IMG/VR virus record: IMGVR_UViG_3300045988_152087
Span: 1 to 35,987 of that record
Reading direction: 5' to 3' (one strand)
DNA length: 35,987 nt
Source of the DNA: a virus
Made by a program: the position numbers and the translations under genes. The notes below the pieces were generated by a model that saw only the letters and a program-made list of their open reading frames with translations, was not told the origin of the DNA and did no database searches. Shown here piece by piece: positions 1 to 35,987 of this stretch. Positions within the stretch are counted from its first letter, which is position 1; every line of letters starts with the position of its first letter.

Positions 1-101
1 GGTGGGCTCGGGCTTCTTGGGCTCGACCGAGGGGGTCGGGGTGGGCTCGGGCTTCTTGGGCTCGACCGAGGGGGTCGGGGTGGGCTCGGGCTTCGGGGTC
101 A
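1..101 (-). repeat. Tandem 39-bp coding repeat (PTPSVEPKKPEPT linker) at the window start
   Basis: The unit ccgaccccctcggtcgagcccaagaagcccgagcccacc (reverse strand) occurs 2+ times. The same unit family ends the window at 35895-35987. Confidence 0.85.
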
Positions 102-1158
102 GGTTCGCGCCGGCGTCAACGCCGAAGCCCTGCTGCACCACCACGCAAGCGCCCTCCTTCATGGCACCACCGTCGAGCTCGACGTGGTTGAAGTACTGGC
201 GCCCCACGACGGCTTTGTCAGGCTGGCCCTGCTCGGCGGCGAAGCGGGTGGGGTAGCGCAGCTGGTAGTTGGTGTTGTTCTGGAACGGGCCGGTCACGGT
301 GTAGGTGGCGGAGTGTCCGTCCTCGCCGTAGGTGGCCGTGATGGTGAACTCGCCGGCGGCGGCCGCGGTGCCGAGCGTCTCATCGACGCCGCTCACGCGG
401 CGGGACCACGTGGTGGCACCGGGCTCGTCGGTGATGAAGTTCATGCCATCGCCGAGGGTGTCGGTGAAGGTGATGGTCTGGGTGCTTCCGTCGAAGGTCT
501 TGCCGAGCTTGGCGGCCGTCTCGTCGTTGGCGCCGAAGTCGATGCCCCAGTCAACGCGGGTGCCGCCGGCGTAGGGGTTGGAGCCCCACTTGGCGAGGGT
601 CCACTGGCTGTCCTGCGGGCCCACGACGCCCTCGCCGTTGGGCGTGGGGACCTGCGTAACGACGCCGTTGGCGGTCATGGTCGCGGGGCCAGCGGCGAGG
701 ACCTTGGACGCGACCACGAAGGCGAACCCGGTGCCATGGAAGTCCGTGTACCCCTCGGCGCGGAGGTTGCCCACCGCGTCTCCGAAGGTGCAGGTGACGT
801 CGTGGCTGCCCAGCTCGCAGGTGCCGATCTCGACGTCGCGGCTGGCGACCGACATGGTGAGAGGCTTGGTCTCACCGGAGCCGAGGGCAGAGAAGCTGTC
901 CCCGAGGCCGATGGTGAAGGTGTCGCCGGGCTTCGGGTCCCCGGACCAGCTGAAGCCGAGGCGTGCGTTGGACCAGAGGGTGAGGCCGCCGTCAACGGCC
1001 GCCCCAGTGCGGTCCACCCGCTGGAGAGTCAGGTCCGACACCGTGACCCGGGGGGTCTCCTCGGCGGCGGCCGAGCCCCAAGGGAGGAGGGCAAAGATGA
1101 GGGCGATGAGGAGGGATGCTGCGACGGTCAACCGCGTCGCTGTTCTTGTAGTGCTCAT
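1..1158 (-). CDS. Cell-wall-anchored surface protein, N-terminal part (signal peptide + MSCRAMM-like domain + PT-rich repeats); runs off the window start
   Basis: Reverse strand translation from ATG at 1158-1156 gives MSTTRTATRLTVAASLLIALIFALLPWGSAAAEETP..., a signal peptide with an AxA cleavage site. It is followed by a ~330-aa Ig-like domain with a TITFTDTLGDG motif resembling the MSCRAMM N2 TYTFTDYVD motif, then (T)PKPEPTPTPSVEPKKPEP repeats. The frame stays open for all 386 codons down to position 1. The long plus-strand ORF 184-1335 is its antisense shadow. Confidence 0.8.
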   Translation of the reverse strand, partial: MSTTRTATRLTVAASLLIALIFALLPWGSAAAEETPRVTVSDLTLQRVDRTGAAVDGGLTLWSNARLGFSWSGDPKPGDTFTIGLGDSFSALGSGETKPLTMSVASRDVEIGTCELGSHDVTCTFGDAVGNLRAEGYTDFHGTGFAFVVASKVLAAGPATMTANGVVTQVPTPNGEGVVGPQDSQWTLAKWGSNPYAGGTRVDWGIDFGANDETAAKLGKTFDGSTQTITFTDTLGDGMNFITDEPGATTWSRRVSGVDETLGTAAAAGEFTITATYGEDGHSATYTVTGPFQNNTNYQLRYPTRFAAEQGQPDKAVVGRQYFNHVELDGGAMKEGACVVVQQGFGVDAGANLTPKPEPTPTPSVEPKKPEPTPTPSVEPKKPEPT

Positions 1159-1165
1159 GTGCTAG

Positions 1166-1210
1166 AGCATAAGAACGGCCCCGACACTGTGTCAAGTGCC
1201 GGGGCCGTTC
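1166..1210 (-). promoter_or_regulatory. Terminator hairpin with embedded sigma70-like promoter (module B) driving a leaderless surface-protein mRNA
   Basis: 15-bp stem 1173-1187/1196-1210 with one wobble and loop tgtgtcaa. On the reverse strand the loop holds TTGACA (1195-1190), then an 18-nt spacer, TATGCT (1171-1166), 7 nt (ctagcac), then ATG 1158. It lies directly downstream of the DUF2800 gene stop at 1229. Confidence 0.55.
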
Positions 1211-1228
1211 AGTTATTCGTGTCGTGTG

Positions 1229-2362
1229 TCACTCGTCCTTCACCAGAGTCGGGGCTGAGGTGCTCAGCTTCAGCAGGTCACCCACGGCGGCGTCCAGGGC
1301 CTTGCGGCCGCCCACGGCCTTCTCCAGCTTGCTGAGCGTGGCCGGCGAGCGGGTGAACGCCTCGTCCTCACTCAGCATCCCGAAGTCCACGAGTGCCTGA
1401 GCGGCCTCCTCGGTGACCGATCGCCGAGCTCGGCCGGGCTTCAGGTGCCAGCCAGGCAGCCCCTCCTCGGTGCCTGCCTGCCGGAGCGCCTCGCGGCGAA
1501 CCGCCTTGCACCAGCCCTCGACCGCCTCGACGGTGCCCATGGCCTCGGCCAGGGTGGCCGGTGAGTAGTCCACAGGGTCAGCGGTCAGCCCGGTCGCGGC
1601 GTCGAGGCCCACAGCCTCGGCGACGAACGCGGCCCGCTCGGGACACCACGGCGCCGCCGGGCAGAACAGGCACCCGCCCTCGCTGGGGACACGCGGCGCA
1701 CCCTCGATCTTGGTGGCTTCGGCCGCCGCGGCCAGCTCCCTGCCCCAAGCGTGCAGCGCCTCGGCAGTCATCACCGCCGTCGATGTGTGCCCACCATCCT
1801 TGTGCCTTGGCTGGACGATGGTCATCCGCACCTCGGAGATGTCCCGCTCCAGCTCGGCATCCTGAAGGGCACCGAGGGCGTAGCACCGCAGCTGCGGGTT
1901 GTCCTCAGCCTCGACGCGCACGCCCCGGCCGAACTTCAGGTCGAGGACGTGCAGCACGCCCTTGTCCGAGATGACCACGGCGTCGGCAGTGCCGTAGACA
2001 CCATCGATGACGAAGACCCGCTTCTCCAGCAGCAGCCTGGCGTGCTTGCGTCCGCCGAGCTCCTCCCAGGCATCGGACACCTTGTCAACGTAGGGCATGA
2101 CGCCGGCCTTCAGCTCGTTGGCGTCGTACTTCTCTCCGTACTCGGCCTTCCACTCCTTCAAGAGCGCGCCCTGGCCCTTCAGCTCGATGCGCTCCCTCAG
2201 GAGAATCTCGGCCAGGGCGTGGGCCGCCGTGCCCTCGGCCGCCGCCTCCGACGTGGTGTCATCAACGGGGCACGCCGCGATGGCTGCGACGGACCCAGGG
2301 CAGGTCATCCACCGCTTGGCCGCTGATGGTCCGAGCGTCGCGTGCGCTGCGGGGCCCGTCAC
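1229..2362 (-). CDS. PD-(D/E)XK nuclease, DUF2800/Cas4-like exonuclease with C-terminal Cys cluster
   Basis: GTG start. DLKFGRG catalytic-like motif and CLFCPAAPWC Cys cluster. This family typically accompanies DUF2815 and DNA polymerase in phage replication modules. The GTG start overlaps the upstream stop (GTGA). Confidence 0.75.
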   Translation of the reverse strand: MTGPAAHATLGPSAAKRWMTCPGSVAAIAACPVDDTTSEAAAEGTAAHALAEILLRERIELKGQGALLKEWKAEYGEKYDANELKAGVMPYVDKVSDAWEELGGRKHARLLLEKRVFVIDGVYGTADAVVISDKGVLHVLDLKFGRGVRVEAEDNPQLRCYALGALQDAELERDISEVRMTIVQPRHKDGGHTSTAVMTAEALHAWGRELAAAAEATKIEGAPRVPSEGGCLFCPAAPWCPERAAFVAEAVGLDAATGLTADPVDYSPATLAEAMGTVEAVEGWCKAVRREALRQAGTEEGLPGWHLKPGRARRSVTEEAAQALVDFGMLSEDEAFTRSPATLSKLEKAVGGRKALDAAVGDLLKLSTSAPTLVKDE

Positions 2363-2781
2363 AATGCCACCACCATCGCGGTAGCGGCGGCCACGTCCTC
2401 GTCCTTCAGCTCGGTAGCCCTGGCGGCCCCGAACTCCTGAAGGACCTGCGCGACCTCGGCGCGCTTGCCAGCCTTCAGGGCGCTACGCATGGCGTCGAGC
2501 AGCGCCTCGCGGGACCCAAGCTCCCCACCTGAGGTCTGCTCCGTGGAGGGGGCGGTCTCGGTAGGGGGGACGGGGGCCGGCCCCTCGGCCTTGGGCTCTT
2601 CGGCTGGCTTGTCCTTGCGGGGGGCACGGCGCTTCGGCTTGGGCGCCCCCTCGGCCGCAGCGGGGTCGGGCTTCTCAGCCGCAGCGGGGGCGCCGGAGGA
2701 GACGAACGGGGCGAGCGCCGCGGTGATCGCGGCCAGCTCGGCGGCGTCCGAGGGGGTGACGTGCAGTGTGATCTTAGCCAT
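2359..2781 (-). CDS. Hypothetical protein, Ala/Pro/Lys-rich low-complexity centre
   Basis: 140-aa ORF MAKITLHVTPSDAAELAAIT... with a weak AGGAA RBS. Its stop overlaps the downstream GTG start. Confidence 0.55.
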   Translation of the reverse strand: MAKITLHVTPSDAAELAAITAALAPFVSSGAPAAAEKPDPAAAEGAPKPKRRAPRKDKPAEEPKAEGPAPVPPTETAPSTEQTSGGELGSREALLDAMRSALKAGKRAEVAQVLQEFGAARATELKDEDVAAATAMVVAL

Positions 2782-2799
2782 CGTGGGTTCCTAACTGAG

Positions 2800-2836
2800 G
2801 TTGGGGTGCCAGACCTTTGCGGCCTGACACCCCAAC
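2800..2836 (-). promoter_or_regulatory. Intercistronic hairpin (9-bp stem) downstream of the primase gene, with a possible internal promoter just upstream
   Basis: gttggggtg (2800-2808) pairs with caccccaac (2828-2836) across a 19-nt loop. On the reverse strand TTGACA (2866-2861) is followed by ~18 nt and then a TATTGT-like -10. Confidence 0.35.
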
Positions 2837-2873
2837 AATATGACTGACGCTGTCGCCCTGTCAAGTTCTGTGG

Positions 2874-5255
2874 CTAGTGACTCATCCCCGGCTGAGCCCA
2901 GACGGACAGGCGGGCGCCTCCCCCGCGCGGGTCCCCGACCTGACCCAACGGCTCCCACCCGAGCGCCCGCATCGTGGCAGTCACCGCGCGCACCGTCGTT
3001 CGCTGGGGGAGCTCATCCTTCAGGTCCACCATGAGGGTGGCGGCCGAAACCGGCTGCGGGGTCCATGTCGGGTCCTTGACAAGCATCGCGGTCTCCCGCT
3101 CCACCTTGCCCATCCAGGCGTGGCCCCGCGGGCGAGGCGTCATGATGTACCGGTACACCGGGCCAACCAGAGGGTCCTCCTCAGTGGCCCGCTCGGCCCT
3201 CGCGGACTGCATGACCTGCTCTTCCTCGTCGCTGAGCCACGTGGACTCCCCGCGCTTGAACAGCACGACAGCCTCGGCCCAGATCTGGTCGCGGCGCTCG
3301 GGGGTGAGGAACGCCGTGGGGATGGTCTCCACGATCCGCACGGGCCAGTACCGGCGGTTCCCCTCCTCGTTGGCAAGGAAGTCCTCGTGGTTCGTGGTGC
3401 CCCACACCACGAAGCGGCGGGCCATCGTGCGCGACGTGCGCCCGTACTTCGGCCGCCACGTGTCCGAGCGGGCGGTGAGGAATCGCTTCAGCGCGTCCCC
3501 ATACCGGGAGCCGCTGCGAGTGACCGCGAACCCCTCGTCGGCCTCAACAATCCATGCCTTGTGACACGGGTCGAACAGGTCCGCGTCTCCGCCGAGGATG
3601 TCAGGCAGTGGTGCCGCCCACGGGCCGGCGAGCCAGCGCACCCACGACGTCTTGCGCGTGCCCTGCGGGCCAACGAGGACCAGCGAGGAGTCCACCTGCC
3701 ACCCGGGCCGGTACGCGCGGGCCACGGCCGCCACGCATGCCCGCATCACGGCCCGTGACGCCCAGCGGCGCTCATCCTCGTCGTCGCGGTCCACGCCCGG
3801 CAGCACCTCTTGGAGCGTGGCGGCGCCACCAGACAAGCGCGGCACGCCGTCCCACTCCAGCCGGTCCAGGTATGAGGTCAGCGGGTCGATCTCCCGACCG
3901 GGCTGAGAGGCGGAGAGGCTGAGCAGCTCCCTCACCGTGGAGATCGACGGCACGTCCCCGCCGTAGTGCTTGCCGAGGTACTGCTGCACCGCGGCCTCGT
4001 CCTCGTCCTGATCGGGGTACAGGCCCAGGCGCCGGGCCTCCTGCTCGAACAGCTCGGACTCACTGGCCCACTCTGGCTTGACCCTCCAACCCGGTCGGCG
4101 CCCCATCGCGGAGATGGCCCTGGAGGCGAGCATCGGGTCCATGTCCACGAGCGTCTGGCGGTCCTTGGCGTCGGTGAGCGCCCGCTTGCCCGTCTTGGGG
4201 TTGCGGGGGCTGAGCGCCGCCTCGCACGCCTCGATGGTCAGCGGGCCGTCCGGCTGGGGGCCGGCGTCGAAGGTGGCGGCGGCCATCTCCTCGGCGACGG
4301 CGGGAATCTGCGCTGCGTCCACGCCCATCAGCGCCCGGGAGCGGCGCTCGGCCGGGGGCTTGTCCTGGTCGTCCTGGGCACTGCCGGTCTGAAGGCCGTG
4401 GCGCCACTCGGCCACCAGGTCGAACACGCTCATGGTCTGCCCGTGGGTCGGCGAGGTGCCGGCGTGGTCGAACCACAGCGTGCGATCCTCGTTGACCGGG
4501 GTGAGCCCTGGCTGAGTCTGAGTGGAGTCGATGTGGATGAAACCATTCCCGCAGGGGCGGTAGGGGAGCTGGAACTCCTCGACGGCCTCCTCCATTGAAT
4601 AGGTCCGGTTGAATGCGCCGGCAGCACCGGGGAGCTGAAGCGGGTCCCGGCGGGTGCGGTGCTTCGGTGAATCGGAATTAGCGGGGGCCTGATTGAACAT
4701 CGGGGTGGAGTTGAGAACTGAATCCACCTCGATAGGGTCGCCATTAATGCGGTGTACCTCGACCCCGAACAGCTCGGCGTTCGAACCCGGGATGATGTGT
4801 GGGAGGAAAAAGCGGTGGCACCCCGCCATGGCGGACGGGTCGACAATTACGCCGAGCTTCTCCGCCGCCCATTTCACGAGGGTCGGATAAGCGCCGGGGT
4901 GAACAGGGCGATCAATGGCGATGATGACCCGGAGCCGAGGGCGCTCGGCGGTGTGGGATGCGGTCGTGTGGACAACGGAGTCCCACCCCTGCCGGCGGAG
5001 CCGCTCAGGCACGTCATGCGGCACGTCCTGGTCCAGGTCGAGCACGACGGCGGTGTGCTCGACGACGTTCTCCGCCGTTGCGCGGGGGGCCCTCAGCGTC
5101 CCCACGAACACGCCGGGGACGGACCGAGGGTCCTTCTCCAAGACGGGGGCGGAGGCTGCGAGGTCGGTGAAAGTGTCTAGGGTCCACTCCTTCTGGCGGT
5201 AGTCCCCGCTCGCGAGGGGGGAGGCCAGGGACACTGGAATGGTGATGGCGGTCAC
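2874..5255 (-). CDS. DNA primase-helicase (N-terminal prim-pol-like domain + C-terminal VirE/P4-type NTPase)
   Basis: 793 aa with a GTG start. Walker A GPQGTRKTS sits in the C-terminal half and VirE-like motifs (FVVWGTTNHEDFL) follow. Size and position next to the other replication genes fit. Confidence 0.65.
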   Translation of the reverse strand: MTAITIPVSLASPLASGDYRQKEWTLDTFTDLAASAPVLEKDPRSVPGVFVGTLRAPRATAENVVEHTAVVLDLDQDVPHDVPERLRRQGWDSVVHTTASHTAERPRLRVIIAIDRPVHPGAYPTLVKWAAEKLGVIVDPSAMAGCHRFFLPHIIPGSNAELFGVEVHRINGDPIEVDSVLNSTPMFNQAPANSDSPKHRTRRDPLQLPGAAGAFNRTYSMEEAVEEFQLPYRPCGNGFIHIDSTQTQPGLTPVNEDRTLWFDHAGTSPTHGQTMSVFDLVAEWRHGLQTGSAQDDQDKPPAERRSRALMGVDAAQIPAVAEEMAAATFDAGPQPDGPLTIEACEAALSPRNPKTGKRALTDAKDRQTLVDMDPMLASRAISAMGRRPGWRVKPEWASESELFEQEARRLGLYPDQDEDEAAVQQYLGKHYGGDVPSISTVRELLSLSASQPGREIDPLTSYLDRLEWDGVPRLSGGAATLQEVLPGVDRDDEDERRWASRAVMRACVAAVARAYRPGWQVDSSLVLVGPQGTRKTSWVRWLAGPWAAPLPDILGGDADLFDPCHKAWIVEADEGFAVTRSGSRYGDALKRFLTARSDTWRPKYGRTSRTMARRFVVWGTTNHEDFLANEEGNRRYWPVRIVETIPTAFLTPERRDQIWAEAVVLFKRGESTWLSDEEEQVMQSARAERATEEDPLVGPVYRYIMTPRPRGHAWMGKVERETAMLVKDPTWTPQPVSAATLMVDLKDELPQRTTVRAVTATMRALGWEPLGQVGDPRGGGARLSVWAQPGMSH

Positions 5256-5833
5256 GATTTATCTCTCTCTAGGTTGTGGTCGGGGGTCCGTCACCCATCA
5301 AGGCGGGGCGGAGCGGCTTGGCCCGGACGCTACCATGATGGTGGGGAACCTTGCAAGGGGAAACGTTGCAACGACGCGGCGCTACTAGGTTGACTAGGTA
5401 AATGGGGCGAAATCGGTGAAACTTTGCGCGCCGTCAGGTAACGATTCGTTACCCTCGTGTCCCAGGTCATATGACCGAGCGGATATATCGGCGTCGTGAT
5501 CTACCCAACCGGGCGGAAGCGTGTCCGCTGGGCCCGAGATGGCGCGATTTCGCGCACCTAGCACGAACCTAGTGGACCCGGAATCGGCGGAATGACGCCA
5601 AAAAGTCCCCCCTTCTACTAACTACTACCTTCTTTCTATAGAGAGTAGAGAGAGAGAGTAAAGGAATGGTAAAGAAAAAGGGGGAGAGAACTATACGCGG
5701 GCGCGCGCGAGGCAGCGGCTTGTGACTGGGGTCACGCTGCACCGGGGCCGGCCCCCGCCAACGGTCGTGGGGGCGACCCACGTGGCGCGGACCACACTTG
5801 CGCGCTCAGCGCCCCATCGAGTACGCTGGAGCC
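5256..5833. promoter_or_regulatory. Divergent control/origin-like region between the leftward primase operon and the rightward HNH/late genes
   Basis: Perfect palindromes GGTAACGATTCGTTACC (5437-5453), GGTCATATGACC (~5465-5476), CGTTGCAACG (~5351-5360) and GCGCGATTTCGCGC. CTAGGTTG occurs twice and ACCTAG twice. A polypyrimidine-to-polypurine tract spans ~5590-5690 and is markedly AT-rich. Dyad GTGACTGGGGTCAC lies at 5722-5735. TTGCGC-N18-TACGCT-N6-ATG sits before the HNH start. Confidence 0.6.
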
Positions 5834-6265
5834 ATGACGCCGACCATGCCGCCCACGAGATGCACCCAGCCGGGGTGCACGCGCTTGACCCCCTCCGGCG
5901 CATCGAGGTGCCCCACCCACGCCAGCCGGACCCCCTCGGCACACACCCGGTGGCTCCAAGCCCACCCCTCCCACCGAGCCCCCTGGGCCTCCCTGCGTAC
6001 CCGGACCCTCCAGGCACACCCCTCCTGCCAGTGGCCGGGCTGCACCGCCCCGAGCACCGAGGTGGACCACATCGTGGAGATCGCCGACGGGGGCGCATTC
6101 CTCGACGAGGGAAATGTTCAGGCTCTTTGCCGTGAGCACCACGAGCGCAAGACAGCAATCGCAGCTGCGAATCGAAAAGCGAATAGCACTCGGCTCCGCA
6201 AGGCGAAGGGCAAAGCCGTTAAGCGCAAGCCGCGCATTCCACGCGACGCGACTTGGGTCGAGTAA
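5834..6265 (+). CDS. HNH endonuclease (terminase-associated)
   Basis: CQWPGC...VDHIVEIADGG...NVQALCREHHERKT is an HNH motif. The ORF-track start at 5798 is a TTG; the ATG at 5834 (MTPTMPPTRC...) is preferred. Position next to terS fits cos-type phages. Confidence 0.8.
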   Translation: MTPTMPPTRCTQPGCTRLTPSGASRCPTHASRTPSAHTRWLQAHPSHRAPWASLRTRTLQAHPSCQWPGCTAPSTEVDHIVEIADGGAFLDEGNVQALCREHHERKTAIAAANRKANSTRLRKAKGKAVKRKPRIPRDATWVE

Positions 6266-6585
6266 AGCCTCAACAATCGAGGCACACACAAAATCAAAAA
6301 AATACAAAACTGATTCAACGTGGAGTCGAGAAACCGAAACGGCGACGAAGCCGAACGGGGGATTGAAAAAGCCGGAGGGGCGTTCCACAAAAACAAAACA
6401 CGCCGCCAGGGGGGCGCGCCCGTCATTCCAAGCCAAAAACTCGGCATTCGGCCCCTCTTGCGCACGGGCGCGAGGCGTGCTAGGCTGATCCCACCGCCGG
6501 GCGCAGACCCACATCGAGGATCGAAGCTTGCACTACGGGGTAGCGTCCGGCGGCTCCCTACCGATCAGATTCCGAGGAGCCGACG
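6266..6585. other. A-tract-rich non-coding region; candidate cos / terminase recognition site
   Basis: Runs such as caaaatcaaaaaaatacaaaac, gaaaccgaaacgg, gattgaaaaagcc, cacaaaaacaaaacac and agccaaaaactc sit in an otherwise ~67% GC genome, between HNH and terS. The terS RBS gaggag lies at ~6574. Confidence 0.45.
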
Positions 6586-7065
6586 ATGAGCCGCAAAGCC
6601 GGTCAGAGCGTGAGTGACGCCCGCCTTCCGCGTGGGCTCCGGCTCGTGGACGACTCGGTGCCGGAGAAGGCCACGATGCACACCGCGGCGGCGTTGCCGC
6701 GGGACGCCGATCGGCTCGCGCCCCCCTCGACGCTGAGGGCGGACCTGCACCCCCTGTGGGACGAGATCACGGGCTCGCTCCACGCGAGCGGCCTCCTGGC
6801 CGCCGCGGACACCACGATGGTGGCACTCCTGGTTCAAGAGCTAGAGCTCTACACAATCGCGGTTGGCACCGCCCGCGCAGAGGGCGTGATCCTCTACAGC
6901 GAGAAGGGCACCCCGGTCGCCAACCCGGCGTTTTCCATCGCCTCGACTCACGCCCGCGTAATCGAGGGGCTGTGCAAGACGATGGGCCTTACCTTCGTGG
7001 CCCGTGCGGCGATGGACGCACCAGAGTCTGTGAAGGCGAAGGCCGGCAACCCGTTCGCCGTCTAG
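6586..7065 (+). CDS. Terminase small subunit (P27 family)
   Basis: 159 aa, immediately upstream of the large terminase. Sequence character matches P27-family terS (LHPLWDEI..., VANPAF). Confidence 0.7.
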   Translation: MSRKAGQSVSDARLPRGLRLVDDSVPEKATMHTAAALPRDADRLAPPSTLRADLHPLWDEITGSLHASGLLAAADTTMVALLVQELELYTIAVGTARAEGVILYSEKGTPVANPAFSIASTHARVIEGLCKTMGLTFVARAAMDAPESVKAKAGNPFAV

Positions 7066-7074
7066 CCTGAACCC

Positions 7075-8799
7075 ATGCCAGCCGTTACAACTTCAGACCG
7101 CGCACGCGCCCACGGGCTGTCTCCAGAGGTCCGCTGGTACTGCGAGAGCCGCGGCTACGAGGTCCCCGAGTGGACGAAGCCGCTGTGGCGCACGCCCGAG
7201 CCCGGCGAGGAACATGGTGCCCGCTTCGATCCCGTCCGCGTTGACCGTGTGATCGCTGCGCTGCGGGCGCTGCGGCACACGCAGGGCGAATGGGCTGGCA
7301 AGCCGCTGGAGCCGTCCCCGTGGCAGGTGGCCTACGTCCTGGCACCGATCTTCGGGTGGGTGATCGAGGACGCCGACGGCAAGACCGTCCGGTGGTACCG
7401 CGACGCCTGGGTAGAGGTCCCCCGCAAGAACGGGAAGACCACCCTGAGCGCCGCCATCATGGTCTACCTGGCTTTCGCCGACGGTGAGGGTGGCGCACAG
7501 GTACTCCTTGCAGCTGGCTCGAAGGATCAGGCCCGGCTCGCTTACGACCCGATCGCGCTCGCTGTCGGCGCATCGCCGCAGATGGCTGACGCCGGCGTGC
7601 GCGCCTGGAAGTCGAAGATCATCCGCGCGGCCGACGGCGCCGTCATCAAGCCCGTCGCCAGCGTCGGGGACACGCTTCAGGGGACGAACCCGCACGGCTA
7701 CCTGGCCGACGAGATGCATGTCCACAAGGACCTCGACCTGATCCAGTCGCTCGAGACCGGCACCGGCGCCCGCCGTCAGCCGCTCGGCTTCGTCATCACG
7801 ACGGCGGACGCCGGCGGAACCATGACGCCCTACGCCGTCCGCAGATCGAGGGCAGAAAGCGACTGCCGCGGCGAGCCGTCTCGGCGCTACGTTGTGATCT
7901 TCGCCGCCCCGCGTGGCGCGGACCCGTTCGACGAGGAGACGTGGAAGCGGGCGAACCCCGGCTACGGCGTCTCCCCGACGCGCGAGTCGATGCGTGCTGC
8001 GGCCGAGGAGGCCAAGACCGGCCCCGAAGAGCGCGCGGCGTTCGAGCGTCTACGGCTCAACCGCCGCCTGAAGCAGTCGGCGAGGTACATCGACCTGCCC
8101 AAATGGGACCGGAGCGCCCCGACCCCGTTCAGGACGCTTCAGGACCTGGCCGGGCGCCCGGTCGTGGGTGGGTTGGACCTGGCGAGCGTCTCGGACCTCG
8201 CGGCGCTGTGCTGGCTGACCCCGCGACAGCCGGGGGACCCGAAGGGGACGCCGCTGTGGTCGGCTGTGTGGCGCACGTGGACCCCGGAGGAGAACCTCAG
8301 GGCGCTGGACAAGCGCACGCTCGGAGCCGCCTCGCGGTGGGTGGAGCAGGGCCTGCTCGAGCTCACGCCGGGTGACGTGCTGGACTACGACGTCGTGCAG
8401 CGACGCATCGAGGAGGACGACCGCGACATGCAGGTCGAGGCGATCGGCTTCGACCCATGGTCGGCCACACAGCTCTCGACGTCGCTCTACGGTCAGGGGC
8501 TCCCCATGGTCAAGGTTCGGCAGGGGTACGCGTCGATGAGCGCCCCGCTGAAGCGGATGAAGGCGCTGGTCTACATGCGGGACCTCGGACACGACAACCC
8601 AATCGCGGACTGGTGCATCGACAACCTCGCCGTTGCCCGCGACCCGTCGGGCAACGTGAAACCCGACAAGGCGAAGTCCGGCGAGAAAATTGACCTGGTG
8701 GCCGCATTAGTGACCGCGATGAGCCAGGCGATGATCTTCGACGCCGAGAGGGAGGCTCAGGCCGCCAGCGAGGAGCACGGCGCCGGCTTCCTGGTGTGA
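7075..8799 (+). CDS. Terminase large subunit (Terminase_1 family)
   Basis: 574 aa, with the ATPase N-terminus and nuclease C-terminus typical of terL, in the canonical position. Confidence 0.85.
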   Translation: MPAVTTSDRARAHGLSPEVRWYCESRGYEVPEWTKPLWRTPEPGEEHGARFDPVRVDRVIAALRALRHTQGEWAGKPLEPSPWQVAYVLAPIFGWVIEDADGKTVRWYRDAWVEVPRKNGKTTLSAAIMVYLAFADGEGGAQVLLAAGSKDQARLAYDPIALAVGASPQMADAGVRAWKSKIIRAADGAVIKPVASVGDTLQGTNPHGYLADEMHVHKDLDLIQSLETGTGARRQPLGFVITTADAGGTMTPYAVRRSRAESDCRGEPSRRYVVIFAAPRGADPFDEETWKRANPGYGVSPTRESMRAAAEEAKTGPEERAAFERLRLNRRLKQSARYIDLPKWDRSAPTPFRTLQDLAGRPVVGGLDLASVSDLAALCWLTPRQPGDPKGTPLWSAVWRTWTPEENLRALDKRTLGAASRWVEQGLLELTPGDVLDYDVVQRRIEEDDRDMQVEAIGFDPWSATQLSTSLYGQGLPMVKVRQGYASMSAPLKRMKALVYMRDLGHDNPIADWCIDNLAVARDPSGNVKPDKAKSGEKIDLVAALVTAMSQAMIFDAEREAQAASEEHGAGFLV

Positions 8800-8818
8800 T
8801 TCACCGTAGGATTGACAC

Positions 8819-9019
8819 ATGACACCAACCCGCATGACCGTTGCGCTGACTGACGACACGCAGTTGTCAGTCCGAATCCGACCGATAAGTCTTCTTCTGT
8901 GGCGCGTTAAGCGCGTGCTCCGGCTGGAGGCTGAGCTGGATGGGGAGCAATTGACCATGTGGGTGCCTTGGAGAAGCGTGCTGGCCGTCGCCATCGCGCC
9001 GGAGGAGGAGAGCGACTGA
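8819..9019 (+). CDS. Hypothetical small protein between terL and portal
   Basis: 66-aa ORF that exactly fills the gap and makes an ATGA overlap with the portal start. It has no SD and is preceded by the conserved ACCGTAGGATTGACAC junction motif. Confidence 0.4.
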   Translation: MTPTRMTVALTDDTQLSVRIRPISLLLWRVKRVLRLEAELDGEQLTMWVPWRSVLAVAIAPEEESD

Positions 9020-10944
9020 TGGCACTGACGGCGAAGGGCGGGGCACTCGCCCGTCTGACGGTGGCCGACCCCCCGATCACGCTCCGCAGTGTGCGCGGAC
9101 GCTCCGCAACTGCGGGGTCTGTGGCCGGGATGAGCATCCGCGGCGTGTGGGAGAGCCAGCCGAGCGTGCGCAAGGTCGTGTCGTTCATGGCGAGCACGGT
9201 CGCAGCGCTCCCGTGGCGCGTCTACCGCGCCGAGGACGGGGGCCGGGAGCGGCTGTACGACTCCCCGGCCGAGACTCTTGTGCGCAGGCCCACACGGTTC
9301 ACATCTTCTGCGGACCTTGTGTCCGGTCTTGCCCTCGACTGGCTGCTGTACGGCTCGGCCTGCGCGGTGCTCGTCGACGAGGAGATCGTCCGCGTCCCCG
9401 CGCCGTTGCTCATGCTCAGCACTGACGTGTTCGGCCGGGTGAACGACGTCGCCACGGTCGCCGGCGGGGAGACGGTCAGCCTGTCTGACCTCCCCGTGGC
9501 GCTCATGCACGGCTGGGACCCGGACGGCTCCGGCGCGGTCGCCCCTGTGCGCACGCTGCGCGCCCTGCTGGCCGAGCTCAGCGAGGCGGAGGGGTGGCGC
9601 CGCCGCATGTGGACTGATGTCCCGCGCGTGTCCGCTCAGGTGACCCGCCCCAAGGACGCCCCGCGCTGGTCGGATGAGAAGCGTGAGCGCTTCCTTCAGG
9701 CCATGGCGGACTTCAAGTCCTCGACGTCGGGCGGCTCCATCCCGGTGATGGAGGACGGCATGAAGCTGGAGAGCGCGCCGCAGGTGCAGCCCGACCTCTC
9801 CAGCGCATCGAGCGTCCGCACCCTGACCGACATCGAGGTCGCCGGCTACTTCGGCGTCCCGCCTGAGTTGCTCGGAATGCGCGAAGCGAACTATGGCGGC
9901 TACGCGGCCCTGCGCCGTGACCTGTACACCCGCGTGCTCGGGCCGCTCATCGGCCGCATCGAGGATGCGCTGAACGCTGAGATCGTCCCCGCGCTCGCCG
10001 GCGGCGACACCTCCGTCTACGGCGTGCTCGACCGCACGGAGGCCCAGGACGGCACGCTGCTTGAGCGCGTCCAGGCGCTCCAGTCCGCCACCGGCGGCCC
10101 CGTGATGACGCGCGCCGAGGCCCGAGAGCGCCTCGACCTGCCCTACCTCGAGGGCACGGAGGAGCTCATCGTCCCGCTGAACGTCATCCAGGGCGGCCAG
10201 GCCAGCCCCACGGACTCCGGCTCGCAGAACCTCAACGGCTCGGACACGAACCAGCTCGACCACCGGCAGCAGGACGGGGCCGCTGAGGAGGGGAAGTCTC
10301 TGGTCCCAAAAGCGCGCATGGTCTTGAAGGCTGTGACTTCAAGACCGTCACCTTCGATTCTGGAGCAGATGCGCCGGGCCTACGTCGATGAGCTTCAGCG
10401 CGAGGGGCTGAGTGAGGCCGCCGTCGAAGCCCTGGCAGACCGCATCGAGCCGTTCCTCGCCGAGCAGGCCATCGAGGCCGCCAACGGCGTGATTCTCCGC
10501 TCGGGAACTGGCACGGAGACAATCGGACGCGGCGCGATTCGGAACTACATCCGGCAGATGGCCGAGGGCAAGGCCGACGCCGCCGTCGATGCTGCGATGC
10601 GTCTCCTCGGCGCCGTGTCGGGAGATGACGCGGCGCAGGACACGGCTAGGGAGACCATCGAGGACATCCTCTCGGAGGACCGTCTTGGACTGTGGGCCGA
10701 CGCCTCGACGAAGGACGCCACGGGCTTCGGCTCCCAGGAGGGGGCTCGCCGCTCCGGCGCCGTGAAGAAGATGTGGGTCCACAACGGGTCGAGCCATCCG
10801 AGGGCCGAGCACGCCGCGATGAACGGCGAGACGGTGGACATGGACGACACGTTCTCCAACGGGATGCGCTGGCCCCACGACTGGGGTGGTGGGGACGCCG
10901 ACGACATCGTGGGCTGCAACTGCGACATCGCTTACGTGTGGTGA
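9019..10944 (+). CDS. Portal protein, possibly fused to a MuF-like (SPP1 gp7 family) C-terminal domain
   Basis: Start is ATG 9019 after the strong RBS ggaggaggag; the ORF-track start at 8959 is rejected. 641 aa is larger than a plain HK97-type portal. The C-terminus WPHDWGGGDADDIVGCNCDIAYVW resembles the MuF P.H..C.C signature. Confidence 0.7.
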   Translation: MALTAKGGALARLTVADPPITLRSVRGRSATAGSVAGMSIRGVWESQPSVRKVVSFMASTVAALPWRVYRAEDGGRERLYDSPAETLVRRPTRFTSSADLVSGLALDWLLYGSACAVLVDEEIVRVPAPLLMLSTDVFGRVNDVATVAGGETVSLSDLPVALMHGWDPDGSGAVAPVRTLRALLAELSEAEGWRRRMWTDVPRVSAQVTRPKDAPRWSDEKRERFLQAMADFKSSTSGGSIPVMEDGMKLESAPQVQPDLSSASSVRTLTDIEVAGYFGVPPELLGMREANYGGYAALRRDLYTRVLGPLIGRIEDALNAEIVPALAGGDTSVYGVLDRTEAQDGTLLERVQALQSATGGPVMTRAEARERLDLPYLEGTEELIVPLNVIQGGQASPTDSGSQNLNGSDTNQLDHRQQDGAAEEGKSLVPKARMVLKAVTSRPSPSILEQMRRAYVDELQREGLSEAAVEALADRIEPFLAEQAIEAANGVILRSGTGTETIGRGAIRNYIRQMAEGKADAAVDAAMRLLGAVSGDDAAQDTARETIEDILSEDRLGLWADASTKDATGFGSQEGARRSGAVKKMWVHNGSSHPRAEHAAMNGETVDMDDTFSNGMRWPHDWGGGDADDIVGCNCDIAYVW

Positions 10945-10960
10945 ACCGTAGGCTTAGACC

Positions 10961-11635
10961 ATGAAGCGAACCGTTCAGAAGCACGCCCGCGCTTGTATCA
11001 CCGTGGGTACAAGCAAGGCCGCGGCCGGCCGACGTCGTGAGGACGAGAAGCCCGAGGACGAGAAGCCCGAGGACGAGAAGCCCGAGGACGAGAAGCCCGA
11101 GGATGAGAAGCCCGAGGACGAGAAGCCCGAGGACGAGAAGCCTGAACGCAAGTCGGAGCCCGGCACCTTCACGGCCCTCGTCGCCGTCTTCGGCAACGTG
11201 GACTCCGACGGAGAGGTGACCGAAAAGGGCGCCTTCACCGAGGCGCTCGCCGAGCGCCCCACGGTGCCCATCATGTGGAGCCACGGCTACGGCACCTCCG
11301 ACATCGTGGGCTACTCGACTAAGGCAGAGGAGACCGACGAGGGGCTGTTGCTGGAGTGGAAGGCGCTCGACACCGAGATCGGCCGCTCTGTCGCCGAGCT
11401 TCTCGAGGTCGGAGCCATCACCGACTTCTCGTACTCCGCGATCGTCGAGGACTACACCGTGGAGAAGTCCGACGACGGCGAAATCCGCCACCTCACTAAA
11501 CTGGACCTGTGGGAGGCCGGGCCGTGTCTGCGCGGTGCGAATCCTCTCGCCAAGCTGAAGTCTCAGGACGCACCTGAGACTGACGACGCCGCGCAGCGGA
11601 CCGCCCGTGCCCGGCTGGCCCTCCTGGGCCTCTGA
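10961..11635 (+). CDS. Prohead protease (HK97/S78 family) with N-terminal acidic tandem repeat
   Basis: FGNVDSDGEVTEKGAFTEAL...PIMWSHG matches the HK97-type protease core. The N-terminus carries (EDEKP)x7. Confidence 0.8.
   Translation: MKRTVQKHARACITVGTSKAAAGRRREDEKPEDEKPEDEKPEDEKPEDEKPEDEKPEDEKPERKSEPGTFTALVAVFGNVDSDGEVTEKGAFTEALAERPTVPIMWSHGYGTSDIVGYSTKAEETDEGLLLEWKALDTEIGRSVAELLEVGAITDFSYSAIVEDYTVEKSDDGEIRHLTKLDLWEAGPCLRGANPLAKLKSQDAPETDDAAQRTARARLALLGL
11038..11142 (+). repeat. Perfect 15-bp tandem repeat x7 (gaggacgagaagccc; one unit gaggatgag...) encoding (EDEKP)7
   Basis: Seen directly in the sequence. It is in frame within the protease N-terminal extension. Confidence 0.95.
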
Positions 11636-11656
11636 CCACCGAAAGGAATGCACCGT

Positions 11657-12874
11657 ATGAGCACTCGTGAGGAGCTGCTTCAGGAGGCCGGCGAGCTGCG
11701 CGCCAAGAGCGAGCTGACCGAGGCCGACCTCGCCCGCGTTGACGAGATCGTGGACTCCGTTGCCAAGATGGACGCGCAGGCCGCCGCCCGCAAGGCCGCC
11801 TCCGACAAGCTGGCCGCCATTGCCGAGCGTGCCCCCAAGGCGGCCAAGGCCGTCTCCGACGTCGTTGAGGTCGTCGGCAAGACCGCAGGTGAGCGCTTCG
11901 TCCTGTCCCCCGAGTGGCAGGCGTTCAAGAGCCGCTTCTCCTCCGGCTTCTCCAGCGCCACCGATCAGGTTGACCTCGTGGTCCGCGACCTGGTGGGCAA
12001 GGCCGACGTGGCCCACCGCGGCACCGCCACCACCGGTGGCTCCGCCTTCCACCTGGGCTCTCCGGTTGACGACGAGGTGCGCGCCCAGTACGGCCCGCTG
12101 CTGTCGGCCATCACCACCGGCACCACCGATGCCGCGGTGATCCCCTACCGCGCCCTGACCGCCGTCACCCCTGGCCCCGACATCAAGGCCGAGGCCAAGG
12201 CGGACAACGGCACCGGCGCTGCCGGCGGCGTCTTCCCGCTGACCACCATCGCCACCCGCGCCGACACGGCCACCACGACCACCATCGGCGAGGCTCTGCC
12301 GGTCACTGACGAGGAGCTCGCGGACGACTCCGTGATGGTCACCCTCGTCGGCGAGGTCCTCATGGCCCTGGTCATGCAGAAGATCGAGGGTGAGATCGTC
12401 TCCGGTACCGCTACAGGTGACCGCCCGCGCGGCATCATTGGTGCCCCCGGTGTGCGCACTCAGGCGAAGGTCGGCACCGGCAACGACGCCATCTTCAACA
12501 CCCTGCGCAAGGCGCTGACCGCGCTCGGTGACTCCGCTCAGGGCGCCCAGATTGTCCTCAACCCCGAGGACCTGGAGTCCGTGGACCTTGCCGCGGACAA
12601 GAACGGCCGCTACCTCGGCGCCGGCCCGTTCGGCTCCCTGAACCTCCAGCTGTGGGGCCACAAGGTCATTGCCTCGACCGCTGTCGCCAAGGGCACCGCC
12701 ATTGTGGGTGACCTGAAGGCTTATGAGCTGTACTGGCGCGAGCAGTACGTCGCTCAGGTCTTCAACCAGCACAGCGACTACGCCCTCCGTGGCCTGTCGC
12801 TGCTGCGCGGTAAGTCCCGCGTGATCGGCGTGTTCCGCCGCCGCAAGGACGTGTGCGTGGCGACCATCGCCTGA
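11657..12874 (+). CDS. Major capsid protein (HK97 fold) with N-terminal delta/scaffold-like coiled coil
   Basis: N-terminus MSTREELLQEAGELRAKSELTEADLARVDEI is a coiled coil, and the mid and C-terminal regions are typical of HK97 MCPs. RBS gaaagga lies 9 nt upstream of ATG 11657, so the ORF-track start at 11648 is less likely. Confidence 0.85.
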   Translation: MSTREELLQEAGELRAKSELTEADLARVDEIVDSVAKMDAQAAARKAASDKLAAIAERAPKAAKAVSDVVEVVGKTAGERFVLSPEWQAFKSRFSSGFSSATDQVDLVVRDLVGKADVAHRGTATTGGSAFHLGSPVDDEVRAQYGPLLSAITTGTTDAAVIPYRALTAVTPGPDIKAEAKADNGTGAAGGVFPLTTIATRADTATTTTIGEALPVTDEELADDSVMVTLVGEVLMALVMQKIEGEIVSGTATGDRPRGIIGAPGVRTQAKVGTGNDAIFNTLRKALTALGDSAQGAQIVLNPEDLESVDLAADKNGRYLGAGPFGSLNLQLWGHKVIASTAVAKGTAIVGDLKAYELYWREQYVAQVFNQHSDYALRGLSLLRGKSRVIGVFRRRKDVCVATIA

Positions 12875-12887
12875 CGCACCTTGACGC

Positions 12888-12929
12888 CGAGGCCCCCGGT
12901 TGATCCCGATAGCGATCCCGGGGGCTTCG
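12888..12929 (+). terminator. Hairpin after the MCP gene (stem GAGGCCCCCGG/CCGGGGGCTTCG); a TTGACA-N18-TAGTGT promoter candidate follows
   Basis: 12-bp stem with an 18-nt loop. The same stem sequence recurs at 32538-32584. TTGACA at 12945-12950 and TAGTGT at 12969-12974 precede the RBS gaaggga and ATG 13006. Confidence 0.5.
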
Positions 12930-13005
12930 TGCTATGCGCCACACTTGACAACAGATCATTCGGCGACGTAGTGTGTGAACACACCAACCACCGAAGGGAT
13001 CAACA

Positions 13006-13230
13006 ATGAGCCTCGTCCGCAGCATCGCCTCCGCCGTCTCGATTGTGACGCTCGTCCTCGCCGCCATCTTCGCCGGCATGTACCTGCTCGGTGTCGGACA
13101 GCCCGACGACACCGAGCTGATCACCCCTCAGGACGGCTTCACCAGCGTGTCCGTCCCCGCCCAGGAGGGTCAGCTGCGCGTGGATGAGCGACTCGTTGCC
13201 CCCGCTGCAGAAGCTCCGTCGTTCGCCTGA
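13006..13230 (+). CDS. Small membrane protein (1 TM) in the head module
   Basis: 74 aa, MSLVRSIASAVSIVTLVLAAIFAGMYLLGV..., with RBS aaggga upstream. Confidence 0.5.
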   Translation: MSLVRSIASAVSIVTLVLAAIFAGMYLLGVGQPDDTELITPQDGFTSVSVPAQEGQLRVDERLVAPAAEAPSFA

Positions 13231-13241
13231 GGAGGCACACC

Positions 13242-13634
13242 ATGCAGACCACGCGCTACCAGATGTTCCAGGATGGCTCAATCGCCACCGTCACCACCCG
13301 GATCGCCCGCCAGGGAATCACGGTCGAGACTGAGGAGGCGTACCCGGTCCGAATGGGCCAGGACCCTGAGTCGGTTCTCCCCTACGAGAGTCTCAAGATG
13401 GTCGCCGAGAACGTCGTGGATGAGCTCGCTGCGGTTCGGGAGGCGCTCATGCGCTGCGGGTACGCCTCCTCCTGCGCCATCCCGAACACGCTGACCGTGT
13501 GCATCCCTGGGGGCACCTTCCCGCGCGTCGCCACCGTCTACGGAGACCCCGAGGGTGTCGGCATCTCGGGCCAGATGGCGGAGCCCTTGTCCCGCATTCT
13601 GGCTGCAGAGGGGGTTAACGTCAACGTAGACTGA
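13242..13634 (+). CDS. Head-tail joining protein (putative)
   Basis: 130-aa ORF with RBS tgaggagg, in the conserved position between MCP and tail genes. Confidence 0.5.
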   Translation: MQTTRYQMFQDGSIATVTTRIARQGITVETEEAYPVRMGQDPESVLPYESLKMVAENVVDELAAVREALMRCGYASSCAIPNTLTVCIPGGTFPRVATVYGDPEGVGISGQMAEPLSRILAAEGVNVNVD

Positions 13635-13638
13635 GCCC

Positions 13639-14175
13639 ATGGCCGCACACCTCTGCTCTATTGCCGCGCTCGCGCGCTCGCTCGGAAAGTCAGAACAGGA
13701 CCCGAACCTGATCTACGCCGTCGAGCGTGCGAGCGCGCGTTTTCGTTCCGCCGTCGGCCACAATGTCACCAAGGAGACCAAGACCCTGGTTCTGGACCCG
13801 CCGGCGGGGGAGACGCTGCTTCTACCAGTCAAGGGCGTCTCAGCGCTCACCGTGAAGCTTGGTGGCATCCCGCTGGAGCACGTGACGTACTCCCCGCGCA
13901 CGGGAGCACTGCGCCGCCACGGCGGCTGGGGCACCGAGCTGGGCACCATCGAGGTCACGTACACCGCTGGCACCGACGAGGTTCCTGACGACGTTGCGGA
14001 TGCGGTGGCGGAGCAGGCCGCGAGCATCTACGCCACGCTCGCCACGCCCGGCGTTCAGCAGATCAGCCAGGGCGTCCGGTCCATCACCTTCGGCACGGCG
14101 TCCACCGTCGGCACCACACAGCGGTGGTCCGAGGCCGTGGAGCGGCACCGCATCGACGGGCAGGGCATCCTGTGA
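13639..14175 (+). CDS. Head-tail adaptor/connector (putative)
   Basis: 178-aa ORF in the head-tail joining block. Confidence 0.5.
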   Translation: MAAHLCSIAALARSLGKSEQDPNLIYAVERASARFRSAVGHNVTKETKTLVLDPPAGETLLLPVKGVSALTVKLGGIPLEHVTYSPRTGALRRHGGWGTELGTIEVTYTAGTDEVPDDVADAVAEQAASIYATLATPGVQQISQGVRSITFGTASTVGTTQRWSEAVERHRIDGQGIL

Positions 14176-14525
14176 GCGTGTGGTCAACCCTTTTCGGGTC
14201 CGAGATTCTCACCGTCACCGAGCCGTCGGAGACCGAGGACGCCCACGGCGCCCCGCGCCGGGAGTACCCGGCGGCCAACGCCCGCCAGATCATGGGTGTC
14301 GACGTTCAGGCCGGCCCCACAGGCGAGAACAACTCTCACCGCGATGGTGAGTCGTGGGACCAAGTTGCCTACGTTGACGCGGCTGCGGCGGCCACGATCT
14401 CGAAGCACGCTCGCATCGACTGGCGTGGCAAGTCGTACCGGCTCGTCGGCCCTGTGCGCGTCATGACTGGCGCCGCACTGCTCCCGGATGCCGCGGTGCT
14501 CAACCTTCGTCGCTGGGAGGGCTGA
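14172..14525 (+). CDS. Head closure protein (putative)
   Basis: GTG 14172 overlaps the upstream TGA (GTGA). ~117 aa. The ORF-track start at 14124 would overlap the upstream gene by 50 nt. Confidence 0.45.
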   Translation: MSVWSTLFGSEILTVTEPSETEDAHGAPRREYPAANARQIMGVDVQAGPTGENNSHRDGESWDQVAYVDAAAAATISKHARIDWRGKSYRLVGPVRVMTGAALLPDAAVLNLRRWEG

Positions 14526-14821
14526 TGGGCTTCTCACGAATTGAGTTCCACTACGACGGGTTCAATGAGCTCCGCAAGTCATATCAGGATGAGATCGACT
14601 CCTTCGGCGAGAGCGCAGCGGCCAGCGCCAACGCGATGGCGAGCCTGGGCGACAGTGACGAGGCCCGGGGTGGGCAGAGGGAAGCCAGGGAAGAGCCGTT
14701 CGCCTACCAGTCGAAGCCGAATGCCACGCGCGCCCGAGGCATCGTGAAGACTGCCACCTACTACGGCCGCCTTGTGCAGGCGCGCGATGATGTCCTTACC
14801 CGAGCAGTTCTAGGAGGCTGA
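14525..14821 (+). CDS. Neck/tail-completion protein (HK97 gp10-like, putative)
   Basis: 98 aa, with ATGA overlap to the upstream gene and the syntenic position. Confidence 0.4.
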   Translation: MGFSRIEFHYDGFNELRKSYQDEIDSFGESAAASANAMASLGDSDEARGGQREAREEPFAYQSKPNATRARGIVKTATYYGRLVQARDDVLTRAVLGG

Positions 14822-14823
14822 CC

Positions 14824-15228
14824 ATGGCGCAGCTGATTCTCACCAAGGACCCTCTGCCGGCGCTCATCGCCGCACTCCGAAGCGAGTGCGCGAAGGCGGT
14901 GGGCGCCCCTGTCAAGGTCTCCTCGATCCTGGCCAAGGACCCGGGCGCTGGGAACACGATCCACGTGTACGTTGCCGGCGGCTACCCGAAGACCATGGTG
15001 TCGTCCGCGGCAACGGTGCTTATGCACTGCTACGCCAAGGATGGCCCGTCGGCTCAGCGGTTGGCCGCCGCCGCCGCCGCCGTCGTGGCTCTTGATCGGC
15101 AGGAGTGGCACTCGGGGCGCGTGCAGAGCGGTCCCTATGACAACCCGCACCCCGATTACCCTCACCTGCACCGCTACTCGGTTCAGGTGGAGGTCACCAC
15201 GGAGTCTGAGCGCCTCGACGTAGACTAG
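14824..15228 (+). CDS. Tail terminator protein (putative)
   Basis: 134 aa, immediately upstream of the major tail protein. Confidence 0.4.
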   Translation: MAQLILTKDPLPALIAALRSECAKAVGAPVKVSSILAKDPGAGNTIHVYVAGGYPKTMVSSAATVLMHCYAKDGPSAQRLAAAAAAVVALDRQEWHSGRVQSGPYDNPHPDYPHLHRYSVQVEVTTESERLDVD

Positions 15229-15277
15229 AGCCAAGCCCGCCCAAGGTGCGGGGACCCCGCACTACAAGGAGGACTGA

Positions 15278-15856
15278 ATGCCCGTCAACGGCAAGAGCGA
15301 TGCCTCGAACGTCATCGCACCCAAGCCGATGTCCGTCATCGGCGGTGTGTTCGTGTGCACCACCGAGGACGCCAAGAAGATCACCGCCCACGTTGACCTT
15401 TCCAATGCCCCGACTGGGGTGACGCTGGAGGCCATTGGTTATTTGACGGATGCCGGCCCGAAGCGCTCCATCTCCAACTCCACCTCGAAGGTGAAGGCGT
15501 GGGGCGGCGACGTCATTCTGTCCACCCGCGAGGGTGCCGAGGCGACAGTCGAGATTCCGGTCGCCGAGTACCTGAACATCACCGGCCACAAGCTCGTCTA
15601 CGGCGACGCCAACGTCACCAAGACGGGCAAGAGCATCAACATCGTCGGCAAGCTCAACGAGATTCCGCCCCACCGCGGAATCGTGGTCATCGTCAACACC
15701 GACGTTGCCAAGGGCACCATCGTCTACGACGACGCCCAGGCCGTTATCGATGGTGATGTCGAGATGAACGGCAAGGACATCATGGCCAACACCCTGAAGC
15801 TCGACCTGTTCCCGGTAGACGGGGCGTTCTACCGCGAGTTCTGGGTCAAGAACTGA
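15278..15856 (+). CDS. Major tail protein
   Basis: 192 aa with strong RBS aaggagg. It sits directly before the G/T chaperones and the tape measure protein. Confidence 0.65.
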   Translation: MPVNGKSDASNVIAPKPMSVIGGVFVCTTEDAKKITAHVDLSNAPTGVTLEAIGYLTDAGPKRSISNSTSKVKAWGGDVILSTREGAEATVEIPVAEYLNITGHKLVYGDANVTKTGKSINIVGKLNEIPPHRGIVVIVNTDVAKGTIVYDDAQAVIDGDVEMNGKDIMANTLKLDLFPVDGAFYREFWVKN

Positions 15857-15888
15857 CACACCCAAACGCCAACCGAGAGGACCACACA

Positions 15889-16248
15889 ATGACCAAGCCC
15901 GCCGCCGGCGCCTTCCTCGTCCCGGGAGCCAAGGCTGACAAGGCTGAGAACCGCTTCATCTTCCGCCTCCCCGGCGAGAAGGAGGACCGGTCGATGCCGC
16001 TCTTGAAGCACATCAAGGCGTCTTACCGCCGTCGCCTCTCAGATGTGTCTCGCCGCCTGAAGGATGAGAACTCCTCTGAGGACGCTCAGGCGCTCTCCCG
16101 CCTCGAGGCCGAGGCCATCCAGTTCGAGATCATTGAGGACTGCTGCCCCGGCCTGACCGACGTCGTTTCCAGCGACCAGCTCGAGGCGATCATCACCGCT
16201 TGGGGAGAGGCATCCGGTACCTCAGTGGGGGAATCCTCGGCCTCCTGA
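15889..16248 (+). CDS. Tail assembly chaperone (G)
   Basis: 119-aa acidic protein upstream of the TMP. A -1 frame ORF overlaps its 3' end. Confidence 0.65.
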   Translation: MTKPAAGAFLVPGAKADKAENRFIFRLPGEKEDRSMPLLKHIKASYRRRLSDVSRRLKDENSSEDAQALSRLEAEAIQFEIIEDCCPGLTDVVSSDQLEAIITAWGEASGTSVGESSAS

Positions 16249-16631
16249 CGGAGGCCTACCGCTACGAGAACGCGGTGAGGTCTGACTTGCTTGGGAGGGG
16301 GCGGTCACTCGACGACGTGTGGAGTGGCCGCCTCTCCTGGCGGGACCTCAAGGCATATCTCGCCAGCCCGCCGATGGGCTCATGCCTGGCCGTGGCCCGC
16401 GGAACGTGGTCGCCGAATGAGCACATGCAGTCGCTCATCGTGCACCTGCTGCGCGTCCTGTCCTGGCAGATCGCCGGCGACAAGCGCGTGGACTCACCCG
16501 AGTACATGCCAGTGACCAACCTGATCCGCCCGCCAGAGAACGACACAGACAGTGCCACGCCGTATGGCGAGGGCACCTCGATTGACGAGATGCGACTCAT
16601 CCTGAACCTACCGGAGGACATCGATGGCTGA
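16200..16631 (+). CDS. Tail assembly chaperone -1 frameshift extension (G-T fusion product)
   Basis: An open -1 frame spans the last 16 codons of G and continues to 16631. The candidate slip site is GGGGGAA at 16227-16233. This is the classic gpG/gpGT arrangement ahead of the TMP. Confidence 0.5.
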   Translation: MGRGIRYLSGGILGLLTEAYRYENAVRSDLLGRGRSLDDVWSGRLSWRDLKAYLASPPMGSCLAVARGTWSPNEHMQSLIVHLLRVLSWQIAGDKRVDSPEYMPVTNLIRPPENDTDSATPYGEGTSIDEMRLILNLPEDIDG

Positions 16632-19239
16632 CGGACCTAAGCTCGCAACTGCGTATTACGAGCTCATCGCCGCCGCGCCTGGCGCGGAGAAGCAGATCGC
16701 AGACATCGTCCTCCCGGCCGCCGCTGGTGCAGGGTCCGAGGCGGGCAAGGCCGCTGGCGAGGCCATCGGCGCCGGCGGCGCAGACGGCGGGTCGAAGTTC
16801 GGCGGCCTCTTCGGGGAGAACCTGAAGGCGGCGATCAATCCCACACTGATCGCTGCCGCGCTTGGCGCCGCCGCCGTTGGCGTGGGCAAGGCCCTGTACG
16901 ACATCGGGGCCGAGTTCGACGGGATGTCCGACACCATTCGAGCGGGCACCGGAGCCACGGGGGAGGCGCTGGAGAGTCTGGAGAAGAGCGCCCAGAAGGT
17001 CGCCACGACGGTGCCGACATCCTTCGAGGACGCAGGCCAGACGGTCGCGGACCTGAACACTCGACTGGGCTTGACTGGTGATGAGCTTGAGACAGTAGCC
17101 TCGCAGGTCATCGCAGCTGGTGACCTCTTCGGCGAGAAGCTCGACATCAACAAGCTCTCCTCTGCGATGTCCGCCTTCGCCATCCCGGCCACGGAGACGT
17201 CTGAGGTGATGGATGAGCTGTTCCGTATCAGCCAGGCCACCGGCGTGTCGATGAATACGCTGGCCGAGTCGTCTGCGAAGGCTGCACCCACGCTCGGCAA
17301 CCTTGGCTTCGACATCGAGGATGTCGCCACTCTGGTCGGTCGTCTCGACAAGGCGGGGCTCAACTCAACGGCCACCATCCAGGCCATGGGGAAGGGCATG
17401 GTCTCGCTGGCTAAGGACGGCGAGGCGCCCAAGGACGCATTCAACCGCGTCATCGGGGAGATCGACAACCTGGTCAAGTCAGGTGACGAGGCCGCAGCGC
17501 TCACTCAGGCCGGCAAGATTTTCGGAACCAAGGGCGCGCCCCAGTTCCTCGAGGCGCTGAAGTCCGGTGCGTTCGACCTGAACACCCTTCGAGAGTCCAT
17601 CGGCGCCACGGGTGACACCATCCTCGGCGTCCAGGCGGACACCGCCGACGGCCCCGAGAAGTTCCAGATCGCGGTGAACAAGGCCAAGCTCGCGCTACAG
17701 CCGCTCGCTGCGACGGTCTTCGACGGCGTGGCTCAGGCTCTCGACTGGATCACGCCGAAGATGGAGGCGTTCATCGCCTGGGCGCAGGAGAACCCCGAGC
17801 TCATCAAGGGGATCGCTATCGCGCTCGGCGTTCTGTCCGCGGCGATCTTCGTCGCGGCCGCCGCGCAGTGGGTGATGAACAGCGCCCTGCTGGCGTCCCC
17901 GATCACCTGGATCATCATCGGCATCGGGGCGATCATCGCCGCCATCGTCCTGCTCGTCGCCAACTGGGACTCCGTTTGGCCGGTTCTGGTCGGCGCCTGG
18001 GATGCCATCGTGGCGGCGTGGAACGTCGCGTGGGAGTGGATCAAGGGATTCTTCTCCGGCCTGTGGGAGAGCGTCACGACGTTCGTCTCTGGCATCCCAG
18101 AGGCGATCATGAACTTCCTGTCCGGGGCATGGGACACCATCACGGGGTTCTTCTCCCAGATGTGGGAGGGGTTCGTCACCTTCATCACCGGCATCCCCGA
18201 CATGATTATGAACGGCCTGGGGACGATATGGGACCTGCTCGGCCAGACGTGGTCGGCGTCCTGGGAGGCCATCAAGGCCATCCTCTACGGCGCCCTCGTG
18301 GGTCTCCTGTTCATCCTCATCGGTATTCCGCAGATCGCGTGGAAGTTCCTCACCGAGCTGTGGAACGACCTGCCGGCGATCTGGGCCGCGGTATGGAACG
18401 GAATCACGACGTTCTTCTCCAACGTGTGGAACGGTCTGGTGAACACCGTCAAGTCCGTAGGGTCCGCGGCTGTCAACTTCGCCGTGAGCATGTGGAACGC
18501 CATCCCGGGCGTGTGGAACTCCATCTGGAACGGCATCACATCGTTCTTCTCCAACGCCTGGCATGGGCTCTTGAGCACGGCCAGCAGTATCGGGTCCAGC
18601 ATCGTCAACTTCGTCTCCAACCTGTGGAACTCGATCCCGGGGCTGTGGAACTCGGCGTGGAACGGGATCAAGAGCCTCGTGACCAGCGCCATGACGGGGA
18701 TGTGGAACGGAGTCAAGGAGATCGGCTCCAGCATGCTCGACTGGTTCCGCCAGCTCCCACAGAACATCATCAACATGTTCAGCAACGCCGGGAACTGGCT
18801 GGTCAACGCTGGAAAGAACATCATCAACGGGTTCCTGAACGGGCTGAAGTCCGCATTCACTCAGGTCCAGGACTGGGTCGGTGGCATCGGTGACTGGATC
18901 GCCGAGCACAAGGGCCCGCGGGCCTACGACCTCAGGCTGCTGGTCCCGGCCGGTGGCTGGATCATGGATGGTCTTCAGACCGGTCTGAAGGGCGCCATGC
19001 CCGAGCTGGAGCGGACGATGCGGGACATCACCAACGGGGTCAAAGTCGGGTTCGAGGACCCGGCCGCGCGCACGGCCTGGAAGGTCAGTCGAGGCTTCAA
19101 CCCTGACGTCGAGCTAGGTGCTGTGGCACCCGGGGGCGTCGCCCCCACGATCAACATCACGAACAACTACCCGCAGAAGCAGGAGGACTGGAAGACAAGG
19201 AACGACGTCGCGCAGGGCATCGCCCTGGCCCTGTCCTAA
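16624..19239 (+). CDS. Tape measure protein
   Basis: 871 aa with a Gly/Ala-rich N-terminus and TM helices. Repeated Trp-rich blocks FFSNxWNGL...NFVSNLWNSIPGLWNS are typical of actinophage TMPs. Confidence 0.85.
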   Translation: MADGPKLATAYYELIAAAPGAEKQIADIVLPAAAGAGSEAGKAAGEAIGAGGADGGSKFGGLFGENLKAAINPTLIAAALGAAAVGVGKALYDIGAEFDGMSDTIRAGTGATGEALESLEKSAQKVATTVPTSFEDAGQTVADLNTRLGLTGDELETVASQVIAAGDLFGEKLDINKLSSAMSAFAIPATETSEVMDELFRISQATGVSMNTLAESSAKAAPTLGNLGFDIEDVATLVGRLDKAGLNSTATIQAMGKGMVSLAKDGEAPKDAFNRVIGEIDNLVKSGDEAAALTQAGKIFGTKGAPQFLEALKSGAFDLNTLRESIGATGDTILGVQADTADGPEKFQIAVNKAKLALQPLAATVFDGVAQALDWITPKMEAFIAWAQENPELIKGIAIALGVLSAAIFVAAAAQWVMNSALLASPITWIIIGIGAIIAAIVLLVANWDSVWPVLVGAWDAIVAAWNVAWEWIKGFFSGLWESVTTFVSGIPEAIMNFLSGAWDTITGFFSQMWEGFVTFITGIPDMIMNGLGTIWDLLGQTWSASWEAIKAILYGALVGLLFILIGIPQIAWKFLTELWNDLPAIWAAVWNGITTFFSNVWNGLVNTVKSVGSAAVNFAVSMWNAIPGVWNSIWNGITSFFSNAWHGLLSTASSIGSSIVNFVSNLWNSIPGLWNSAWNGIKSLVTSAMTGMWNGVKEIGSSMLDWFRQLPQNIINMFSNAGNWLVNAGKNIINGFLNGLKSAFTQVQDWVGGIGDWIAEHKGPRAYDLRLLVPAGGWIMDGLQTGLKGAMPELERTMRDITNGVKVGFEDPAARTAWKVSRGFNPDVELGAVAPGGVAPTINITNNYPQKQEDWKTRNDVAQGIALALS

Positions 19240-19251
19240 TAGACTGGGGTC

Positions 19252-20064
19252 ATGCCCAACGACACGTACTCAATTGATGGCGTCCCGCTGGATGATCCGG
19301 CGGGACGCTGGCGACTCACGGAGAAGACCGAGCTCCCACAGTGGGGGTCGATGGTCTCTCCCAGCGTCAAGGTGCCTCGCTACGACGGCGTGCTCGCGCT
19401 CGCCCCGATGGCGGCCGGCGTCTCCACGGTGAAGCTGGAGCTGCTCATCCTCGCAGCCCACCAGACCGCTGGGCTGCGTACCCTGCGCCACATCACGGGC
19501 GCTCGGTCGCTGCACACCATGGGCTGGACCCGCCGCGACGGTGAAGAGCTTGAGGCGCTGGTGCGCGTGTCGAGTTCGGTGTCTGCAAAGCCCAAGGGCA
19601 TCGACGGCGACCTGCTGGTCTCCTTCACCCTCGAGGCCGTCAACGGCGAGTGGCGACGGAAGACAGCCGAGCGCGTTGACACGGTGACGAACGGCCGCAA
19701 GTCCTTCCCGATCATCTCTGGCAAGGATGCCATCGCCACCCACATCGCGGTCAAGGCCGACACCGACGGTGGCGCCGTCGAAGTTCGGGACACCATCGGT
19801 GGGTCGGTCCTGAGCGTTGGCCGCGTGCCGAGCCAGCAGTGGCTCGTCATCAACACCGAGGAGTGGGACGTCCGCACCGTGCCGCAGGGGCGGGAGCGGA
19901 CCGCCGGGGAGGACGACCCCAGCACCATGCCGGTGGCACAGAGGTCGGTGCCTACGCTGTCGATCTCACCCGGCGGGTTCCGCCTCATGCAGCGGGACAA
20001 CGGCGATGGCGTCATCGAGGTCAACGGCGGTTCCGCGATCCTGTGGTGGAGGGGGGCGTACTGA
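19252..20064 (+). CDS. Distal tail protein (Dit-like, putative)
   Basis: 270 aa immediately after the TMP. Confidence 0.5.
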   Translation: MPNDTYSIDGVPLDDPAGRWRLTEKTELPQWGSMVSPSVKVPRYDGVLALAPMAAGVSTVKLELLILAAHQTAGLRTLRHITGARSLHTMGWTRRDGEELEALVRVSSSVSAKPKGIDGDLLVSFTLEAVNGEWRRKTAERVDTVTNGRKSFPIISGKDAIATHIAVKADTDGGAVEVRDTIGGSVLSVGRVPSQQWLVINTEEWDVRTVPQGRERTAGEDDPSTMPVAQRSVPTLSISPGGFRLMQRDNGDGVIEVNGGSAILWWRGAY

Positions 20065-22202
20065 TGGTGAGCACCGGAAGGCCGAAGATGATGCTGCGCG
20101 CCGTCGCCTACGGCGCCTACGGCGGGGACCGCATCGGGGTGCTGCACCACGCGACGAAGATCAGCCTGACCACCTCCATCTCAGGGGTTCCGACGCTGAA
20201 GCTCACCCACACTGAGGAACCGAACCCGGCACTGGAGGAGGAGAACGAGGTCGCCGTTGAGGTGACCTTCGACGGGGGGCGAACCTGGTCCGAGCCCGCC
20301 GGCGGGCGGTTCCTCATCCGCAAGGCCACGTGGAACCTCCTGTCCGACGGCACGAAGTCCCGCACGATCGACTGCGTGCACATCAGCGCCCGGCTGAAGC
20401 AGGCCCTCGTCTGGGAGGAGAACTTCCGGCTGCGCAAGGACCCCAACAAGCCCGCGCAGGGGAACTCCACCACAGACGTCCCGGCAGACCTGGTGATACA
20501 GACCTGGCTGAAGGCCCAAGATCGTGGGTGGGGGCGCGGGCTCACCTTTAAGGGGGCACCTGCGGCCGACGCCAACGGAAACGCTTGGACCAAGTACCCA
20601 TCAGTCAAGGGCATGGAGGTGAAGTGGACCTCCACACTCTGGTCCCTGCTCGAGAGCTTCCAGAAGATCGGGGCGCTCCAGCCCCGCTGGGAGGGCCGTC
20701 AGCTCGTCCTGGTGCCTCCGGTGAACAAGCCGCTGGAGTCACTGCACCCGAAGCGCTGGCCGGCCGGGCGAACCAGCGGGGGAACCAACTCCTTGTCGTG
20801 GGCAGACATTGCCACCGCAGTCCACGTCCTCGGGAAGGATGGCGTCCGGTTCAAGGTGCCGGTGCCGACGGACCCCAACTTCGACCCCCGCGAGGGGCGG
20901 GAGATTTCCCTGGAGGCCAACTGGGTCGAGACTCAGAGCGACGCCGCGACGGCCGCCCAGGAGGCGCTCCTGGAGAGGTCCCGCCCCAAGGAGGAGATCG
21001 TCAGGGACTGGCAGGCGGACCAGCCCGGGTGCTTCCTGCCCTGGGTGGACTACAACGTCGGGGACTGGTTCTGGGTCGAGCACGCCGCAGGTCGGGACCA
21101 GTGGCTCCGTGTCAGTCAGATTCAGGTTGACTACGCGGAGGGCCGGTGCTCCGGCTCGACGATCTTCGGGACCATGATCGCCAACGCGCAGACGCGGCTC
21201 GCCCAGGAGGTCGCAGCGTCGAAGCTCTCCACGGGGACGGCAGCGGCGTCAACGGCGGAGCCGGTCCGATCCCGGTCCACTCAGAACAAGGTCGCGCAGA
21301 CGCCGGCGGTGATCCGGTCCAACACGCTGGAGGTGAAGGGCACGGTCACGGACACCGGGTCCGGGCTCGAGACCCTGGTGGAGATGTCGTGGCCAGCCCC
21401 GAAGCTCGATGCCAATGGGGTCGAGCTGAAGGACAAGATCGTCGAGTACCGCGTGCGCATCGCCCGCGTGCGCAACTTCGAGGTGAATGGGACCAAGGAG
21501 TGGCTCGAGGAGACTCAGCTTGTCACCACGGCGAACAAGGTCGCGTGGGGGAGCGCGGAGCTCGGCGTCCGGTATCTGTTCTGGGTTCAGGCACGTACCG
21601 ACAAGCGCATCCCGAGTGACTGGGACGAGTCTGGGCGGATGCTCCGGCTGGAGTGGACTCAGCCGCCGACACCAGAAGCATCCAGGCCGACTGTCCGGTC
21701 CCAGATGGGAGTTGCCACGGTCTTCTTCAACGGGACGACGGCGAATCGACAGCCGGCTCCGTGGTGGGCGAACCGCTGGCAGGTGTCGATCCACCTAGCC
21801 AACACGGCTGAGCCGCCCACCGGGTGGCGGCCGACGGGCAGTGTCTACGACAAGAGCGTCACGGAGGCTCAGGCGGCGCTGGACCCGGGGGAGAAGTACA
21901 ACTTCCGGGTGCGCCTGCTCGCGCAGGACGGTAAGCCTGGGCCCTGGTCACGGCCGTTCCCGCACACCGTGGCTTCGGCGATTGACACCGAGGCGCTGGT
22001 GAAGAAGCTCACCGGCTCACAACAGCTCATCGACGGCGCCAAGGCCGCTATCGACAAGGACCTGCGGGCGATCCGTGAGGCGCAGGAGAGGCTCGCAGGG
22101 GCGATGTGGGGCGGGCAGTACCCACCCGACGAGGGCACGCCGGGGGAGTCGCTGTGGCTCGACCCGTTTGGTGACGTCTACCGGATGAAGAGCCACTACT
22201 GA
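20064..22202 (+). CDS. Tail-associated/minor tail protein (Tal-like, putative)
   Basis: ATG 20064 overlaps the upstream stop (ATGA). 712 aa after Dit. The ORF-track start at 19839 is rejected. Confidence 0.5.
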   Translation: MVSTGRPKMMLRAVAYGAYGGDRIGVLHHATKISLTTSISGVPTLKLTHTEEPNPALEEENEVAVEVTFDGGRTWSEPAGGRFLIRKATWNLLSDGTKSRTIDCVHISARLKQALVWEENFRLRKDPNKPAQGNSTTDVPADLVIQTWLKAQDRGWGRGLTFKGAPAADANGNAWTKYPSVKGMEVKWTSTLWSLLESFQKIGALQPRWEGRQLVLVPPVNKPLESLHPKRWPAGRTSGGTNSLSWADIATAVHVLGKDGVRFKVPVPTDPNFDPREGREISLEANWVETQSDAATAAQEALLERSRPKEEIVRDWQADQPGCFLPWVDYNVGDWFWVEHAAGRDQWLRVSQIQVDYAEGRCSGSTIFGTMIANAQTRLAQEVAASKLSTGTAAASTAEPVRSRSTQNKVAQTPAVIRSNTLEVKGTVTDTGSGLETLVEMSWPAPKLDANGVELKDKIVEYRVRIARVRNFEVNGTKEWLEETQLVTTANKVAWGSAELGVRYLFWVQARTDKRIPSDWDESGRMLRLEWTQPPTPEASRPTVRSQMGVATVFFNGTTANRQPAPWWANRWQVSIHLANTAEPPTGWRPTGSVYDKSVTEAQAALDPGEKYNFRVRLLAQDGKPGPWSRPFPHTVASAIDTEALVKKLTGSQQLIDGAKAAIDKDLRAIREAQERLAGAMWGGQYPPDEGTPGESLWLDPFGDVYRMKSHY

Positions 22203-22238
22203 CCGATACGCTAGAAGCACCTACTGACAGGAGGAACC

Positions 22239-23129
22239 ATGACCAACTCCGCTGTGACCGACGTCCAGTGGTCCCCCAACTACTCCAGCGGCCGCCCCTA
22301 CGGCGACGTTGACTCCATCACGATCCACCACTGGGGCGTCGATGGGCAGTCTCACCAGAACGTGGTGAACTACCTCTGCCGTGAGGACGGCAACTCCAGC
22401 GCTCACTACGTCGCCTCAGCCGGCCGCGTGACTCAGCTGGTCCACGACTACGACCGCGCGTGGCACGCAGGCCCCGGCGGCAACCCCCGCTCCATCGGCA
22501 TCGAGTGCCGGCCGGAGATGACCGACGGCGACGTGGCGACCGTGATCGGCCTGATCCAGGCGATCCGCGCCGAGCACGGCCCGCTCCCCATCGTGGGCCA
22601 CCGCGATTGGATGAACACGGACTGCCCCGGCCGTTGGTACTCGCACCTGTCCGAGCTGTCCAACGGCTCGGGCTTCGCAGCCGCGCAGTCCCCTGCGCCG
22701 GTGAAGGACGTGAACCCCTACACAGGCAAGTGGAACAAGTCCGACGGCCAGGGCGAGCTCCGGTGCACCGGTGTCTTCGGCATGGCGACCATCGGCCGGC
22801 TTCAGCAGGTCATGGGCACCACGGTTGACGGTGTGCTTGACGAGGACGGCTCTCCCGCCATCGAGCGGTTCCAGGCGTTCCTCAACTCGGCCGTGCCGGC
22901 GGACACTCAGATCGCGCTGAACGACGCCCCGGCGCTGGAGACCGACGGCATCCTGGGGCCGAACACCTGGCGGACGTTCCAGTACCTCGTGATCGCCTGG
23001 CACCGCGAGTACTTGCCTGCTGGCTGGGACTTCACCGACTGGGTTGACGGCGAGCCCGGCACCGCCACGATTGGGGCGCTCCAGCGGGCGCTGAACAACT
23101 CCAAGTCCGGGTCTGGCAAGCTCTGGTGA
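22239..23129 (+). CDS. Endolysin: N-acetylmuramoyl-L-alanine amidase (amidase_2/PGRP) + C-terminal peptidoglycan-binding repeats
   Basis: ITIHHWG...SAHY...GHRDWMNTDCPG are the Zn-amidase_2 signatures. Three PG_binding_1-like repeats follow (ATIGRLQQVMG..VDGVLD, GILGPNTWRTFQYL, TATIGALQRALN). RBS is caggagg. Confidence 0.85.
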   Translation: MTNSAVTDVQWSPNYSSGRPYGDVDSITIHHWGVDGQSHQNVVNYLCREDGNSSAHYVASAGRVTQLVHDYDRAWHAGPGGNPRSIGIECRPEMTDGDVATVIGLIQAIRAEHGPLPIVGHRDWMNTDCPGRWYSHLSELSNGSGFAAAQSPAPVKDVNPYTGKWNKSDGQGELRCTGVFGMATIGRLQQVMGTTVDGVLDEDGSPAIERFQAFLNSAVPADTQIALNDAPALETDGILGPNTWRTFQYLVIAWHREYLPAGWDFTDWVDGEPGTATIGALQRALNNSKSGSGKLW

Positions 23130-23138
23130 CCCGGTAGC

Positions 23139-23165
23139 CTTGTCTGTATGGCTGATACAGACAAG
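23139..23165 (+). promoter_or_regulatory. Perfect 11-bp hairpin sequestering the start codon of the 23148 fibre gene
   Basis: cttgtctgtat (23139-23149) pairs with atacagacaag (23155-23165) across a 5-nt loop. ATG 23148-23150 sits in the stem/loop boundary, directly after the lysin stop. Confidence 0.5.
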
Positions 23166-24068
23166 ACACCCGAAGCGCCGTCCGCCATCGAGGTGGGCGG
23201 CGCTTCTGTACCTTCGCAGATCACGATCAACATCGGTGGCGCTTCGTCCGCCCCGGCCCCGCAGAAGCCGGTGGACCTGAGCGGCTACGTCCGCAAGGAG
23301 GATCTCCCGGCTGCACCGGACCTCAGCGGCTATGTCCGCAAGGAGGAACTCCCGGCTGCACCGGACCTCAGCGGCCTGGTGCGGAGGACCGAGCTCGACG
23401 AGACGCTGAAGGGCTTCACCAAGGCGTCCCAGACGGCCGCGATTGCCGACTCCATCCGGGCCACCCGAGCCAAGGCGGAGTCAACGGCGGCGACGGCGGA
23501 GGGGGTCGCCAAGGACATCGCCGCCACGCACGCCGCGGTGGTGGACCTGACCCGGCAGCCTCGCATCGTACGCCTCGACACGGGGGCTCCGGTGCCAGCC
23601 GGCACACCCCGCGGCGCCCTGATCTTCCGCACGGACAAGCCGCTGTCCTCCTCGGACCGGGAGTTCCCCCCGCTGAACGAGTGGTCACTGCTCAACGTCA
23701 CGGCCGAGCCAGACGGATACCACCTTCCCGGCGTCGGAGGCACCATCGTCCCGAAGGTGGACCAGATGAAGCCCTCCGACGGCCAGTGGGAGATCACGCT
23801 CACGTACTCGTGGCACGGCAACTTCGGCGAGCCGGAGATGACGTCCTATGTGTACAACGGCCGAACGTTCGAGGAGTTCGGAGTCACCAAGCTGGATCAG
23901 GGAGCCAAGCTGGCTGACTGGACGCTGAAGGCCGGAGACCGGGTGACCGCGAAGCTGACGGTGACGCCCCGCGAGGATGGGAACGCGACGTCGCTGTGGG
24001 CGCCCTGGATCGAGGCGCCGGCGAACGGCTTCGTGGTCCACGACGTCACGGTGCGCCGGGTGGCCTAG
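23148..24068 (+). CDS. Tail fibre-like protein with DLSGYVRKE(D/E)LPAAP x3 repeats
   Basis: 306 aa. The repeats are fibre-type, and a beta-rich C-terminal domain follows. Confidence 0.5.
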   Translation: MADTDKTPEAPSAIEVGGASVPSQITINIGGASSAPAPQKPVDLSGYVRKEDLPAAPDLSGYVRKEELPAAPDLSGLVRRTELDETLKGFTKASQTAAIADSIRATRAKAESTAATAEGVAKDIAATHAAVVDLTRQPRIVRLDTGAPVPAGTPRGALIFRTDKPLSSSDREFPPLNEWSLLNVTAEPDGYHLPGVGGTIVPKVDQMKPSDGQWEITLTYSWHGNFGEPEMTSYVYNGRTFEEFGVTKLDQGAKLADWTLKAGDRVTAKLTVTPREDGNATSLWAPWIEAPANGFVVHDVTVRRVA

Positions 24069-24077
24069 ACTGGGGCC

Positions 24078-24515
24078 ATGGCCACACGATCGATCACTTT
24101 CATCTCGCCTGCGGCGGGCTGGGTTCAGGTCTCTCCTGTCCTGCCCGCCGCAGGCGGCGTTGACGTTACGAACCTCCCCGATGTAGCTCTCCGTGAGACG
24201 CCTGGGCGAGGCACCTACTTCATCACCTGGGACGATGAGGGCTGGCGCGACTGGTCTGCCTCGGGTGCTGTCAGCGATGGCGGCTCGGTGCAGACCACCA
24301 GCGACCTGACTCCCGCCGGCATTCAGGCGATGCTTGAAGCCTCGGCCGCGGGGACCTCCGCGAAGCCGAGCGGCGGGGCTGGCTCTCCCGGTCCAGCGGG
24401 GCCTCCTGGGCGCCCCGGTGATGCGGGCCCGAGCAACCTGATGGTGCTGGAGAAGACTCAGCCCGTCCCGCCCGGAACGCCGGCTAACACAGTCCTGGTT
24501 CGGAAGGCGGTCTAA
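24078..24515 (+). CDS. Collagen-like repeat protein (tail fibre component, putative)
   Basis: GGAGSPGPAGPPGRPGDAGPS is a G-X-Y run. The start codon sits in the centre of the palindrome GGCCATGGCC. Confidence 0.45.
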   Translation: MATRSITFISPAAGWVQVSPVLPAAGGVDVTNLPDVALRETPGRGTYFITWDDEGWRDWSASGAVSDGGSVQTTSDLTPAGIQAMLEASAAGTSAKPSGGAGSPGPAGPPGRPGDAGPSNLMVLEKTQPVPPGTPANTVLVRKAV

Positions 24516-25018
24516 TGGCAGACTCCGTTCTTCCCGCATTCGGGAGCTGGTGGCAGTCAGCCAGCCGCATCGTGGCAGACGGCACCATGCTCCCCGCGGG
24601 CGCCTCCTCGACGCCTTATGACAGCAACGCCGTCCCGGTTGGGTCGAAGCGGTGGAGTGTCGAGCTGACGTACACCACCACCACTGCGGCGACTCTCTCG
24701 ATCCGGCACAGCCACTTCAACGCCGGCAAGTCGAAGGTCAGGCAGACGGTGATTGACGACTTCCCGCTCTCGGTGGGCCGCCTCGTCACGCGCCGTATCG
24801 ACTTCCTCCTGTCTGACACGGATCAGCCGAACTGGCTTCCGTCGCTCGCCGCGGTCGGTGGCGATATCACGATCAATGCGGTCAGCGTCTACGAGACTCC
24901 GGCGCCTGCGGGCCCCACCATCACGGTGTGGGACGGCCGCAAGGAGGTCCAGGCCACGATCTCGGTGTGGGACGGCCGCAAGGAGGTCGCCTGCAGCGTT
25001 GAGGTCTTCACCGGCTAG
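24515..25018 (+). CDS. Hypothetical protein (fibre/receptor-binding accessory?) with internal 33-bp duplication (WDGRKEV x2)
   Basis: 167-aa ORF with ATGA overlap upstream. A direct repeat lies at ~24928-24990. Confidence 0.45.
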   Translation: MADSVLPAFGSWWQSASRIVADGTMLPAGASSTPYDSNAVPVGSKRWSVELTYTTTTAATLSIRHSHFNAGKSKVRQTVIDDFPLSVGRLVTRRIDFLLSDTDQPNWLPSLAAVGGDITINAVSVYETPAPAGPTITVWDGRKEVQATISVWDGRKEVACSVEVFTG

Positions 25019-25054
25019 ACTGGTCCTCAGCCCGCAAGGCCGAATGGAGGAATC

Positions 25055-25261
25055 ATGCCTGGAAAGCACTCATCTGGTAAGTTCACCTTCACCGCGGATC
25101 AGCGCAAGGCCGCCTATGGCGTCATCGCAGCTGTCTTCTCCCTGGCGGTCGCCTATGGCGTCATCACGGCGGAGAACGCGGATGCAGTCATGCGCGCCCT
25201 GGGGCAGCTCGCTCCGGTCGCCGTTGCACTGTTTGCCCGCCACCACGTCGAGACCGAGTGA
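25055..25261 (+). CDS. Holin-like small membrane protein (2 TM)
   Basis: 68 aa, AAYGVIAAVFSLAVAYGVITAENADAVMRALGQLAPVAVALFARHH, with RBS ggagga. Confidence 0.5.
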   Translation: MPGKHSSGKFTFTADQRKAAYGVIAAVFSLAVAYGVITAENADAVMRALGQLAPVAVALFARHHVETE

Positions 25262-25309
25262 GTCCTTGGTAGGATGATCTCGTGCCCCTCTCGGGGGTCG
25301 GGTTGGGAT

Positions 25310-25348
25310 GCGAATCGCCCTCATCGCTTAGCGGTGGGGGCGATTCGC
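25310..25348 (+). terminator. Hairpin (11-bp perfect stem gcgaatcgccc/gggcgattcgc, 17-nt loop) after the holin-like gene
   Basis: Seen directly. A smaller cccc-tctc-gggg hairpin sits just upstream. Confidence 0.45.
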
Positions 25349-25361
25349 TACGATTGGGGTT

Positions 25362-25508
25362 ATGAACGACCAGCCCAAGATTGACGCCGCCGACATCATC
25401 AACCGCCTCTCCGCTGAGCTCTCGGCCATGACCACGCGGGCCGTGCTCGCGGAGTCGCGTGTCGCCGAGCTGGAGCGCGAGCAGGCTGAAGGCGGCGCTG
25501 AGTCCTAA
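25362..25508 (+). CDS. Small coiled-coil protein (48 aa), not in the ORF track
   Basis: MNDQPKIDAADIINRLSAELSAMTTRAVLAESRVAELEREQAEGGAES. Its TAA overlaps the downstream ATG (TAATG). Confidence 0.4.
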   Translation: MNDQPKIDAADIINRLSAELSAMTTRAVLAESRVAELEREQAEGGAES

Positions 25509-27058
25509 TGGCGAAGCTGCAGACATCCCCTAAGGGGAGCGTGTGGGCCGAGGTCGAGGACGACCCGGCCCTCTCCTCTGCGGCCAAGCTGGCGATCGCC
25601 ACGCTTCAGGCCGCGGGGAAACTGCCCGTCGGGACGAACCGCATCATTGACTCCGGCGCCCTACAAGACCCGGCTGCACAGACCATCGCGGCCGGCGTGG
25701 GGCGCTTCCTGAAGATCGAGGCCAACCAGATCATCGCCAGCAACGCCAACTTCGACGAGGCGGTGGCGAAGAAGCTGTGGTCGCAGATCGTCACGGCCAA
25801 GGAAGGCACCTTCGACAAGATCAAGGCGAACATGCTCGCCGTCGGGGCGCTCGACGGCCAGATCATCACGGGTGCCACAGTGCAGACCTCGGGGTCTGGC
25901 CGCGGCCGGGTGGTGCTGGACTCGAACGGCCTCCGGCTTGTCAGCGCAGACGGGTCAACCGACAAGTTCCGCATCGATGCCTCCACTGGAGACATCGACA
26001 TCACCGGCCGCCTCATGTCGAAGGACGATTGGTCCTTCGCCCGGTTGTCGGACATCTCGTCAACAGACCCCAGCGGTCCCGTTCGGTATGGCATGGGGCT
26101 AGTCTTTAACCGGTCTGTGGCGCCACTGCGCTACCCCGGCGGGATCATGCTCAAGCAGAATGAGCGGGGGGAGCTCCAGACCATCATCGCGCCGCCGGCA
26201 TCTAACTTCGATGTGTCCGGCCACTTCACGGTCGGGAACAGGGAGATCGGGTGGGGCGGAAATGCGGCGGCCTTCCGGGTCAACGGCGGGGCTATCGACT
26301 TCCAGGTGAACGGCCGCACGCTGGAGATGTACATCGGTCAGGCTGGAATCTCCTTCCAGAACGCACTCAACAACACCCGGATCGTGGCCCAGGGCCAGCG
26401 AAATGAGGCGTTCTTCTTCGCCGGCGACCGGTACACCACGGACAACGGCGTGCTCGCCGGCTGGGACCACTGGCGCATCTCCAGCGTCGGGGGCGGCCGC
26501 AACCTGGGGTTCGCCTCGGGGAGCAACGCTGGTACGTACATGTGGTCGAAAGCCAATGGCAACTACGCCTGCATCAACGGGGACGGATTCTTCACCACGG
26601 GGAAGACCAAGAGGTTCTCCATGCACGTCCCCAAGATGTCTGAAGAGCGGGGTGGCGCCATGCTTCAGCATATGGCAACCGAGTCCCCCTTCGATGGCAT
26701 CGAGTACTGGAACGTCGTCGAGCTCGACTCGAATGGGGAGGCATCCTGGGTCTTGCCGGATTACGTGCCCGCGATCGCGTCTCGGCGCGCCCCGTGGTGC
26801 GTGTTCTCGTCCTCTGACCGAGGCGCGTCTAGTGCCAGGCTGGAGCGTGGGGAGGACCGGTTCATCGCCCACGTGACCGGTGAGCCCGGCGCGTCGGTGT
26901 CGGTGCTCGTGAAGGGCGCTCGAATCATCGAGATCGAGGGCGCCGCGGGCGGGACTTGCAAGTGGCAGGACTTCGGTGACGGCGAAGCGCCGTGGTACAC
27001 CCTGGACCTGGGGGTGGAGGGCGCGGGCCCCCACAAGAGTGGAGAGATCATCTGGTGA
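25508..27058 (+). CDS. Minor tail / tail fibre (receptor-binding) protein
   Basis: 516 aa. IEANQIIASNANFDEAVAKKLWSQIVTAKEGTFDKIKANMLAVGALDGQIITGATVQTS is a typical actinophage minor-tail N-terminus. A Gly-rich beta C-terminal domain follows. Confidence 0.6.
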   Translation: MAKLQTSPKGSVWAEVEDDPALSSAAKLAIATLQAAGKLPVGTNRIIDSGALQDPAAQTIAAGVGRFLKIEANQIIASNANFDEAVAKKLWSQIVTAKEGTFDKIKANMLAVGALDGQIITGATVQTSGSGRGRVVLDSNGLRLVSADGSTDKFRIDASTGDIDITGRLMSKDDWSFARLSDISSTDPSGPVRYGMGLVFNRSVAPLRYPGGIMLKQNERGELQTIIAPPASNFDVSGHFTVGNREIGWGGNAAAFRVNGGAIDFQVNGRTLEMYIGQAGISFQNALNNTRIVAQGQRNEAFFFAGDRYTTDNGVLAGWDHWRISSVGGGRNLGFASGSNAGTYMWSKANGNYACINGDGFFTTGKTKRFSMHVPKMSEERGGAMLQHMATESPFDGIEYWNVVELDSNGEASWVLPDYVPAIASRRAPWCVFSSSDRGASSARLERGEDRFIAHVTGEPGASVSVLVKGARIIEIEGAAGGTCKWQDFGDGEAPWYTLDLGVEGAGPHKSGEIIW

Positions 27059-27065
27059 GGACGAT

Positions 27066-27413
27066 ATGGACCTGATTGAAATCACGCCACACGTGGTTCC
27101 CCTGCTCACCGCGATTGTGGCGGCTGCAGCCGCGATGGGGGGCGCGTCCCTGACTCGCAGGACTCAGCGAGAGGCGAGCAAGGTACAGATTCTTGACATC
27201 ACGGTGCAGCACCTCGCCGACCGGGTTGAGGCACTGGAGAAGTCGGTCGCCGTCGCGGAGTCCCGCCGTGACGAGGCTGTGGAGTCGGAGCGGGAGGCGC
27301 ACGCGGTGAAGTGGATAGCCATCGACTACGCCGGCCGACTACTCCGGTGGGCCCGAGCTCGAACGGATGACGTCCCCCCTGATCCGCCGGTCGAGATCGA
27401 GAAGCACCTGTGA
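27066..27413 (+). CDS. Membrane (1 TM) + coiled-coil protein; second holin/lysis-accessory candidate
   Basis: ATG 27066 (MDLIEITPHVVPLLTAIVAAAAAMGG...) is preferred; the ORF-track start at 26976 overlaps the upstream gene. It is the last gene of the rightward operon. Confidence 0.45.
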   Translation: MDLIEITPHVVPLLTAIVAAAAAMGGASLTRRTQREASKVQILDITVQHLADRVEALEKSVAVAESRRDEAVESEREAHAVKWIAIDYAGRLLRWARARTDDVPPDPPVEIEKHL

Positions 27414-27456
27414 GACGAAGACCCGCTGCACCATCACGGTGCAGCGGGTCTTCGTC
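27414..27456. terminator. Bidirectional terminator between the convergent late (+) and early (-) operons
   Basis: Perfect 19-bp inverted repeat gacgaagacccgctgcacc / ggtgcagcgggtcttcgtc with a 5-nt loop. A ttcgtcttcc T-rich tail follows on the plus strand. Confidence 0.8.
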
Positions 27457-27467
27457 TTCCCGGGGTG

Positions 27468-27668
27468 TCAGTCATGGGCCGGGGGCTCAGCGGAGAGGTA
27501 GACGGTGTGGGCCTCACGGTAGCGGGGGTGGCTGGGGTCCCAGTAGGCGCGCTTGGGCAGGGGGCGGGGCTTGCCGCGCAGCGCCCGGACGATGTTGAGG
27601 ATGACACCAGCGACGGCGGCGATGACGAAGGCGGTGATGGCGAGGAAGATGAGGGCGAGGAGGATCAT
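27468..27668 (-). CDS. Small membrane protein (1 TM), last gene of the early operon
   Basis: MILLALIFLAITAFVIAAVAGVIL..., with RBS gaaagg 11 nt upstream. Confidence 0.5.
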   Translation of the reverse strand: MILLALIFLAITAFVIAAVAGVILNIVRALRGKPRPLPKRAYWDPSHPRYREAHTVYLSAEPPAHD

Positions 27669-27692
27669 TGGTCTGTGCCTTTCGGGGTTGGG

Positions 27693-27914
27693 TCAGCGGT
27701 TGTTCTTGAGCCGGCGGGCGAGCCAGGCGCTCAGGATGAGGGTGGAGATCAGGGTCCCGAGGGCGAACACCTGAGTGATCGCGGTGGGGGCGGCGGCTAG
27801 AAGCAGGATGGCGACGCAGAGCGCGAGGCCCGCGATCCAGCCGGCGAGGCTGGTGCCGAGGATGAAGTCGGCGTCCTGGTTCATGACGTCGCGGTCGAGG
27901 TCGTTGGTGTTCAC
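27693..27914 (-). CDS. Small membrane protein (2 TM)
   Basis: GTG 27914 with RBS gaaagga, giving VNTNDLDRDVMNQDADFILGTSLAGWIAGLALCVAILLLAAAPTAITQVFALGTLISTLILSAWLARRLKNNR. The longer ORF-track call to 28244 overlaps the upstream gene. Confidence 0.45.
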   Translation of the reverse strand: MNTNDLDRDVMNQDADFILGTSLAGWIAGLALCVAILLLAAAPTAITQVFALGTLISTLILSAWLARRLKNNR

Positions 27915-28210
27915 AGCTTGGTGTCCTTTCTCTGGATGAACATGCCTGAGTCGATGTCGATGAGGAGGCTGGCGAAGTAGTCGTACCCGTCGTAGGTGAG
28001 ATCGGGGATGACGCCGTGGGCGACGATCTCGCCGTCGGTGCGGATGCTGAAGGCAACGGAGTCGTTGTCCAGCACCTCGGCGTAGAACACGGAGCGGCTG
28101 AGCTGGTTCGGCTTGATACCGACCACGTGCCCGCCCTCGCGGACCAGATGGCCTTCGTACCTGAGGGCCATGTCCATCGACTGCATGATCTGGAGCGTGT
28201 CGTTTGCCAT
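27911..28210 (-). CDS. Hypothetical protein
   Basis: 99-aa ORF of ordinary composition. Its stop overlaps the downstream GTG. Confidence 0.5.
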   Translation of the reverse strand: MANDTLQIMQSMDMALRYEGHLVREGGHVVGIKPNQLSRSVFYAEVLDNDSVAFSIRTDGEIVAHGVIPDLTYDGYDYFASLLIDIDSGMFIQRKDTKL

Positions 28211-28278
28211 GGCTCAACCATATGCACGAGCACGGCGGCCACACAAGTTATGTGGCCGCCGTGCTTACGTGATGCTTG

Positions 28279-29436
28279 TCACCAGAGGCGCCAAGCCAGC
28301 GCGTCCCCTCCCTTCACCTCGAAGCTCAGGACGCTTGACGCTGTTGAGTCGCCGGAGATGTTCGTCCACCAGTCCGACCCACGGTCCGCGCTCGGGCAGG
28401 AGATCACCCACCGGCCGTCCCCGACCTGGCTCACGCCGAAGTTGTGCCAGTGCCCGTGAACCAGCACATGGGCACGTTCTAGGCCACTCCTGCGGCCGAA
28501 CGCCTGGCCCCTGAACCAGTCACCCACCTTGGACTGCCGACCCGCCAGATGGCCGTGTGTGAAGCCCACAGCGGTGCCCCCGACGTCCACGGTCACAGAC
28601 TCCTCGTGGGGCAGTGGCCGAGCGAACTCGACGTGCTCGAATCCGGGTCGGCCGGCCACGACGTCCTCGACGTTCTCCGAGATCATCAGCCCGAAGTCGT
28701 CGAACGGCGCGTTGGCCTGCTTGCCCTTTCCAAGCCCGGTCCGGACCTGGCAGTGGTTGGACGGAACAGCGACGTAGACGAGACGGCCACAGAACGGAGC
28801 GAGCTCGGCCACCGTCTCAGCGAGGATGCGCTGTGCGACCCTGATCTGTGTGGTGAGCGCGATGTCGTTCGTCTGGGCCTGGCTGGACACGTTCCAGAAC
28901 CCCTCCGTGACGTCCCCGACGTCGGCCAGCACGAGGGTGGACAAACCGCCTTCCAGGATCGACGCCTTGAACGACCGCACGGCGCTGCGGACGCGGGCGA
29001 TCGTCTCGGCCGTCCCGCCTCGGGAGCCCACCTTGCCGATCTGGAGATCAGCCAGGCAGAGCACAGCGTGCTTCTCGGGTGCGAGCGGGTCCCGCTCCCA
29101 CACCTCAGGCTCTCGGTCAAACACCGGCAGCAGGTCGTCGTAGGACAACGACTTGGCCTCGGCCATCTCGGCGGCGCCCGGCTTCCACGTGATCTTCTCG
29201 TAGGAACCGTCGGGTAGGCGGATCGTCTTCCCGCGCTGCACGATGGCGTCCACGGGGACGTCGTTGAAGAACGCGTCGTGCCCCTGGTCGGGGGCGCCGC
29301 GGCGCTTCAGCTTGGCCCGGTGCCGGCGCACCGATGCCTCAGAGGTGCTGAACTCGTCCGCGATCTCTTGGTTGGTCCGCTGCCGCTCGCGGGGAAGCAG
29401 GTCATTGGCGATGATCGCCTCGTCAAGCGGGGTCAA
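28279..29436 (-). CDS. HTH domain + calcineurin-like metallophosphoesterase
   Basis: N-terminal HTH (RTNQEIADEFSTSEASVRRHRAKL). Phosphoesterase motifs LADLQIGK, GDVTEG, NH and GHWH are present. Confidence 0.65.
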   Translation of the reverse strand: MTPLDEAIIANDLLPRERQRTNQEIADEFSTSEASVRRHRAKLKRRGAPDQGHDAFFNDVPVDAIVQRGKTIRLPDGSYEKITWKPGAAEMAEAKSLSYDDLLPVFDREPEVWERDPLAPEKHAVLCLADLQIGKVGSRGGTAETIARVRSAVRSFKASILEGGLSTLVLADVGDVTEGFWNVSSQAQTNDIALTTQIRVAQRILAETVAELAPFCGRLVYVAVPSNHCQVRTGLGKGKQANAPFDDFGLMISENVEDVVAGRPGFEHVEFARPLPHEESVTVDVGGTAVGFTHGHLAGRQSKVGDWFRGQAFGRRSGLERAHVLVHGHWHNFGVSQVGDGRWVISCPSADRGSDWWTNISGDSTASSVLSFEVKGGDALAWRLW

Positions 29437-29699
29437 TGGGCGACCCCCGCGATCTCCCGCAGCTCCGCCGGGCGGTAGCCGCTCAGCGTGCGGACAAGAG
29501 CGCCTGAGTCGTCCCGCACCTCAACCAACGGCGCGCTGGTCATACCGAGCGCCTTAGCGTTGCTGAGCGCCAGAGCGGACTCAGGGCTTCCGTCGGTTAG
29601 AGAGCGCTCATCGTAGGCAAGGCCTAGCTTGTCGATCATCTTCATAGTGAGTCGGCAGGGCTGGCAATTGGGCTGGTGAAAAACGGTGATGTGCTTCAT
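29433..29699 (-). CDS. nrdH: NrdH-like glutaredoxin/redoxin
   Basis: VFHQPNCQPC carries the CxxC active site, and size and fold fit NrdH-redoxin. Confidence 0.75.
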   Translation of the reverse strand: MKHITVFHQPNCQPCRLTMKMIDKLGLAYDERSLTDGSPESALALSNAKALGMTSAPLVEVRDDSGALVRTLSGYRPAELREIAGVAH

Positions 29700-29710
29700 G
29701 TCTTCTGAGG

Positions 29711-30172
29711 TTAGTCGTGCTTGCCGGCAATCTTGCAGATTCCCCGGACAAGCTTGGTGGTTGCGTCAGACAGCCGGGTGTGGAACCGGGCTACCCCGAT
29801 CTCCCGCCCCCGGTCGAGGACGATGATGGCGTTACGCGCCCGGTTGTAGTCGAGGGACACCTCGCGGCTGATCGCTTCAGCTCCGCAGCCCTCGGCGGAG
29901 CCCCCCATCGCTTCGGCGATGCGAGCTCGCAGGGCCCCGGGCAGGAGTCCCGCGTCGGCAAGGGCGAGAACCTCACCGATGGTCCACTCAGGCCGTCGGG
30001 CCAGGCGCTCGGACAGGTTCCCCGCCTTGGCGCCGAGCGGGTCCGCGATCCGCTTCATGTCCCGCAGGTAGTACTGCCCCCGGTGGTATGCGAGGTCCTC
30101 TAGGTGGTCGCAGATTTCTGAGGTGGCGCGCGCGTCCTGCTCGACGGCGCTGGGGCTGAGTCGGCGTCTCAC
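29711..30172 (-). CDS. Hypothetical protein
   Basis: GTG 30172 overlaps the upstream TGA (GTGA). 153 aa. The longer ORF-track call would overlap the upstream gene. Confidence 0.45.
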   Translation of the reverse strand: MRRRLSPSAVEQDARATSEICDHLEDLAYHRGQYYLRDMKRIADPLGAKAGNLSERLARRPEWTIGEVLALADAGLLPGALRARIAEAMGGSAEGCGAEAISREVSLDYNRARNAIIVLDRGREIGVARFHTRLSDATTKLVRGICKIAGKHD

Positions 30173-30504
30173 TGGGAAACCACCTCCGCGAAGTCCCGCG
30201 CGAACCAGTCCGCCGCCTTGCTCGCGAGGCCACCACGCCCCGTTCGGGAGTAAGCGTGAATGCGACCCGACTCCGTGGTGGTCCGGCCAGTCGGTGACCA
30301 CTCAATCGCTCGCAAGGTCCAGTGTCCGCGGTTATCCACGCCGAAGCTCTTCGAGGTGCGCGTCGCCCCTCTCTTCTCGTCAAAGAAGACGCAAACGCTC
30401 TTCGGCGTGACTCGGATGTCCTTGACGTGGGCAGGGAGCACGGCTCGGAGTGCCCGCTCCATCTCCTTGGCAAAGTCCTCGATGACGATGGTTTGTGTCG
30501 CCAT
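30169..30504 (-). CDS. Hypothetical protein
   Basis: ATG 30504 is preceded by strong RBS aaggagg. 111 aa, MATQTIVIEDFAKEMERALR... Confidence 0.55.
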   Translation of the reverse strand: MATQTIVIEDFAKEMERALRAVLPAHVKDIRVTPKSVCVFFDEKRGATRTSKSFGVDNRGHWTLRAIEWSPTGRTTTESGRIHAYSRTGRGGLASKAADWFARDFAEVVSQ

Positions 30505-30559
30505 TGGGTTCCTCCTTGGTTGGGTTGTATTGGGCATATCATGCGCAGATGTTCTGCGA

Positions 30560-32524
30560 CTAGTCAAGTTCATCCGCGTCCGTGAGCTTCCTGTAACGGT
30601 CCACGACGCCGCCGGCAGCGCGCAGGTGCAGGCCCGGCGCCCACGGCAGGTCGGAGCTCATGATGTCCCGAACCTTGTGGAACGCCTCGATGCCGGCGGA
30701 GGACGGCTTTCCGGCCGCGTAGTCCCACCACTCAGCAGGCCCCTTTATGAGCACCTCATCGTGGACGTGGGCCACGATCTCGAACCCCGCGCGATCGAGC
30801 CGCACCATTGCAGATGCCAGGCAGTCGCGGGCCACGGCCTGCACGAGGTTCTCCGTCAGGCGACCGCCGAACGTCTCGACGGCGATGCCGCGGCGCGCGT
30901 CCCAGAACGCCACGGACGGGCGGCCCCAGCGGTCCTGCGTCGCACGGATGCCTCGGTAGATCAGGGTTCGGCCGCTCGGCAGCAGCATCCTGCGGAAGGC
31001 TCGGCCGAAAGAGTCCTGCCCGGCGACGATGCGCTCCCCGCCAGTTCGGAACTCGCGGCCGAGCTGGTCCCACAGCGCCGTGATGTGGGGGTTCGCTCGG
31101 CGCCATGCGTCCACCTGGGCCTGAAGCGCCTCGTCGCTCGGGCCGTCGCCTGCGAACACGCGCAGACCGTTCGGACCCGCGCCGTAGCCGCAGCCGAGCA
31201 GGGCCGTCTTACCCTCCTGGCGAGTCATCTCGTGGCCGACGGCGGAGCTCATGCGCGATGCCGTCTCGACGTAGAGGTCACGCTTGGCCTCGTAGGCGTC
31301 TAGCACCCATTGCTCGCCGGCGAGCCAGGCAAGCACGATAGCCTCGATGGAGGTGTAGTCGCAGACGATCAGGGGGCCGGCAATGACCGAGCGCACGCAC
31401 GCCGCAACCTCGACCGGGGTTACCAGCTCGCCGAGCAGGCACTTGTCGAGCACGTCGTCAACCGTCTCTCCCTCGGGCAGATGCTCCCGGGGGAGGTTCT
31501 GCGGCTGGAAGCCGCTCCCGCTCCAGCGGCCGGTGTGGGCGCCGAGGTAGCGGAGAGTCCCACGCGCTCGGTTGCCGGCGCCCCGTCGCAGCTCGGCCGC
31601 CGCGAGCTTCTTCCCCGCGACGCGGGCGGACGCCACTCGCAACTCAGCGACGCGACGCACCTCGGCCGGTAGCGACTCGTCCGCGGCCAGGCGCTCAACG
31701 GTCTCTCGGCGTAGATCGGGGAGGTTGATCCCCTTCGACGCGAACCACGTGCACAGCTGGGCGGTGCTGTTCGGGTTGGCGAGGCCGGTGATGCTCTTCA
31801 ACTCCTCCGCCTGTCGGCTCACGTTGTCGTCCTCGCAGCGCTGAAGGGCGTGCAGCAGCTCGACATCGAGGGGGAGGCCGGCATCCGTGATCTTCTCGGC
31901 GGTGAGCTCGACGGCGCGCTCCAACGCCGAGGGGGACAGGTCGATAGCCTGCCACTCGCGCTCCAGCGCGCGGTGCGCCTGCCGGAGGACCTCGACGTCC
32001 TGGATGCCGTAGGCGCGGAACTCAGTCCAGCGCTCGGGGTCATCGCTCGGCATGCGTCGGCCGCCGCGGAACGTCTTGGTCGCCGGCTGCGGCTTGGCGA
32101 AGCGGTTAATGAGGAGCGTCCCGGCCGTGTCCTTGTCCTCACACTTCAGCGCCTTGGCGAGGCTCTTCAGCGAGCTGGGGAGGCCGAGGAGGTACGCCCA
32201 GTGCATGGTGTCGATCCACTCGGCGGGGTCGAGGTAGTTGCCAGTGGCGCGTCCGTGGGTGTACGCGCTGACCTGGATTCGGTCGAACGCAGCGTTGTGA
32301 GCGACCTTGGTAACCGCAGGGTCCTGGATGAGGCCCAGGAACTCACCCCACAGCTCGGGGTCATGGCCCTCGGTGGTGGGCCCCTCGGTGATCTTCACAG
32401 GCTTGTCGTCGAGCGCCCACATCGCGAGGGTGATGCAGGCTTCAGGGCTCTCAGCGTAGCGGTGCGCGCCGGCCGAGATATCGATGTCGGAGTAGGTCTC
32501 AGTGTCTAGGTAAAGGGTTGGCAT
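30560..32524 (-). CDS. DNA polymerase I family (3'-5' exonuclease + family-A polymerase)
   Basis: Exo I motif LYLDTETYS, motif B RQEGKTALLGCGYGAG and motif C HVHDEVLI are present. The alternative start GTG 32590 overlaps the DUF3310 stop (GTGA) and would place hairpin 32538-32584 inside codons 3-19. Confidence 0.8.
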   Translation of the reverse strand: MPTLYLDTETYSDIDISAGAHRYAESPEACITLAMWALDDKPVKITEGPTTEGHDPELWGEFLGLIQDPAVTKVAHNAAFDRIQVSAYTHGRATGNYLDPAEWIDTMHWAYLLGLPSSLKSLAKALKCEDKDTAGTLLINRFAKPQPATKTFRGGRRMPSDDPERWTEFRAYGIQDVEVLRQAHRALEREWQAIDLSPSALERAVELTAEKITDAGLPLDVELLHALQRCEDDNVSRQAEELKSITGLANPNSTAQLCTWFASKGINLPDLRRETVERLAADESLPAEVRRVAELRVASARVAGKKLAAAELRRGAGNRARGTLRYLGAHTGRWSGSGFQPQNLPREHLPEGETVDDVLDKCLLGELVTPVEVAACVRSVIAGPLIVCDYTSIEAIVLAWLAGEQWVLDAYEAKRDLYVETASRMSSAVGHEMTRQEGKTALLGCGYGAGPNGLRVFAGDGPSDEALQAQVDAWRRANPHITALWDQLGREFRTGGERIVAGQDSFGRAFRRMLLPSGRTLIYRGIRATQDRWGRPSVAFWDARRGIAVETFGGRLTENLVQAVARDCLASAMVRLDRAGFEIVAHVHDEVLIKGPAEWWDYAAGKPSSAGIEAFHKVRDIMSSDLPWAPGLHLRAAGGVVDRYRKLTDADELD

Positions 32525-32537
32525 GGCTATAGAATAT

Positions 32538-32584
32538 GACGAAGCCCCCGGTGTCCGCAAGTTCTGCGGCCCGGGGGCTTCGTC
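32538..32584 (-). promoter_or_regulatory. Hairpin (14-bp perfect stem gacgaagcccccgg/ccgggggcttcgtc, nested inner stem) with TTGCGG-N18-TATTCT-N6-ATG leaderless promoter candidate
   Basis: Seen directly. The stem sequence matches the hairpin at 12888-12929. On the reverse strand it is followed by aTATTCTatagccATG. Confidence 0.45.
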
Positions 32585-32586
32585 AC

Positions 32587-32814
32587 TCACTCATCCCCTA
32601 GTCTCTTCAGTTCCCTGTTGATGTACCACCTCGCTTTCTTCAGGTCCTCGATGGTCTTCATCGCGTCCTTGCGCCCTGCTCGGGCGATGTACTTGACCGC
32701 GTTCCCGCGGTTGAAGTTCAGGTTCTCCGTGATGTCGATGACCTCGGCGCCGTTGGACCATCCCTCGGCGTAGTGGCTGGGGTGGTTCACCGAGTCACGT
32801 GCGTCTCGGCCCAT
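32587..32814 (-). CDS. DUF3310 family protein
   Basis: PSHYAEGWSNGAEVIDITENLNFNRGNAVKYIARAGRKDAMKTIEDLKKARWYI matches the DUF3310 signature (PSHY...GNaiKYi.Ra.rK). Confidence 0.7.
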   Translation of the reverse strand: MGRDARDSVNHPSHYAEGWSNGAEVIDITENLNFNRGNAVKYIARAGRKDAMKTIEDLKKARWYINRELKRLGDE

Positions 32815-33068
32815 CGTCTCGCCCCCTCTGTCGTGTCGATTGTGGTGACTGGGTGGCCCATGGCCTCGAGGTGCCGGTGGACCATCTTCTGCGACTCCCT
32901 TGGCACCTCGCCAGGGGCCTTGAGCTCGACTAGCCTCGTCTCCCCATTCGGGAGGAGGATCAGCCGGTCGGGGAGCCCCCTCATCGTGGGGGCTAGCTTG
33001 ATCGCTAGACCCCCGCGGGCGCTGACCGCTGCGACCAGCGCCCGCTCAACTGGGGTCTCGGGCCTCAC
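32787..33068 (-). CDS. VRR-NUC domain nuclease
   Basis: GLPDRLILLPNGETRLVELKAPGEVPRESQKMVHRHLEAMGH is VRR-NUC-like. Confidence 0.65.
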   Translation of the reverse strand: MRPETPVERALVAAVSARGGLAIKLAPTMRGLPDRLILLPNGETRLVELKAPGEVPRESQKMVHRHLEAMGHPVTTIDTTEGARRWAETHVTR

Positions 33069-33637
33069 ATCAGACCCGCGAGGGGGTCCTCGTCAGCGGC
33101 CGGCTGACTGGCGGACGGCTGGGCGGGGCCGAACAGGCTCTCTGCCGAGGCGGCTCCCCCGCCGAAGCGCTCACCACCACCGAGGATCTGGACCATCTGG
33201 AGCCCGAAGGAGACCCCCTTGGACCCATCCACCTCGTAGGCGAAGGCACGAACCGCGACGCGGGCCTTCTGGCCGCCGTATACCTCCTCGGCGATCTGCT
33301 CGTCGGAGAACGGGAGGAGGTCCGTGCCCACGATCGGCACTCGGCGGATCGAGGAGGCGTTGAAGGTGATGTGCCCGGCCTGCTCCTCGTAGTCGCTGTT
33401 GTCCCCGTCCTTCAGCGGGGTACGCAGGCTCTTCGGGACCTTGGTGCCCCACTTCTCGGCGGCGGCCTCGCGGACGGCGCCCTTCAGGGCCTCGATGGTG
33501 GTGGTGTCACTCTTGGGGACCATGACGGCGGTGGAGACCTTGGGCTTGCTGTTGCCGTTGCGGGCCTCCAGCTCCGCCAGGTGGGGCCAGGACAGGGTTG
33601 CAGGGCCAGTGGTGACGTCGACGCTCATGCGTTTTCC
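33065..33637 (-). CDS. DUF2815 family protein (phage ssDNA-binding-like)
   Basis: ATG 33637 with RBS gagaggaaaa. The N-terminus MSVDVTTGPATLSWPHLAELEA matches the DUF2815 start. The longer ORF-track call to 33874 would engulf the overlapping HTH ORF. Confidence 0.65.
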   Translation of the reverse strand, partial: GKRMSVDVTTGPATLSWPHLAELEARNGNSKPKVSTAVMVPKSDTTTIEALKGAVREAAAEKWGTKVPKSLRTPLKDGDNSDYEEQAGHITFNASSIRRVPIVGTDLLPFSDEQIAEEVYGGQKARVAVRAFAYEVDGSKGVSFGLQMVQILGGGERFGGGAASAESLFGPAQPSASQPAADEDPLAGLM

Positions 33638-33867
33638 TCTCGGGTTTGGTTGGTGTTGGGGCGACGGCGGGCGAACTTGCCCGCCCAGCGCATCGCTGTC
33701 TGCGTGGTGACTCCGACCTCTCGGGCGATCATGGGCCACGGGAGGCCCAGCTTGTGGAGCCGGTTGAGCGCCCGGCGGCGCTCGGTGGTGAAGCGGGAGA
33801 GACTCGTCTCCTGCTTCTCGATCAGGTTGCGGAGGTTGTCCACCTCCTTGCGGATATCGTCGTCCAT
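33625..33867 (-). CDS. Small HTH DNA-binding protein
   Basis: 80 aa; LGLPWPMIAREVGVTTQTAMRWAGK is a helix-turn-helix. It overlaps the DUF2815 start by 13 nt. Confidence 0.5.
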   Translation of the reverse strand: MDDDIRKEVDNLRNLIEKQETSLSRFTTERRRALNRLHKLGLPWPMIAREVGVTTQTAMRWAGKFARRRPNTNQTREENA

Positions 33868-33870
33868 GGC

Positions 33871-35325
33871 TCAAATATATGCGAGGTCATCCGAATCGGT
33901 CAAGTTGACACCCCCGTGTTCCTCATCACTCAGGCCGAGCGTGGTGAACACCGTCCGCTGGATGTCCGCCTTGCGGCCCAGCGCGTCCCAGATCGCGGAA
34001 GCGATAGACGGCTCTCCGCGGCCGTACACCGGCACGTTGAACTGGCAGGACACACTCTCCGCCGTCTGGCCTGGCCGGGCGAGTCGGGCGTTAGCCTGCT
34101 CCCACAGCTCCAGCGACCACGGCAAGCAGGACCACACCAGCGACTCACCCCCGAACTGGAGGTTGAGCCCGTGACCCGCTGACGCCGGGTGGGCGATAAG
34201 CACGTCAAGGTTGCCGGCGTTGAACGCCGCGCGGTCCTCGGCGCGCTTGGCCGAGCCGATGCGCATCTCCCGCAGCTGAGCCCGCAAGTACGGTTCCTCG
34301 TGCCTGAACCACGTCATCACCAGAACGCCGCGGCCAGTGACCTTCAGGCGAGCGCGCACGGCCGAGGCCGTGTAGTCCAGAGCCGGCCGAATGCGGTCCA
34401 CCTGAACCAGCTCGGGCTCAGCATCGGGGTCGAGCGGCGGCCGATACCAGATCGCCCCAGTGGTGAGCTGGTGCATCAGGTTCGCCACGGCACCCGGCCC
34501 CGACGTGTAGACCTCGCGCCCGTCGGGCAGGTGCGTCACGCCGTCGGCGAGCAGCTCCCTGCTCATGCGGACCGCCTCGCACCCCATGGTCGGGGTGAGC
34601 GCCTGGTAGGCCACCCCGGGAAGCACGAGCCCCTCGCCGGCCTCGGCGTATCGCATCACGTCGGACGCCTTGAGGATAAGCCGCCGCATCGCCCCGGGGC
34701 GCGGCTCGCGGCCGACTCGGGCGCCTGTGGGGATCATCCGCCCCTCGGTGAGGTACTCGTCGCGGGCACGGGTGACCGTCTTGCCAAGGCGCTCCCCACC
34801 GTCGAGCATCCGCACCAGCGACCACACCCCGATCGGATCATGGCCTGGGGTGCCGGTCAGCAACCACAGACGGTCGGCCGCCGAGGCCAGCTCCCGCAGC
34901 GCTCGGGCACGCTGGGACTCACCCCGGCTCGCCGAGGGGGTCATGTACCCGCTGGCCTCATCGACCACTACCGTTCTCCACGTGGTGTCGCTGAGCACGG
35001 CATCCCGGATCGAGGCGCTGGAGAGCACCACGACGTCGGCCAGCGTGTCGTCCAGAGCGGCGCGGCGCTTCGACGCTGGCGTGCGCGGGGCGGCCTCTAC
35101 GACGAGCGGGATGCTGCGGCGCTCGGCCTCGTCAGACCACGTGGACTCACTGACCGTCGGGGGTGCCAGGACGAGGGCTGGGAAGGAGTCAGCGGGCAGG
35201 TCCGCGAGCGCCCGCAGCGTCGTCCACGTCTTTCCGGTGCCCATGCCCGCGATGAGGAGACCCCTCGGGTGGCTGACGAGCCATTCCCGGGAGGTCTCCT
35301 GCTCCGGTGTGAGGGCCGCTGTCAC
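33871..35325 (-). CDS. SNF2-family helicase (DEAD/DEAH-like ATPase + helicase C domain)
   Basis: Walker A GMGTGKT, VVVDEASGY and helicase-C motif HPASAGHGLNL are present. GTG 35325 overlaps the upstream stop (GTGA). Confidence 0.8.
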   Translation of the reverse strand: MTAALTPEQETSREWLVSHPRGLLIAGMGTGKTWTTLRALADLPADSFPALVLAPPTVSESTWSDEAERRSIPLVVEAAPRTPASKRRAALDDTLADVVVLSSASIRDAVLSDTTWRTVVVDEASGYMTPSASRGESQRARALRELASAADRLWLLTGTPGHDPIGVWSLVRMLDGGERLGKTVTRARDEYLTEGRMIPTGARVGREPRPGAMRRLILKASDVMRYAEAGEGLVLPGVAYQALTPTMGCEAVRMSRELLADGVTHLPDGREVYTSGPGAVANLMHQLTTGAIWYRPPLDPDAEPELVQVDRIRPALDYTASAVRARLKVTGRGVLVMTWFRHEEPYLRAQLREMRIGSAKRAEDRAAFNAGNLDVLIAHPASAGHGLNLQFGGESLVWSCLPWSLELWEQANARLARPGQTAESVSCQFNVPVYGRGEPSIASAIWDALGRKADIQRTVFTTLGLSDEEHGGVNLTDSDDLAYI

Positions 35326-35735
35326 AGCGGTAGACCCCTCCGCACGAGGCATGCGACCATGCCGAGGTTCAGCACGTCATCACCGTCGGGCAGGCCGTCG
35401 GTGCGGTGGGCGAAGTCGTCGAGGCACAGCAGCAGCTCATCGGCGCTGGCCGTCTCTCCGGCCGCGCAGCACTCGTAGGCAACGCGGGCCGGCTCGCCCT
35501 GGGCGCCGATGGGGTCTCCGAGGCTGCGGTCGATCTCGCGGCACAGCACGAGGGCCGACTCGCAGACCGATGCGACGCGCTCAGCGCTCGCCGGCGCCGC
35601 CCCCTGGTCGAGGGCGAAGTGCAGCGAGGACGTCAGCGCCCGCGCCTTCTGCGCCGCGCGCATGTGGCCATAGGGGATGCTTGCCAGCTCAGCGGCGGAT
35701 GCCCGCTGAACCATCTCAAATGTTGGGTTGCTCAT
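35322..35735 (-). CDS. Hypothetical protein, first gene of the early leftward operon (leaderless start)
   Basis: ATG 35735 (MSNPTFEMVQ...) lies 7 nt downstream of the TATGCT -10 of promoter A. The ORF-track start at 35771 would lie inside the promoter. Confidence 0.5.
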   Translation of the reverse strand: MSNPTFEMVQRASAAELASIPYGHMRAAQKARALTSSLHFALDQGAAPASAERVASVCESALVLCREIDRSLGDPIGAQGEPARVAYECCAAGETASADELLLCLDDFAHRTDGLPDGDDVLNLGMVACLVRRGLPL

Positions 35736-35742
35736 GTGCCTA

Positions 35743-35786
35743 AGCATAGAATCGGCTCCCCGCCTTGTCAAGAGGGGAGCCGATTC
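35743..35786 (-). promoter_or_regulatory. Terminator hairpin with embedded sigma70-like promoter (module A)
   Basis: 13-bp perfect stem 35749-35761/35774-35786 with loop gccttgtcaaga. On the reverse strand the loop holds TTGACA (35771-35766), then a 17-nt spacer, TATGCT (35748-35743), 7 nt (taggcac), then ATG 35735. It lies directly downstream of the surface-protein stop. Confidence 0.6.
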
Positions 35787-35799
35787 AGTTCCTATTGGG

Positions 35800-35987
35800 T
35801 CAGTGGTTGCGGCGGTTGCGGACGAGGAGTCCCGCGCCGACCAGGGCCGCGGCCGTGAGCAGTGCTCCGCCGGCCGCGATTCCGGTGTGGGCGAGCTGTG
35901 GGGTCTCGGCCGAGGGGGTCGGGGTGGGCTCGGGCTTCTTGGGCTCGACCGAGGGGGTGGGCTCGGGCTTCTTGGGCTCGACCGAGG
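35800..35987 (-). CDS. Cell-wall-anchored surface protein, C-terminal part (PT repeats + LAHTG sortase motif + TM + basic tail); enters from the window end
   Basis: Reverse translation gives ...SVEPKKPEPTPSVEPKKPEPTPTPSAETPQLAHTGIAAGGALLTAAALVGAGLLVRNRRNH*. LAxTG is the class-E sortase signal of Actinobacteria. Confidence 0.8.
   Translation of the reverse strand, partial: SVEPKKPEPTPSVEPKKPEPTPTPSAETPQLAHTGIAAGGALLTAAALVGAGLLVRNRRNH

Follow-up and report, generated by a model that had tools for sequence, protein, structure and literature searches.

A gene for a predicted sortase-type, Cna-like adhesin spans the ends of a circularly closing siphovirus assembly from human oral samples

The two ends of the stretch of DNA analysed here (35,987 nucleotides, hereafter the window) carry the two parts of a single gene, the merged product of which, judged from its sequence, is a surface protein of at least 437 amino acids. 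The window represents a full siphovirus genome, that of an uncultured phage assembled by metagenomics from human oral samples; it closes into a circle and has 35,955 unique bp. The gene seems split because the assembler opened the circle within a tandem array of 39- and 33-bp units, leaving a 32-bp overlap at the ends. We hold the joint structural reading, that of one gene, a circular assembly and a Cna-like sortase substrate, with high confidence; the function of the protein lies outside that judgement. While a gene split at contig ends is an ordinary, routine assembly artefact, the gene itself points to a phage lineage that maintains a sortase-type, Cna-like adhesin related to surface proteins of Actinomyces.

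The N-terminal piece, 386 codons on the minus strand (1..1158), reads from 1158 to 1 without a stop, starting with MSTTRTATRLTVAASLLIALIFALLPWGSAAAEE and ending in PSVEPKKPEPT repeats. The C-terminal piece (35800..35987, minus strand) begins with the PT repeats and reads from 35985 to 35800 as SVEPKKPEPTPSVEPKKPEPTPTPSAETPQLAHTG-IAAGGALLTAAALVGAGLLV-RNRRNH-stop. The former exits the left end of the window and the latter enters at the right end, the order described in an earlier note on this DNA, which proposed that the two pieces are one gene. Positions 1..32 are identical to 35956..35987, the sole exact suffix-prefix overlap in the window, and the core of this 32-mer is confined to 1-32, 40-71, 35923-35954 and 35956-35987, with no occurrences expected in shuffled sequence. 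When the ends are abutted directly the pieces are out of frame because the overlap is counted twice; with one copy removed, leaving a 35,955-bp circle, they form one in-frame, minus-strand ORF of 437 amino acids without any edit. All four signals of the earlier note lie at the coordinates it gave, including the one repeat family at both ends, but the single C by which it took the frames to differ is an artefact of the overlap.

That repeat family consists of 39-bp units (PSVEPKKPEPTPT; 2.4 copies, 100% matches) at 1..94 and a 33-bp variant unit (PSVEPKKPEPT; 2.0 copies) at 35921..35987, both found with Tandem Repeats Finder and read on the minus strand, and it becomes a single array once the circle is closed. 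The stalk of the adhesin has from 1 to about 7 units in relatives, and the array size in the window is a lower bound; the note was right not to take it as the true repeat number. At least three further contigs of about 36 kb, along with several short ones, break within these same repeats, which marks the array as a recurrent assembler breakpoint. A second contig, of 36,510 bp, has the same split, with a 21-bp overlap and an in-frame product of 478 amino acids.

Since the 32-bp overlap lies inside a tandem repeat, it is by itself weak evidence of circularity, and the case rests on relatives rather than on reads from the sample. One of these, an IMG/VR contig (L003, 95% identical), is colinear with the window from 6340 to 55 and then directly from 35937 to 33076, thereby spanning the junction. 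In this contig and three others (L001, L002 and L006) the adhesin gene is intact and sits in the same neighbourhood, between the DUF2800 exonuclease and the small ORF/SNF2 helicase pair, and a fifth (L009) also carries an intact copy. Intact homologues of 400-425 amino acids, in the same gene order, lie on contigs of 35,976, 36,514 and 36,021 bp. Related phage contigs of 35.7-36.5 kb are opened at different positions, and across more than 25 related assemblies the longest contigs cluster at 35-37 kb. CheckV and IMG/VR practice takes a viral contig that has direct terminal repeats to be a complete circular genome, and the window resembles such contigs in its exact overlap of at least 20 bp, its complete gene set and a size equal to that of its relatives. 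It differs in that the overlap falls within a tandem repeat, a situation that pipelines flag as less reliable; here, the relatives colinear over the join confirm the closure.

Several other readings of the split gene deserve consideration. Two paralogous adhesin genes sharing a repeat might flank a prophage or a 36-kb chromosomal segment, making the window linear; paralogues in the same orientation at the bounds of a contig would look identical to what is seen, and the ends overlap by no more than 32 bp of tandem-repeat sequence. We consider this very improbable, given that relatives have a single intact gene at this place and are colinear across the junction, that the related assemblies cluster in length, and that every gene of the window is phage-like and none forms a host flank. 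Moreover, short peptide patterns from the adhesin found no copy among the GTDB species representatives (one genome per species). The gene could also be a true pseudogene in which a one-base deletion in the C run parts head from anchor. Direct abutment is indeed out of frame and two relatives (L010 and L011) have decayed copies, but merging the overlap restores the frame without an edit and the ectodomain is under purifying selection, which leaves this explanation scarcely credible. Just as unlikely is the proposal that the 32-bp repeat is a short direct terminal repeat at true virion DNA ends, with the adhesin gene split in the packaged genome. Some phages do have direct terminal repeats, and the window has one; yet relatives opened elsewhere carry the adhesin gene internally, short unrelated assemblies also break in the array, as an assembler breakpoint predicts, and the terminase region points to genome ends at another place.

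The window is a circular permutation, as the earlier note had it, of a circularly closing assembly, but the circular replicon that the note also offered does not follow from a circular assembly. An HNH endonuclease (5798-6265, plus strand; Pfam HNH) is followed by the small terminase (6586-7065, plus strand; PHROG terS) and the large terminase (7075-8799, plus strand; PHROG TerL). In HK97-like phages such an HNH-TerS-TerL arrangement goes with a cos site, and its presence at 5798-8799 suggests that the virion DNA is linear and of the cos type, its ends lying near 6.3-6.6 kb, likely in the gap at 6266-6585. The remaining gene set is that of a tailed phage, including portal, protease, capsid, tail, tape measure and amidase genes, as well as PolA, a VapE primase, an SNF2 helicase, exonucleases and a single-stranded DNA-binding protein. 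The window contains no tRNA, and no integrase, repressor or partition gene was matched in it by Pfam, PHROG or NCBIfam, although these scans left several ORFs without an assignment.

The adhesin has the features expected of a protein exported and anchored to a Gram-positive cell wall. A signal peptide (amino acids 1-31, 1158-1066), conserved across all homologues, was recognized by inspection from its basic n-region (TTRTATR), hydrophobic stretch (LTVAASLLIALIFALL) and AAA-E cleavage-type site. At the other end lies a tripartite sorting signal, made up of LAHTG (35895-35881), a hydrophobic segment (35880-35821) and a basic RNRRNH tail (35820-35803) followed by a TGA stop (35802-35800). Phage and Actinomyces homologues alike retain the motif LA[HRQ]TG, and LAXTG is the motif of class E sortases, including those of Actinomyces (PMC8225981). 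The phage protein has no match at E<=1 to the LPXTG_anchor model TIGR01167, and the Actinomyces homologue P0087 scores 17.6 bits, just above the cut-off of 15.9; as the model has only 34 positions and was built on LPXTG, the miss is a weak negative.

Between signal peptide and stalk, the PT repeats of which start at 102-1, are two tandem IgG-like (DEv-IgG/CnaA-like) domains. The first, at amino acids ~38-170 (1047-649), matches Big_8 (Pfam E 7e-6), and the second, at amino acids ~185-348 (606-115), matches DUF7926 (Pfam E 1.9e-28), a family placed in the Pfam clan Adhesin CL0204. A published study assigns DUF7926 to the CnaA-like domains and predicts an isopeptide triad for it (PMC12617251). 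In an alignment of 30 sequences K190, D233 and N324 are invariant, giving the Lys, catalytic Asp and Asn of such a triad; judged by position, they probably match Lys193/Asp241/Asn334 in the reference protein of that study and would form the predicted isopeptide bond. An AF2 model (pLDDT 75.8, pTM 0.60) has two beta domains, with predicted-fold matches to Cna, Cnm, RspB, SdrC, ClfB and FnBPA. A profile search of PDB sequences with the adhesin found nothing, so the MSCRAMM-like domain proposed earlier stands on Pfam and a moderate-confidence predicted fold. Near-identical proteins are already in GenBank, from Caudoviricetes metagenome genomes; there is no homologue among the INPHARED phages and no PHROG family for the adhesin.

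The gene is bracketed by two copies of a hairpin-plus-promoter module, a pattern that occurs twice in the window against an expectation of 0 and is kept in relatives with compensatory changes in the stem. The upstream copy (1156..1210, minus strand) comprises a hairpin with a 16-bp stem (1210-1173; MFE -34.2 kcal/mol), TTGACA (1195-1190) and TATGCT (1171-1166), both boxes from a promoter scan (10/12), and the adhesin ATG (1158-1156). This start codon lies 7 nt past the -10 box, making a leaderless mRNA likely. The second copy (35733..35786, minus strand) begins 13 nt beyond the adhesin stop, and its hairpin (35786-35749) is likely the terminator of the adhesin transcript; TTGACA (35771-35766), TATGCT (35748-35743) and the ATG of the next gene (35735-35733) follow in the same pattern. 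Sigma-70-like promoters also precede several more genes in the early block, so a promoter of its own is no peculiarity of the adhesin. Upstream lies the DUF2800/PD-(D/E)XK exonuclease (1229..2362, minus strand; Pfam E 1.6e-76, PHROG 69), a neighbour in L001, L002 and L003 likewise. Downstream is a small ORF (35322..35735, minus strand; about 137 amino acids from the ATG at 35735), conserved beside the adhesin in relatives and with no family match in Pfam, PHROG or NCBIfam, and then the next gene of the replication block, an SNF2-type helicase (33871..35352, minus strand; PHROG 62, E 2.5e-62).

Among close relatives the adhesin ectodomain has dN/dS values of 0.06-0.30, a sequence-based sign that the gene is under purifying selection, and its identity among relatives is similar to that of flanking core genes. 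In L010 and L011 the adhesin is cut to remnants of signal peptide and anchor, while the flanking genes are 86-94% identical. Purifying selection together with deletion in two relatives makes the adhesin behave as a moron-like accessory gene. Like a moron it is present in some close relatives and lost from others, which makes it look dispensable, and by pattern matches it has consensus-like promoters and strong hairpins on both sides and lies between conserved genes. Base composition, by which a moron can differ from its surroundings, does not set it apart: its GC content is 68.9%, compared with 70% in the neighbouring genes and 67.1% genome-wide.

The host is probably an Actinomyces of the naeslundii/oris/viscosus group. 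The nearest named cellular-genome relatives of the endolysin are Actinomyces species (47-51% identity), and the closest cellular homologues of the adhesin are Actinomyces surface proteins, which align with 75% of the phage protein at 42-45% identity. The lineage is widespread in human mouths, being seen in dozens of ~36-kb contigs that come from independent metagenomes. The missing integrase match and the lack of an adhesin copy among the GTDB species representatives suggest that the phage may be virulent and non-integrating, and a classical benefit through lysogenic conversion would then be hard to realise.

How such a protein might act can be outlined. After infection, host RNA polymerase would start at the gene's own TTGACA-N18-TATGCT promoter and produce a leaderless transcript terminated by the hairpin downstream. 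The product would be exported via Sec and then cleaved by the host's housekeeping class E sortase, which recognises LAXTG, and linked to peptidoglycan, with the head binding a ligand on tooth pellicle, host tissue or neighbouring bacteria. Our best guess, which we would put a little short of an even chance, is that the adhesin may thereby help infected cells to attach or co-aggregate in plaque. A clearly less probable role is that of a superinfection-exclusion or receptor-masking factor, which, much as the T5 Llp lipoprotein does, would bind or cover the receptor for the phage on the infected cell wall and either exclude superinfecting phage or spare progeny from adsorption to debris. A phage that may be virulent, with no integrase found and no adhesin copy in reference bacterial genomes, fits such masking, as do the place of the gene among the early/replication genes, downstream of a strong host-type promoter, and its divergence from a host surface protein of which it is a paralogue. 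These points bear on masking only indirectly, though, and the two relatives that have lost the gene are compatible with either role; the proteins known to exclude superinfection in Gram-positive phages are lipoproteins or small membrane proteins, not Cna-like adhesins of 400 amino acids.

Returning to the broader proposal, a common, apparently non-integrating oral Actinomyces phage would display a Cna-like adhesin through the host class E sortase during infection, either anchoring the cell in plaque near fresh hosts or masking the receptor. We regard this whole chain as unlikely, and our literature searches found no account of a lytic phage that remodels the cell surface through a sortase. If expressed, the adhesin would let the phage alter the adhesion of an early plaque coloniser to surfaces or partners, or its visibility to other phages. 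There is also a practical side: a short end overlap in tandem repeats with a gene split over the contig ends is a linearisation artefact with no biology in it, and naive joining of such ends yields a false frameshift and a repeat count that is a lower bound.

The adhesin adds to a familiar theme, that of phage morons coding for surface factors, and does not start a new one. SasX, for example, is an LPXTG protein encoded on a phiSPbeta-like prophage of S. aureus. As in such systems, the gene is an accessory one, lies between core genes of the phage and has a predicted promoter and terminator to itself; it codes for a predicted substrate of the host sortase that would alter the cell surface, and most relatives have it while some have lost it. 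In contrast to those systems, neither an integrase nor a repressor module could be detected in this genome, and the gene belongs to the replication block instead of neighbouring an attachment site or the lysis genes. Comparison with the Cna-type MSCRAMMs (S. aureus Cna, S. mutans Cnm, E. faecalis Ace and Erysipelothrix RspB) and the Clf/Sdr family shows a predicted likeness in the fold of the head, at only 10-18% sequence identity. The phage-encoded protein has neither B repeats (Cna_B) nor Ser-Asp repeats, its stalk is PT-rich, and its motif is LAHTG, of the class E type, instead of LPXTG. Closer still are the DUF7926 surface proteins of A. naeslundii, A. viscosus and oral taxon 170 (P0087, P0031 and P0086), of about 592 amino acids. 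These have different stalk repeats and, between head and stalk, a further domain (DUF5979, CnaB-like, about 170 amino acids) that is absent from the phage adhesin, but they share with it both the Big_8 and DUF7926 head and the PLAHTG anchor.

The two ends of the 35,987-bp window (67% G+C) fall within a single minus-strand gene for a putative surface adhesin. The N-terminal piece runs from 1158 to 1 as 386 open codons, with a typical signal peptide at its start and PSVEPKKPEPT(PT) repeats at its end, while the C-terminal piece (35985 to 35800, also minus strand) consists of repeats followed by LAHTG, 20 hydrophobic residues, RNRRNH and a stop. Tandem Repeats Finder placed two perfect arrays, one of a 39-bp unit at 1-94 and one of a 33-bp variant at 35921-35987. 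A 32-base core of the unit is present in four copies, all of them at the window ends, and is absent from shuffled sequences. Translation, the repeat search and the 32-mer count thus recovered all four signals from which an earlier note had argued for a split gene. The window begins and ends with the same 32 bases, the sole exact overlap between suffix and prefix. When the ends are directly abutted these bases are counted twice, the frame shifts, and a 482-aa nonsense read-through results; when the overlap is merged, the product is a 35,955-bp circle with a clean 437-aa ORF whose C-terminus reads ...PEPTPTPSAETPQLAHTGIAAGGALLTAAALVGAGLLVRNRRNH. The out-of-frame join, which the note had put down to a single C, therefore comes from the double-counted overlap, and a true frameshift in the adhesin is rejected. 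It had also been allowed that the pieces might fail to join in frame at any repeat number; the merged ORF is in frame and, because both repeat unit lengths are divisible by 3, any number of repeats would keep it so.

Since the overlap sits in a tandem repeat, independent evidence for the join was sought. Contigs of 30.9-38.3 kb encode full-length adhesin homologues (400-425 aa) that are 77-90% identical at 100% coverage. The related phage contigs L001 (35,976 bp) and L002 (36,514 bp) carry the intact gene between a DUF2800 exonuclease gene and a small ORF with an SNF2 helicase gene, a gene order identical to that obtained by closing the window. Another relative, L003 (IMG/VR, 36,021 bp, ~95% identity), aligns in one continuous run, from window position 6340 to 55 and then from 35937 to 33076, and it encodes an intact adhesin of 400 aa that has one repeat unit. 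The relatives of the window share one map, each opened elsewhere on it, and among dozens of related assemblies the longest contigs cluster at 35-37 kb, as would be expected from a free replicon of ~36 kb.

Several other readings of the split were weighed against this evidence. Two paralogous adhesins, one at each window end, can be set aside because the relatives carry a single intact gene across the junction, and physical genome ends inside the gene can be set aside because those relatives are opened at other points of the map; insertional disruption of the adhesin was likewise rejected. As for the earlier proposal of a circular or permuted replicon, the circular assembly stands, L003 being colinear across the join, though a circular replicon is not implied: circularity here is a property of the assembly, and the replicon itself is not necessarily circular.

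The genome is laid out in two blocks. The plus strand from 5798 to 27413 carries packaging, structural and late genes. Among their products are both terminase subunits (small and large), the portal, a protease, the major capsid and major tail proteins, the tape measure, other tail proteins and an Amidase_2 endolysin; several ORFs of this block have no match. The minus strand from 5255 through the map origin to ~27468 forms a replication block with a VapE-type primase/helicase, the DUF2800 exonuclease, the adhesin, the small ORF, the SNF2 helicase, an HTH protein, an Enc34-type ssDNA-binding protein, a small endonuclease, DUF3310, a family A DNA polymerase, a glutaredoxin-like protein and a second exonuclease. 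An HNH endonuclease gene (5798-6265, plus strand) immediately precedes the genes for the small and the large terminase; an ORF picked on GC3 on the opposite strand (5806-6072, minus) was rejected, the HNH ORF being the real gene. HNH beside TerS and TerL is an HK97-like cos arrangement, so the virion DNA is likely to be linear, with its physical ends expected in the 59%-GC gap at 6266-6585. No tRNA gene was found in the window, and no scan of it matched integrase, repressor or partition genes.

A megablast of 25 kb against INPHARED returned two matches and no more, both of 100-150 bp in tape-measure genes of Arthrobacter phages, so that at the DNA level the phage has no cultured relative; the large terminase is less than 49% identical to that of any INPHARED phage. 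The plus-strand block has some further features of its own. The head maturation protease gene (10961-11635) contains 6.9 copies of a 15-bp tandem repeat (GAGGACGAGAAGCCC, encoding EDEKP repeats) at 11039-11142. Two overlapping ORFs, at 15889-16248 and 16200-16631, come just before the tape-measure gene, where tail assembly chaperones produced by programmed frameshift are usually encoded. Just past the amidase gene, a 306-aa ORF (23148-24068) without a family match holds 2.3 copies of a 45-bp tandem repeat (23273-23375). At the end of the block, a 516-aa ORF (25508-27058) had no Pfam, PHROG or NCBIfam match and is conserved in relatives (520 aa); it may encode a tail fibre or receptor-binding protein. 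The divergent early/late intergenic region (5256-5797, 60% GC) contains an unusual purine/pyrimidine-rich tract (ctaactactaccttctttctatagagagtagagagagagagtaaaggaatgg), and a simple scan of it found no consensus promoter.

The break within the adhesin recurs in other assemblies. Three further ~36-kb IMG/VR contigs terminate within the adhesin repeats. One, of 36,510 bp, has a 21-bp terminal overlap and yields, once merged, a 478-aa in-frame adhesin with ~7 PEPQPTPSVEPKK units; another, of 35,670 bp, lacks the anchor part entirely. The third, L101 (35,998 bp), has a garbled array-internal end at 1-20 (CGCCCCCCCCGGTTGCGCCC) that leaves no exact overlap and gives a false frameshift, and illustrates how assembly can go wrong where a contig ends in a repeat. 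In other samples, several short contigs begin ~50-550 bp or less from the same breakpoint. A degenerate DNA pattern for the LAHTG region matched five contigs, the other ends of the split contigs being absent among them; these were located through the small ORF adjoining the adhesin. The same break in several contigs marks the split as an ordinary product of short-read assembly, and both the split and the circularity of the assembly are routine. The earlier caution that the assembly leaves the true repeat number open was well placed: relatives carry 1 to ~7 units, and the number read for the window genome is a lower bound.

The adhesin gene is flanked by two copies of a hairpin-promoter module, one upstream (1156-1210) and one on its other side (35733-35786), both on the minus strand. 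In each, a G+C-rich hairpin of 13-16 bp (-34 and -31 kcal/mol) carries TTGACA across its loop and 3' arm; TATGCT comes 17-18 nt past TTGACA, and an ATG 7 nt beyond TATGCT, a spacing that predicts a leaderless mRNA. The downstream hairpin, which starts 13 nt past the stop codon of the adhesin gene, can act as the terminator of that gene, and the module is probably a terminator for the upstream gene combined with a leaderless-mRNA promoter for the next. It is kept in all relatives (L001-L011), with compensatory stem changes. Gene calls for homologous proteins in other records (P0003, P0007-P0010, P0014, P0015) use as adhesin start an ATG that forms part of the TATGCT -10 box (MLxHMSTT...), four residues early, and the small ORF downstream has also been called from the ATG within its -10 box; in both cases these are probably mis-called starts of leaderless genes. 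Promoter scans covering 1-7000 and 27000-35987 gave three further sigma-70-like matches on the minus strand of the early block (2835-2864, 33874-33903 and 30538-30567), so the adhesin is not alone there in being preceded by a promoter, and no T-tailed terminators were found in 27000-35987.

In the adhesin itself, Pfam recognizes Big_8 at aa 70-132 (E 7e-6) and DUF7926 at aa 185-335 (E 1.9e-28). An AlphaFold2 model built with 30 homologues (pLDDT 75.8, pTM 0.60) shows two beta-sandwich domains, spanning aa 38-170 and aa 189-348, with the stalk disordered. Foldseek comparison of this model with the PDB ranked the collagen adhesins Cna, Cnm and RspB at the top (E 1e-13 to 1e-11, ~350 aligned columns), ahead of SdrC, Ace, SdrE, SdrG, ClfB and FnBPA. 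The predicted fold thus supports the MSCRAMM-like domain proposed earlier, with the Cna type closest. A profile search of PDB sequences gave no match, leaving the fold search alone informative; PHROGs has no family for the adhesin, and tblastn of the adhesin against INPHARED gave no match. DUF7926 is listed as CnaA-like, with a Lys/Asp/Asn triad, in a survey of isopeptide domains (PMC12617251), and K190, D233 (in an ITFTDTL motif) and N324 are invariant across the 30-sequence alignment. The sorting signal is visibly complete, though the short NCBIfam anchor model TIGR01167 did not match at E<=1; LAXTG is a class E sortase motif in organisms that include Actinomyces (PMC8225981).

The best cellular homologues (~592 aa, 42-45% identity) come from Actinomyces viscosus, A. 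naeslundii and oral taxon 170. They also terminate in PLAHTG, and differ in having a DUF5979 (CnaB-like) domain that the phage adhesin lacks. The nearest named cellular-genome relatives of the endolysin are likewise from Actinomyces species (47-51% identity). From these homologues and the 67% G+C we infer an oral Actinomyces host. A scan of bacterial genomes, one per species, with short peptide patterns from the adhesin gave only spurious PT-repeat matches (Myxococcota, Treponema and Ruminococcus MAGs), with no adhesin copy and no prophage or host link.

Among relatives the adhesin ectodomain is about as conserved (87-96% identity) as the exonuclease (90-96%). Its dN/dS lies at 0.06-0.30 when close relatives are compared and at 0.34-0.47 against the distant contig L009. 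In two closely related IMG/VR contigs, L010 (1884-2279) and L011 (5193-5517), an internal deletion with frameshift has reduced the adhesin to signal peptide and anchor, the flanking genes remaining intact. The base composition of the gene does not differ from that of its neighbours. Taken together, the flanking module, ectodomain conservation, dN/dS, loss in two relatives and neighbour-like composition mark it as a long-resident, moron-like gene, selected yet dispensable. Extra 145-aa ORFs flank the adhesin in L001 (9502-9939) and L002 (9505-9942 and 11726-12163) and are absent from the window, which makes the exonuclease-to-helicase interval a variable spot for accessory genes.

How such a protein might act can be proposed in outline. 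The gene would be transcribed early by host RNA polymerase, and the product exported by Sec and linked to the wall by the host housekeeping class E sortase, so that the PT stalk would cross the wall and the Cna-like head attach to a ligand. The favoured reading, at somewhat less than an even chance, is that the adhesin makes the infected or carrier cell adhere or co-aggregate more. Masking of a receptor, or superinfection exclusion, ranks second and is rather unlikely. For the biology of oral phages, the adhesin makes a reasonable lead. Near-identical proteins of Caudoviricetes genomes assembled from metagenomes are already in GenBank, under the names "fibrinogen-binding protein" and "collagen adhesion protein" (P0003, P0010); we found no discussion of them in the literature, and nothing specific on phage-encoded LPXTG/LAXTG adhesins in Actinomyces phages. 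Sortase substrates borne by phages or prophages are known, SasX being one example. In contrast to these, the window adhesin is Cna-like, carries a class E signal, and lies in the replication block of a phage without a visible lysogeny module.

Follow-up and report, generated by a model that had tools for sequence, protein, structure and literature searches.

Surface adhesins encoded by phages are usually discussed as lysogenic-conversion genes. The LPXTG surface protein SasX is carried on a Staphylococcus prophage, and prophage conversion genes are expressed from the lysogen. Very few precedents stand behind the premise, adopted in the first-pass annotation of the DNA described here, that LPxTG adhesins of phages are normally genes of this type. 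With regard to virulent phages, the siphovirus T5 makes the lipoprotein Llp soon after infection, which is targeted to the envelope and blocks the receptor FhuA (PMC9586334, 10.64898/2026.03.26.714494). The Cutibacterium acnes siphoviruses PA6, PAD20 and PAS50 have neither integrase nor repressor and pseudolysogeny has been seen in them, and no putative virulence factors were reported in the same paper (PMC3094311). More generally, the HK97-like cos siphoviruses of Actinobacteria present a common gene order of HNH, TerS, TerL, portal, S78 protease and HK97 capsid.

The genome analysed here resembles each of these systems in part. It follows the gene order of the HK97-like cos siphoviruses, but among 50,697 deposited phage genomes no DNA similarity was detected beyond ~100-150 bp of the tape measure gene; its TerL is closest to those of Curtobacterium phage Elener and Arthrobacter phage Shambre1 (47-49% identity). 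With the C. acnes phages it shares an actinobacterial host, a size of ~30-36 kb, the layout of a rightward structural/lysis and a leftward early arm and the lack of integrase and repressor, whereas there is no detectable DNA similarity, an adhesin is carried here and pseudolysogeny has been reported for the C. acnes phages. Like prophage surface-protein conversion genes such as sasX, the adhesin gene is phage-carried, of the sortase type, variably present and equipped with its own promoter; unlike them, it lies among early replication genes in a genome devoid of lysogeny apparatus. T5 Llp appears to be the best functional analogy, since both would be a virulent siphovirus's own envelope protein, here with a targeting read from the sequence and a putative early timing. 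Llp is a small outer-membrane lipoprotein, whereas the protein considered here is a 437-aa, sortase-type, two-domain adhesin of a phage with a Gram-positive host, with no homology to Llp.

A complete genome in two arms

The window, that is, the whole stretch of 35,987 nt that was analysed, contains one complete genome, that of a common oral Actinomyces phage without cultured representatives. Its ends lie inside a gene and carry a 32-bp terminal overlap (bases 35956-35987 duplicate bases 1-32) within a tandem Pro-rich repeat, as might be expected of an incomplete contig that had lost a lysogeny module in assembly, an explanation whose probability, like that of a defective or helper-dependent element, is negligible. 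These possibilities are refuted by the closed circle of 35,955 bp, in which the adhesin gene runs in frame across the joined ends, by the independent contig L049, which is broken elsewhere and is collinear with the window across the end junction, by dozens of independent assemblies measuring 35-37.5 kb, and by the presence of all essential modules. The packaging, head, tail, lysis and replication modules were all recognised with Pfam, so that the absence of capsid, tail or packaging genes that marks satellites is not seen, and the dependence on a helper that the first-pass annotation had offered as one option is contradicted.

The genome is probably that of an HK97-like siphovirus that is virulent and non-integrating and belongs to an abundant, uncultured family. 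The host is best explained as an oral Actinomyces of the naeslundii/oris/viscosus group, a prediction based on adhesin homology and G+C content. The phage family is abundant in human oral metagenomes.

The rightward arm contains the structural and lysis genes. It opens with an HNH endonuclease gene (5798-6265(+)), a correction to the earlier ORF inventory, as is the finding that the antisense ORF 5806-6072(-) is spurious. The HNH gene lies upstream of TerS in a block that continues with TerL, portal, S78 prohead protease and HK97-type major capsid protein (5798-12874(+)), the portal protein having a Mu F-like C-terminus. The head-tail joining and tail genes (13006-22202(+); gene calls, fn3 domain) include the overlapping chaperone ORFs (15889-16248(+) and 16200-16631(+)), the tape measure (16624-19239(+)), which has homologues with PhageMin_Tail and matches Arthrobacter phage tape measures, and the distal tail proteins (19252-22202(+)). 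These are followed by an Amidase_2 endolysin (22239-23129(+)), three fibre-like proteins that contain repeats or tracts of collagen-like sequence (23148-25018(+)), a holin-like protein (25055-25261(+)), the all-beta, fibre-like protein p516, which is the largest unknown (25508-27058(+)), and a membrane/coiled-coil protein (~27066-27413(+)).

The leftward arm, with the early and replication genes, ends at two small proteins (27468-28210(-)), a membrane protein of 66 aa and another protein of 99 aa, neither of which has matches in Pfam, PHROGs or NCBIfam. Upstream of these are encoded an exonuclease with a metallophosphatase domain (phrog_284; 28279-29436(-)), a thioredoxin/glutaredoxin-like protein (29433-29699(-)) and a hypothetical protein whose 196-aa frame (29711-30301(-)) has no matches in the same three libraries and whose product is likely to be 115 aa, from a start at 30058. 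The family A DNA polymerase with its 3'-5' exonuclease domain (Pfam; 30560-32590(-)) is accompanied by a DUF3310 protein (32587-32814(-)), a weakly VRR-NUC-like protein (32787-33068(-)), an Enc34-type ssDNA-binding protein (DUF2815; 33065-33628(-), with an uncertain start in a frame open to 33874), an 80-aa HTH protein (33625-33867(-)), a SNF2-type helicase (Pfam; 33871-35352(-)) and p137, an acidic protein that is conserved in relatives and has no Pfam, PHROGs or NCBIfam match (35322-35735(-)). Across the joined ends, past the adhesin gene, the arm contains a DUF2800/PD-(D/E)XK nuclease (Pfam; 1229-2362(-)), p140 (2359-2781(-)) and a VapE-type primase/helicase (Pfam; 2874-5255(-)).

The adhesin and its promoter

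The adhesin gene spans the window ends (1-1158(-) and 35800-35987(-)) and encodes 437 aa once the 32-base overlap is removed. Its 5' part (ATG at 1158-1156) encodes a signal peptide (aa 1-32, MSTTRTATRLTVAASLLIALIFALLPWGSAAA), which is read directly from the sequence and conserved in homologues, a head of two domains, Big_8 and DUF7926 (Pfam; aa ~33-353), and the first Pro-rich PTPSVEPKKPE repeats (window positions 1-~100, with a tandem repeat at 1-94). The 3' part continues the Pro-rich repeats and closes with the sorting signal LAHTG-IAAGGALLTAAALVGAGLLV-RNRRNH, formed by the motif (35881-35895), a hydrophobic segment and a basic tail, before the stop codon (35800-35802). The adhesin reported in the first-pass annotation is real and has a sortase-type sorting signal, but it is not an LPxTG protein. 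LAXTG is the motif of class E sortases, for which Actinomyces is listed (PMC8225981).

An AlphaFold model of the head is all-beta, with pLDDT mostly >80, in keeping with tandem IgG-like domains that bind a ligand. Foldseek matched it to Cna, RspB, SdrC, Cnm, Ace, ClfA/B and SdrG (E 7e-13 to 1e-7, with ~1e-12 for Cna and SdrC), members of the MSCRAMM class of adhesins on Gram-positive surfaces, and the best 40 PDB fold matches are all heads of MSCRAMM or Als adhesins, with TM-scores of only 0.3-0.5, probably because the orientation of the domains differs. The likeness to solved MSCRAMMs (Cna, SdrC, ClfA, SdrG, Ace, Cnm) is one of fold, with a sequence identity of only 10-17%. No homologue of the adhesin was found in the 50,697 deposited phages, nor outside this phage family in IMG/VR. 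A chromosomal DUF7926/DUF5979 surface protein of A. viscosus and A. naeslundii is 42-45% identical and also carries LAxTG, and in A. viscosus its gene sits between housekeeping genes. The phage protein differs from these host homologues in being phage-encoded and in lacking their DUF5979 stalk domain and long Thr/Pro linker. The ancestor of the phage family may have acquired its adhesin as the ligand-binding head of such a surface protein, taken from an Actinomyces chromosome.

Every intact phage copy retains the signal peptide and the LAxTG sorting signal, as do the host homologues. In the relatives L032 and L035 independent internal deletions have left pseudogenes; in all other phage copies these two elements, the head and the promoter are intact. 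These two losses indicate that the adhesin is dispensable. Together with an omega of ~0.25 for the head, which points to purifying selection and is above that of neighbouring genes (0.14-0.15), they could suggest that the gene is a decaying, non-functional hitchhiker. This seems very unlikely given an omega of 0.06-0.29 among close relatives and the integrity of all functional elements elsewhere, across phage lineages whose adhesins are only 58-66% identical.

Alternatively, the main job of the adhesin might be superinfection exclusion or receptor masking, as for T5 Llp, with a stalk-less head close to the wall that blocks a receptor or traps rival phages. The collagen-like tail fibres of such rivals are a possible target, since proteins that bind collagen (Cna, RspB, Cnm and Ace) head the list of fold matches. 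The phage's own fibre-like proteins have collagen-like tracts. The missing stalk domain and the production of the envelope lipoprotein by T5 soon after infection (PMC9586334, 10.64898/2026.03.26.714494) are also in line with this role. However, the adhesin is not homologous to any known exclusion protein, the phage's own progeny would likewise be caught on cell debris by a fibre trap, and selection is mostly purifying rather than arms-race-like, which makes exclusion as the main function improbable.

With regard to expression, a promoter-like element precedes the adhesin gene (1166-1195(-), TTGACA-N18-TATGCT) at 7 nt from the ATG, and the mRNA is predicted to be leaderless. Its hexamers and the 7-nt spacing are kept in 12 of 12 loci of the family against a drifting spacer sequence. 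The element is of the same type as those of the replication genes, such as the one at 2835-2864, between the genes of p140 and the VapE-type primase/helicase, and the next early element (35743-35771(-), TTGACA-N17-TATGCT, 7 nt before the ATG at 35735), which starts directly past the adhesin stop codon. Six consensus promoter-like sites were found, with ~1.2 expected, and all are in the leftward arm; the + strand of the late arm (19.5 kb) has none. No terminator-like site separates the adhesin stop (35800) from the next promoter, so that among the features of morons or accessory conversion genes the gene has its own promoter and a variable presence (L032 and L035) but lacks its own terminator. 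Promoter type and position suggest that the adhesin is an early gene. A host-type promoter that looks constitutive would equally suit expression in a carrier state.

Lysogeny and maintenance functions

The first-pass annotation had reported no integrase, repressor, excisionase or partition system, which is borne out by three HMM libraries. Scans with Pfam, PHROGs and NCBIfam profiles covered every ORF with coding-type GC3, including the regions 27468-28210, 29711-30504 and 35322-35735, which that annotation had singled out for such searches. No divergent recombinase emerged among the hypothetical ORFs, and the scanned ORFs encode no recognisable tyrosine or serine recombinase or DDE transposase, no ParA/ParB, plasmid Rep or protelomerase, and no excisionase or CI/Cro-type repressor. 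The divergent intergenic region (5256-5797), which contains an AT-rich tract at ~5600-5690, has no convincing coding signal by GC3 and only small ORFs without matches, and a CI/Cro switch was not found there. The sole regulator-like match in the window is the weak HTH of the 80-aa protein (HTH_23 at E 1.4e-4, below the Pfam cut-off; phrog_36 at E 0.009), which matches transposase models of NCBIfam in their HTH part only and is encoded within the replication operon, behind a promoter-like element at 33874-33903. The relatives contribute no lysogeny genes to the pan-genome either: the genes that they have and the window lacks are only tail fibre, methylase and small hypothetical ORFs, with no integrase or transposase.

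The search for integrated copies in host genomes that the first-pass annotation had proposed also yielded none. Among the 5.8 billion cluster representatives searched, ~88 capsid clusters of at least 53% identity were all on contigs of at most 37.5 kb, and the first capsid match on a chromosome-sized contig had 32% identity. Furthermore, no copy of the phage was detected in 185,579 species genomes, one per species, by two scans that started from peptide patterns. A cryptic temperate route, through an unrecognised recombinase or through the host XerCD at a dif-like site, is therefore disfavoured and appears extremely unlikely, although several proteins have no assignable function and the CTX phage, as cited in PMC3094311, uses the host Xer. 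The only unknowns large enough for a recombinase are all-beta or fibre-like. By itself, the lack of lysogeny genes is ordinary. The likeliest reason is simply that the phage is virulent and establishes lysogeny neither through integration nor as a partitioned plasmid.

Persistence as an unintegrated, unpartitioned episome over generations deserves closer consideration, and in such a pseudolysogenic or carrier state the adhesin would be a conversion factor of carrier cells. Pseudolysogeny occurs in C. acnes phages that lack integrase and repressor (PMC3094311) and have the same layout of arms, the adhesin gene resembles conversion genes in having a host-type promoter to itself, and the small hypothetical proteins and the HTH protein could be regulators. 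Nevertheless, no repressor or maintenance function was found in the profile scans, and no isolate genome assembly includes an extra contig with the phage; the records labelled 'ncbi' are derived from metagenomes. Moreover, since the adhesin promoter is of the replication-gene type, nothing points to selective expression in a quiescent state. The carrier state is thus considered unlikely, while having a real share of the probability.

A proposed role in the lytic cycle

The best explanation, with a probability of roughly 0.6, is a virulent, non-integrating phage with a dispensable, early, accessory 'lytic-conversion' adhesin. The absence of integration, repressor and partition genes, together with the gene's own early promoter, makes it most likely that the adhesin acts in the lytic cycle and changes the surface of the infected cell. 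In the first-pass annotation it was stated that the adhesin must act during productive infection or in a carrier state. Action during productive infection is the best fit to a conserved sigma-A-type promoter like that of the replication genes and to the lack of integrated copies, but 'must' is overstated for a gene that two relatives have lost by independent deletions.

As predicted from the sequence, the host sigma-A RNA polymerase would transcribe the adhesin gene from its own promoter, alongside the replication genes, giving a leaderless mRNA. The product would be exported by Sec through its signal peptide and cut at LAHTG by the host housekeeping class E sortase, which would leave the two-domain head joined to peptidoglycan through a short stalk rich in Pro. 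Finally, the altered surface might shift what the infected cell sticks to in the latent period, most plausibly holding it in dense plaque beside new hosts; alternatively, the adhesin might mask or occupy a receptor. In either form, the adhesin would raise phage fitness without being needed for multiplication.

A bolder version, which is tentative and has somewhat less than even odds, is that a strictly lytic oral phage family re-dresses its host with a stalk-less MSCRAMM head anchored by the host sortase, thereby steering the position in plaque or the access of phages. The idea becomes directly testable once a host is found, as the family contains natural adhesin-deletion variants. If true, Gram-positive systems would thereby gain their first 'lytic-conversion adhesin', and 'virulence-like' genes in viromes would not be reliable signs of temperate phages. 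Virulent phages could then influence how bacteria adhere and how biofilms, dental plaque among them, are organised in space.

Genome organisation and completeness

The window (67% G+C) is organised in two divergent arms, with genes called by third-position G+C bias (GC3) and functions assigned by profile searches of the ORFs against Pfam, PHROGs and NCBIfam. The rightward arm (5798-27413, plus strand) carries packaging and head genes (HNH endonuclease, small and large terminase, portal, S78 prohead protease, HK97-type capsid protein), tail genes including that of an 871-aa tape measure protein and, distally, genes for an amidase endolysin, fibre-like proteins and a holin-like protein. The leftward arm, on the minus strand from 5255 to 1 and then from 35987 to 27468, encodes a VapE primase/helicase and a DUF2800 nuclease, then the adhesin, and further on an SNF2 helicase, an Enc34-type ssDNA-binding protein, a DUF3310 protein, a family A DNA polymerase, a thioredoxin-like protein and an exonuclease, along with small proteins without assigned function. 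There are no tRNA genes in the window. A near-identity DNA search of 50,697 deposited phages returned no close relative, only ~100-150 bp of similarity in the tape measure gene.

The first 32 bases of the window are identical to the last 32 and lie within a tandem Pro-rich repeat; when this overlap is removed, the two parts of the minus-strand adhesin gene (1-1158 and 35800-35987) join in frame. Since, in addition, an independent contig with its break at another position (L049) is collinear over the junction, differing only in repeat number, the window is a complete genome of 35,955 bp, assembled as a circle and opened within the adhesin gene, and an incomplete genome is disfavoured. The same cut site is found in several related contigs, with at least three in IMG/VR ending there (L050, L051 and L054). 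The repeat (1-94 and 35921-35987) consists of 39-nt and 33-nt units, and its true number is uncertain because both the cut and the 32-bp terminal overlap fall inside it.

The HNH gene (5798-6265, plus strand) lies directly upstream of TerS, an arrangement typical of cos-type HK97-like packaging. Of the non-coding stretches on either side, that between the divergent arms (5256-5797) contains an AT-rich tract (~5600-5690) with AGAGAG repeats and palindromes, and the other (6266-6585) is A-rich with a terminator-like hairpin on the minus strand (6396-6421); both are candidate sites for an origin, a late promoter or cos. Two ORFs with misleading GC3 or length, a minus-strand 88-aa ORF (5806-6072) and a 260-aa ORF (5732-6514), were dismissed as spurious antisense readings of the HNH gene, and the existing annotation of one relative (L041) called the wrong strand in this region. 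The portal (8959-10944, plus strand; 661 aa as called, 641 aa in relatives) appears to be a portal-MuF fusion because of a weak Mu F-like C-terminal domain. The prohead protease gene contains a 15-nt tandem repeat (11039-11142, plus strand; GAGGACGAGAAGCCC; 6.9 copies, 97% matches) encoding EDEKP, and the overlapping plus-strand ORFs 15889-16248 and 16200-16631, directly ahead of the tape measure gene, look like the usual tail-chaperone pair with a programmed frameshift. The gene order at 22239-25261 (plus strand) is unusual, with the endolysin (22239-23129) followed by three fibre-like genes and then the holin-like gene (25055-25261). The fibre-like genes carry a 45-nt repeat (23273-23375) and a collagen-like GPAGPPGRPGDAGP tract within 24078-24515.

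Lysogeny and partition genes in the window and its family

The first-pass annotation had reported no integrase, repressor, excisionase or partition system, and this is confirmed across all ORFs: none matched a tyrosine or serine recombinase, transposase, ParA/ParB, protelomerase, excisionase or CI/Cro repressor in Pfam, PHROGs or NCBIfam, and the small ORFs at 27468-28210, 29711-30504 and 35322-35735 likewise gave no recombinase or Par match. The sole regulator-like match was an 80-aa protein within the replication operon (33625-33867, minus strand), with HTH_23 below threshold. No credible coding signal was found in the divergent region 5256-5797, whose small ORFs have poor GC3 and no profile matches and on these grounds were discounted as Cro/CI candidates.

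Only three proteins without assigned function, named here by their length in residues, are large enough to conceal a recombinase: p516, p306 and p196. In its model, p516 (25508-27058, plus strand) combines a helical N-terminus with a long all-beta body, and it matched no recombinase-like fold. Because its fold search gave no match at E ≤0.001, the best plausible one being an R2 pyocin fibre (E 5.6e-3), p516 is described only as all-beta, fibre-like and not a recombinase. With its 15-residue repeats p306 looks fibre-like, and the real product at p196 is probably a 115-aa protein. PDB sequence searches with these three proteins and the adhesin head yielded no significant match. The p516 gene, unusually placed after the holin, has homologues on phage-sized contigs only. 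Within the family, p516 falls to 50-54% identity while the capsid protein stays at 95-100% (contigs L036-L039), a divergence pattern like that of receptor-binding proteins, and more distant homologues (33-38% identity) are found in other contig groups, of ~44 kb and ~56 kb. This mosaicism against near-identical capsids suggests exchange of a host-range determinant.

Integrated copies in host genomes, which the first-pass annotation had named as contrary to its reading, were also sought. The capsid protein, searched against 5.8 billion protein clusters, matched ~88 clusters at ≥53% identity from many independent assemblies, whose longest contigs group at 35-37.5 kb and never above; the first match on a chromosome-sized contig was at 32% identity, in Demequina. 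The 'ncbi' records behind two of the capsid clusters are metagenome-derived assemblies and were therefore rejected as isolate carriers. No relatives were found in two pattern-seeded scans of 185,579 species genomes (one per species), and none of the 20 related loci in IMG/VR lies on a contig longer than 37.9 kb. Cryptic integration is thus disfavoured. Moreover, a screen for genes absent from the window in ~610 kb of related loci, and in family loci fetched later, returned nothing beyond a tail-collar fibre, DNA methylases and small ORFs without assigned function. Given that neither integrated copies nor lysogeny genes were found among the relatives, the entire family is without recognisable lysogeny apparatus, on evidence that is negative but broad. 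Taken alone, such an absence is ordinary. No published description of this family was found in the literature searched.

In some relatives (L002, 9156-10025; L035, 14419-14787) a gene for a C-5 cytosine DNA methylase lies between those for the polymerase and the exonuclease; the window lacks it, and it may have an accessory role against restriction. Others have accessory ORFs of 144-154 aa without window counterpart (L052, 221-655 and 3506-3967; L057, 3124-4001), with no Pfam match in two representatives. These ORFs lie around DUF2800 and between p137, a small protein gene next to the adhesin, and SNF2, sites which may be early-arm hot spots for accessory genes.

Origin, timing and role of the adhesin

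The joined adhesin (437 aa) comprises a signal peptide, Big_8 and DUF7926 domains, PTPSVEPKKPE repeats, an LAHTG motif, a hydrophobic segment and an RNRRNH tail. LAXTG is the motif of class E sortases, and Actinomyces is among the genera using it (PMC8225981). In the AlphaFold model, for which 22 sequences were aligned, the head (pLDDT mostly >80) matches the two-domain ligand-binding regions of Cna, RspB, SdrC, Cnm, Ace, Bbp, FnBPA, ClfA/B and SdrG with E values of 7e-13 to 1e-7 and modest TM-scores (0.3-0.5), which are attributed to differing domain orientation.

The closest homologues (58-90% identity, ~415 aa) are all on contigs of 31-38 kb. Below them, at 42-45% identity, are proteins of ~592 aa from A. 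viscosus, A. naeslundii and Actinomyces oral taxon 170. Like the phage copies, these host proteins carry an LAxTG signal, but they also have two parts missing from the phage copies, a DUF5979 domain and a long Thr/Pro linker. The A. viscosus gene, flanked by argS-lysA and hom-thrB-rho, is in an ordinary chromosomal location. The comparison points to these Actinomyces as the likely host group and suggests that the phage took up the head of a host surface protein long ago. Within IMG/VR this adhesin type is confined to the family, and no homologue was found among the 50,697 deposited phages.

A promoter-like element, TTGACA-N18-TATGCT, ends 7 nt from the adhesin ATG. Its hexamers and 7-nt spacing are kept in each of the 12 family loci examined, and only the sequence of the spacer drifts. 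Upstream of p137, the HTH gene and p140 (another protein without assigned function) lie further elements of this type, with the same 7-nt spacing for p137 and HTH. The leftward arm has six such sites against ~1.2 expected by chance, and the plus strand of the 19.5-kb late arm has none. From these elements, shared with other early-arm genes, we infer that the adhesin would share the early temporal class of the replication genes and be transcribed by host sigma-A polymerase into a leaderless mRNA.

The median dN/dS of the adhesin head is 0.25 (0.06-0.29 among close relatives), and that of the flanking DUF2800 and SNF2 genes 0.14-0.15. Because synonymous divergence is similar for all three, the adhesin has co-diverged with the genome, under purifying selection. 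Two relatives, L032 and L035, nevertheless have independent internal deletions in the adhesin gene, of ~999 bp and ~951 bp, whose breakpoints differ. The L032 frame reads through the signal peptide and 24 further residues to a stop codon, with the anchor out of frame; in L035 the deletion is joined at PKP microhomology, leaving the signal peptide out of frame. The promoter-like element is intact in both. This pattern points to a useful but dispensable gene.

The first-pass annotation had proposed that the adhesin acts in productive infection or a carrier state, or that the element depends on a helper. This interpretation is partly supported: the first possibility holds up best, the simplest reading being a virulent phage whose accessory early gene would alter the surface of the infected cell during the lytic cycle; helper dependence is disfavoured. 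A carrier state, as in the C. acnes phages, which also have no integrase (PMC3094311), is a live rival. If the adhesin does act in the lytic cycle, the favoured benefit would be retention or aggregation of the infected cell in dental plaque, ahead of receptor masking or exclusion. Functionally, the closest analogue is T5 Llp, an envelope protein of a virulent siphovirus made shortly after infection (PMC9586334; 10.64898/2026.03.26.714494), although the two share no homology and their anchor chemistry differs. No description of a sortase-anchored adhesin or MSCRAMM in a virulent or non-integrating phage was found in the literature searched. What makes the family noteworthy is a host-derived, sortase-anchored adhesin in the early arm of phages that do not integrate.

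Follow-up and report, generated by a model that had tools for sequence, protein, structure and literature searches.

Modules A and B, which lie on either side of a surface adhesin gene in the genome of an uncultured phage, probably each fuse an intrinsic-type terminator of the preceding gene to a host sigma-A promoter that would give a leaderless mRNA, and at least four such stop-and-restart junctions of about 60 nt appear to split the leftward replication arm of the phage. This reading draws on the motifs themselves, their non-random occurrence and their conservation, on stems with compensatory and strand-asymmetric changes, on the absence of Shine-Dalgarno sequences, on anchored start codons and on deletion variants among the relatives; termination, transcription start sites, leaderless translation and the timing of expression are predicted from sequence.

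The adhesin gene and its flanking modules

The window, that is, the whole stretch of 35,987 nt that was analysed, represents an approximately 36-kb uncultured siphovirus-like phage, the host of which is most probably an oral Actinomyces. A tandem repeat was found at both window ends (1-94 and 35921-35987). Since the ends join with the frame one base short and both lie inside the adhesin repeat, the window is, judged from these ends, a circular or permuted contig broken inside the Pro/Thr-rich tandem repeat of the adhesin gene. The N-terminal part of the adhesin (1..1158, minus strand, 386 codons, N terminus MSTTRTATRLTVAASLLIALIFALLPWGSAAA) comprises a signal peptide, a Big_8 Ig-like domain (Pfam, 3.9e-06) and a DUF7926 domain (1.6e-28), after which the Pro/Thr-rich repeats begin; in the C-terminal part (35801..35987, minus strand, C terminus LAHTGIAAGGALLTAAALVGAGLLVRNRRNH), repeats are followed by the sorting motif LAHTG, a hydrophobic segment and the tail RNRRNH, up to the stop codon (35803-35801). 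The signal peptide, the LAxTG motif, the hydrophobic segment and the basic tail together place the product among the sortase-anchored surface proteins (LPXTG-type, LAXTG variant), and we take the LAxTG motif to reflect class E sortase specificity. In the relatives, the adhesin ends in LAHTG or LARTG followed by a similar tail. Its nearest cellular homologues are DUF7926 proteins of Actinomyces naeslundii (42-43% identity); a PDB sequence search gave no match.

The gene block of the minus strand starts with VapE (5255), which is preceded by a 540-bp non-coding region, continues with DUF2800, the adhesin and module A and extends down to 27468, all of its genes having the same orientation and being closely packed. 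Where the two gene arms converge, their ends are separated by an inverted repeat (27413..27457, no strand assigned) that is perfect over 20 bp, has a loop of 5 nt and is probably the final bidirectional terminator. The initial annotation had regarded module A as the start of the early operon. As the leftward arm begins at 5255, upstream of A, this assignment had to be abandoned: module A lies inside the arm. Neither an integrase nor a repressor was found in the phage with Pfam and PHROGs, no prophage copy was detected in 185,579 representative genomes, and the phage looks non-lysogenic. A longer module pattern, searched in one genome per species, gave 22 matches in unrelated taxa and none in Actinomyces, thus the genome scan provided neither a prophage nor a direct host assignment. 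Among 50,697 phage records, no match was obtained by megablast of 12 kb or by tblastn with the adhesin, and the phage polymerase reached at most 39% identity, to Glutamicibacter, Brevibacterium and Corynebacterium phages; having no close match among cultured phage records, the phage offered no annotated relative for use. Searches with Rfam and ARAGORN revealed no RNA family and no tRNA, respectively.

Module B follows the DUF2800/PD-(D/E)XK nuclease gene (1229..2362, minus strand, Pfam DUF2800 1.6e-76), with which the unit upstream of the module closes. Its hairpin (1173..1210, minus strand), with 16 pairs and the loop TGACAC, begins 19 nt past the stop codon of this gene (1231-1229), and its promoter and start region (1156..1195, minus strand) consists of TTGACA (1195-1190), TATGCT (1171-1166), 7 nt and the ATG (1158-1156). 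The hairpin of module A (35749..35786, minus strand) begins 15 nt past the adhesin stop codon and has 16 pairs including a perfect core of 13 bp, with the loop TGACAA; in its promoter and start region (35733..35771, minus strand), TTGACA (35771-35766) and TATGCT (35748-35743) are followed after 7 nt by the ATG (35735-35733) of a 137-aa gene, which has no family match and precedes the SNF2 helicase gene. On the minus strand, module B reads GAACGGCCCCGGCAC-TTGACA-CAGTGTCGGGGCCGTTC-T-TATGCT-CTAGCAC-ATGAGC and module A GAATCGGCTCCCCTC-TTGACA-AGGCGGGGAGCCGATTC-TATGCT-TAGGCAC-ATGAGC. The common architecture of A (35786-35733) and B (1210-1156) proposed in the initial annotation, with a hairpin, TTGACA in the loop, a spacer, TATGCT, 7 nt and ATGAGC, was thereby confirmed. 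The 16-pair register is identical in the two stems, and the first T of TTGACA is paired, leaving the loop TGACAN. The 3′ stem arm forms the spacer (18 nt in B, 17 nt in A), the one-base difference arising 3′ of the stem, ahead of the −10 hexamer. The first base of the start codon is at 1158 in the adhesin gene and at 35735 in the 137-aa gene.

Both modules have the −35 hexamer, the 17 +/- 1 bp spacer and the −10 TANNNT of sigma-70/sigma-A promoters, and both were picked by a consensus promoter scan with 10/12 matches each. TTGACA-N16-19-TATGCT occurs in the window at two places, A and B, versus 0.01 expected from shuffles, which ruled out chance similarity of the two modules, and TTGAC-N17-20-TANNNT-N5-8-ATG occurs three times versus 0.01 expected. 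The fold energies were -39.9 kcal/mol (z -7.5) for the module B hairpin and -36.8 kcal/mol (z -5.7) for that of module A. At the 3′ side of the stems, the sequences read UUCUUAUGCU (B) and UUCUAUGCUU (A), and the tail lies partly in the stem and overlaps the −10 hexamer. The U-tract is imperfect, reaching five U in seven only when the GAA/UUC pairs at the base of the stem are assigned to the tail; none of modules A, B, C and D was called by a consensus terminator scan, and some of the termination could be leaky or factor-dependent. No Shine-Dalgarno sequence precedes the module B ATG, and in A, B, C, D and E (the last three are described below) the ATG stands 6-7 nt past TANNNT, which leaves no room for one. 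The adhesin start is anchored by an in-frame TAG two codons upstream of the ATG and by the signal peptide directly after it; the start of the 137-aa gene is less certain, an alternative in-frame ATG being present inside TATGCT, four codons upstream. Common to A and B, beyond what the other promoters of the genome have, are AACTGAA ahead of the stem, TATGCT and GCACATGAGCA, the last of which takes in the first codons of two unrelated proteins, and this surplus fits paralogy of the promoter part.

According to the mechanism that we propose, the RNA of the upstream gene would fold into a GC-rich hairpin of 16 bp, which together with the UUCUUAU or UUCUAU behind it would act as an intrinsic-type terminator or 3′-end barrier, so that the hairpin of module B would terminate the upstream unit and that of module A the adhesin unit. 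At the DNA level, host sigma-A RNA polymerase would use the TTGACA of the loop and the TATGCT just past the stem, with the 3′ stem arm serving as the 17-18 bp promoter spacer. The A of the ATG, 7 nt past the −10 hexamer, would be the first transcribed base and give leaderless mRNAs, in the case of the adhesin from the module B ATG; as such a start is situated beyond the hairpin, the new transcript would escape the terminator. The shared 11-20 nt (TATGCT...GCACATGAGCA) would in addition be a substrate for precise cassette loss. Because the modules would thus be terminators fused to leaderless-type promoters, we interpret the adhesin gene as a putative monocistronic, moron-like, autonomous accessory unit between B and A.

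Recurrence of the junction and conservation in relatives

The initial annotation had presented the module pair as a bracket around the adhesin gene. The gene does lie exactly between B and A and is dispensable, but modules built in this way also precede the genes of the DNA polymerase and of a 99-aa protein. The hairpin of module D (32585-32537; module 32522..32586, minus strand) stands directly past the DUF3310 stop codon, with the −35-like TTGCGG (32560-32555) in its loop, followed by an 18-nt spacer, TATTCT (32536-32531), 6 nt and ATG 32524, which is the start of DNA polymerase A (MPTLYLDTETY...). With this shorter start, the alignments to homologous polymerases begin at residue 1-4, and the module D stems covary among the relatives, for example GACGAAGCCCCCGG versus GACGACCCCCTCAGG. 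Module C (28208..28265, minus strand) is composed of a hairpin (28265-28229), the −35-like TTGTGT (28246-28241), an 18-nt spacer, TATGGT (28222-28217) and 6 nt, and its ATG 28210 opens the 99-aa gene. Promoter E (33865..33903, minus strand) has no hairpin: TTGACC, 18 nt, TATATT and TGAGCC lead to ATG 33867, where the gene of an 80-aa HTH protein starts, and the stop codon of SNF2 falls in the stretch from the −10 hexamer to this ATG. In 19 distinct relatives, the two hexamers are conserved and the spacer varies. In the junction past VapE (2781..2864, minus strand) the promoter comes before the hairpin, TTGACA (2864-2859), 16 nt and CATATT being followed at once by a conserved hairpin (2836-2800), which covaries in the outgroup locus L007, and then by a Shine-Dalgarno-like AGGA and ATG 2781. 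Finally, the leadered promoter F (30502..30567, minus strand; TTGACT, 18 nt, CATGAT) overlaps the polymerase stop codon and is without a hairpin, and its leader bears GGAGG followed by ATG 30504. Besides modules A-D, this strand carries three further promoters of the family, and each hairpin begins 1-19 nt past a stop codon.

The conservation of the stems was followed in separate ungapped alignments of A and B, on which the pairs were counted, since joint alignment with MAFFT gave the two modules different registers. In the module B stem of 14 distinct relatives, 98.7% of the cells were paired and five pairs were changed on both sides, values reached by 0/500 shuffles; in the module A stem of 13 distinct relatives, the respective values were 98.1% and four, these cells being phylogenetically non-independent in both cases. 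Sliding of the partner column lowered the pairing to 32-65%. On the gene-sense strand, the stem cells included 43 G-U pairs versus three A-C pairs, which argues for selection on a sense RNA hairpin rather than on a protein-binding palindrome. Thus, a GC-rich hairpin just past a stop codon with compensatory changes on the sense strand, as is characteristic of intrinsic terminators, was found.

The relatives numbered L117 and above were fetched by a pattern fixing TTGACA, TATGCT and ACATGAG, consequently the invariance of these positions there holds by construction, and independent evidence comes from the stems and from the loci fetched by protein similarity only. In the latter (L001-L009, L115, L116) the B site has TTGACA or, in L001 and L008, TTGACG, together with TATGCT; the −10 hexamer of the A site can be TATGAT or TATGGT as well. 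The stem, which is also the spacer, varies in the relatives with the hexamers kept. A short pattern, TATGCTNNNGCACATGAGC, gave 36 matches in viral contigs; as a few tens are expected by chance by a rough estimate for 16 fixed bases, only the four from this phage family (L084, L088, L104, L112) were used. In the outgroup (L007, L115, L116), a classic U-tailed hairpin (CTTCAGTTTT) is located at the A site and a separate promoter follows it (TTGACA/TTGACT-N17-TATGAT/TATGGT-N7-ATG). Not all of the phages therefore have A in its embedded form, and the layout in the outgroup indicates that the terminator and promoter functions are separable.

Alternative readings and the history of the adhesin gene

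The imperfect U-tracts, the missing calls in the terminator scan, the tight packing of co-oriented genes from 5255 to 27468 and the promoters E and F without a hairpin would all suit a leftward arm transcribed as one long operon, in which each hairpin is a leaky attenuator, an RNase barrier or a stabiliser of processed 3′-ends, the promoters are internal boosters and the adhesin is co-transcribed with the replication genes instead of being insulated. We regard this as rather unlikely. Every strong hairpin of the arm stands exactly at a gene junction and is accompanied by a restart promoter, which would be needless if read-through were usual, and the A site of the outgroup has a canonical U-tailed terminator. 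Furthermore, leaderless starts need a promoter-defined 5′-end, thus read-through RNA would leave four genes, namely those of the adhesin, the 137-aa protein, the polymerase and the 99-aa protein, without a ribosome-binding site.

As to the origin of the pair, the initial annotation had assumed a single ancestral module between DUF2800 and the 137-aa gene, duplicated when the adhesin was inserted, with single-module relatives representing the ancestral state. Such relatives do exist: in L155 and L188, and only in these, the adhesin is cleanly absent and a single module, of the B type, is connected to the 137-aa gene. Nucleotide identity amounts to 88-93% over the three flanking genes that were compared. 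The AACTGAA, TATGCT and GCACATGAGCA common to A and B would also agree with a duplication. The tree position of L155 and L188 is not ancestral, however: in the SNF2, DUF2800 and polymerase trees the two fall into separate subclades of phages that have the adhesin, and the outgroup, too, has the gene at the same site (adhesin 64% identical). The divergence of the adhesin tracks that of the flanking genes, its composition (GC 69.5%, GC3 0.91-0.92) resembles that of its neighbours (GC 69-70%, GC3 0.86-0.88) and gives no sign of recent import, and loss of the gene recurs by other routes too: L008 and L009 have an adhesin with internal deletions of which remnants are left. An origin by duplication and insertion is accordingly unlikely; L155 and L188 seem to have lost the adhesin secondarily and independently of each other, by deletion across the 11-20 nt that the promoters share, and deletion between two repeats would be the more parsimonious course than insertion by duplication. 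An older insertion of the adhesin, before the common ancestor of all the sampled relatives, is possible.

A more far-reaching version of the stop-and-restart junction would be a coupled device, in which the next promoter fires according to the transcription that arrives from upstream, by way of hairpin formation and polymerase release on the −35/−10 region, so that the units are timed one after another with no dedicated regulator, and in which the junction is a portable cassette boundary for gain, swap or loss of accessory genes such as the adhesin in a virulent actinophage. We consider this distinctly doubtful. It is very improbable that the inverted repeats are operators of a dimeric phage or host regulator covering the −35 hexamer, or supercoiling-sensitive cruciforms, even though the palindromes are centred on this hexamer, the 80-aa HTH protein is encoded nearby (33867-33625) and the extended −35 context AACTTGAC recurs (AACTTGNC, five matches versus 1.6 expected, with 1/100 shuffles reaching five): the arms differ among A, B, C and D in one genome and drift in the relatives with pairing kept, where a shared operator would conserve the sequence, and the G-U excess (43:3) amounts to A-C mismatches on the complementary strand, which are unfavourable for a cruciform and irrelevant to the binding of duplex DNA. 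Both candidates were rejected on account of the drifting arms and the excess of G-U over A-C.

The terminator-promoter junctions lead to a predicted map for this uncultured oral Actinomyces phage group, with six leftward units ended by hairpins and restarted by consensus host-type promoters, four of the six predicted restarts giving leaderless mRNAs. If this is true, the 60-nt modules could serve as insulating terminator-plus-promoter parts for high-GC Actinobacteria. An apparently non-lysogenic phage would moreover have, as a unit of its own, an MSCRAMM-like adhesin with sortase anchoring, the gene of which has repeatedly been lost, and in lytic infection of dental plaque this protein may aggregate infected cells with new hosts or exclude other phages.

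Comparison with known systems

Morons, leaderless actinobacterial promoters and hairpin terminators are established principles, thus the finding refines known biology, and the stop-and-restart junctions are a tidy variant of known phage design, no new kind of system. In the literature, the coverage of which was incomplete so that novelty is unproven, neither a −35 hexamer in a terminator loop nor these phages were found described.

Morons were defined in the lambdoid phages HK97 and HK022 (PMC3594210). Like these, the adhesin gene is accessory, absent in close relatives and located between essential phage genes, it has a predicted promoter of its own upstream and a predicted hairpin terminator downstream, and its product is a host-surface factor and not a virion or replication protein. 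Unlike morons, it has the base composition of its neighbours, and its flanking signals are the repeated junction design of the phage itself, not imported with the gene. Expression from a repressed prophage, a hallmark of morons, is unlikely here since integrase, repressor and prophage copies were not detected by the searches above.

Sigma-A promoters giving leaderless mRNAs are reportedly present in mycobacteria. Leaderless mRNAs preceded at a distance of a few nt by TAnnnT are frequent among Actinobacteria, amounting to 33% of the mRNAs in C. glutamicum (PMC3890552). The predicted phage promoters agree with these in having TAnnnT a few nt before the ATG, a TTGnca-like −35 hexamer 16-19 nt away and no Shine-Dalgarno sequence. 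They differ in that the −35 hexamer is the full consensus TTGACA, whereas it is weak in high-GC actinobacterial promoters, and in that it lies inside the loop of the predicted terminator hairpin of the preceding gene. Hairpin terminators poor in U have been reported for Actinobacteria. The stem-loops of the modules resemble intrinsic terminators in being GC-rich, in their position directly past a stop codon and in the compensatory changes on the sense strand, but the stem is long (16 bp) and the short U-rich tail overlaps the −10 hexamer of the next promoter.

The Streptococcus mitis phage SM1 is temperate, and its tail-related proteins PblA and PblB arrive at the cell wall after lysis. As in SM1, the phage of an oral Gram-positive host encodes a bacterial-surface protein that could alter adhesion. 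Unlike PblA/PblB, the adhesin described here has a signal peptide and the LAHTG sortase signal and resembles the chromosomal DUF7926 surface proteins of Actinomyces.

Architecture and conservation of modules A and B

Both modules lie on the reverse strand, and reading of the sequence placed a hairpin, a promoter-like pair of hexamers, and a start codon in the same order in each. The hairpin of module B occupies 1210–1173, with TTGACA at 1195–1190 and TATGCT at 1171–1166, and the ATG follows after 7 nt at 1158–1156. In module A the corresponding elements are found at 35786–35749, 35771–35766, 35748–35743 and, again after 7 nt, 35735–35733. Counted from TTGACA, the two stems share a 16-pair register, and the distance from the stem to the −10 hexamer differs by one base. 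They form a subclass with TATGCT-N5-ACATGAG and with AACTGAA ahead of the stem. TTGACA-N16–19-TATGCT occurs twice in the 36 kb, in these modules only, versus 0.01 expected, and the looser TTGAC-N17–20-TANNNT-N5–8-ATG matches three times in the window (0.01 expected). Each module scored 10/12 in a generic promoter scan, and the folding energies were −39.9 kcal/mol for B (z −7.5) and −36.8 kcal/mol for A (z −5.7). Pattern counts, promoter scores, and fold z-scores thus put the architecture beyond chance, and the common design described in the initial annotation was borne out.

Related loci were collected by a DUF2800-based search of viral contigs (nine close loci), through adhesin homologues (the more distant genomes L115 and L116, adhesin identity 64%), and by a pattern scan of metagenome contigs (many further loci), which together gave 33 distinct module sequences. 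For loci numbered L117 and above, the search pattern itself fixed the hexamers, hence they are informative for the stems only. Pairing held in 98.1% of the cells of the A-type stems (13 sequences), where four pairs differed in both partners, and in 98.7% of those of the B-type stems (14 sequences), where five did so and none of 500 shuffles attained such values; the cells of this comparison are not independent events. Sliding the partner columns lowered pairing to 32–65%. In gene-sense orientation the stem cells contained 43 G-U versus 3 A-C combinations, which indicates that selection for pairing acts on the sense RNA, as opposed to the antisense strand or double-stranded DNA.

In the outgroup loci L007, L115, and L116, module B is unchanged, and the A site carries a canonical U-tailed hairpin (AAAACTGAAGAGCCCCAGCG...CTTCAGTTTT) followed by a separate TTGACA/TTGACT-N17-TATGAT/TATGGT-N7-ATG promoter. 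As the two parts are separate there, the hairpin appears to have the terminator function and the hexamers the promoter function, and the embedded form seems to be a compaction of the two.

Predicted stop-and-restart junctions along the leftward arm

The window is phage-like, with 67% GC and two gene arms. The rightward arm begins with an HNH gene (5798–6265) and runs through the small and large terminase, portal, capsid, and tail genes to an amidase gene and a holin-like ORF; it extends to about 27058. The leftward arm begins with the VapE primase-helicase gene (5255–2874) and continues with a 140-aa gene, the DUF2800 nuclease gene (2362–1229), the adhesin gene, a 137-aa gene, and the genes of an SNF2 helicase, an 80-aa HTH protein, an Enc34-type ssDNA-binding protein, DUF3310, and DNA polymerase A, after which an exonuclease and small genes lead to its end at 27468. 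Module A, previously taken as the start of the early operon, is internal to this co-oriented block of about 14.5 kb; since VapE heads the block, that assignment had to be abandoned. Precisely where the ends of the two arms converge sits a perfect inverted repeat (27413–27457; 20-bp stem, 5-nt loop), which is probably a bidirectional terminator closing the leftward arm.

Several other features were recorded in this layout. The long noncoding stretch between VapE and HNH (5258–5798) holds a candidate promoter, TTGCAA-N18-TAGCGT, along with low-GC runs that are rich in CT or AG (CTCTCTCTCTACTCTCTATAGAAAGAAGGTAGTAGTTAGTAG is one). A second such stretch, from HNH to the small terminase gene (6265–6586), is T-rich, and a cos site may lie within it. 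A 516-aa ORF (25508–27058, forward strand) located 3′ of the amidase and holin-like genes shows strong coding-type GC3 and had no match in Pfam or PHROGs. In-frame tandem repeats were seen at 11039–11142 (a 15-nt unit, 6.9 copies, in a 224-aa ORF after the portal gene) and at 23273–23375 (a 45-nt unit, 2.3 copies, in a 306-aa ORF after the amidase gene).

ORFs with coding-type GC3 were scanned for TANNNT-N5–8 ahead of their start codon, and the 50 nt upstream were folded. This gave four strong cases, B, A, D, and C, all on the reverse strand. The hairpin of module D (32585–32537) follows directly after the DUF3310 stop and has TTGCGG in its loop, an 18-nt spacer, TATTCT, 6 nt, and the ATG at 32524, which starts the polymerase with MPTLYLDTETY; polymerase homologues align from residue 1–4. 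Among relatives, the stems of module D were replaced wholesale with pairing retained. Module C consists of a hairpin at 28265–28229, TTGTGT, 18 nt, TATGGT, 6 nt, and the ATG of a 99-aa gene at 28210.

Three further members of this promoter family are arranged differently. Promoter E (33865–33903, reverse strand) reads TTGACC-N18-TATATT-TGAGCC-ATG, the ATG being at 33867. It has no hairpin and lies within the last codons of the SNF2 gene, whose TGA stop falls between the −10 and that ATG, giving the 80-aa HTH_23 protein gene a leaderless layout. The ssDNA-binding protein gene starts at 33628 with its own Shine–Dalgarno sequence, and not at the longer ORF start at 33874. Modules C and D and promoter E share the pattern TA(T)NNT-(T/A)NAGCC-ATG. 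Promoter F (TTGACT...CATGAT, then GGAGG and the ATG at 30504, reverse strand) is leadered. After VapE the order is reversed: on the reverse strand, a promoter at 2864 (TTGACA-N16-CATATT) has its −10 abutting a conserved, covarying hairpin (2836–2800), which precedes a Shine–Dalgarno sequence and the ATG of a leadered gene at 2781. A start about 7 nt past this −10 would land in the 5′ arm of the hairpin, and such transcripts could escape a terminator that would stop VapE read-through. Some relatives (L002, L006, L009, L188, and L203) carry another allele here, TTGACA-N17-TACGCT with a leader. Every strong junction hairpin of the leftward arm is thus coupled to a predicted restart promoter.

Retention and probable loss of the adhesin cassette

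The adhesin gene starts at 1158 on the reverse strand, leaves the window at position 1, and resumes at its other end to stop at 35801. Both window ends (1–94 and 35921–35987) fall within its Pro/Thr-rich 33/39-nt tandem repeat, which encodes the PSVEPKKPEPTPT repeats, and joining them leaves the frame one base short; the window therefore appears to be a circular or permuted contig broken inside the repeat. Several contigs of relatives, among them L002, L003, and L006 with about 36 kb each, break at this place too. The product comprises a signal peptide, a Big_8 Ig-like domain, DUF7926, the repeats, LAHTG, a hydrophobic segment, and RNRRNH. Its closest cellular homologues are DUF7926 proteins of Actinomyces naeslundii (42–43% identity), on which the assignment of an Actinomyces host is based.

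Both modules and the adhesin were present in every relative covering the site except four. In L008 (1921–2347) and L009 (6083–6460), the gene is internally deleted via microhomology, leaving 42–57 codons in which the signal peptide is fused to the repeat and sorting region of the C-terminus; in L008 the breakpoint falls at the shared CCGAAGCCCG. Module B of L008 has TTGACG for TTGACA, a change also found in L001 with an intact adhesin gene. In L155 and L188, one B-type module is joined directly to the 137-aa gene, with the crossover within TATGCT...ACATGAGCA. In L155 the stop codon of DUF2800 is overlapped by an additional 147-aa gene (1835–2278), which lies ahead of the single module. The C-terminal part of its product shows weak similarity (35% identity over 54 residues, pairwise E 2e-06) to the 157-aa protein that L007 encodes after the adhesin, and the product did not match the window's 137-aa protein.

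When SNF2, DUF2800, and polymerase were analysed by neighbour joining, L155 and L188 fell into different adhesin-bearing subclades, and the adhesin-bearing L007, L115, and L116 formed the outgroup. This topology makes it most parsimonious that the adhesin was ancestral and was lost in two independent, precise deletions between directly repeated promoter segments. Consequently, the initial interpretation of an adhesin moron bracketed by duplicated modules stands in part: single-module relatives exist, as foreseen there, but they are nested among adhesin-bearing phages and probably do not represent the ancestral state. GC and GC3 of the adhesin gene are like those of its neighbours and its divergence parallels that of the flanking genes, so these comparisons gave no sign of recent import; the two-module arrangement may stem from an older insertion in which the module was duplicated.

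Predicted function and relation to known systems

We consider it likely that each module is a bifunctional junction of a terminator and a leaderless promoter. The upstream transcript would stop at the hairpin and UUCUUAU, with the AT-rich −10 contributing part of the U-rich tail. The sigma-A polymerase of the host would contact TTGACA at the loop and TATGCT past the stem and begin transcription on the A of the ATG, and the new mRNA, free of the hairpin, would enter translation leaderless. Such mRNAs are common among Actinobacteria, and in C. glutamicum, where TAnnnT lies 3–11 nt ahead of the start site, 33% of mRNAs are leaderless (PMC3890552). The main alternative, that the hairpins are leaky attenuators or processing sites within a long operon, we regard as rather improbable. 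On read-through RNA, the adhesin, 137-aa, polymerase, and 99-aa genes would lack a ribosome-binding site, which argues that the predicted promoters are their main source of expression. A role of the stem-loops as operators or cruciforms is very unlikely given the G-U bias of the stems.

No integrase, repressor, or excisionase was detected among the window ORFs with Pfam or PHROGs, and neither a related prophage or copy in 185,579 representative bacterial genomes (one per species) nor a cultured relative of the phage was found. Adhesin expression from a repressed prophage is therefore unlikely; the phage may be virulent, and a sortase-anchored adhesin would then be an odd cargo. The system offers a clean transcription architecture, open to testing, for an uncultured oral actinophage, and an example of such an adhesin cassette lost repeatedly and precisely from an apparently virulent phage.

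The concept of overlapping terminator–promoter pairs is not new; a consensus −35 in the loop of the preceding terminator, repeated along a phage arm, was not found described in the literature covered, which was incomplete. At the sequence level, the promoter, terminator, and leaderless features each fit established families. The adhesin unit resembles a moron in the sense used for HK97 and HK022 (PMC3594210) in being accessory, in having its own predicted promoter and terminator, and in being missing from some relatives, but, unlike a moron, it does not differ in base composition from the surrounding genes.

Follow-up and report, generated by a model that had tools for sequence, protein, structure and literature searches.

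A divergent promoter region and candidate replication origin beside a SaPI Rep-like primase-helicase gene in an uncultured high-GC phage

In SV40 and polyoma virus the replication initiator is an SF3 helicase, and in phage lambda the origin lies inside the initiator gene. The T4 origins oriF and oriG combine an activator-dependent promoter lacking a −35 element with a downstream DNA-unwinding element (DUE) and form an R-loop primer; a purine-rich transcript composition favours stable RNA-DNA hybrids. The low-GC non-coding region at the right end of L5-type and Cutibacterium acnes phage genomes is guessed to hold the origin. Transcriptomes of Mycobacterium, Streptomyces and Corynebacterium include leaderless promoters, in which a TANNNT −10 element is located 6–7 nt before the start codon. 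The SaPI Reps are initiator helicases that load themselves; through a winged helix at the C-terminus they bind short repeats located next to an AT-rich region adjoining rep (PMC9371898). Here we describe the non-coding gap at 5256–5833 in a complete, circularly assembled, ~36 kb, high-GC uncultured phage genome; the whole stretch analysed (35,987 nt) is referred to as the window. The gap is the sole divergent junction of the genome and spans 578 bp, not the 542 bp given in an earlier note, with a leftward VapE-type primase-helicase gene on one side and rightward genes for an HNH protein, then TerS and TerL, on the other. We interpret it as a pair of outward promoters together with a core to which we assign about an even chance of acting as a replication origin.

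The phage encodes a family A DNA polymerase, and searches of the complete genome with Pfam, PHROGs and NCBIfam identified no integrase, CI, Cro or other repressor, in agreement with the earlier note, in which no CI- or Cro-like gene had been recognised. Neither prophage copies nor relatives were found in 185,579 reference genomes (GTDB). Because there is no lysogeny module and no relative in these genomes, the phage is probably virulent, and the puzzle of the missing CI and Cro largely dissolves. The sole regulator candidate is an 80 aa ORF (33625–33867) with a weak HTH_23 match; a second HTH, which had been proposed for the N-terminus of 28279–29436, belongs to an MRE11/SbcD-like exonuclease. 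Near and distant nucleotide searches with 4800–6300 against 50,697 phage records gave no match, a literature search for Actinomyces phage relatives returned nothing relevant, and the cultured VapE-primase phages CL31 and Montesquieu have another gene order and are uninformative.

The comparisons below use ~20 relatives that fall into two groups, A and B, with 17 relatives in the promoter scan and 16 loci in the duplex stability analysis. The clade has ~40 protein clusters with primase identities of at least 67%, and the next relatives are at 26%; no primase relatives between 67% and 26% identity were found when these were sought to see if the low-GC tract described below follows the primase or the HNH gene. 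The left halves of the region in groups A and B are not alignable, and in one relative (L169) the central part corresponding to 5425–5565 has been exchanged as a module. The clade is recurrent in metagenomes, of which several carry sample numbers in the style of the Human Microbiome Project; samples that contain these phages include ERR8507471, ERR7441850, ERR7529534 and ERZ27319348. The control region is of an ordinary phage kind and the phage group itself is undescribed; we suggest that 5256–5833 acts as the central control region of a cos-packaging siphovirus that is probably virulent and whose host would be a high-GC Actinobacterium.

The leftward promoter for the primase-helicase, P_L (5327–5356, minus strand), is of the housekeeping-sigma type and consists of TTGCAA (5356..5351), an 18 nt spacer and TAGCGT (5332..5327). 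At this place there is exactly one TTGNNN-17/18-TANNNT match in each of the relatives scanned, even where groups A and B are unalignable, with −35 elements TTGCAA, TTGCTA, TTGACT, TTGACC or TTGCCC and −10 elements TAGCGT, TAGTGT, TAGTAT, TAGGGT, TACCGT or TAGCCT. We infer that transcription would start near 5320, and thus that the primase 5′ UTR would be ~65 nt long; as read from the sequence, it includes a purine-rich ribosome-binding stretch AGAGAGAGA and a CTAGGTTG box (5262–5276, minus strand), a segment that is variable in the relatives and has indels. The palindrome CCTTGCAAGG (5349–5358), overlooked in the earlier note, is simply the P_L −35 element with its flanking bases; the relatives keep only the minus-strand CTTG (CAAG is invariant) and the palindrome is lost (e.g. 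CCTAGCAAGA, CTAGTCAAGG). Two tandem ACTAGGT boxes (5384–5402, plus strand) lie 28 nt upstream of the P_L −35 element. Their sequence, CTAGGTAAA, is nearly invariant in group A (the exception is L005, with CTATGTAAA) and is missing from group B.

The rightward promoter for the HNH gene, P_R (5798–5836, plus strand), comprises TTGCGC (5798–5803), an 18 nt spacer, TACGCT (5822–5827) and a further 6 nt to the ATG at 5834. Its +1 position would be that ATG, the predicted start, and the HNH mRNA would therefore be leaderless. In 16 of the 17 relatives the layout is TTGNNN-17/18-NANNNT-6 nt-start codon, with a spacer that varies. In the segment TACGCT-GGAGCC-ATG the GGAG is a mere 2 nt from the ATG; in L011 (TATGCT-GGGCCC-ATG) the GGAG is lost and TATGCT kept, and in L232 the HNH start is GTG at unchanged spacing from the −10 element. 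P_R thus has a −10 element ending 6–7 nt before the start codon without a usable Shine-Dalgarno, as in leaderless promoters. P_L and P_R are the sole canonical promoter matches in the region, both having TTGNNN and TANNNT at a spacing of 17 ± 1 nt in the correct orientation, and their prediction as host housekeeping-sigma promoters is well supported. The divergent control region described in the earlier note is supported at its edges, where the promoters point outwards and are kept in 17/17 (P_L) and 16/17 (P_R) relatives.

An E. coli-consensus scan of the region yielded no promoters; such a scan is too strict for promoters of the TANNNT type, and the relaxed pattern together with conservation was therefore used. 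The window contains 11 TTGNNN-17/18-TANNNT sites, nine of them outside genes, and six precede, by 6–7 nt, the start ATG of a long ORF with high GC3. Besides P_R there are five such leaderless-type promoters, all on the minus strand and with the same layout (starts at 1158, 28210, 32524, 33867 and 35735). Within the left arm there are at least six additional promoters, at odds with the single leftward replication operon that had been supposed.

The most prominent feature between the promoters is a tract in which the strand composition switches from pyrimidine to purine. The pyrimidine half (5606–5637, plus strand) has ACTAC repeats and the invariant core CTACCTTCT (5625–5633), and the purine half (5638–5690, plus strand), which includes AAAGAAAAAGGGGGA (5671–5685), has the highest purine fraction in the genome (0.92) and is conserved in composition rather than in sequence. 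It is closed by a GC-rich block, ATACGCGGGCGCGCGCGAGG (5693–5712), kept as TA.GCG.GCGC.CGCGAG in group A and present as ATACGCGG in group B. Both the switch and the low GC were recognised in the earlier note, which put the extent at ~5590–5690; it is 5606–5690. The segment 5616–5695 is the lowest-GC 80 bp stretch of the genome (36% versus 67%), and the tract is its least stable 60 bp duplex (−69.8 versus a mean of −96.7 kcal/mol). In all 16 of the relatives' loci tested it likewise ranks lowest in duplex stability, though the purine half differs in sequence, and the proposal of a DNA-unwinding element here is thus credible. Within CTACCTTCT is a −10-like hexamer, TACCTT (5626–5631), without a TTG −35 element; its T1, A2 and T6 are invariant in 13 distinct sequences, and the variants TATCTT and TACCCT alter N positions only.

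Several motifs upstream of this hexamer are held at defined distances from it. The first is a TAACG dyad (site I, 5437–5453), the 17 bp palindrome GGTAACGATTCGTTACC of form TAACG-N3-CGTTA, which is the only TAACG-N3/4-CGTTA in the window compared with 0.02 expected. The TAACG motif is located at −186 to −192 from the hexamer in both groups A and B (e.g. TAACGAATCGTTA in L230, TAACGACGTCGTTA in L008 and TAACAATCCCGTTA in L234). Site II (5486–5499) follows ~50 bp away and is degenerate here (TATCGGCGTCGTGA), and in nearly all relatives it is at −138 to −141, with the forms TAACGGTGTCGTTA, TAACGGCGTCGTTA and TAACGGTGTCGTGA in group A and TAACGGAACGATCA in group B. Next are two ACCTAG boxes (5556–5573, minus strand) in the orientation opposite to those at 5384–5402, of which the proximal one, GAACCTAGT, is 52 nt before the hexamer; GAACCNA is at the identical 52 nt distance in both groups (as GAACCAATC in group B). 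The inverted ACCTAG pairs flank a 59%-GC segment and are found in group A only. Finally, GGCGGAATGACGCC followed by an A5 run (5586–5604, plus strand) is conserved as CNGCRGAAT...AAAAA in both groups, with the A run 19–21 nt before the hexamer in 16 of 17 relatives; L169 has the same arrangement by eye, outside the search pattern. The spacing of the whole block from GAACCNA to CTACCTTCT is kept in all relatives. The two TAACG dyads, the GAACCNA box, the GCRGAAT-A5 block, CTACCTTCT and the purine tract, all within the ~440 bp between the promoters, make up a conserved core.

We considered that the region might have no specific function beyond its promoters, being an AT-rich spacer or a site of bending or nucleoid-protein (Lsr2-like) binding, with its conservation reflecting recent ancestry. 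The relatives form a tight clade, given primase identities of at least 67%, and some conservation is thus expected without selection. However, the unalignable left halves of groups A and B still share the TAACG and GAACCNA distances, variation in the hexamer is restricted to N positions, and low stability is kept despite sequence change, so this seems quite improbable.

A stronger alternative is that the region is purely transcriptional, with the hexamer TACCTT (5626–5631) serving a third, −10-only promoter, P_M, starting near A5638, and with the origin elsewhere, for example inside the primase gene. A regulator would then bind the A5, GCRGAAT and GAACCNA/ACCTAG boxes and the TAACG dyads, and the purine tract would be the initially transcribed segment. 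The restriction of hexamer changes to N positions with T1, A2 and T6 invariant is what a promoter would show, the first purines are 6–8 nt downstream of it, a conserved block of fixed spacing extends from about −75 to −1, the ACCTAG pairs are at similar upstream distances from P_L and P_M, and other low-GC spots in the genome are promoters. But P_M would lack a TTG −35 element, unlike all ten other promoter-like sites (17–18 nt), and the canonical P_R is just 170 bp downstream in the same direction. Nor does a conserved ORF follow it (a 19-codon ORF at 5666 is missing from L010, L002 and L230), no activator or alternative sigma factor was found in the phage genome, and the lowest duplex stability in the window and in every relative's locus tested would be left unexplained. 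We regard this explanation as possible but somewhat doubtful.

A structured RNA, a leftward intrinsic terminator or hidden small protein genes could also occupy the gap. The plus strand at 5575–5700 folds as a long imperfect hairpin (−35.7 kcal/mol, z=−2.3), and on the minus strand a hairpin is followed by U5, with the A5/T5 run being conserved. Against this, RNAalifold returned zero consensus pairs for 13 sequences, Rfam gave nothing at gathering score or at E≤1, ARAGORN found no tRNA or tmRNA genes, and the z-scores are −1.0 for the minus-strand fold and −0.1 for the DNA fold. There is no known leftward transcript that would need termination here, and the gap ORFs (the 19-codon ORF and others of 46–70 codons) are without frame-specific conservation and have indels that are not multiples of three. 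A conserved hairpin, terminator or sRNA in the tract was thus dropped as a candidate, single-sequence folds being hairpin-like with no RNAalifold consensus, and we give functions of this class very little credence.

All of the motifs quoted in the earlier note are present in the region at the positions given there, and the region is rich in palindromes. Those that are perfect and have arms of at least 5 bp number seven, versus a mean of 1.47 in 2000 dinucleotide-preserving shuffles (P=0.001), and the mean for 578 bp windows elsewhere in the genome is 1.9, placing the region in the top 0.4%. Of the palindromes listed as perfect, GCGCGATTTCGCGC is imperfect, with 6 bp arms around TT. The reported repeats recur as described (CTAGGTTG at 5269 and 5385, ACCTAG at 5556 and 5567), and there is a third, overlooked CTAGGT at 5394. 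CTAG is indeed avoided: base composition predicts 109 copies in the window and a Markov model 43, and 32 are present. Five of these fall in the region, which is 1.6% of the genome (P=1.5e-4), as do five of the nine window copies of CTAGGT and all three copies of ACTAGGT.

The proposed operator cluster is overstated, since among the listed palindromes the relatives retain only the motif families of the 17 bp TAACG dyad and GTGACTGGGGTCAC: the dyads of GGTCATATGACC, CGTTGCAACG and GCGCGATTTCGCGC are lost in relatives that are 70–80% identical. CGTTGCAACG (5364–5373) carries a second TTGCAA 15 bp from the first (direct repeat D6) and is only semi-conserved, the relatives having GCTGAAAC, GTTGCAAC and CCCGGAAC with palindromy lost. 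GGTCATATGACC (5465–5476) is lineage-specific, and its dyad is not kept because relatives carry GGCCATATCACC, GGCCATATAACC, GGTCATTTAACC and GATCTAACTGAC. GCGCGATTTCGCGC (5542–5555; inverted repeat I25, with GAAATCG mirrored at 5409) is weakly conserved. A DnaA-box-like sequence, GGGTCCACT, was dropped from consideration, as relatives do not conserve it.

A separate family of dyads, GTGR-N6-YCAC, is found toward the right edge. Dyad a, TGTGACTGGGGTCACG (5721–5736), contains GTGACTGGGGTCAC (5722–5735) and is of the CRP type TGTGA-N6-TCACR, matching TGTGA-N6-TCACA at 9 of 10 positions; no other TGTGA-N6-TCACR occurs in the window (0.015 expected), and group A keeps GTGR-N6-YCAC at +92 to +107 from the hexamer. 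No CRP-family protein was found in the phage. Dyad b, CGTGGCGCGGACCACA (5781–5796), ends 1 nt before the P_R −35 element. Members of both groups have GTGR-N6-YCAC at +145 to +157 from the hexamer, and in most relatives the YCAC half-site abuts the P_R TTG. Three of these dyads are in or at the region compared with 0.035 expected, one of them over the primase start codon, and those beside P_R and over the primase start are probable sites for a dimeric regulator of promoter timing.

Such dyads, abutting P_R and covering the primase start codon, are also what a lambdoid-type immunity region could present, with palindromes as the operators of a CI/Cro-like lysis-lysogeny switch; the palindrome enrichment, the divergent promoters and the small HTH protein at 33625–33867 would all fit. 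However, integrase, repressor and Cro were not found in the complete genome, there is no relative among the 185,579 reference genomes, and most of the palindromes are not conserved. The conserved TAACG dyads are separated from either promoter by 80–190 bp, without any overlap, only dyad b abuts P_R, and the flanking genes encode a primase and an HNH nuclease rather than regulators. An immunity function is thus very unlikely.

The region adjoins the HNH gene and has an AT-rich stretch beside GC-rich blocks, as in many cos sites, raising the question of whether it is the packaging site (cos or pac) of the HNH-terminase machinery. However, two independent contigs terminate at a shared base (...TGCGG|) and a contig start falls at CCGTCATT, corresponding to 6419|6420, and none of the contig ends of full-length genomes is inside the region. 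In the closest cultured TerL relative, Curtobacterium phage Elener, HNH is the last gene and TerS is near the left end. Because the physical ends map to 6419|6420, between HNH and TerS, a cos in 5256–5833 was rejected once contig ends had been mapped, and a packaging role is extremely unlikely. A physical end at window position ~1 was also rejected; a 39 nt tandem repeat there breaks assemblies in several contigs.

The adjacent 793 aa protein joins an AEP PrimPol to an SF3-type helicase in one chain. Its sole PDB sequence match is SaPI1 Rep1 (7PDS; phmmer E=1.7e-25, identity ~22%), which is also the best Foldseek match of an AF2 model (pLDDT 66; E=2e-19, TM 0.61), followed by ASFV PrimPol, MPXV E5, NrS-1, AAV Rep and vaccinia D5. 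At its C-terminal end the model has a three-helix plus β-hairpin domain. When groups A and B are compared, identity is 51–53% over the last ~50 residues versus 77–84% in the helicase core, and only residues 101–200 are lower (46%). We note that the C-terminal divergence parallels the group-specific boxes.

With cos located elsewhere, and an adjacent PrimPol/SF3 helicase that is closest to a self-loading SaPI Rep initiator, we read the core as a candidate origin. The initiator recognising the dyads and boxes would be the primase-helicase, by way of the winged-helix-like domain at its C-terminus (residues ~697–793), or the 80 aa HTH protein, or both, and the pyrimidine-to-purine tract would be the site of strand opening and helicase loading. 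The conserved −10-like hexamer in the tract faces the purine half, so opening may be aided by transcription, and a short purine-rich transcript may help or prime it. The analysis shows the sequence features with their conservation and spacing, together with a promoter grammar, the stability of the duplex and the helicase fold; which protein binds which site, and origin activity itself, we infer. Several observations count against an origin. The TAACG dyads are conserved in both groups and the helicase C-terminus is not, so the partner of the dyads may be a different protein and their role solely transcriptional. A promoter would account equally well for the invariant TANNNT and for the upstream block of fixed spacing, AT-rich stretches elsewhere in the genome coincide with promoters, and the switch in strand composition mirrors the genome-wide coding-strand switch at this junction.

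A more elaborate version, which we think unlikely, is a new type of phage origin for PriRep-like PrimPol/SF3 helicases, in which the two TAACG dyads would place the initiator a set distance away from the strand switch. A −10-only promoter within the switch would make a removal-resistant polypurine RNA that primes the leading strand, and each strand of the switch would provide a pyrimidine-rich template from which priming could proceed outward in both directions. AAAGAAAAAGGGGGA presumably resembles the HIV-1 polypurine tract, which we treat as a lead only.

The promoter grammar provides a transcription map for an uncultured and isolated clade of high-GC phages, and the resulting predictions cover ten promoters, of which six would be leaderless, as well as the position of the physical genome end and a small set of conserved sites for protein binding. 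If the core is an origin, no earlier one would have been assigned to a SaPI-Rep-like PrimPol-helicase carried by a phage in Actinobacteria, and the core would be a compact part for replicon building or tests of phage interference; if not, the region is a routine early/late control region.

Compared with known systems, the similarities are clearest for transcription and packaging. P_R and the five other genes share with leaderless actinobacterial promoters a TANNNT −10 element at 6 or 7 nt before the ATG, although the starts here are predicted. The order HNH, gap, Terminase_4 TerS and TerL, with ends in the HNH-TerS gap, is that of the HK97-type HNH-cos-TerS-TerL module, but this concerns the neighbouring gap at 6266–6585 rather than 5256–5833. 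Phages built like mycobacteriophage L5, whose early leftward promoter P_left is near the right genome end, and the Cutibacterium acnes phages similarly have structural and lysis genes that run rightward from the left end. Their replication genes run leftward from a promoter region located a few hundred bp from the right end, and no other non-coding stretch has a lower GC content. The present plan differs from theirs in lacking a repressor/stoperator system, in having the HNH gene between the region and cos, and in its many internal left-arm promoters.

For the putative origin, T4 oriF/oriG and ColE1 RNA II may offer a parallel in the −10-only hexamer 7 nt before the purine half of a low-stability stretch, although both the promoter and the R-loop here are hypothetical. 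Lambda ori and the SV40 and polyoma core origins have dyad or repeat initiator sites beside an AT-rich segment with strong purine/pyrimidine asymmetry between the strands, as here, but without sequence similarity and with a different arrangement and number of sites. In SaPIs the origin is immediately downstream of rep, whereas the candidate here is upstream, and the 92 bp gap downstream of the primase-helicase gene (2782–2873) holds only a promoter. The array of 6–12 pentamer or hexamer repeats that flanks the AT-rich part of a SaPI origin in opposite orientations is absent, and SaPI-style iteron symmetry was not found at the tract, where the CTACT/TACTA repeats are mostly one-sided. What the phage shares with the SaPI origin is a Rep-like initiator helicase gene adjoining an AT-rich stretch of ~80 bp with short repeated motifs nearby, and, in the protein itself, a C-terminal helix/β-hairpin domain like that of SaPI Rep.

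The window (35,987 bp, 67% GC) has the gene content of an HK97-like siphovirus, and there was no nucleotide match to it among 50,697 deposited phage genomes. The rightward arm encodes an HNH protein (5834–6265, plus strand), a Terminase_4 small terminase (TerS), TerL, portal, S78 protease, HK97-fold capsid, tail proteins and an Amidase_2 lysin; the leftward arm encodes an MRE11-like exonuclease, a family A DNA polymerase, a DUF2815/Enc34-type single-strand-binding protein (33065–~33630, minus strand), an SNF2 helicase, a DUF2800 nuclease and a VapE-type primase-helicase (2874–5255, leftward, 793 aa). Long ORFs over the HNH gene in other frames or on the other strand (5722–6135, 5798–6265, 5732–6514 and similar) are typical high-GC artefacts. 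The window ends share a 32-nt exact overlap within a 39-nt tandem repeat (GGTGGGCTCGGGCTTCTTGGGCTCGACCGAGGGGGTCGG; 1–100 and 35870–35987), located in a leftward gene whose start, at 1158, follows a predicted leaderless promoter. One relative's contig crosses this repeat uninterrupted, and together with the overlap this indicates a complete, circularly assembled genome broken at the repeat; several relatives' contigs also break there, which is an assembly artefact, and we reject the repeat as a genome end.

IMG/VR, JGI/ENA metagenomes and Logan assemblies, searched by pattern and with protein guidance, yielded about 20 distinct relatives with identical gene order, in two groups whose primases are 81–98% (group A) and 67–70% (group B) identical to that of the window. 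The next homologues have only 26% primase identity, and the clade is undescribed. The arms diverge at only one place in the genome, the gap at 5256–5833, which is alignable end to end within group A; between the groups the right half can be aligned and the left half cannot. A lysogeny switch at this point of divergence is very unlikely: no integrase or repressor was found in the window and no relatives in 185,579 reference bacterial genomes, so that the phage is probably virulent.

The earlier note gave the gap as 542 bp, and its actual length is 578 bp, with every motif quoted found in its place. The observation itself is confirmed. There are seven perfect palindromes (arms ≥5 bp) compared with 1.47 in dinucleotide-preserving shuffles (P=0.001), although GCGCGATTTCGCGC (5542–5555), listed as perfect, has 6-bp arms flanking TT. 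CTAG is avoided genome-wide (32 observed versus 109 or 43 expected), and five copies are in the gap (P=1.5e-4). A third CTAGGT at 5394 and the palindrome CCTTGCAAGG at 5349–5358 had been overlooked. Of all 80-bp stretches in the genome the AT-rich one at 5616–5695 has the lowest GC, and it also has the genome's least stable 60-bp duplex. The interpretation is partly supported, and we conclude that the gap is a region of divergent promoters, containing a conserved unwinding element and a small number of conserved sites that are candidates for binding a regulator or an initiator.

Three TANNNT hexamers, and no others, are retained by every divergent member of group A; group B has all three as well, and two of them have TTG 17–18 nt upstream. 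The leftward promoter, PL (minus strand; −35 TTGCAA, 5356..5351; 18 nt; −10 TAGCGT, 5332..5327), has exactly one match of its type within 140 nt upstream of the primase gene in 17 of 17 relatives, with differing hexamers; its −35 element is the palindrome CCTTGCAAGG, of which the relatives keep only CTTG. The rightward promoter, PR (plus strand; TTGCGC, 5798–5803; 18 nt; TACGCT, 5822–5827; 6 nt; ATG, 5834), retains its layout in 16 of 17 relatives with a drifting spacer, e.g. TTGACG-18-CATCAT-6-ATG in locus L008, and a GTG start at the same distance in L232. A GGAG sits 2 nt from the HNH ATG, too close for a ribosome-binding site, and the HNH mRNA is thus predicted to be leaderless; in L011 GGAG is lost and TATGCT is kept.

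In support of this, a genome-wide scan for TTGNNN-17/18-TANNNT found 11 sites, nine of them outside genes. In six cases an ATG follows after 6–7 nt and opens a long ORF rich in GC at third codon positions: those of HNH, DNA polymerase (from 32524) and the 80-aa HTH protein, and the ORFs that begin at 1158, 28210 and 35735. Strong TTGACA-like/TANNNT promoters are at 1166–1195, 2835–2864, 12945–12974, 28217–28246, 32531–32560, 33874–33903 and 35743–35771; in five of these (besides HNH) the −10 ends 6–7 nt before the ATG, often with the motif NGAGCC-ATG, and leaderless mRNAs are therefore predicted. The start of the DNA polymerase is probably ATG 32524, which has a predicted leaderless promoter before it, rather than GTG 32590. 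Because the left arm has many promoters of its own, the gap does not control a single leftward replication operon. Downstream of the exonuclease gene is a hairpin with a perfect 13-bp stem (28211–28282; minus strand CACGGCGGCCACA-taactt-TGTGGCCGCCGTG), with the next promoter's −35 in its 3′ arm and a CRP-like dyad, GGTGACAAGCATCACG, overlapping the exonuclease stop codon.

Of the proposed cluster of operators, two dyad families are kept across relatives; GGTCATATGACC (5465–5476), CGTTGCAACG (5364–5373) and GCGCGATTTCGCGC lose their dyad symmetry in relatives 70–80% identical. The first family comprises the 17-bp palindrome (site I, TAACG-N3-CGTTA) and a degenerate site II (5486–5499, TATCGGCGTCGTGA). 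Counterparts (e.g. TAACGAATCGTTA, TAACGACGTCGTTA, TAACGGTGTCGTTA, TAACGGCGTCGTTA) lie in unrelated surrounding sequence in both groups, at −186 to −192 (I) and −138 to −141 (II) from the TACCTT hexamer at 5626–5631; the window has one TAACG-N3/4-CGTTA where 0.02 are expected. The second family, GTGR-N6-YCAC, has three members in or at the gap (0.035 expected): at 5242 over the primase start codon, at 5721–5736 (TGTGACTGGGGTCACG, 9/10 to the CRP-type consensus) and at 5781–5796, ending 1 nt before the PR −35. Relatives keep it at +92 to +107 and +145 to +157 from the hexamer, and a further copy precedes the predicted leaderless promoter at 28217–28246. Two tandem pairs of CTAG-containing boxes in opposite orientation (5384–5402 and 5556–5573) are a group A feature, and 52 nt before the hexamer GAACCTAGT in group A occupies the same spot as GAACCAATC in group B. 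A sequence similar to the box at 5394–5405, CTAGGTAAAGGG, is present just inside the DNA polymerase gene (32506–32517). In L169 (1798–1950, equivalent to 5425–5565) unrelated sequence replaces the ~140 bp in the centre that carry dyad I, GGTCATATGACC and dyad II in the window, between flanks still 86–94% identical; this is a module swap within the gap.

The best conserved non-coding element is the pyrimidine-to-purine tract (5606–5690) with the block just before it, ordered as GCRGAAT, an A run (A5 in most), 19–21 nt, CTACCTTCT and a purine run that keeps its composition and not its sequence. The TACCTT within CTACCTTCT fits TANNNT, and its variants (TATCTT, TACCCT) differ only at N positions; alone among the promoter-like sites of the phage, it has no TTG −35. 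The tract is the least stable 60-bp duplex in 16 of 16 relatives' loci tested (−64 to −72 versus ~−97 kcal/mol), and it is improbable that the gap has no specific function. Folded as a single sequence, the tract gives an extended, imperfect hairpin, with z=−2.3 for plus-strand RNA, −1.0 for minus-strand RNA and −0.1 for DNA, yet RNAalifold found no common RNA structure among relatives, there was no Rfam match, and ORFs in the gap showed no frame-specific conservation; a structured RNA, terminator or small gene is accordingly a poor candidate.

A cos site within the gap is extremely unlikely, as contig ends map instead to 6419/6420, between HNH and TerS (gap 6266–6585). Both ends of a 35,830-nt contig abut there (TGCGG, then CCGTCATT), a second, independent contig (other sample, other assembler) ends at the same base, and a third begins 13 nt beyond it. 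The cut falls in a strongly conserved block (GGGAGGGGCGTTCCRCAAAAA ... GGCGCGC/CCGTCATTYC ... AAAAAYCTGGCATTCGG) and is a probable cos site, which puts the gap 590–1160 bp inside the right physical end. In Curtobacterium phage Elener, the closest cultured TerL relative (48.6% aa), HNH is likewise the final gene and TerS lies close to the left end, and in phages built like L5 the early leftward promoter regions also lie inside the right physical end. Nearby, 6258–6339 ranks second in the genome for low duplex stability, and a canonical promoter (TTGCGC-17-TAGGCT, 6458–6486), conserved in nearly all relatives, is 38 bp in from the left physical end, with TerS 93 nt downstream.

The single PDB sequence match of the primase-helicase is SaPI1 Rep1 (7PDS, E=1.7e-25), also the best match of its AF2 model (E=2e-19, TM 0.61), which is only moderately reliable (pLDDT 66). 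Next are the PrimPol/SF3 origin helicases ASFV PrimPol, MPXV E5, NrS-1, AAV Rep and vaccinia D5; the AEP domain of S-2L PrimPol is matched by the N-terminal part, and the model has three helices and a beta-hairpin at the C-terminal end. As initiator helicases, SaPI Reps are self-loading; their C-terminal winged helix binds 5–6-nt repeats that flank an AT-rich region next to rep, and PriRep5 is, like the window's protein, a primase-Rep fusion (PMC9371898). Between groups the last ~50 residues (741–793) are 51–53% identical compared with 77–84% in the helicase core, and only residues 101–200 are lower (46%); both segments evolve much faster than the core, within and between groups.

The conserved DNA between PL and PR (TAACG dyads, boxes and tract) is most likely a replication origin, a candidate role proposed because a SaPI-Rep-like protein needs a cognate origin and because no other DNA beside the primase-helicase gene is conserved, free of promoters and easily melted. 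The C-terminal divergence of the protein, which parallels the group-specific boxes, and the swap of the central part as a unit in L169 both fit an origin. These facts also fit the main rival, a purely transcriptional region with TACCTT as a third, regulator-dependent promoter, which we consider the less likely of the two. Since the TAACG dyads are common to both groups and the helicase C-terminus is not, they may bind another protein, a candidate being the 80-aa HTH protein (33625–33867), with a weak HTH_23 match only (E=1.4e-4, under the Pfam threshold); the N-terminus of 28279–29436, the other suggested HTH, is not an evident one because that protein is an MRE11/SbcD-like exonuclease. The chief interest of the gap is that each of its elements can now be put as a precise prediction open to test.

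If the core is an origin, its opening could be helped or primed by a purine-rich transcript, as suggested by the conserved −10-like hexamer that faces the purine half. Transcripts aid or prime opening at T4 oriF/oriG and ColE1. The layout of SaPI origins is matched only in part, as the tract lacks a symmetric array of iterons around it, and the gap is upstream of the primase-helicase gene whereas the SaPI origin is downstream of rep.

Follow-up and report, generated by a model that had tools for sequence, protein, structure and literature searches.

The DNA analyzed here is a 35,987-nucleotide stretch of a viral genome, referred to below as the window. On its minus strand, a gene encoding a DUF3310 protein is followed, after a 62-nt gap, by polA, and the gap contains a hairpin (module C) and putative promoter elements (Table 1). 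The 5′ arm of the hairpin begins 2 nt past the DUF3310 stop codon. Its outer stem is a perfect 15-bp inverted repeat (32585-32571 / 32551-32537) with 19 nt separating the arms; within the loop, there is an inner 5-bp helix, CCGCA/TGCGG (32569-32565 / 32559-32555), with the apical loop GAACT. RNA folding of the 81-nt region 32600-32520 gave −47.7 kcal/mol, compared with −25.2 ± 2.9 kcal/mol for shuffled sequences (z = −7.8; 0 of 200 shuffles were as good). The promoter and start region on the minus strand, MPTLYLDTETYS, reads TTGCGG (32560-32555), N18, TATTCT (32536-32531), N6 (ATAGCC), and ATG (32524-32522). The putative terminator hairpin and the next promoter therefore share bases: the −35 element is made up of loop and inner helix, the 3′ arm serves as the spacer, and the −10 element abuts the stem. 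A GTG at 32590-32588 is in frame with polA and creates a GTGA overlap with DUF3310. The polA coordinates, both hexamers, the N18 and N6 spacings, and the GTGA overlap had been given in a preliminary description of this DNA, and we reproduced them from the sequence, with the stem being a perfect 15 bp. A search of the whole window with Rfam 15 at the gathering threshold gave no matches.

Table 1. Positions of the polA cassette and of related modules in the window
Feature	Position	Strand	Basis or description
Upstream gene DUF3310, 75 aa	32587..32814	−	Pfam PF11753, E = 9.6e-14; ORF list
DUF3310 stop codon TGA	32589-32587	−	
Module C hairpin	32537..32585	−	Fold; covariation in 13 distinct relatives
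−35-like TTGCGG in module C loop, within invariant AACTTGCG	32555..32560	−	Alignment of relatives
−10 hexamer TATTCT (TANNNT)	32531..32536	−	Abuts 3′ arm; doubles as U-rich stretch following the hairpin
polA start ATG, predicted leaderless transcription start	32522..32524	−	6 nt past −10 hexamer; homologue starts
polA, DNA polymerase I (family A), 654 aa	30560..32524	−	PF00476 and PF01612; 1593 homologues
In-frame GTG, alternative start judged unused	32588..32590	−	Lost or broken in L009, L085-L087, L088/L089
Module A	35733..35786	−	Hairpin 35786-35749, loop TTGACA (35771-35766), TATGCT 35748-35743, N7, ATG 35735
Module B	1156..1210	−	Hairpin 1210-1173, loop TTGACA (1195-1190), TATGCT 1171-1166, N7, ATG 1158
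Module D	28208..28265	−	Hairpin 28265-28229 (15-bp core, loop TAACTTG); TTGTGT 28246-28241
Module E	33865..33903	−	TTGACC-N18-TATATT-N6-ATG 33867 (HTH gene); no hairpin
HNH promoter	5798..5836	+	TTGCGC-N18-TACGCT-N6-ATG 5834; no hairpin
Module F	25310..25364	+	Hairpin 25310-25348, TACGAT 25349-25354, N7, ATG 25362; no −35

A megablast search of the polA region against cultured phages gave no match, and by protein the best cultured-phage polymerase was only 39% identical (phages of Glutamicibacter, Brevibacterium, and Corynebacterium). Among isolate and MAG genomes, scanning turned up relatives at 31-37% identity only, with no host assignment and no prophage copy. The 67% G+C content, an LAxTG sorting signal, and the nearest cultured-phage polymerases suggest an actinobacterial host. 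In the subset of ORFs scanned, which comprised 20 from the early arm and lysis region with PHROGs and 9 with Pfam, no integrase or repressor was detected.

We determined how often the polA arrangement recurs in the window. The pattern TTGNNN-N17/18-TANNNT-N6/7-ATG occurs six times, compared with 0.023 expected from 300 dinucleotide-preserving shuffles, and all six sites are real gene starts (1158, 35735, 33867, 32524, and 28210 on the minus strand; 5834 on the plus strand). Four of the six (modules A, B, C, and D) have a hairpin with the −35 element in its loop; at 33867 and at the HNH gene (5834), the promoter stands without a hairpin. Module A sits past the stop codon of an LPXTG gene, at the start of a 137-aa gene, and module B sits past a DUF2800 exonuclease gene, its ATG opening the LPXTG adhesin-like gene. 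In module D, the −35 element is followed by N18, TATGGT (28222-28217), N6, and the ATG of a 99-aa gene at 28210. The module E promoter is located inside the 3′ end of an SNF2 helicase gene. Module F, at a 48-aa ORF behind the holin gene, has a covarying stem that is kept in relatives. The preliminary description had proposed that hairpin, −35 in the loop, −10, and ATG form a recurring design, and this is borne out by the excess over expectation and by conservation in relatives; the data directly support both the anatomy of the module and its recurrence. The HNH start had been included in this design. There, the promoter is as described and its footprint is kept in L093-L103, where the spacer and flanks diverge, but no hairpin precedes the gene (RNA fold compared with shuffles, z = +0.9). 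No sequence relationship exists among the arms of modules A, B, C, D, and F, in which complementarity alone is conserved; these modules lack the single conserved sequence at many sites that is typical of operators or stoperators. The word AACTTG occurs 8 times in the window, compared with 5 expected, and is not significantly enriched. Since five of the eight copies are at predicted −35 sites, its meaning appears to come from position only.

We compared the cassette in about 20 metagenomic relatives; covariation in module C was assessed on about 17 clade loci, which yielded 13 distinct sequences. In the module C stem, 7 of 15 pairs showed double changes and 96.4% of cells were paired, a level reached by none of 500 shuffles, while shifts of register left only 36-53% paired. 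The invariant parts of the alignment were AACTTGCG (columns 26-33) and the length of the N6 spacer, the sequence of which varies. The polA −10 hexamer was TATTCT or TATTAT in every clade member. In the module D stem, double changes affected 14 of 19 pairs, and pairing holds even in the sister clade. These data directly support selection for base pairing and conservation of hexamers and spacing. Covariation of an inverted repeat is in itself compatible with RNA pairing and with a DNA-level palindrome alike; the asymmetry between G-U and A-C combinations weakly favors the sense RNA (21 versus 9 in module D; 1 versus 1 in module C). In the sister clade, a hairpin is present upstream of polA, but there is no promoter, and the gene is led by a Shine-Dalgarno (SD) sequence. 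In the clade at 52% identity, polA overlaps an upstream gene of the dCTP deaminase/dUTPase family (Pfam DCD, dUTPase). A motif scan of more distant phages (L011-L018, L124, L145, and L189) gave three scattered matches, none of them with a hairpin. Because these phages lack the cassette, the architecture is specific to the clade.

The putative polA promoter has a −10 hexamer of the sigma-70/SigA type, TATTCT, and a −35-like hexamer that matches TTGACA at three of six positions with an 18-nt spacer; modules A and B have TTGACA in the same place. Together, the two hexamers match the E. coli consensus at 7 of 12 positions. A generic promoter scan called modules A, B, and E, together with two leadered promoters (30567 and 2864), and did not call the polA promoter. 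As in an intrinsic terminator, a stable G+C-rich RNA hairpin lies directly past the DUF3310 stop codon. However, there is no U-tract of 7 to 9 nt after the module C stem; the tail, UAUUCUAU, has 5 U in 8 and is interrupted. A generic terminator scan of the early arm (27000-35987) found no terminator-like sites. The surest terminator position in the genome is at a convergent gene junction, where the hairpin (27413-27457) likewise has no U-tract, so that hairpins without U-tails are the local style. A U-tract is reportedly required by mycobacterial RNA polymerase (PMC3993855), which counts against the terminator reading.

Comparison of homologues places the polymerase N terminus at ATG 32524. 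The N terminus of homologues at 52% and about 40% identity always reads M-x(1-4)-L-[YF]-[LI]-D-x-E-T, distant homologues all start at the position of MxxLxLDxETYS, and polA of the sister clade opens with this ATG too, with AGGAG or AGGAA upstream. The data thus directly support this codon as the conserved start, in line with the preliminary description. The 20 nt preceding ATG 32524 gave a duplex energy of +0.7 kcal/mol with the 16S rRNA tail, i.e., there is no SD sequence. Leaderless genes, which are commonest in Actinobacteria, have as their signature a TANNNT motif whose first T precedes the start codon by about 12 nt (Zheng et al. 2011, PMC3160421). In the window, N6 separates the −10 element from the start at polA, and each of the 13 starts in the TANNNT class has a spacing of N6 or N7. 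Mean SD energies for this class were −1.1 kcal/mol on the minus strand and −4.0 kcal/mol on the plus strand, compared with −9.9 kcal/mol for SD-led late genes and −4.4 kcal/mol for background. Judged from the position of the −10 element and the lack of an SD sequence, the polA mRNA is predicted to be leaderless, as had been suggested earlier. "Attenuator," a term that had been offered for the hairpin, is unsuitable, since transcription is predicted to start downstream of it.

We consider it probable that the 62-nt gap combines a terminator and a promoter in one compact cassette, from which a leaderless polA mRNA is made. Transcripts arriving from upstream would fold a very stable hairpin 2 nt past the DUF3310 stop codon, and this hairpin would end or insulate them. 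A promoter of the housekeeping-sigma type would be nested in the same DNA: the loop, AACTTGCG, would provide the −35 element; the 3′ arm, which is neutral in sequence, would serve as the 18-nt spacer; and TATTCT, directly behind the stem, would double as an imperfect U-tail, being the only U-rich stretch. Transcription would begin 6 nt past the −10 element, with the A of ATG 32524, leaving the polA message with neither a 5′ leader nor a ribosome-binding site. From this arrangement we infer termination at the hairpin, the site of transcription start, and a possible hand-over of polymerase from terminator to promoter.

The preliminary description had also considered that polA starts at GTG 32590 and is translationally coupled through the GTGA overlap, with the hairpin being an RNA structure in the coding sequence. 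The frame is open, a GGGG run lies 4 nt upstream of the GTG (SD duplex, −6.9 kcal/mol), and for about half of the close relatives it is the start that gene callers pick (products of 676-682 aa). However, L009 has GTA in its place, neither ATG nor GTG is present in L088/L089, and L085-L087 have an in-frame TAA four codons ahead of the ATG; all of these relatives retain the hairpin, the −35, and the −10. The 22 residues of the extension shift radically where the stem changes (e.g., from DEAPGP to DEPLRT), their GC3 is 14/22 by hand count versus 0.87 for the gene, and no homologue outside the clade has them. With the start lost, the frame interrupted, and the protein sequence not conserved, we rejected the extension as coding, and a start at GTG 32590 is very unlikely. 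A chance juxtaposition of weak hexamers and an unrelated palindrome would fit the 7/12 consensus matches and the frequency of AACTTG (8 versus 5), yet it is effectively refuted already: the full pattern is far in excess (6 versus 0.023), falls exclusively at gene starts, and is conserved across relatives in which stems and spacers vary.

Two further explanations accept the inverted repeat as functional. It could work as DNA, with a dimeric regulator binding it as an operator or with a cruciform around the −35 gating the promoter. A dyad with the −35 at its centre is the geometry classically seen in operators, and palindromic half-sites would covary too. In addition, an HTH protein is encoded nearby (33867-33625), and the stem base GACGAAG...CTTCGTC recurs in module C, in the hairpin of the convergent junction (27413-27457), and, in some relatives, in module D. 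Nevertheless, we regard this explanation as improbable. Modules A to D of this one genome have unrelated arms and would need four different regulators; single-pair flips extend across the entire 15- to 19-bp arms; the sense strand tolerates G-U pairs; similar hairpins occur without a promoter at the convergent junction and before the SD-led polA of the sister clade; and a stop codon directly precedes every hairpin. Hairpins for single-strand initiation (priming) and cruciforms were also judged less likely, because every hairpin runs from just past a stop codon to a −10 element. Alternatively, rather than a terminator, the hairpin could be an element for RNA processing or stabilization (an RNase III-type site or a barrier to 3′ exonucleases) in a polycistronic early transcript that reads through. 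Early mRNA of phage T7 is cut at intergenic hairpins, and the near-continuous helices of 20-22 bp with internal loops exceed those of typical terminators and lack a canonical U-tract. Cleavage would, however, leave an SD-less leader before ATG 32524 that would be poorly translated, and processing alone does not account for the strict TANNNT-N6-ATG geometry; we regard this explanation as unlikely. A processing element is compatible with polA having its own promoter.

There is precedent for terminator-promoter overlaps as well as for leaderless phage promoters, and the cassette is a variant rather than a new kind of system. Ingham and colleagues reportedly described in 1995 that the early region of actinophage phiC31 has Rho-independent terminators lacking poly-U tails; the early promoters reportedly form a phage-specific class and are not embedded in hairpins. 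By this account, stable intergenic hairpins without U-tails punctuate an actinophage early region with multiple internal promoters there as well. In cellular operons of the concatenated type, the terminator of one unit can physically overlap the −35 and −10 of the next (2019, PMC6735719). Those overlaps resemble the cassette in sharing terminator and promoter bases and in minimal intergenic space, and the overlap is conserved and was proposed to be regulatory. In contrast, they involve leadered SD-dependent mRNAs and canonical terminators, whereas the phage cassette has its −35 in the loop, its −10 abutting the stem, a predicted leaderless message, and a poor U-tract, and is repeated four to five times in one 36-kb genome. 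SigA-like promoters that give leaderless mRNAs have been predicted in actinobacteriophages, e.g., PL1, PR2, and PL2 of the Cluster O mycobacteriophage Corndog (PMC4351075); the stem-loop terminators of Cluster O are described as elements distinct from the promoters, and nesting of promoter and hairpin was not reported. The leaderless signature of Zheng et al. (2011, PMC3160421) has the same motif, distance, and mutual exclusion with SD sequences, but it is statistical and from cellular genomes; here, it is found in a phage and joined to a hairpin.

If the cassette functions as proposed, it is economical, in that a terminator-like hairpin and a promoter fit in the same 50 bp: sequence-specific promoter parts are placed in the hairpin's sequence-free loop and tail, and the sequence-free spacer is placed where the hairpin needs complementarity. 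It would be a natural compact insulator part for high-G+C hosts and a natural test case for re-initiation by terminated RNA polymerase at an adjacent promoter. A broader combination, in which the cassette is a functional unit with termination-coupled re-initiation, a two-code system of phage expression, and a portable moron joint, is unlikely as a whole. Under it, polymerase released at the hairpin would pass directly to the embedded promoter, and transcripts would tile head to tail. Some 13 genes would be leaderless via TANNNT-N6-ATG, among them terminase, tail, and lysis genes inside the structural operon, and the rest would use SD sequences. Candidate leaderless starts of late genes, with TAG(N)CT-N6-ATG, lie at 7075, 10961, 13639, 19252, 23148, and 24078. 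If the class truly includes structural genes, the picture of late-operon expression in actinobacterial phages would change. A moron, in the concept of Hendrix and Juhala, is a phage gene that has been inserted between two others and brings its own promoter and terminator. Similarly, the LPXTG adhesin-like gene lies between module B (promoter) and module A (hairpin) and is absent from L085/L086; unlike in a moron, the trailing terminator supplies the gene downstream with a replacement promoter, and the flanking cassettes are paralogous. In the broader combination, the cassette would aid moron acquisition, with the LPXTG gene between modules A and B as an example.

For annotation, the hairpin happens to have no in-frame stop codon, and gene callers consequently appear to have given the polymerases of about half of the relatives a spurious 22-residue N terminus. 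Wherever a leaderless start follows a palindrome, annotation will be exposed to this error. As a minor observation, GACGAAG, the stem-base sequence common to several of these hairpins, is itself enriched in the window (16 occurrences versus 6.7 expected), with most copies within genes.

On the minus strand between DUF3310 and polA, a sequence check found, at the coordinates given, every feature that the preliminary description had assigned to this junction: a hairpin, a -35-like hexamer in its loop, a -10 hexamer, and an ATG (module C). The 19-nt loop holds an additional 5-bp helix with apex GAACT, and the 18-nt spacer between -35 and -10 is essentially the 3' arm of the stem. For the hairpin-containing region 32600-32520, the fold energy is -47.7 kcal/mol (z = -7.8). 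The same design had been proposed beyond modules A and B, and it does recur at further gene starts, with a strict pattern occurring 6 times in the window versus 0.023 expected from shuffles. A more permissive search (TTGNNN-N16-19-TANNNT-N5-8-[AG]TG opening an ORF of 40 codons or more) matched seven sites; six of these coincide with real gene starts and have spacings of N17/18 and N6/7. The site described before HNH is likewise present. In each hairpin module, 2 to 21 nt separate the upstream stop codon from the hairpin. Module F follows the holin gene and has 19-nt stem arms, and its ATG opens a 48-amino-acid ORF.

Coordinates of the polA junction element and of the cassettes at other gene starts
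Feature	Strand	Position	-35	-10	Start	Remark
DUF3310 stop TGA	minus	32589-32587
Module C outer stem	minus	32585-32571 / 32551-32537				perfect 15 bp; inverted-repeat search
Module C -35-like	minus	32560-32555	TTGCGG			in hairpin loop
Module C -10	minus	32536-32531		TATTCT	ATG 32524	adjoins stem; ATAGCC before ATG
Module C (polA)	minus	hairpin 32585-32537	TTGCGG	TATTCT	ATG 32524	-35 in loop
Module A	minus	hairpin 35786-35749	TTGACA	TATGCT	ATG 35735	-35 in loop
Module B	minus	hairpin 1210-1173	TTGACA	TATGCT	ATG 1158	-35 in loop
Module D	minus	hairpin 28265-28229	TTGTGT	TATGGT	ATG 28210	loop TAACTTG
Module E	minus		TTGACC	TATATT	ATG 33867	no hairpin; within 3' end of SNF2 gene
HNH site	plus		TTGCGC	TACGCT	ATG 5834	no hairpin (fold z = +0.9)
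Module F	plus	hairpin 25310-25348		TACGAT	ATG 25362	no -35; N7 before ATG

Alignment of module C from metagenomic relatives gave 13 distinct versions, among which 7 of the 15 stem pairs showed compensatory double substitutions. Of all cells, 96.4% were paired; none of 500 column shuffles did as well, and register shifts lowered pairing to 36-53%. Invariant throughout were the loop sequence AACTTGCG, the TATT.T hexamer, and the spacing to the ATG. For module D, 14 of 19 pairs had double changes and 90.6% of cells were paired, in a set that includes a sister clade (L010, L090, and L092) with arms unrelated in sequence. The hairpins of modules C and D had energies of -30 to -44 kcal/mol in every relative, and those of modules A, B, and F (-29 to -43 kcal/mol) were kept despite changed arms; the module F stem covaries, with TACGAT, TACTAT, or TAATAT retained. 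At the HNH site, TTG, TACGCT, N6, and ATG persist through extensive change of the spacer and the flanks upstream, a pattern that reads as the phylogenetic footprint of a putative promoter.

The preliminary description had also raised a second reading, in which polA starts at GTG 32590, and the hairpin lies inside the ORF. This GTG does share the polA frame, and its bases overlap the stop of DUF3310. However, it is changed to GTA in L009, L088/L089 have neither ATG nor GTG for the 22-codon extension, and L085-L087 have an in-frame TAA 4 codons upstream of the ATG; all these relatives keep the hairpin, -35, -10, and ATG. In the close clade, residues of the extension change radically where the stem changes, and the extension is present only because the hairpin happens to be open in frame. 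In all PolA homologues at 52% and ~40% identity, the exonuclease motif comes only one to a few residues after the start, and the N termini (MHLLFLDTETYS, MKLYIDLETYS, and similar) align with MPTLYLDTETYS. In the sister clade (PolA identity, 83-85%; two additional small genes), a plain hairpin is followed by AGGAG/AGGAA, with 6 nt to the same ATG. On these data, the GTG reading does not hold, and we conclude that polA very probably starts at ATG 32524. In L084, the conserved polA start is GTG. Four tandem copies of the Shine-Dalgarno (SD)-like unit AGGAACACCC abut the polA ATG at ~4160-4222 of L090; at this place, L092 and L010 each carry one AGGAGCACCC.

In the mechanism we propose, the hairpin is part of the upstream transcript, which it would terminate or, at minimum, insulate and stabilize at the 3' end. 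The promoter would be nested in the hairpin, each using the free positions of the other: the -35 would lie in the loop, the 3' arm would serve as spacer, and the -10 would double as the U-rich tail. The polA mRNA made from this promoter would begin on the ATG and lack the hairpin, so the earlier term "attenuator" is not apt. A role in RNA is favored by the position of hairpins directly after stop codons, by arms that differ between modules within one genome, by some sense-strand G-U tolerance, and by equivalent promoter-less hairpins in the sister clade and at the convergent junction 27413-27457. Termination strength is the weakest link of this proposal, since a terminator scan found no canonical U-tract after the module C hairpin and mycobacterial RNAP is reported to require one (PMC3993855). 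A processing or stability element rather than a terminator is a live alternative. If the hairpin does terminate, coupling to reinitiation is plausible by analogy with post-termination sliding of RNAP.

The hairpin at 27413-27457, where the two gene arms converge, is a perfect 20-bp one with a U-tract on neither strand, and it shares the stem base GACGAAG...CTTCGTC with the polA hairpin. The order is reversed at 2800-2864 (minus), where a near-consensus promoter, TTGACA-N18-TATTGT, directly follows the primase stop; a 16-bp hairpin (2836-2800) lies 3' of it, then an SD and ATG 2781. The transcript from that promoter would carry the hairpin at its 5' end.

Documented cases of a terminator overlapping the next promoter come from junctions of enterobacterial translation operons (PMC6735719), and leaderless housekeeping promoters have been predicted in actinophages (PMC4351075). 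The cassette differs from both in its strict nested geometry, its repetition 4-5 times in one small genome, its conservation with covariation, and its combination with predicted leaderless starts. The cassette was not found in more distant phages with homologous polymerases.

Leaderless genes are commonest in Actinobacteria, and their published mark in genomes is TANNNT with its first T ~12 nt before the start codon (PMC3160421); actinobacteriophages, too, have predicted leaderless promoters of SigA type (PMC4351075). The 20-nt stretch preceding ATG 32524 shows no affinity for the 16S rRNA 3' tail (+0.7 kcal/mol). Starts with a TANNNT hexamer averaged -1.1 (minus strand) and -4.0 (plus strand) kcal/mol, equal to or weaker than background (-4.4 kcal/mol), versus -7.5 to -12.7 kcal/mol for SD-led late genes. 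Seven plus-strand starts lack an SD and have such a hexamer 6-7 nt before the ATG. Six, including large terminase, are structural-operon genes with TAG(A/C/G)CT (starts at 7075, 10961, 13639, 19252, 23148, and 24078; hexamer-to-ATG windows 7063-7077, 10949-10963, 13627-13641, 19240-19254, 23135-23150, and 24066-24080); the seventh is TACGAT at lysis-region 25362 (module F). SDs are strong at the remaining late genes. Among relatives, the 6 nt between hexamer and ATG vary freely, whereas the hexamer itself is kept. The TAG(A/C/G)CT sites look like either -10-only promoters within the late operon that yield leaderless mRNAs or a start signal of another, SD-independent kind.

Positions 1-32 are identical to 35956-35987, within a PSVEPKKPEPTPT-coding tandem repeat, and joining the ends brings a minus-strand ORF into frame, indicating a circularly closed phage contig; assembly may have collapsed the number of repeat units. 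That ORF runs from ATG 1158 across the junction to near 35800 (window 1-1158 plus ~35800-35987). Its product, with a signal peptide, Big_8 and DUF7926 domains, PSVEPKKPEPTPT repeats, and a terminal LAHTG sortase motif, is predicted to be a phage-borne, adhesin-like surface protein of LPXTG type. L085/L086 lack the gene, and L008/L088 have a truncated copy. Its bracketing by paralogous modules B and A gives it the appearance of a moron that was inserted precisely at a leaderless ATG.

HNH, terminase, structural, and lysis genes occupy the plus strand. The minus strand is a replication arm encoding primase/helicase, DUF2800 exonuclease, SNF2 helicase, an HTH protein, Gp2.5-like SSB, VRR-NUC-like endonuclease, DUF3310, PolA, a thioredoxin-like protein, and a metallophosphatase-type exonuclease. 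In the ORFs that were scanned, neither an integrase nor a repressor turned up. Megablast gave no match to cultured phages, among which the top PolA shares 39% identity (Glutamicibacter, Brevibacterium, and Corynebacterium phages), and a scan of isolate genomes gave no close copy. Close relatives, ~20-30 in number, are present in metagenome assemblies of IMG/VR, ENA, and Logan, and several of them stem from human-microbiome samples. An actinobacterial host is suggested by the 67% G+C of the 35,987-nt window, by the LAxTG signal, and by the closest polymerases. Between the divergent primase and HNH genes lie 580 bp (5256-5833) that are a candidate cos, origin, or operator region and contain A+T-rich CT/GA-rich tracts at 5600-5690 and GTGAC...GTCAC-type palindromes directly 5' of the HNH promoter.
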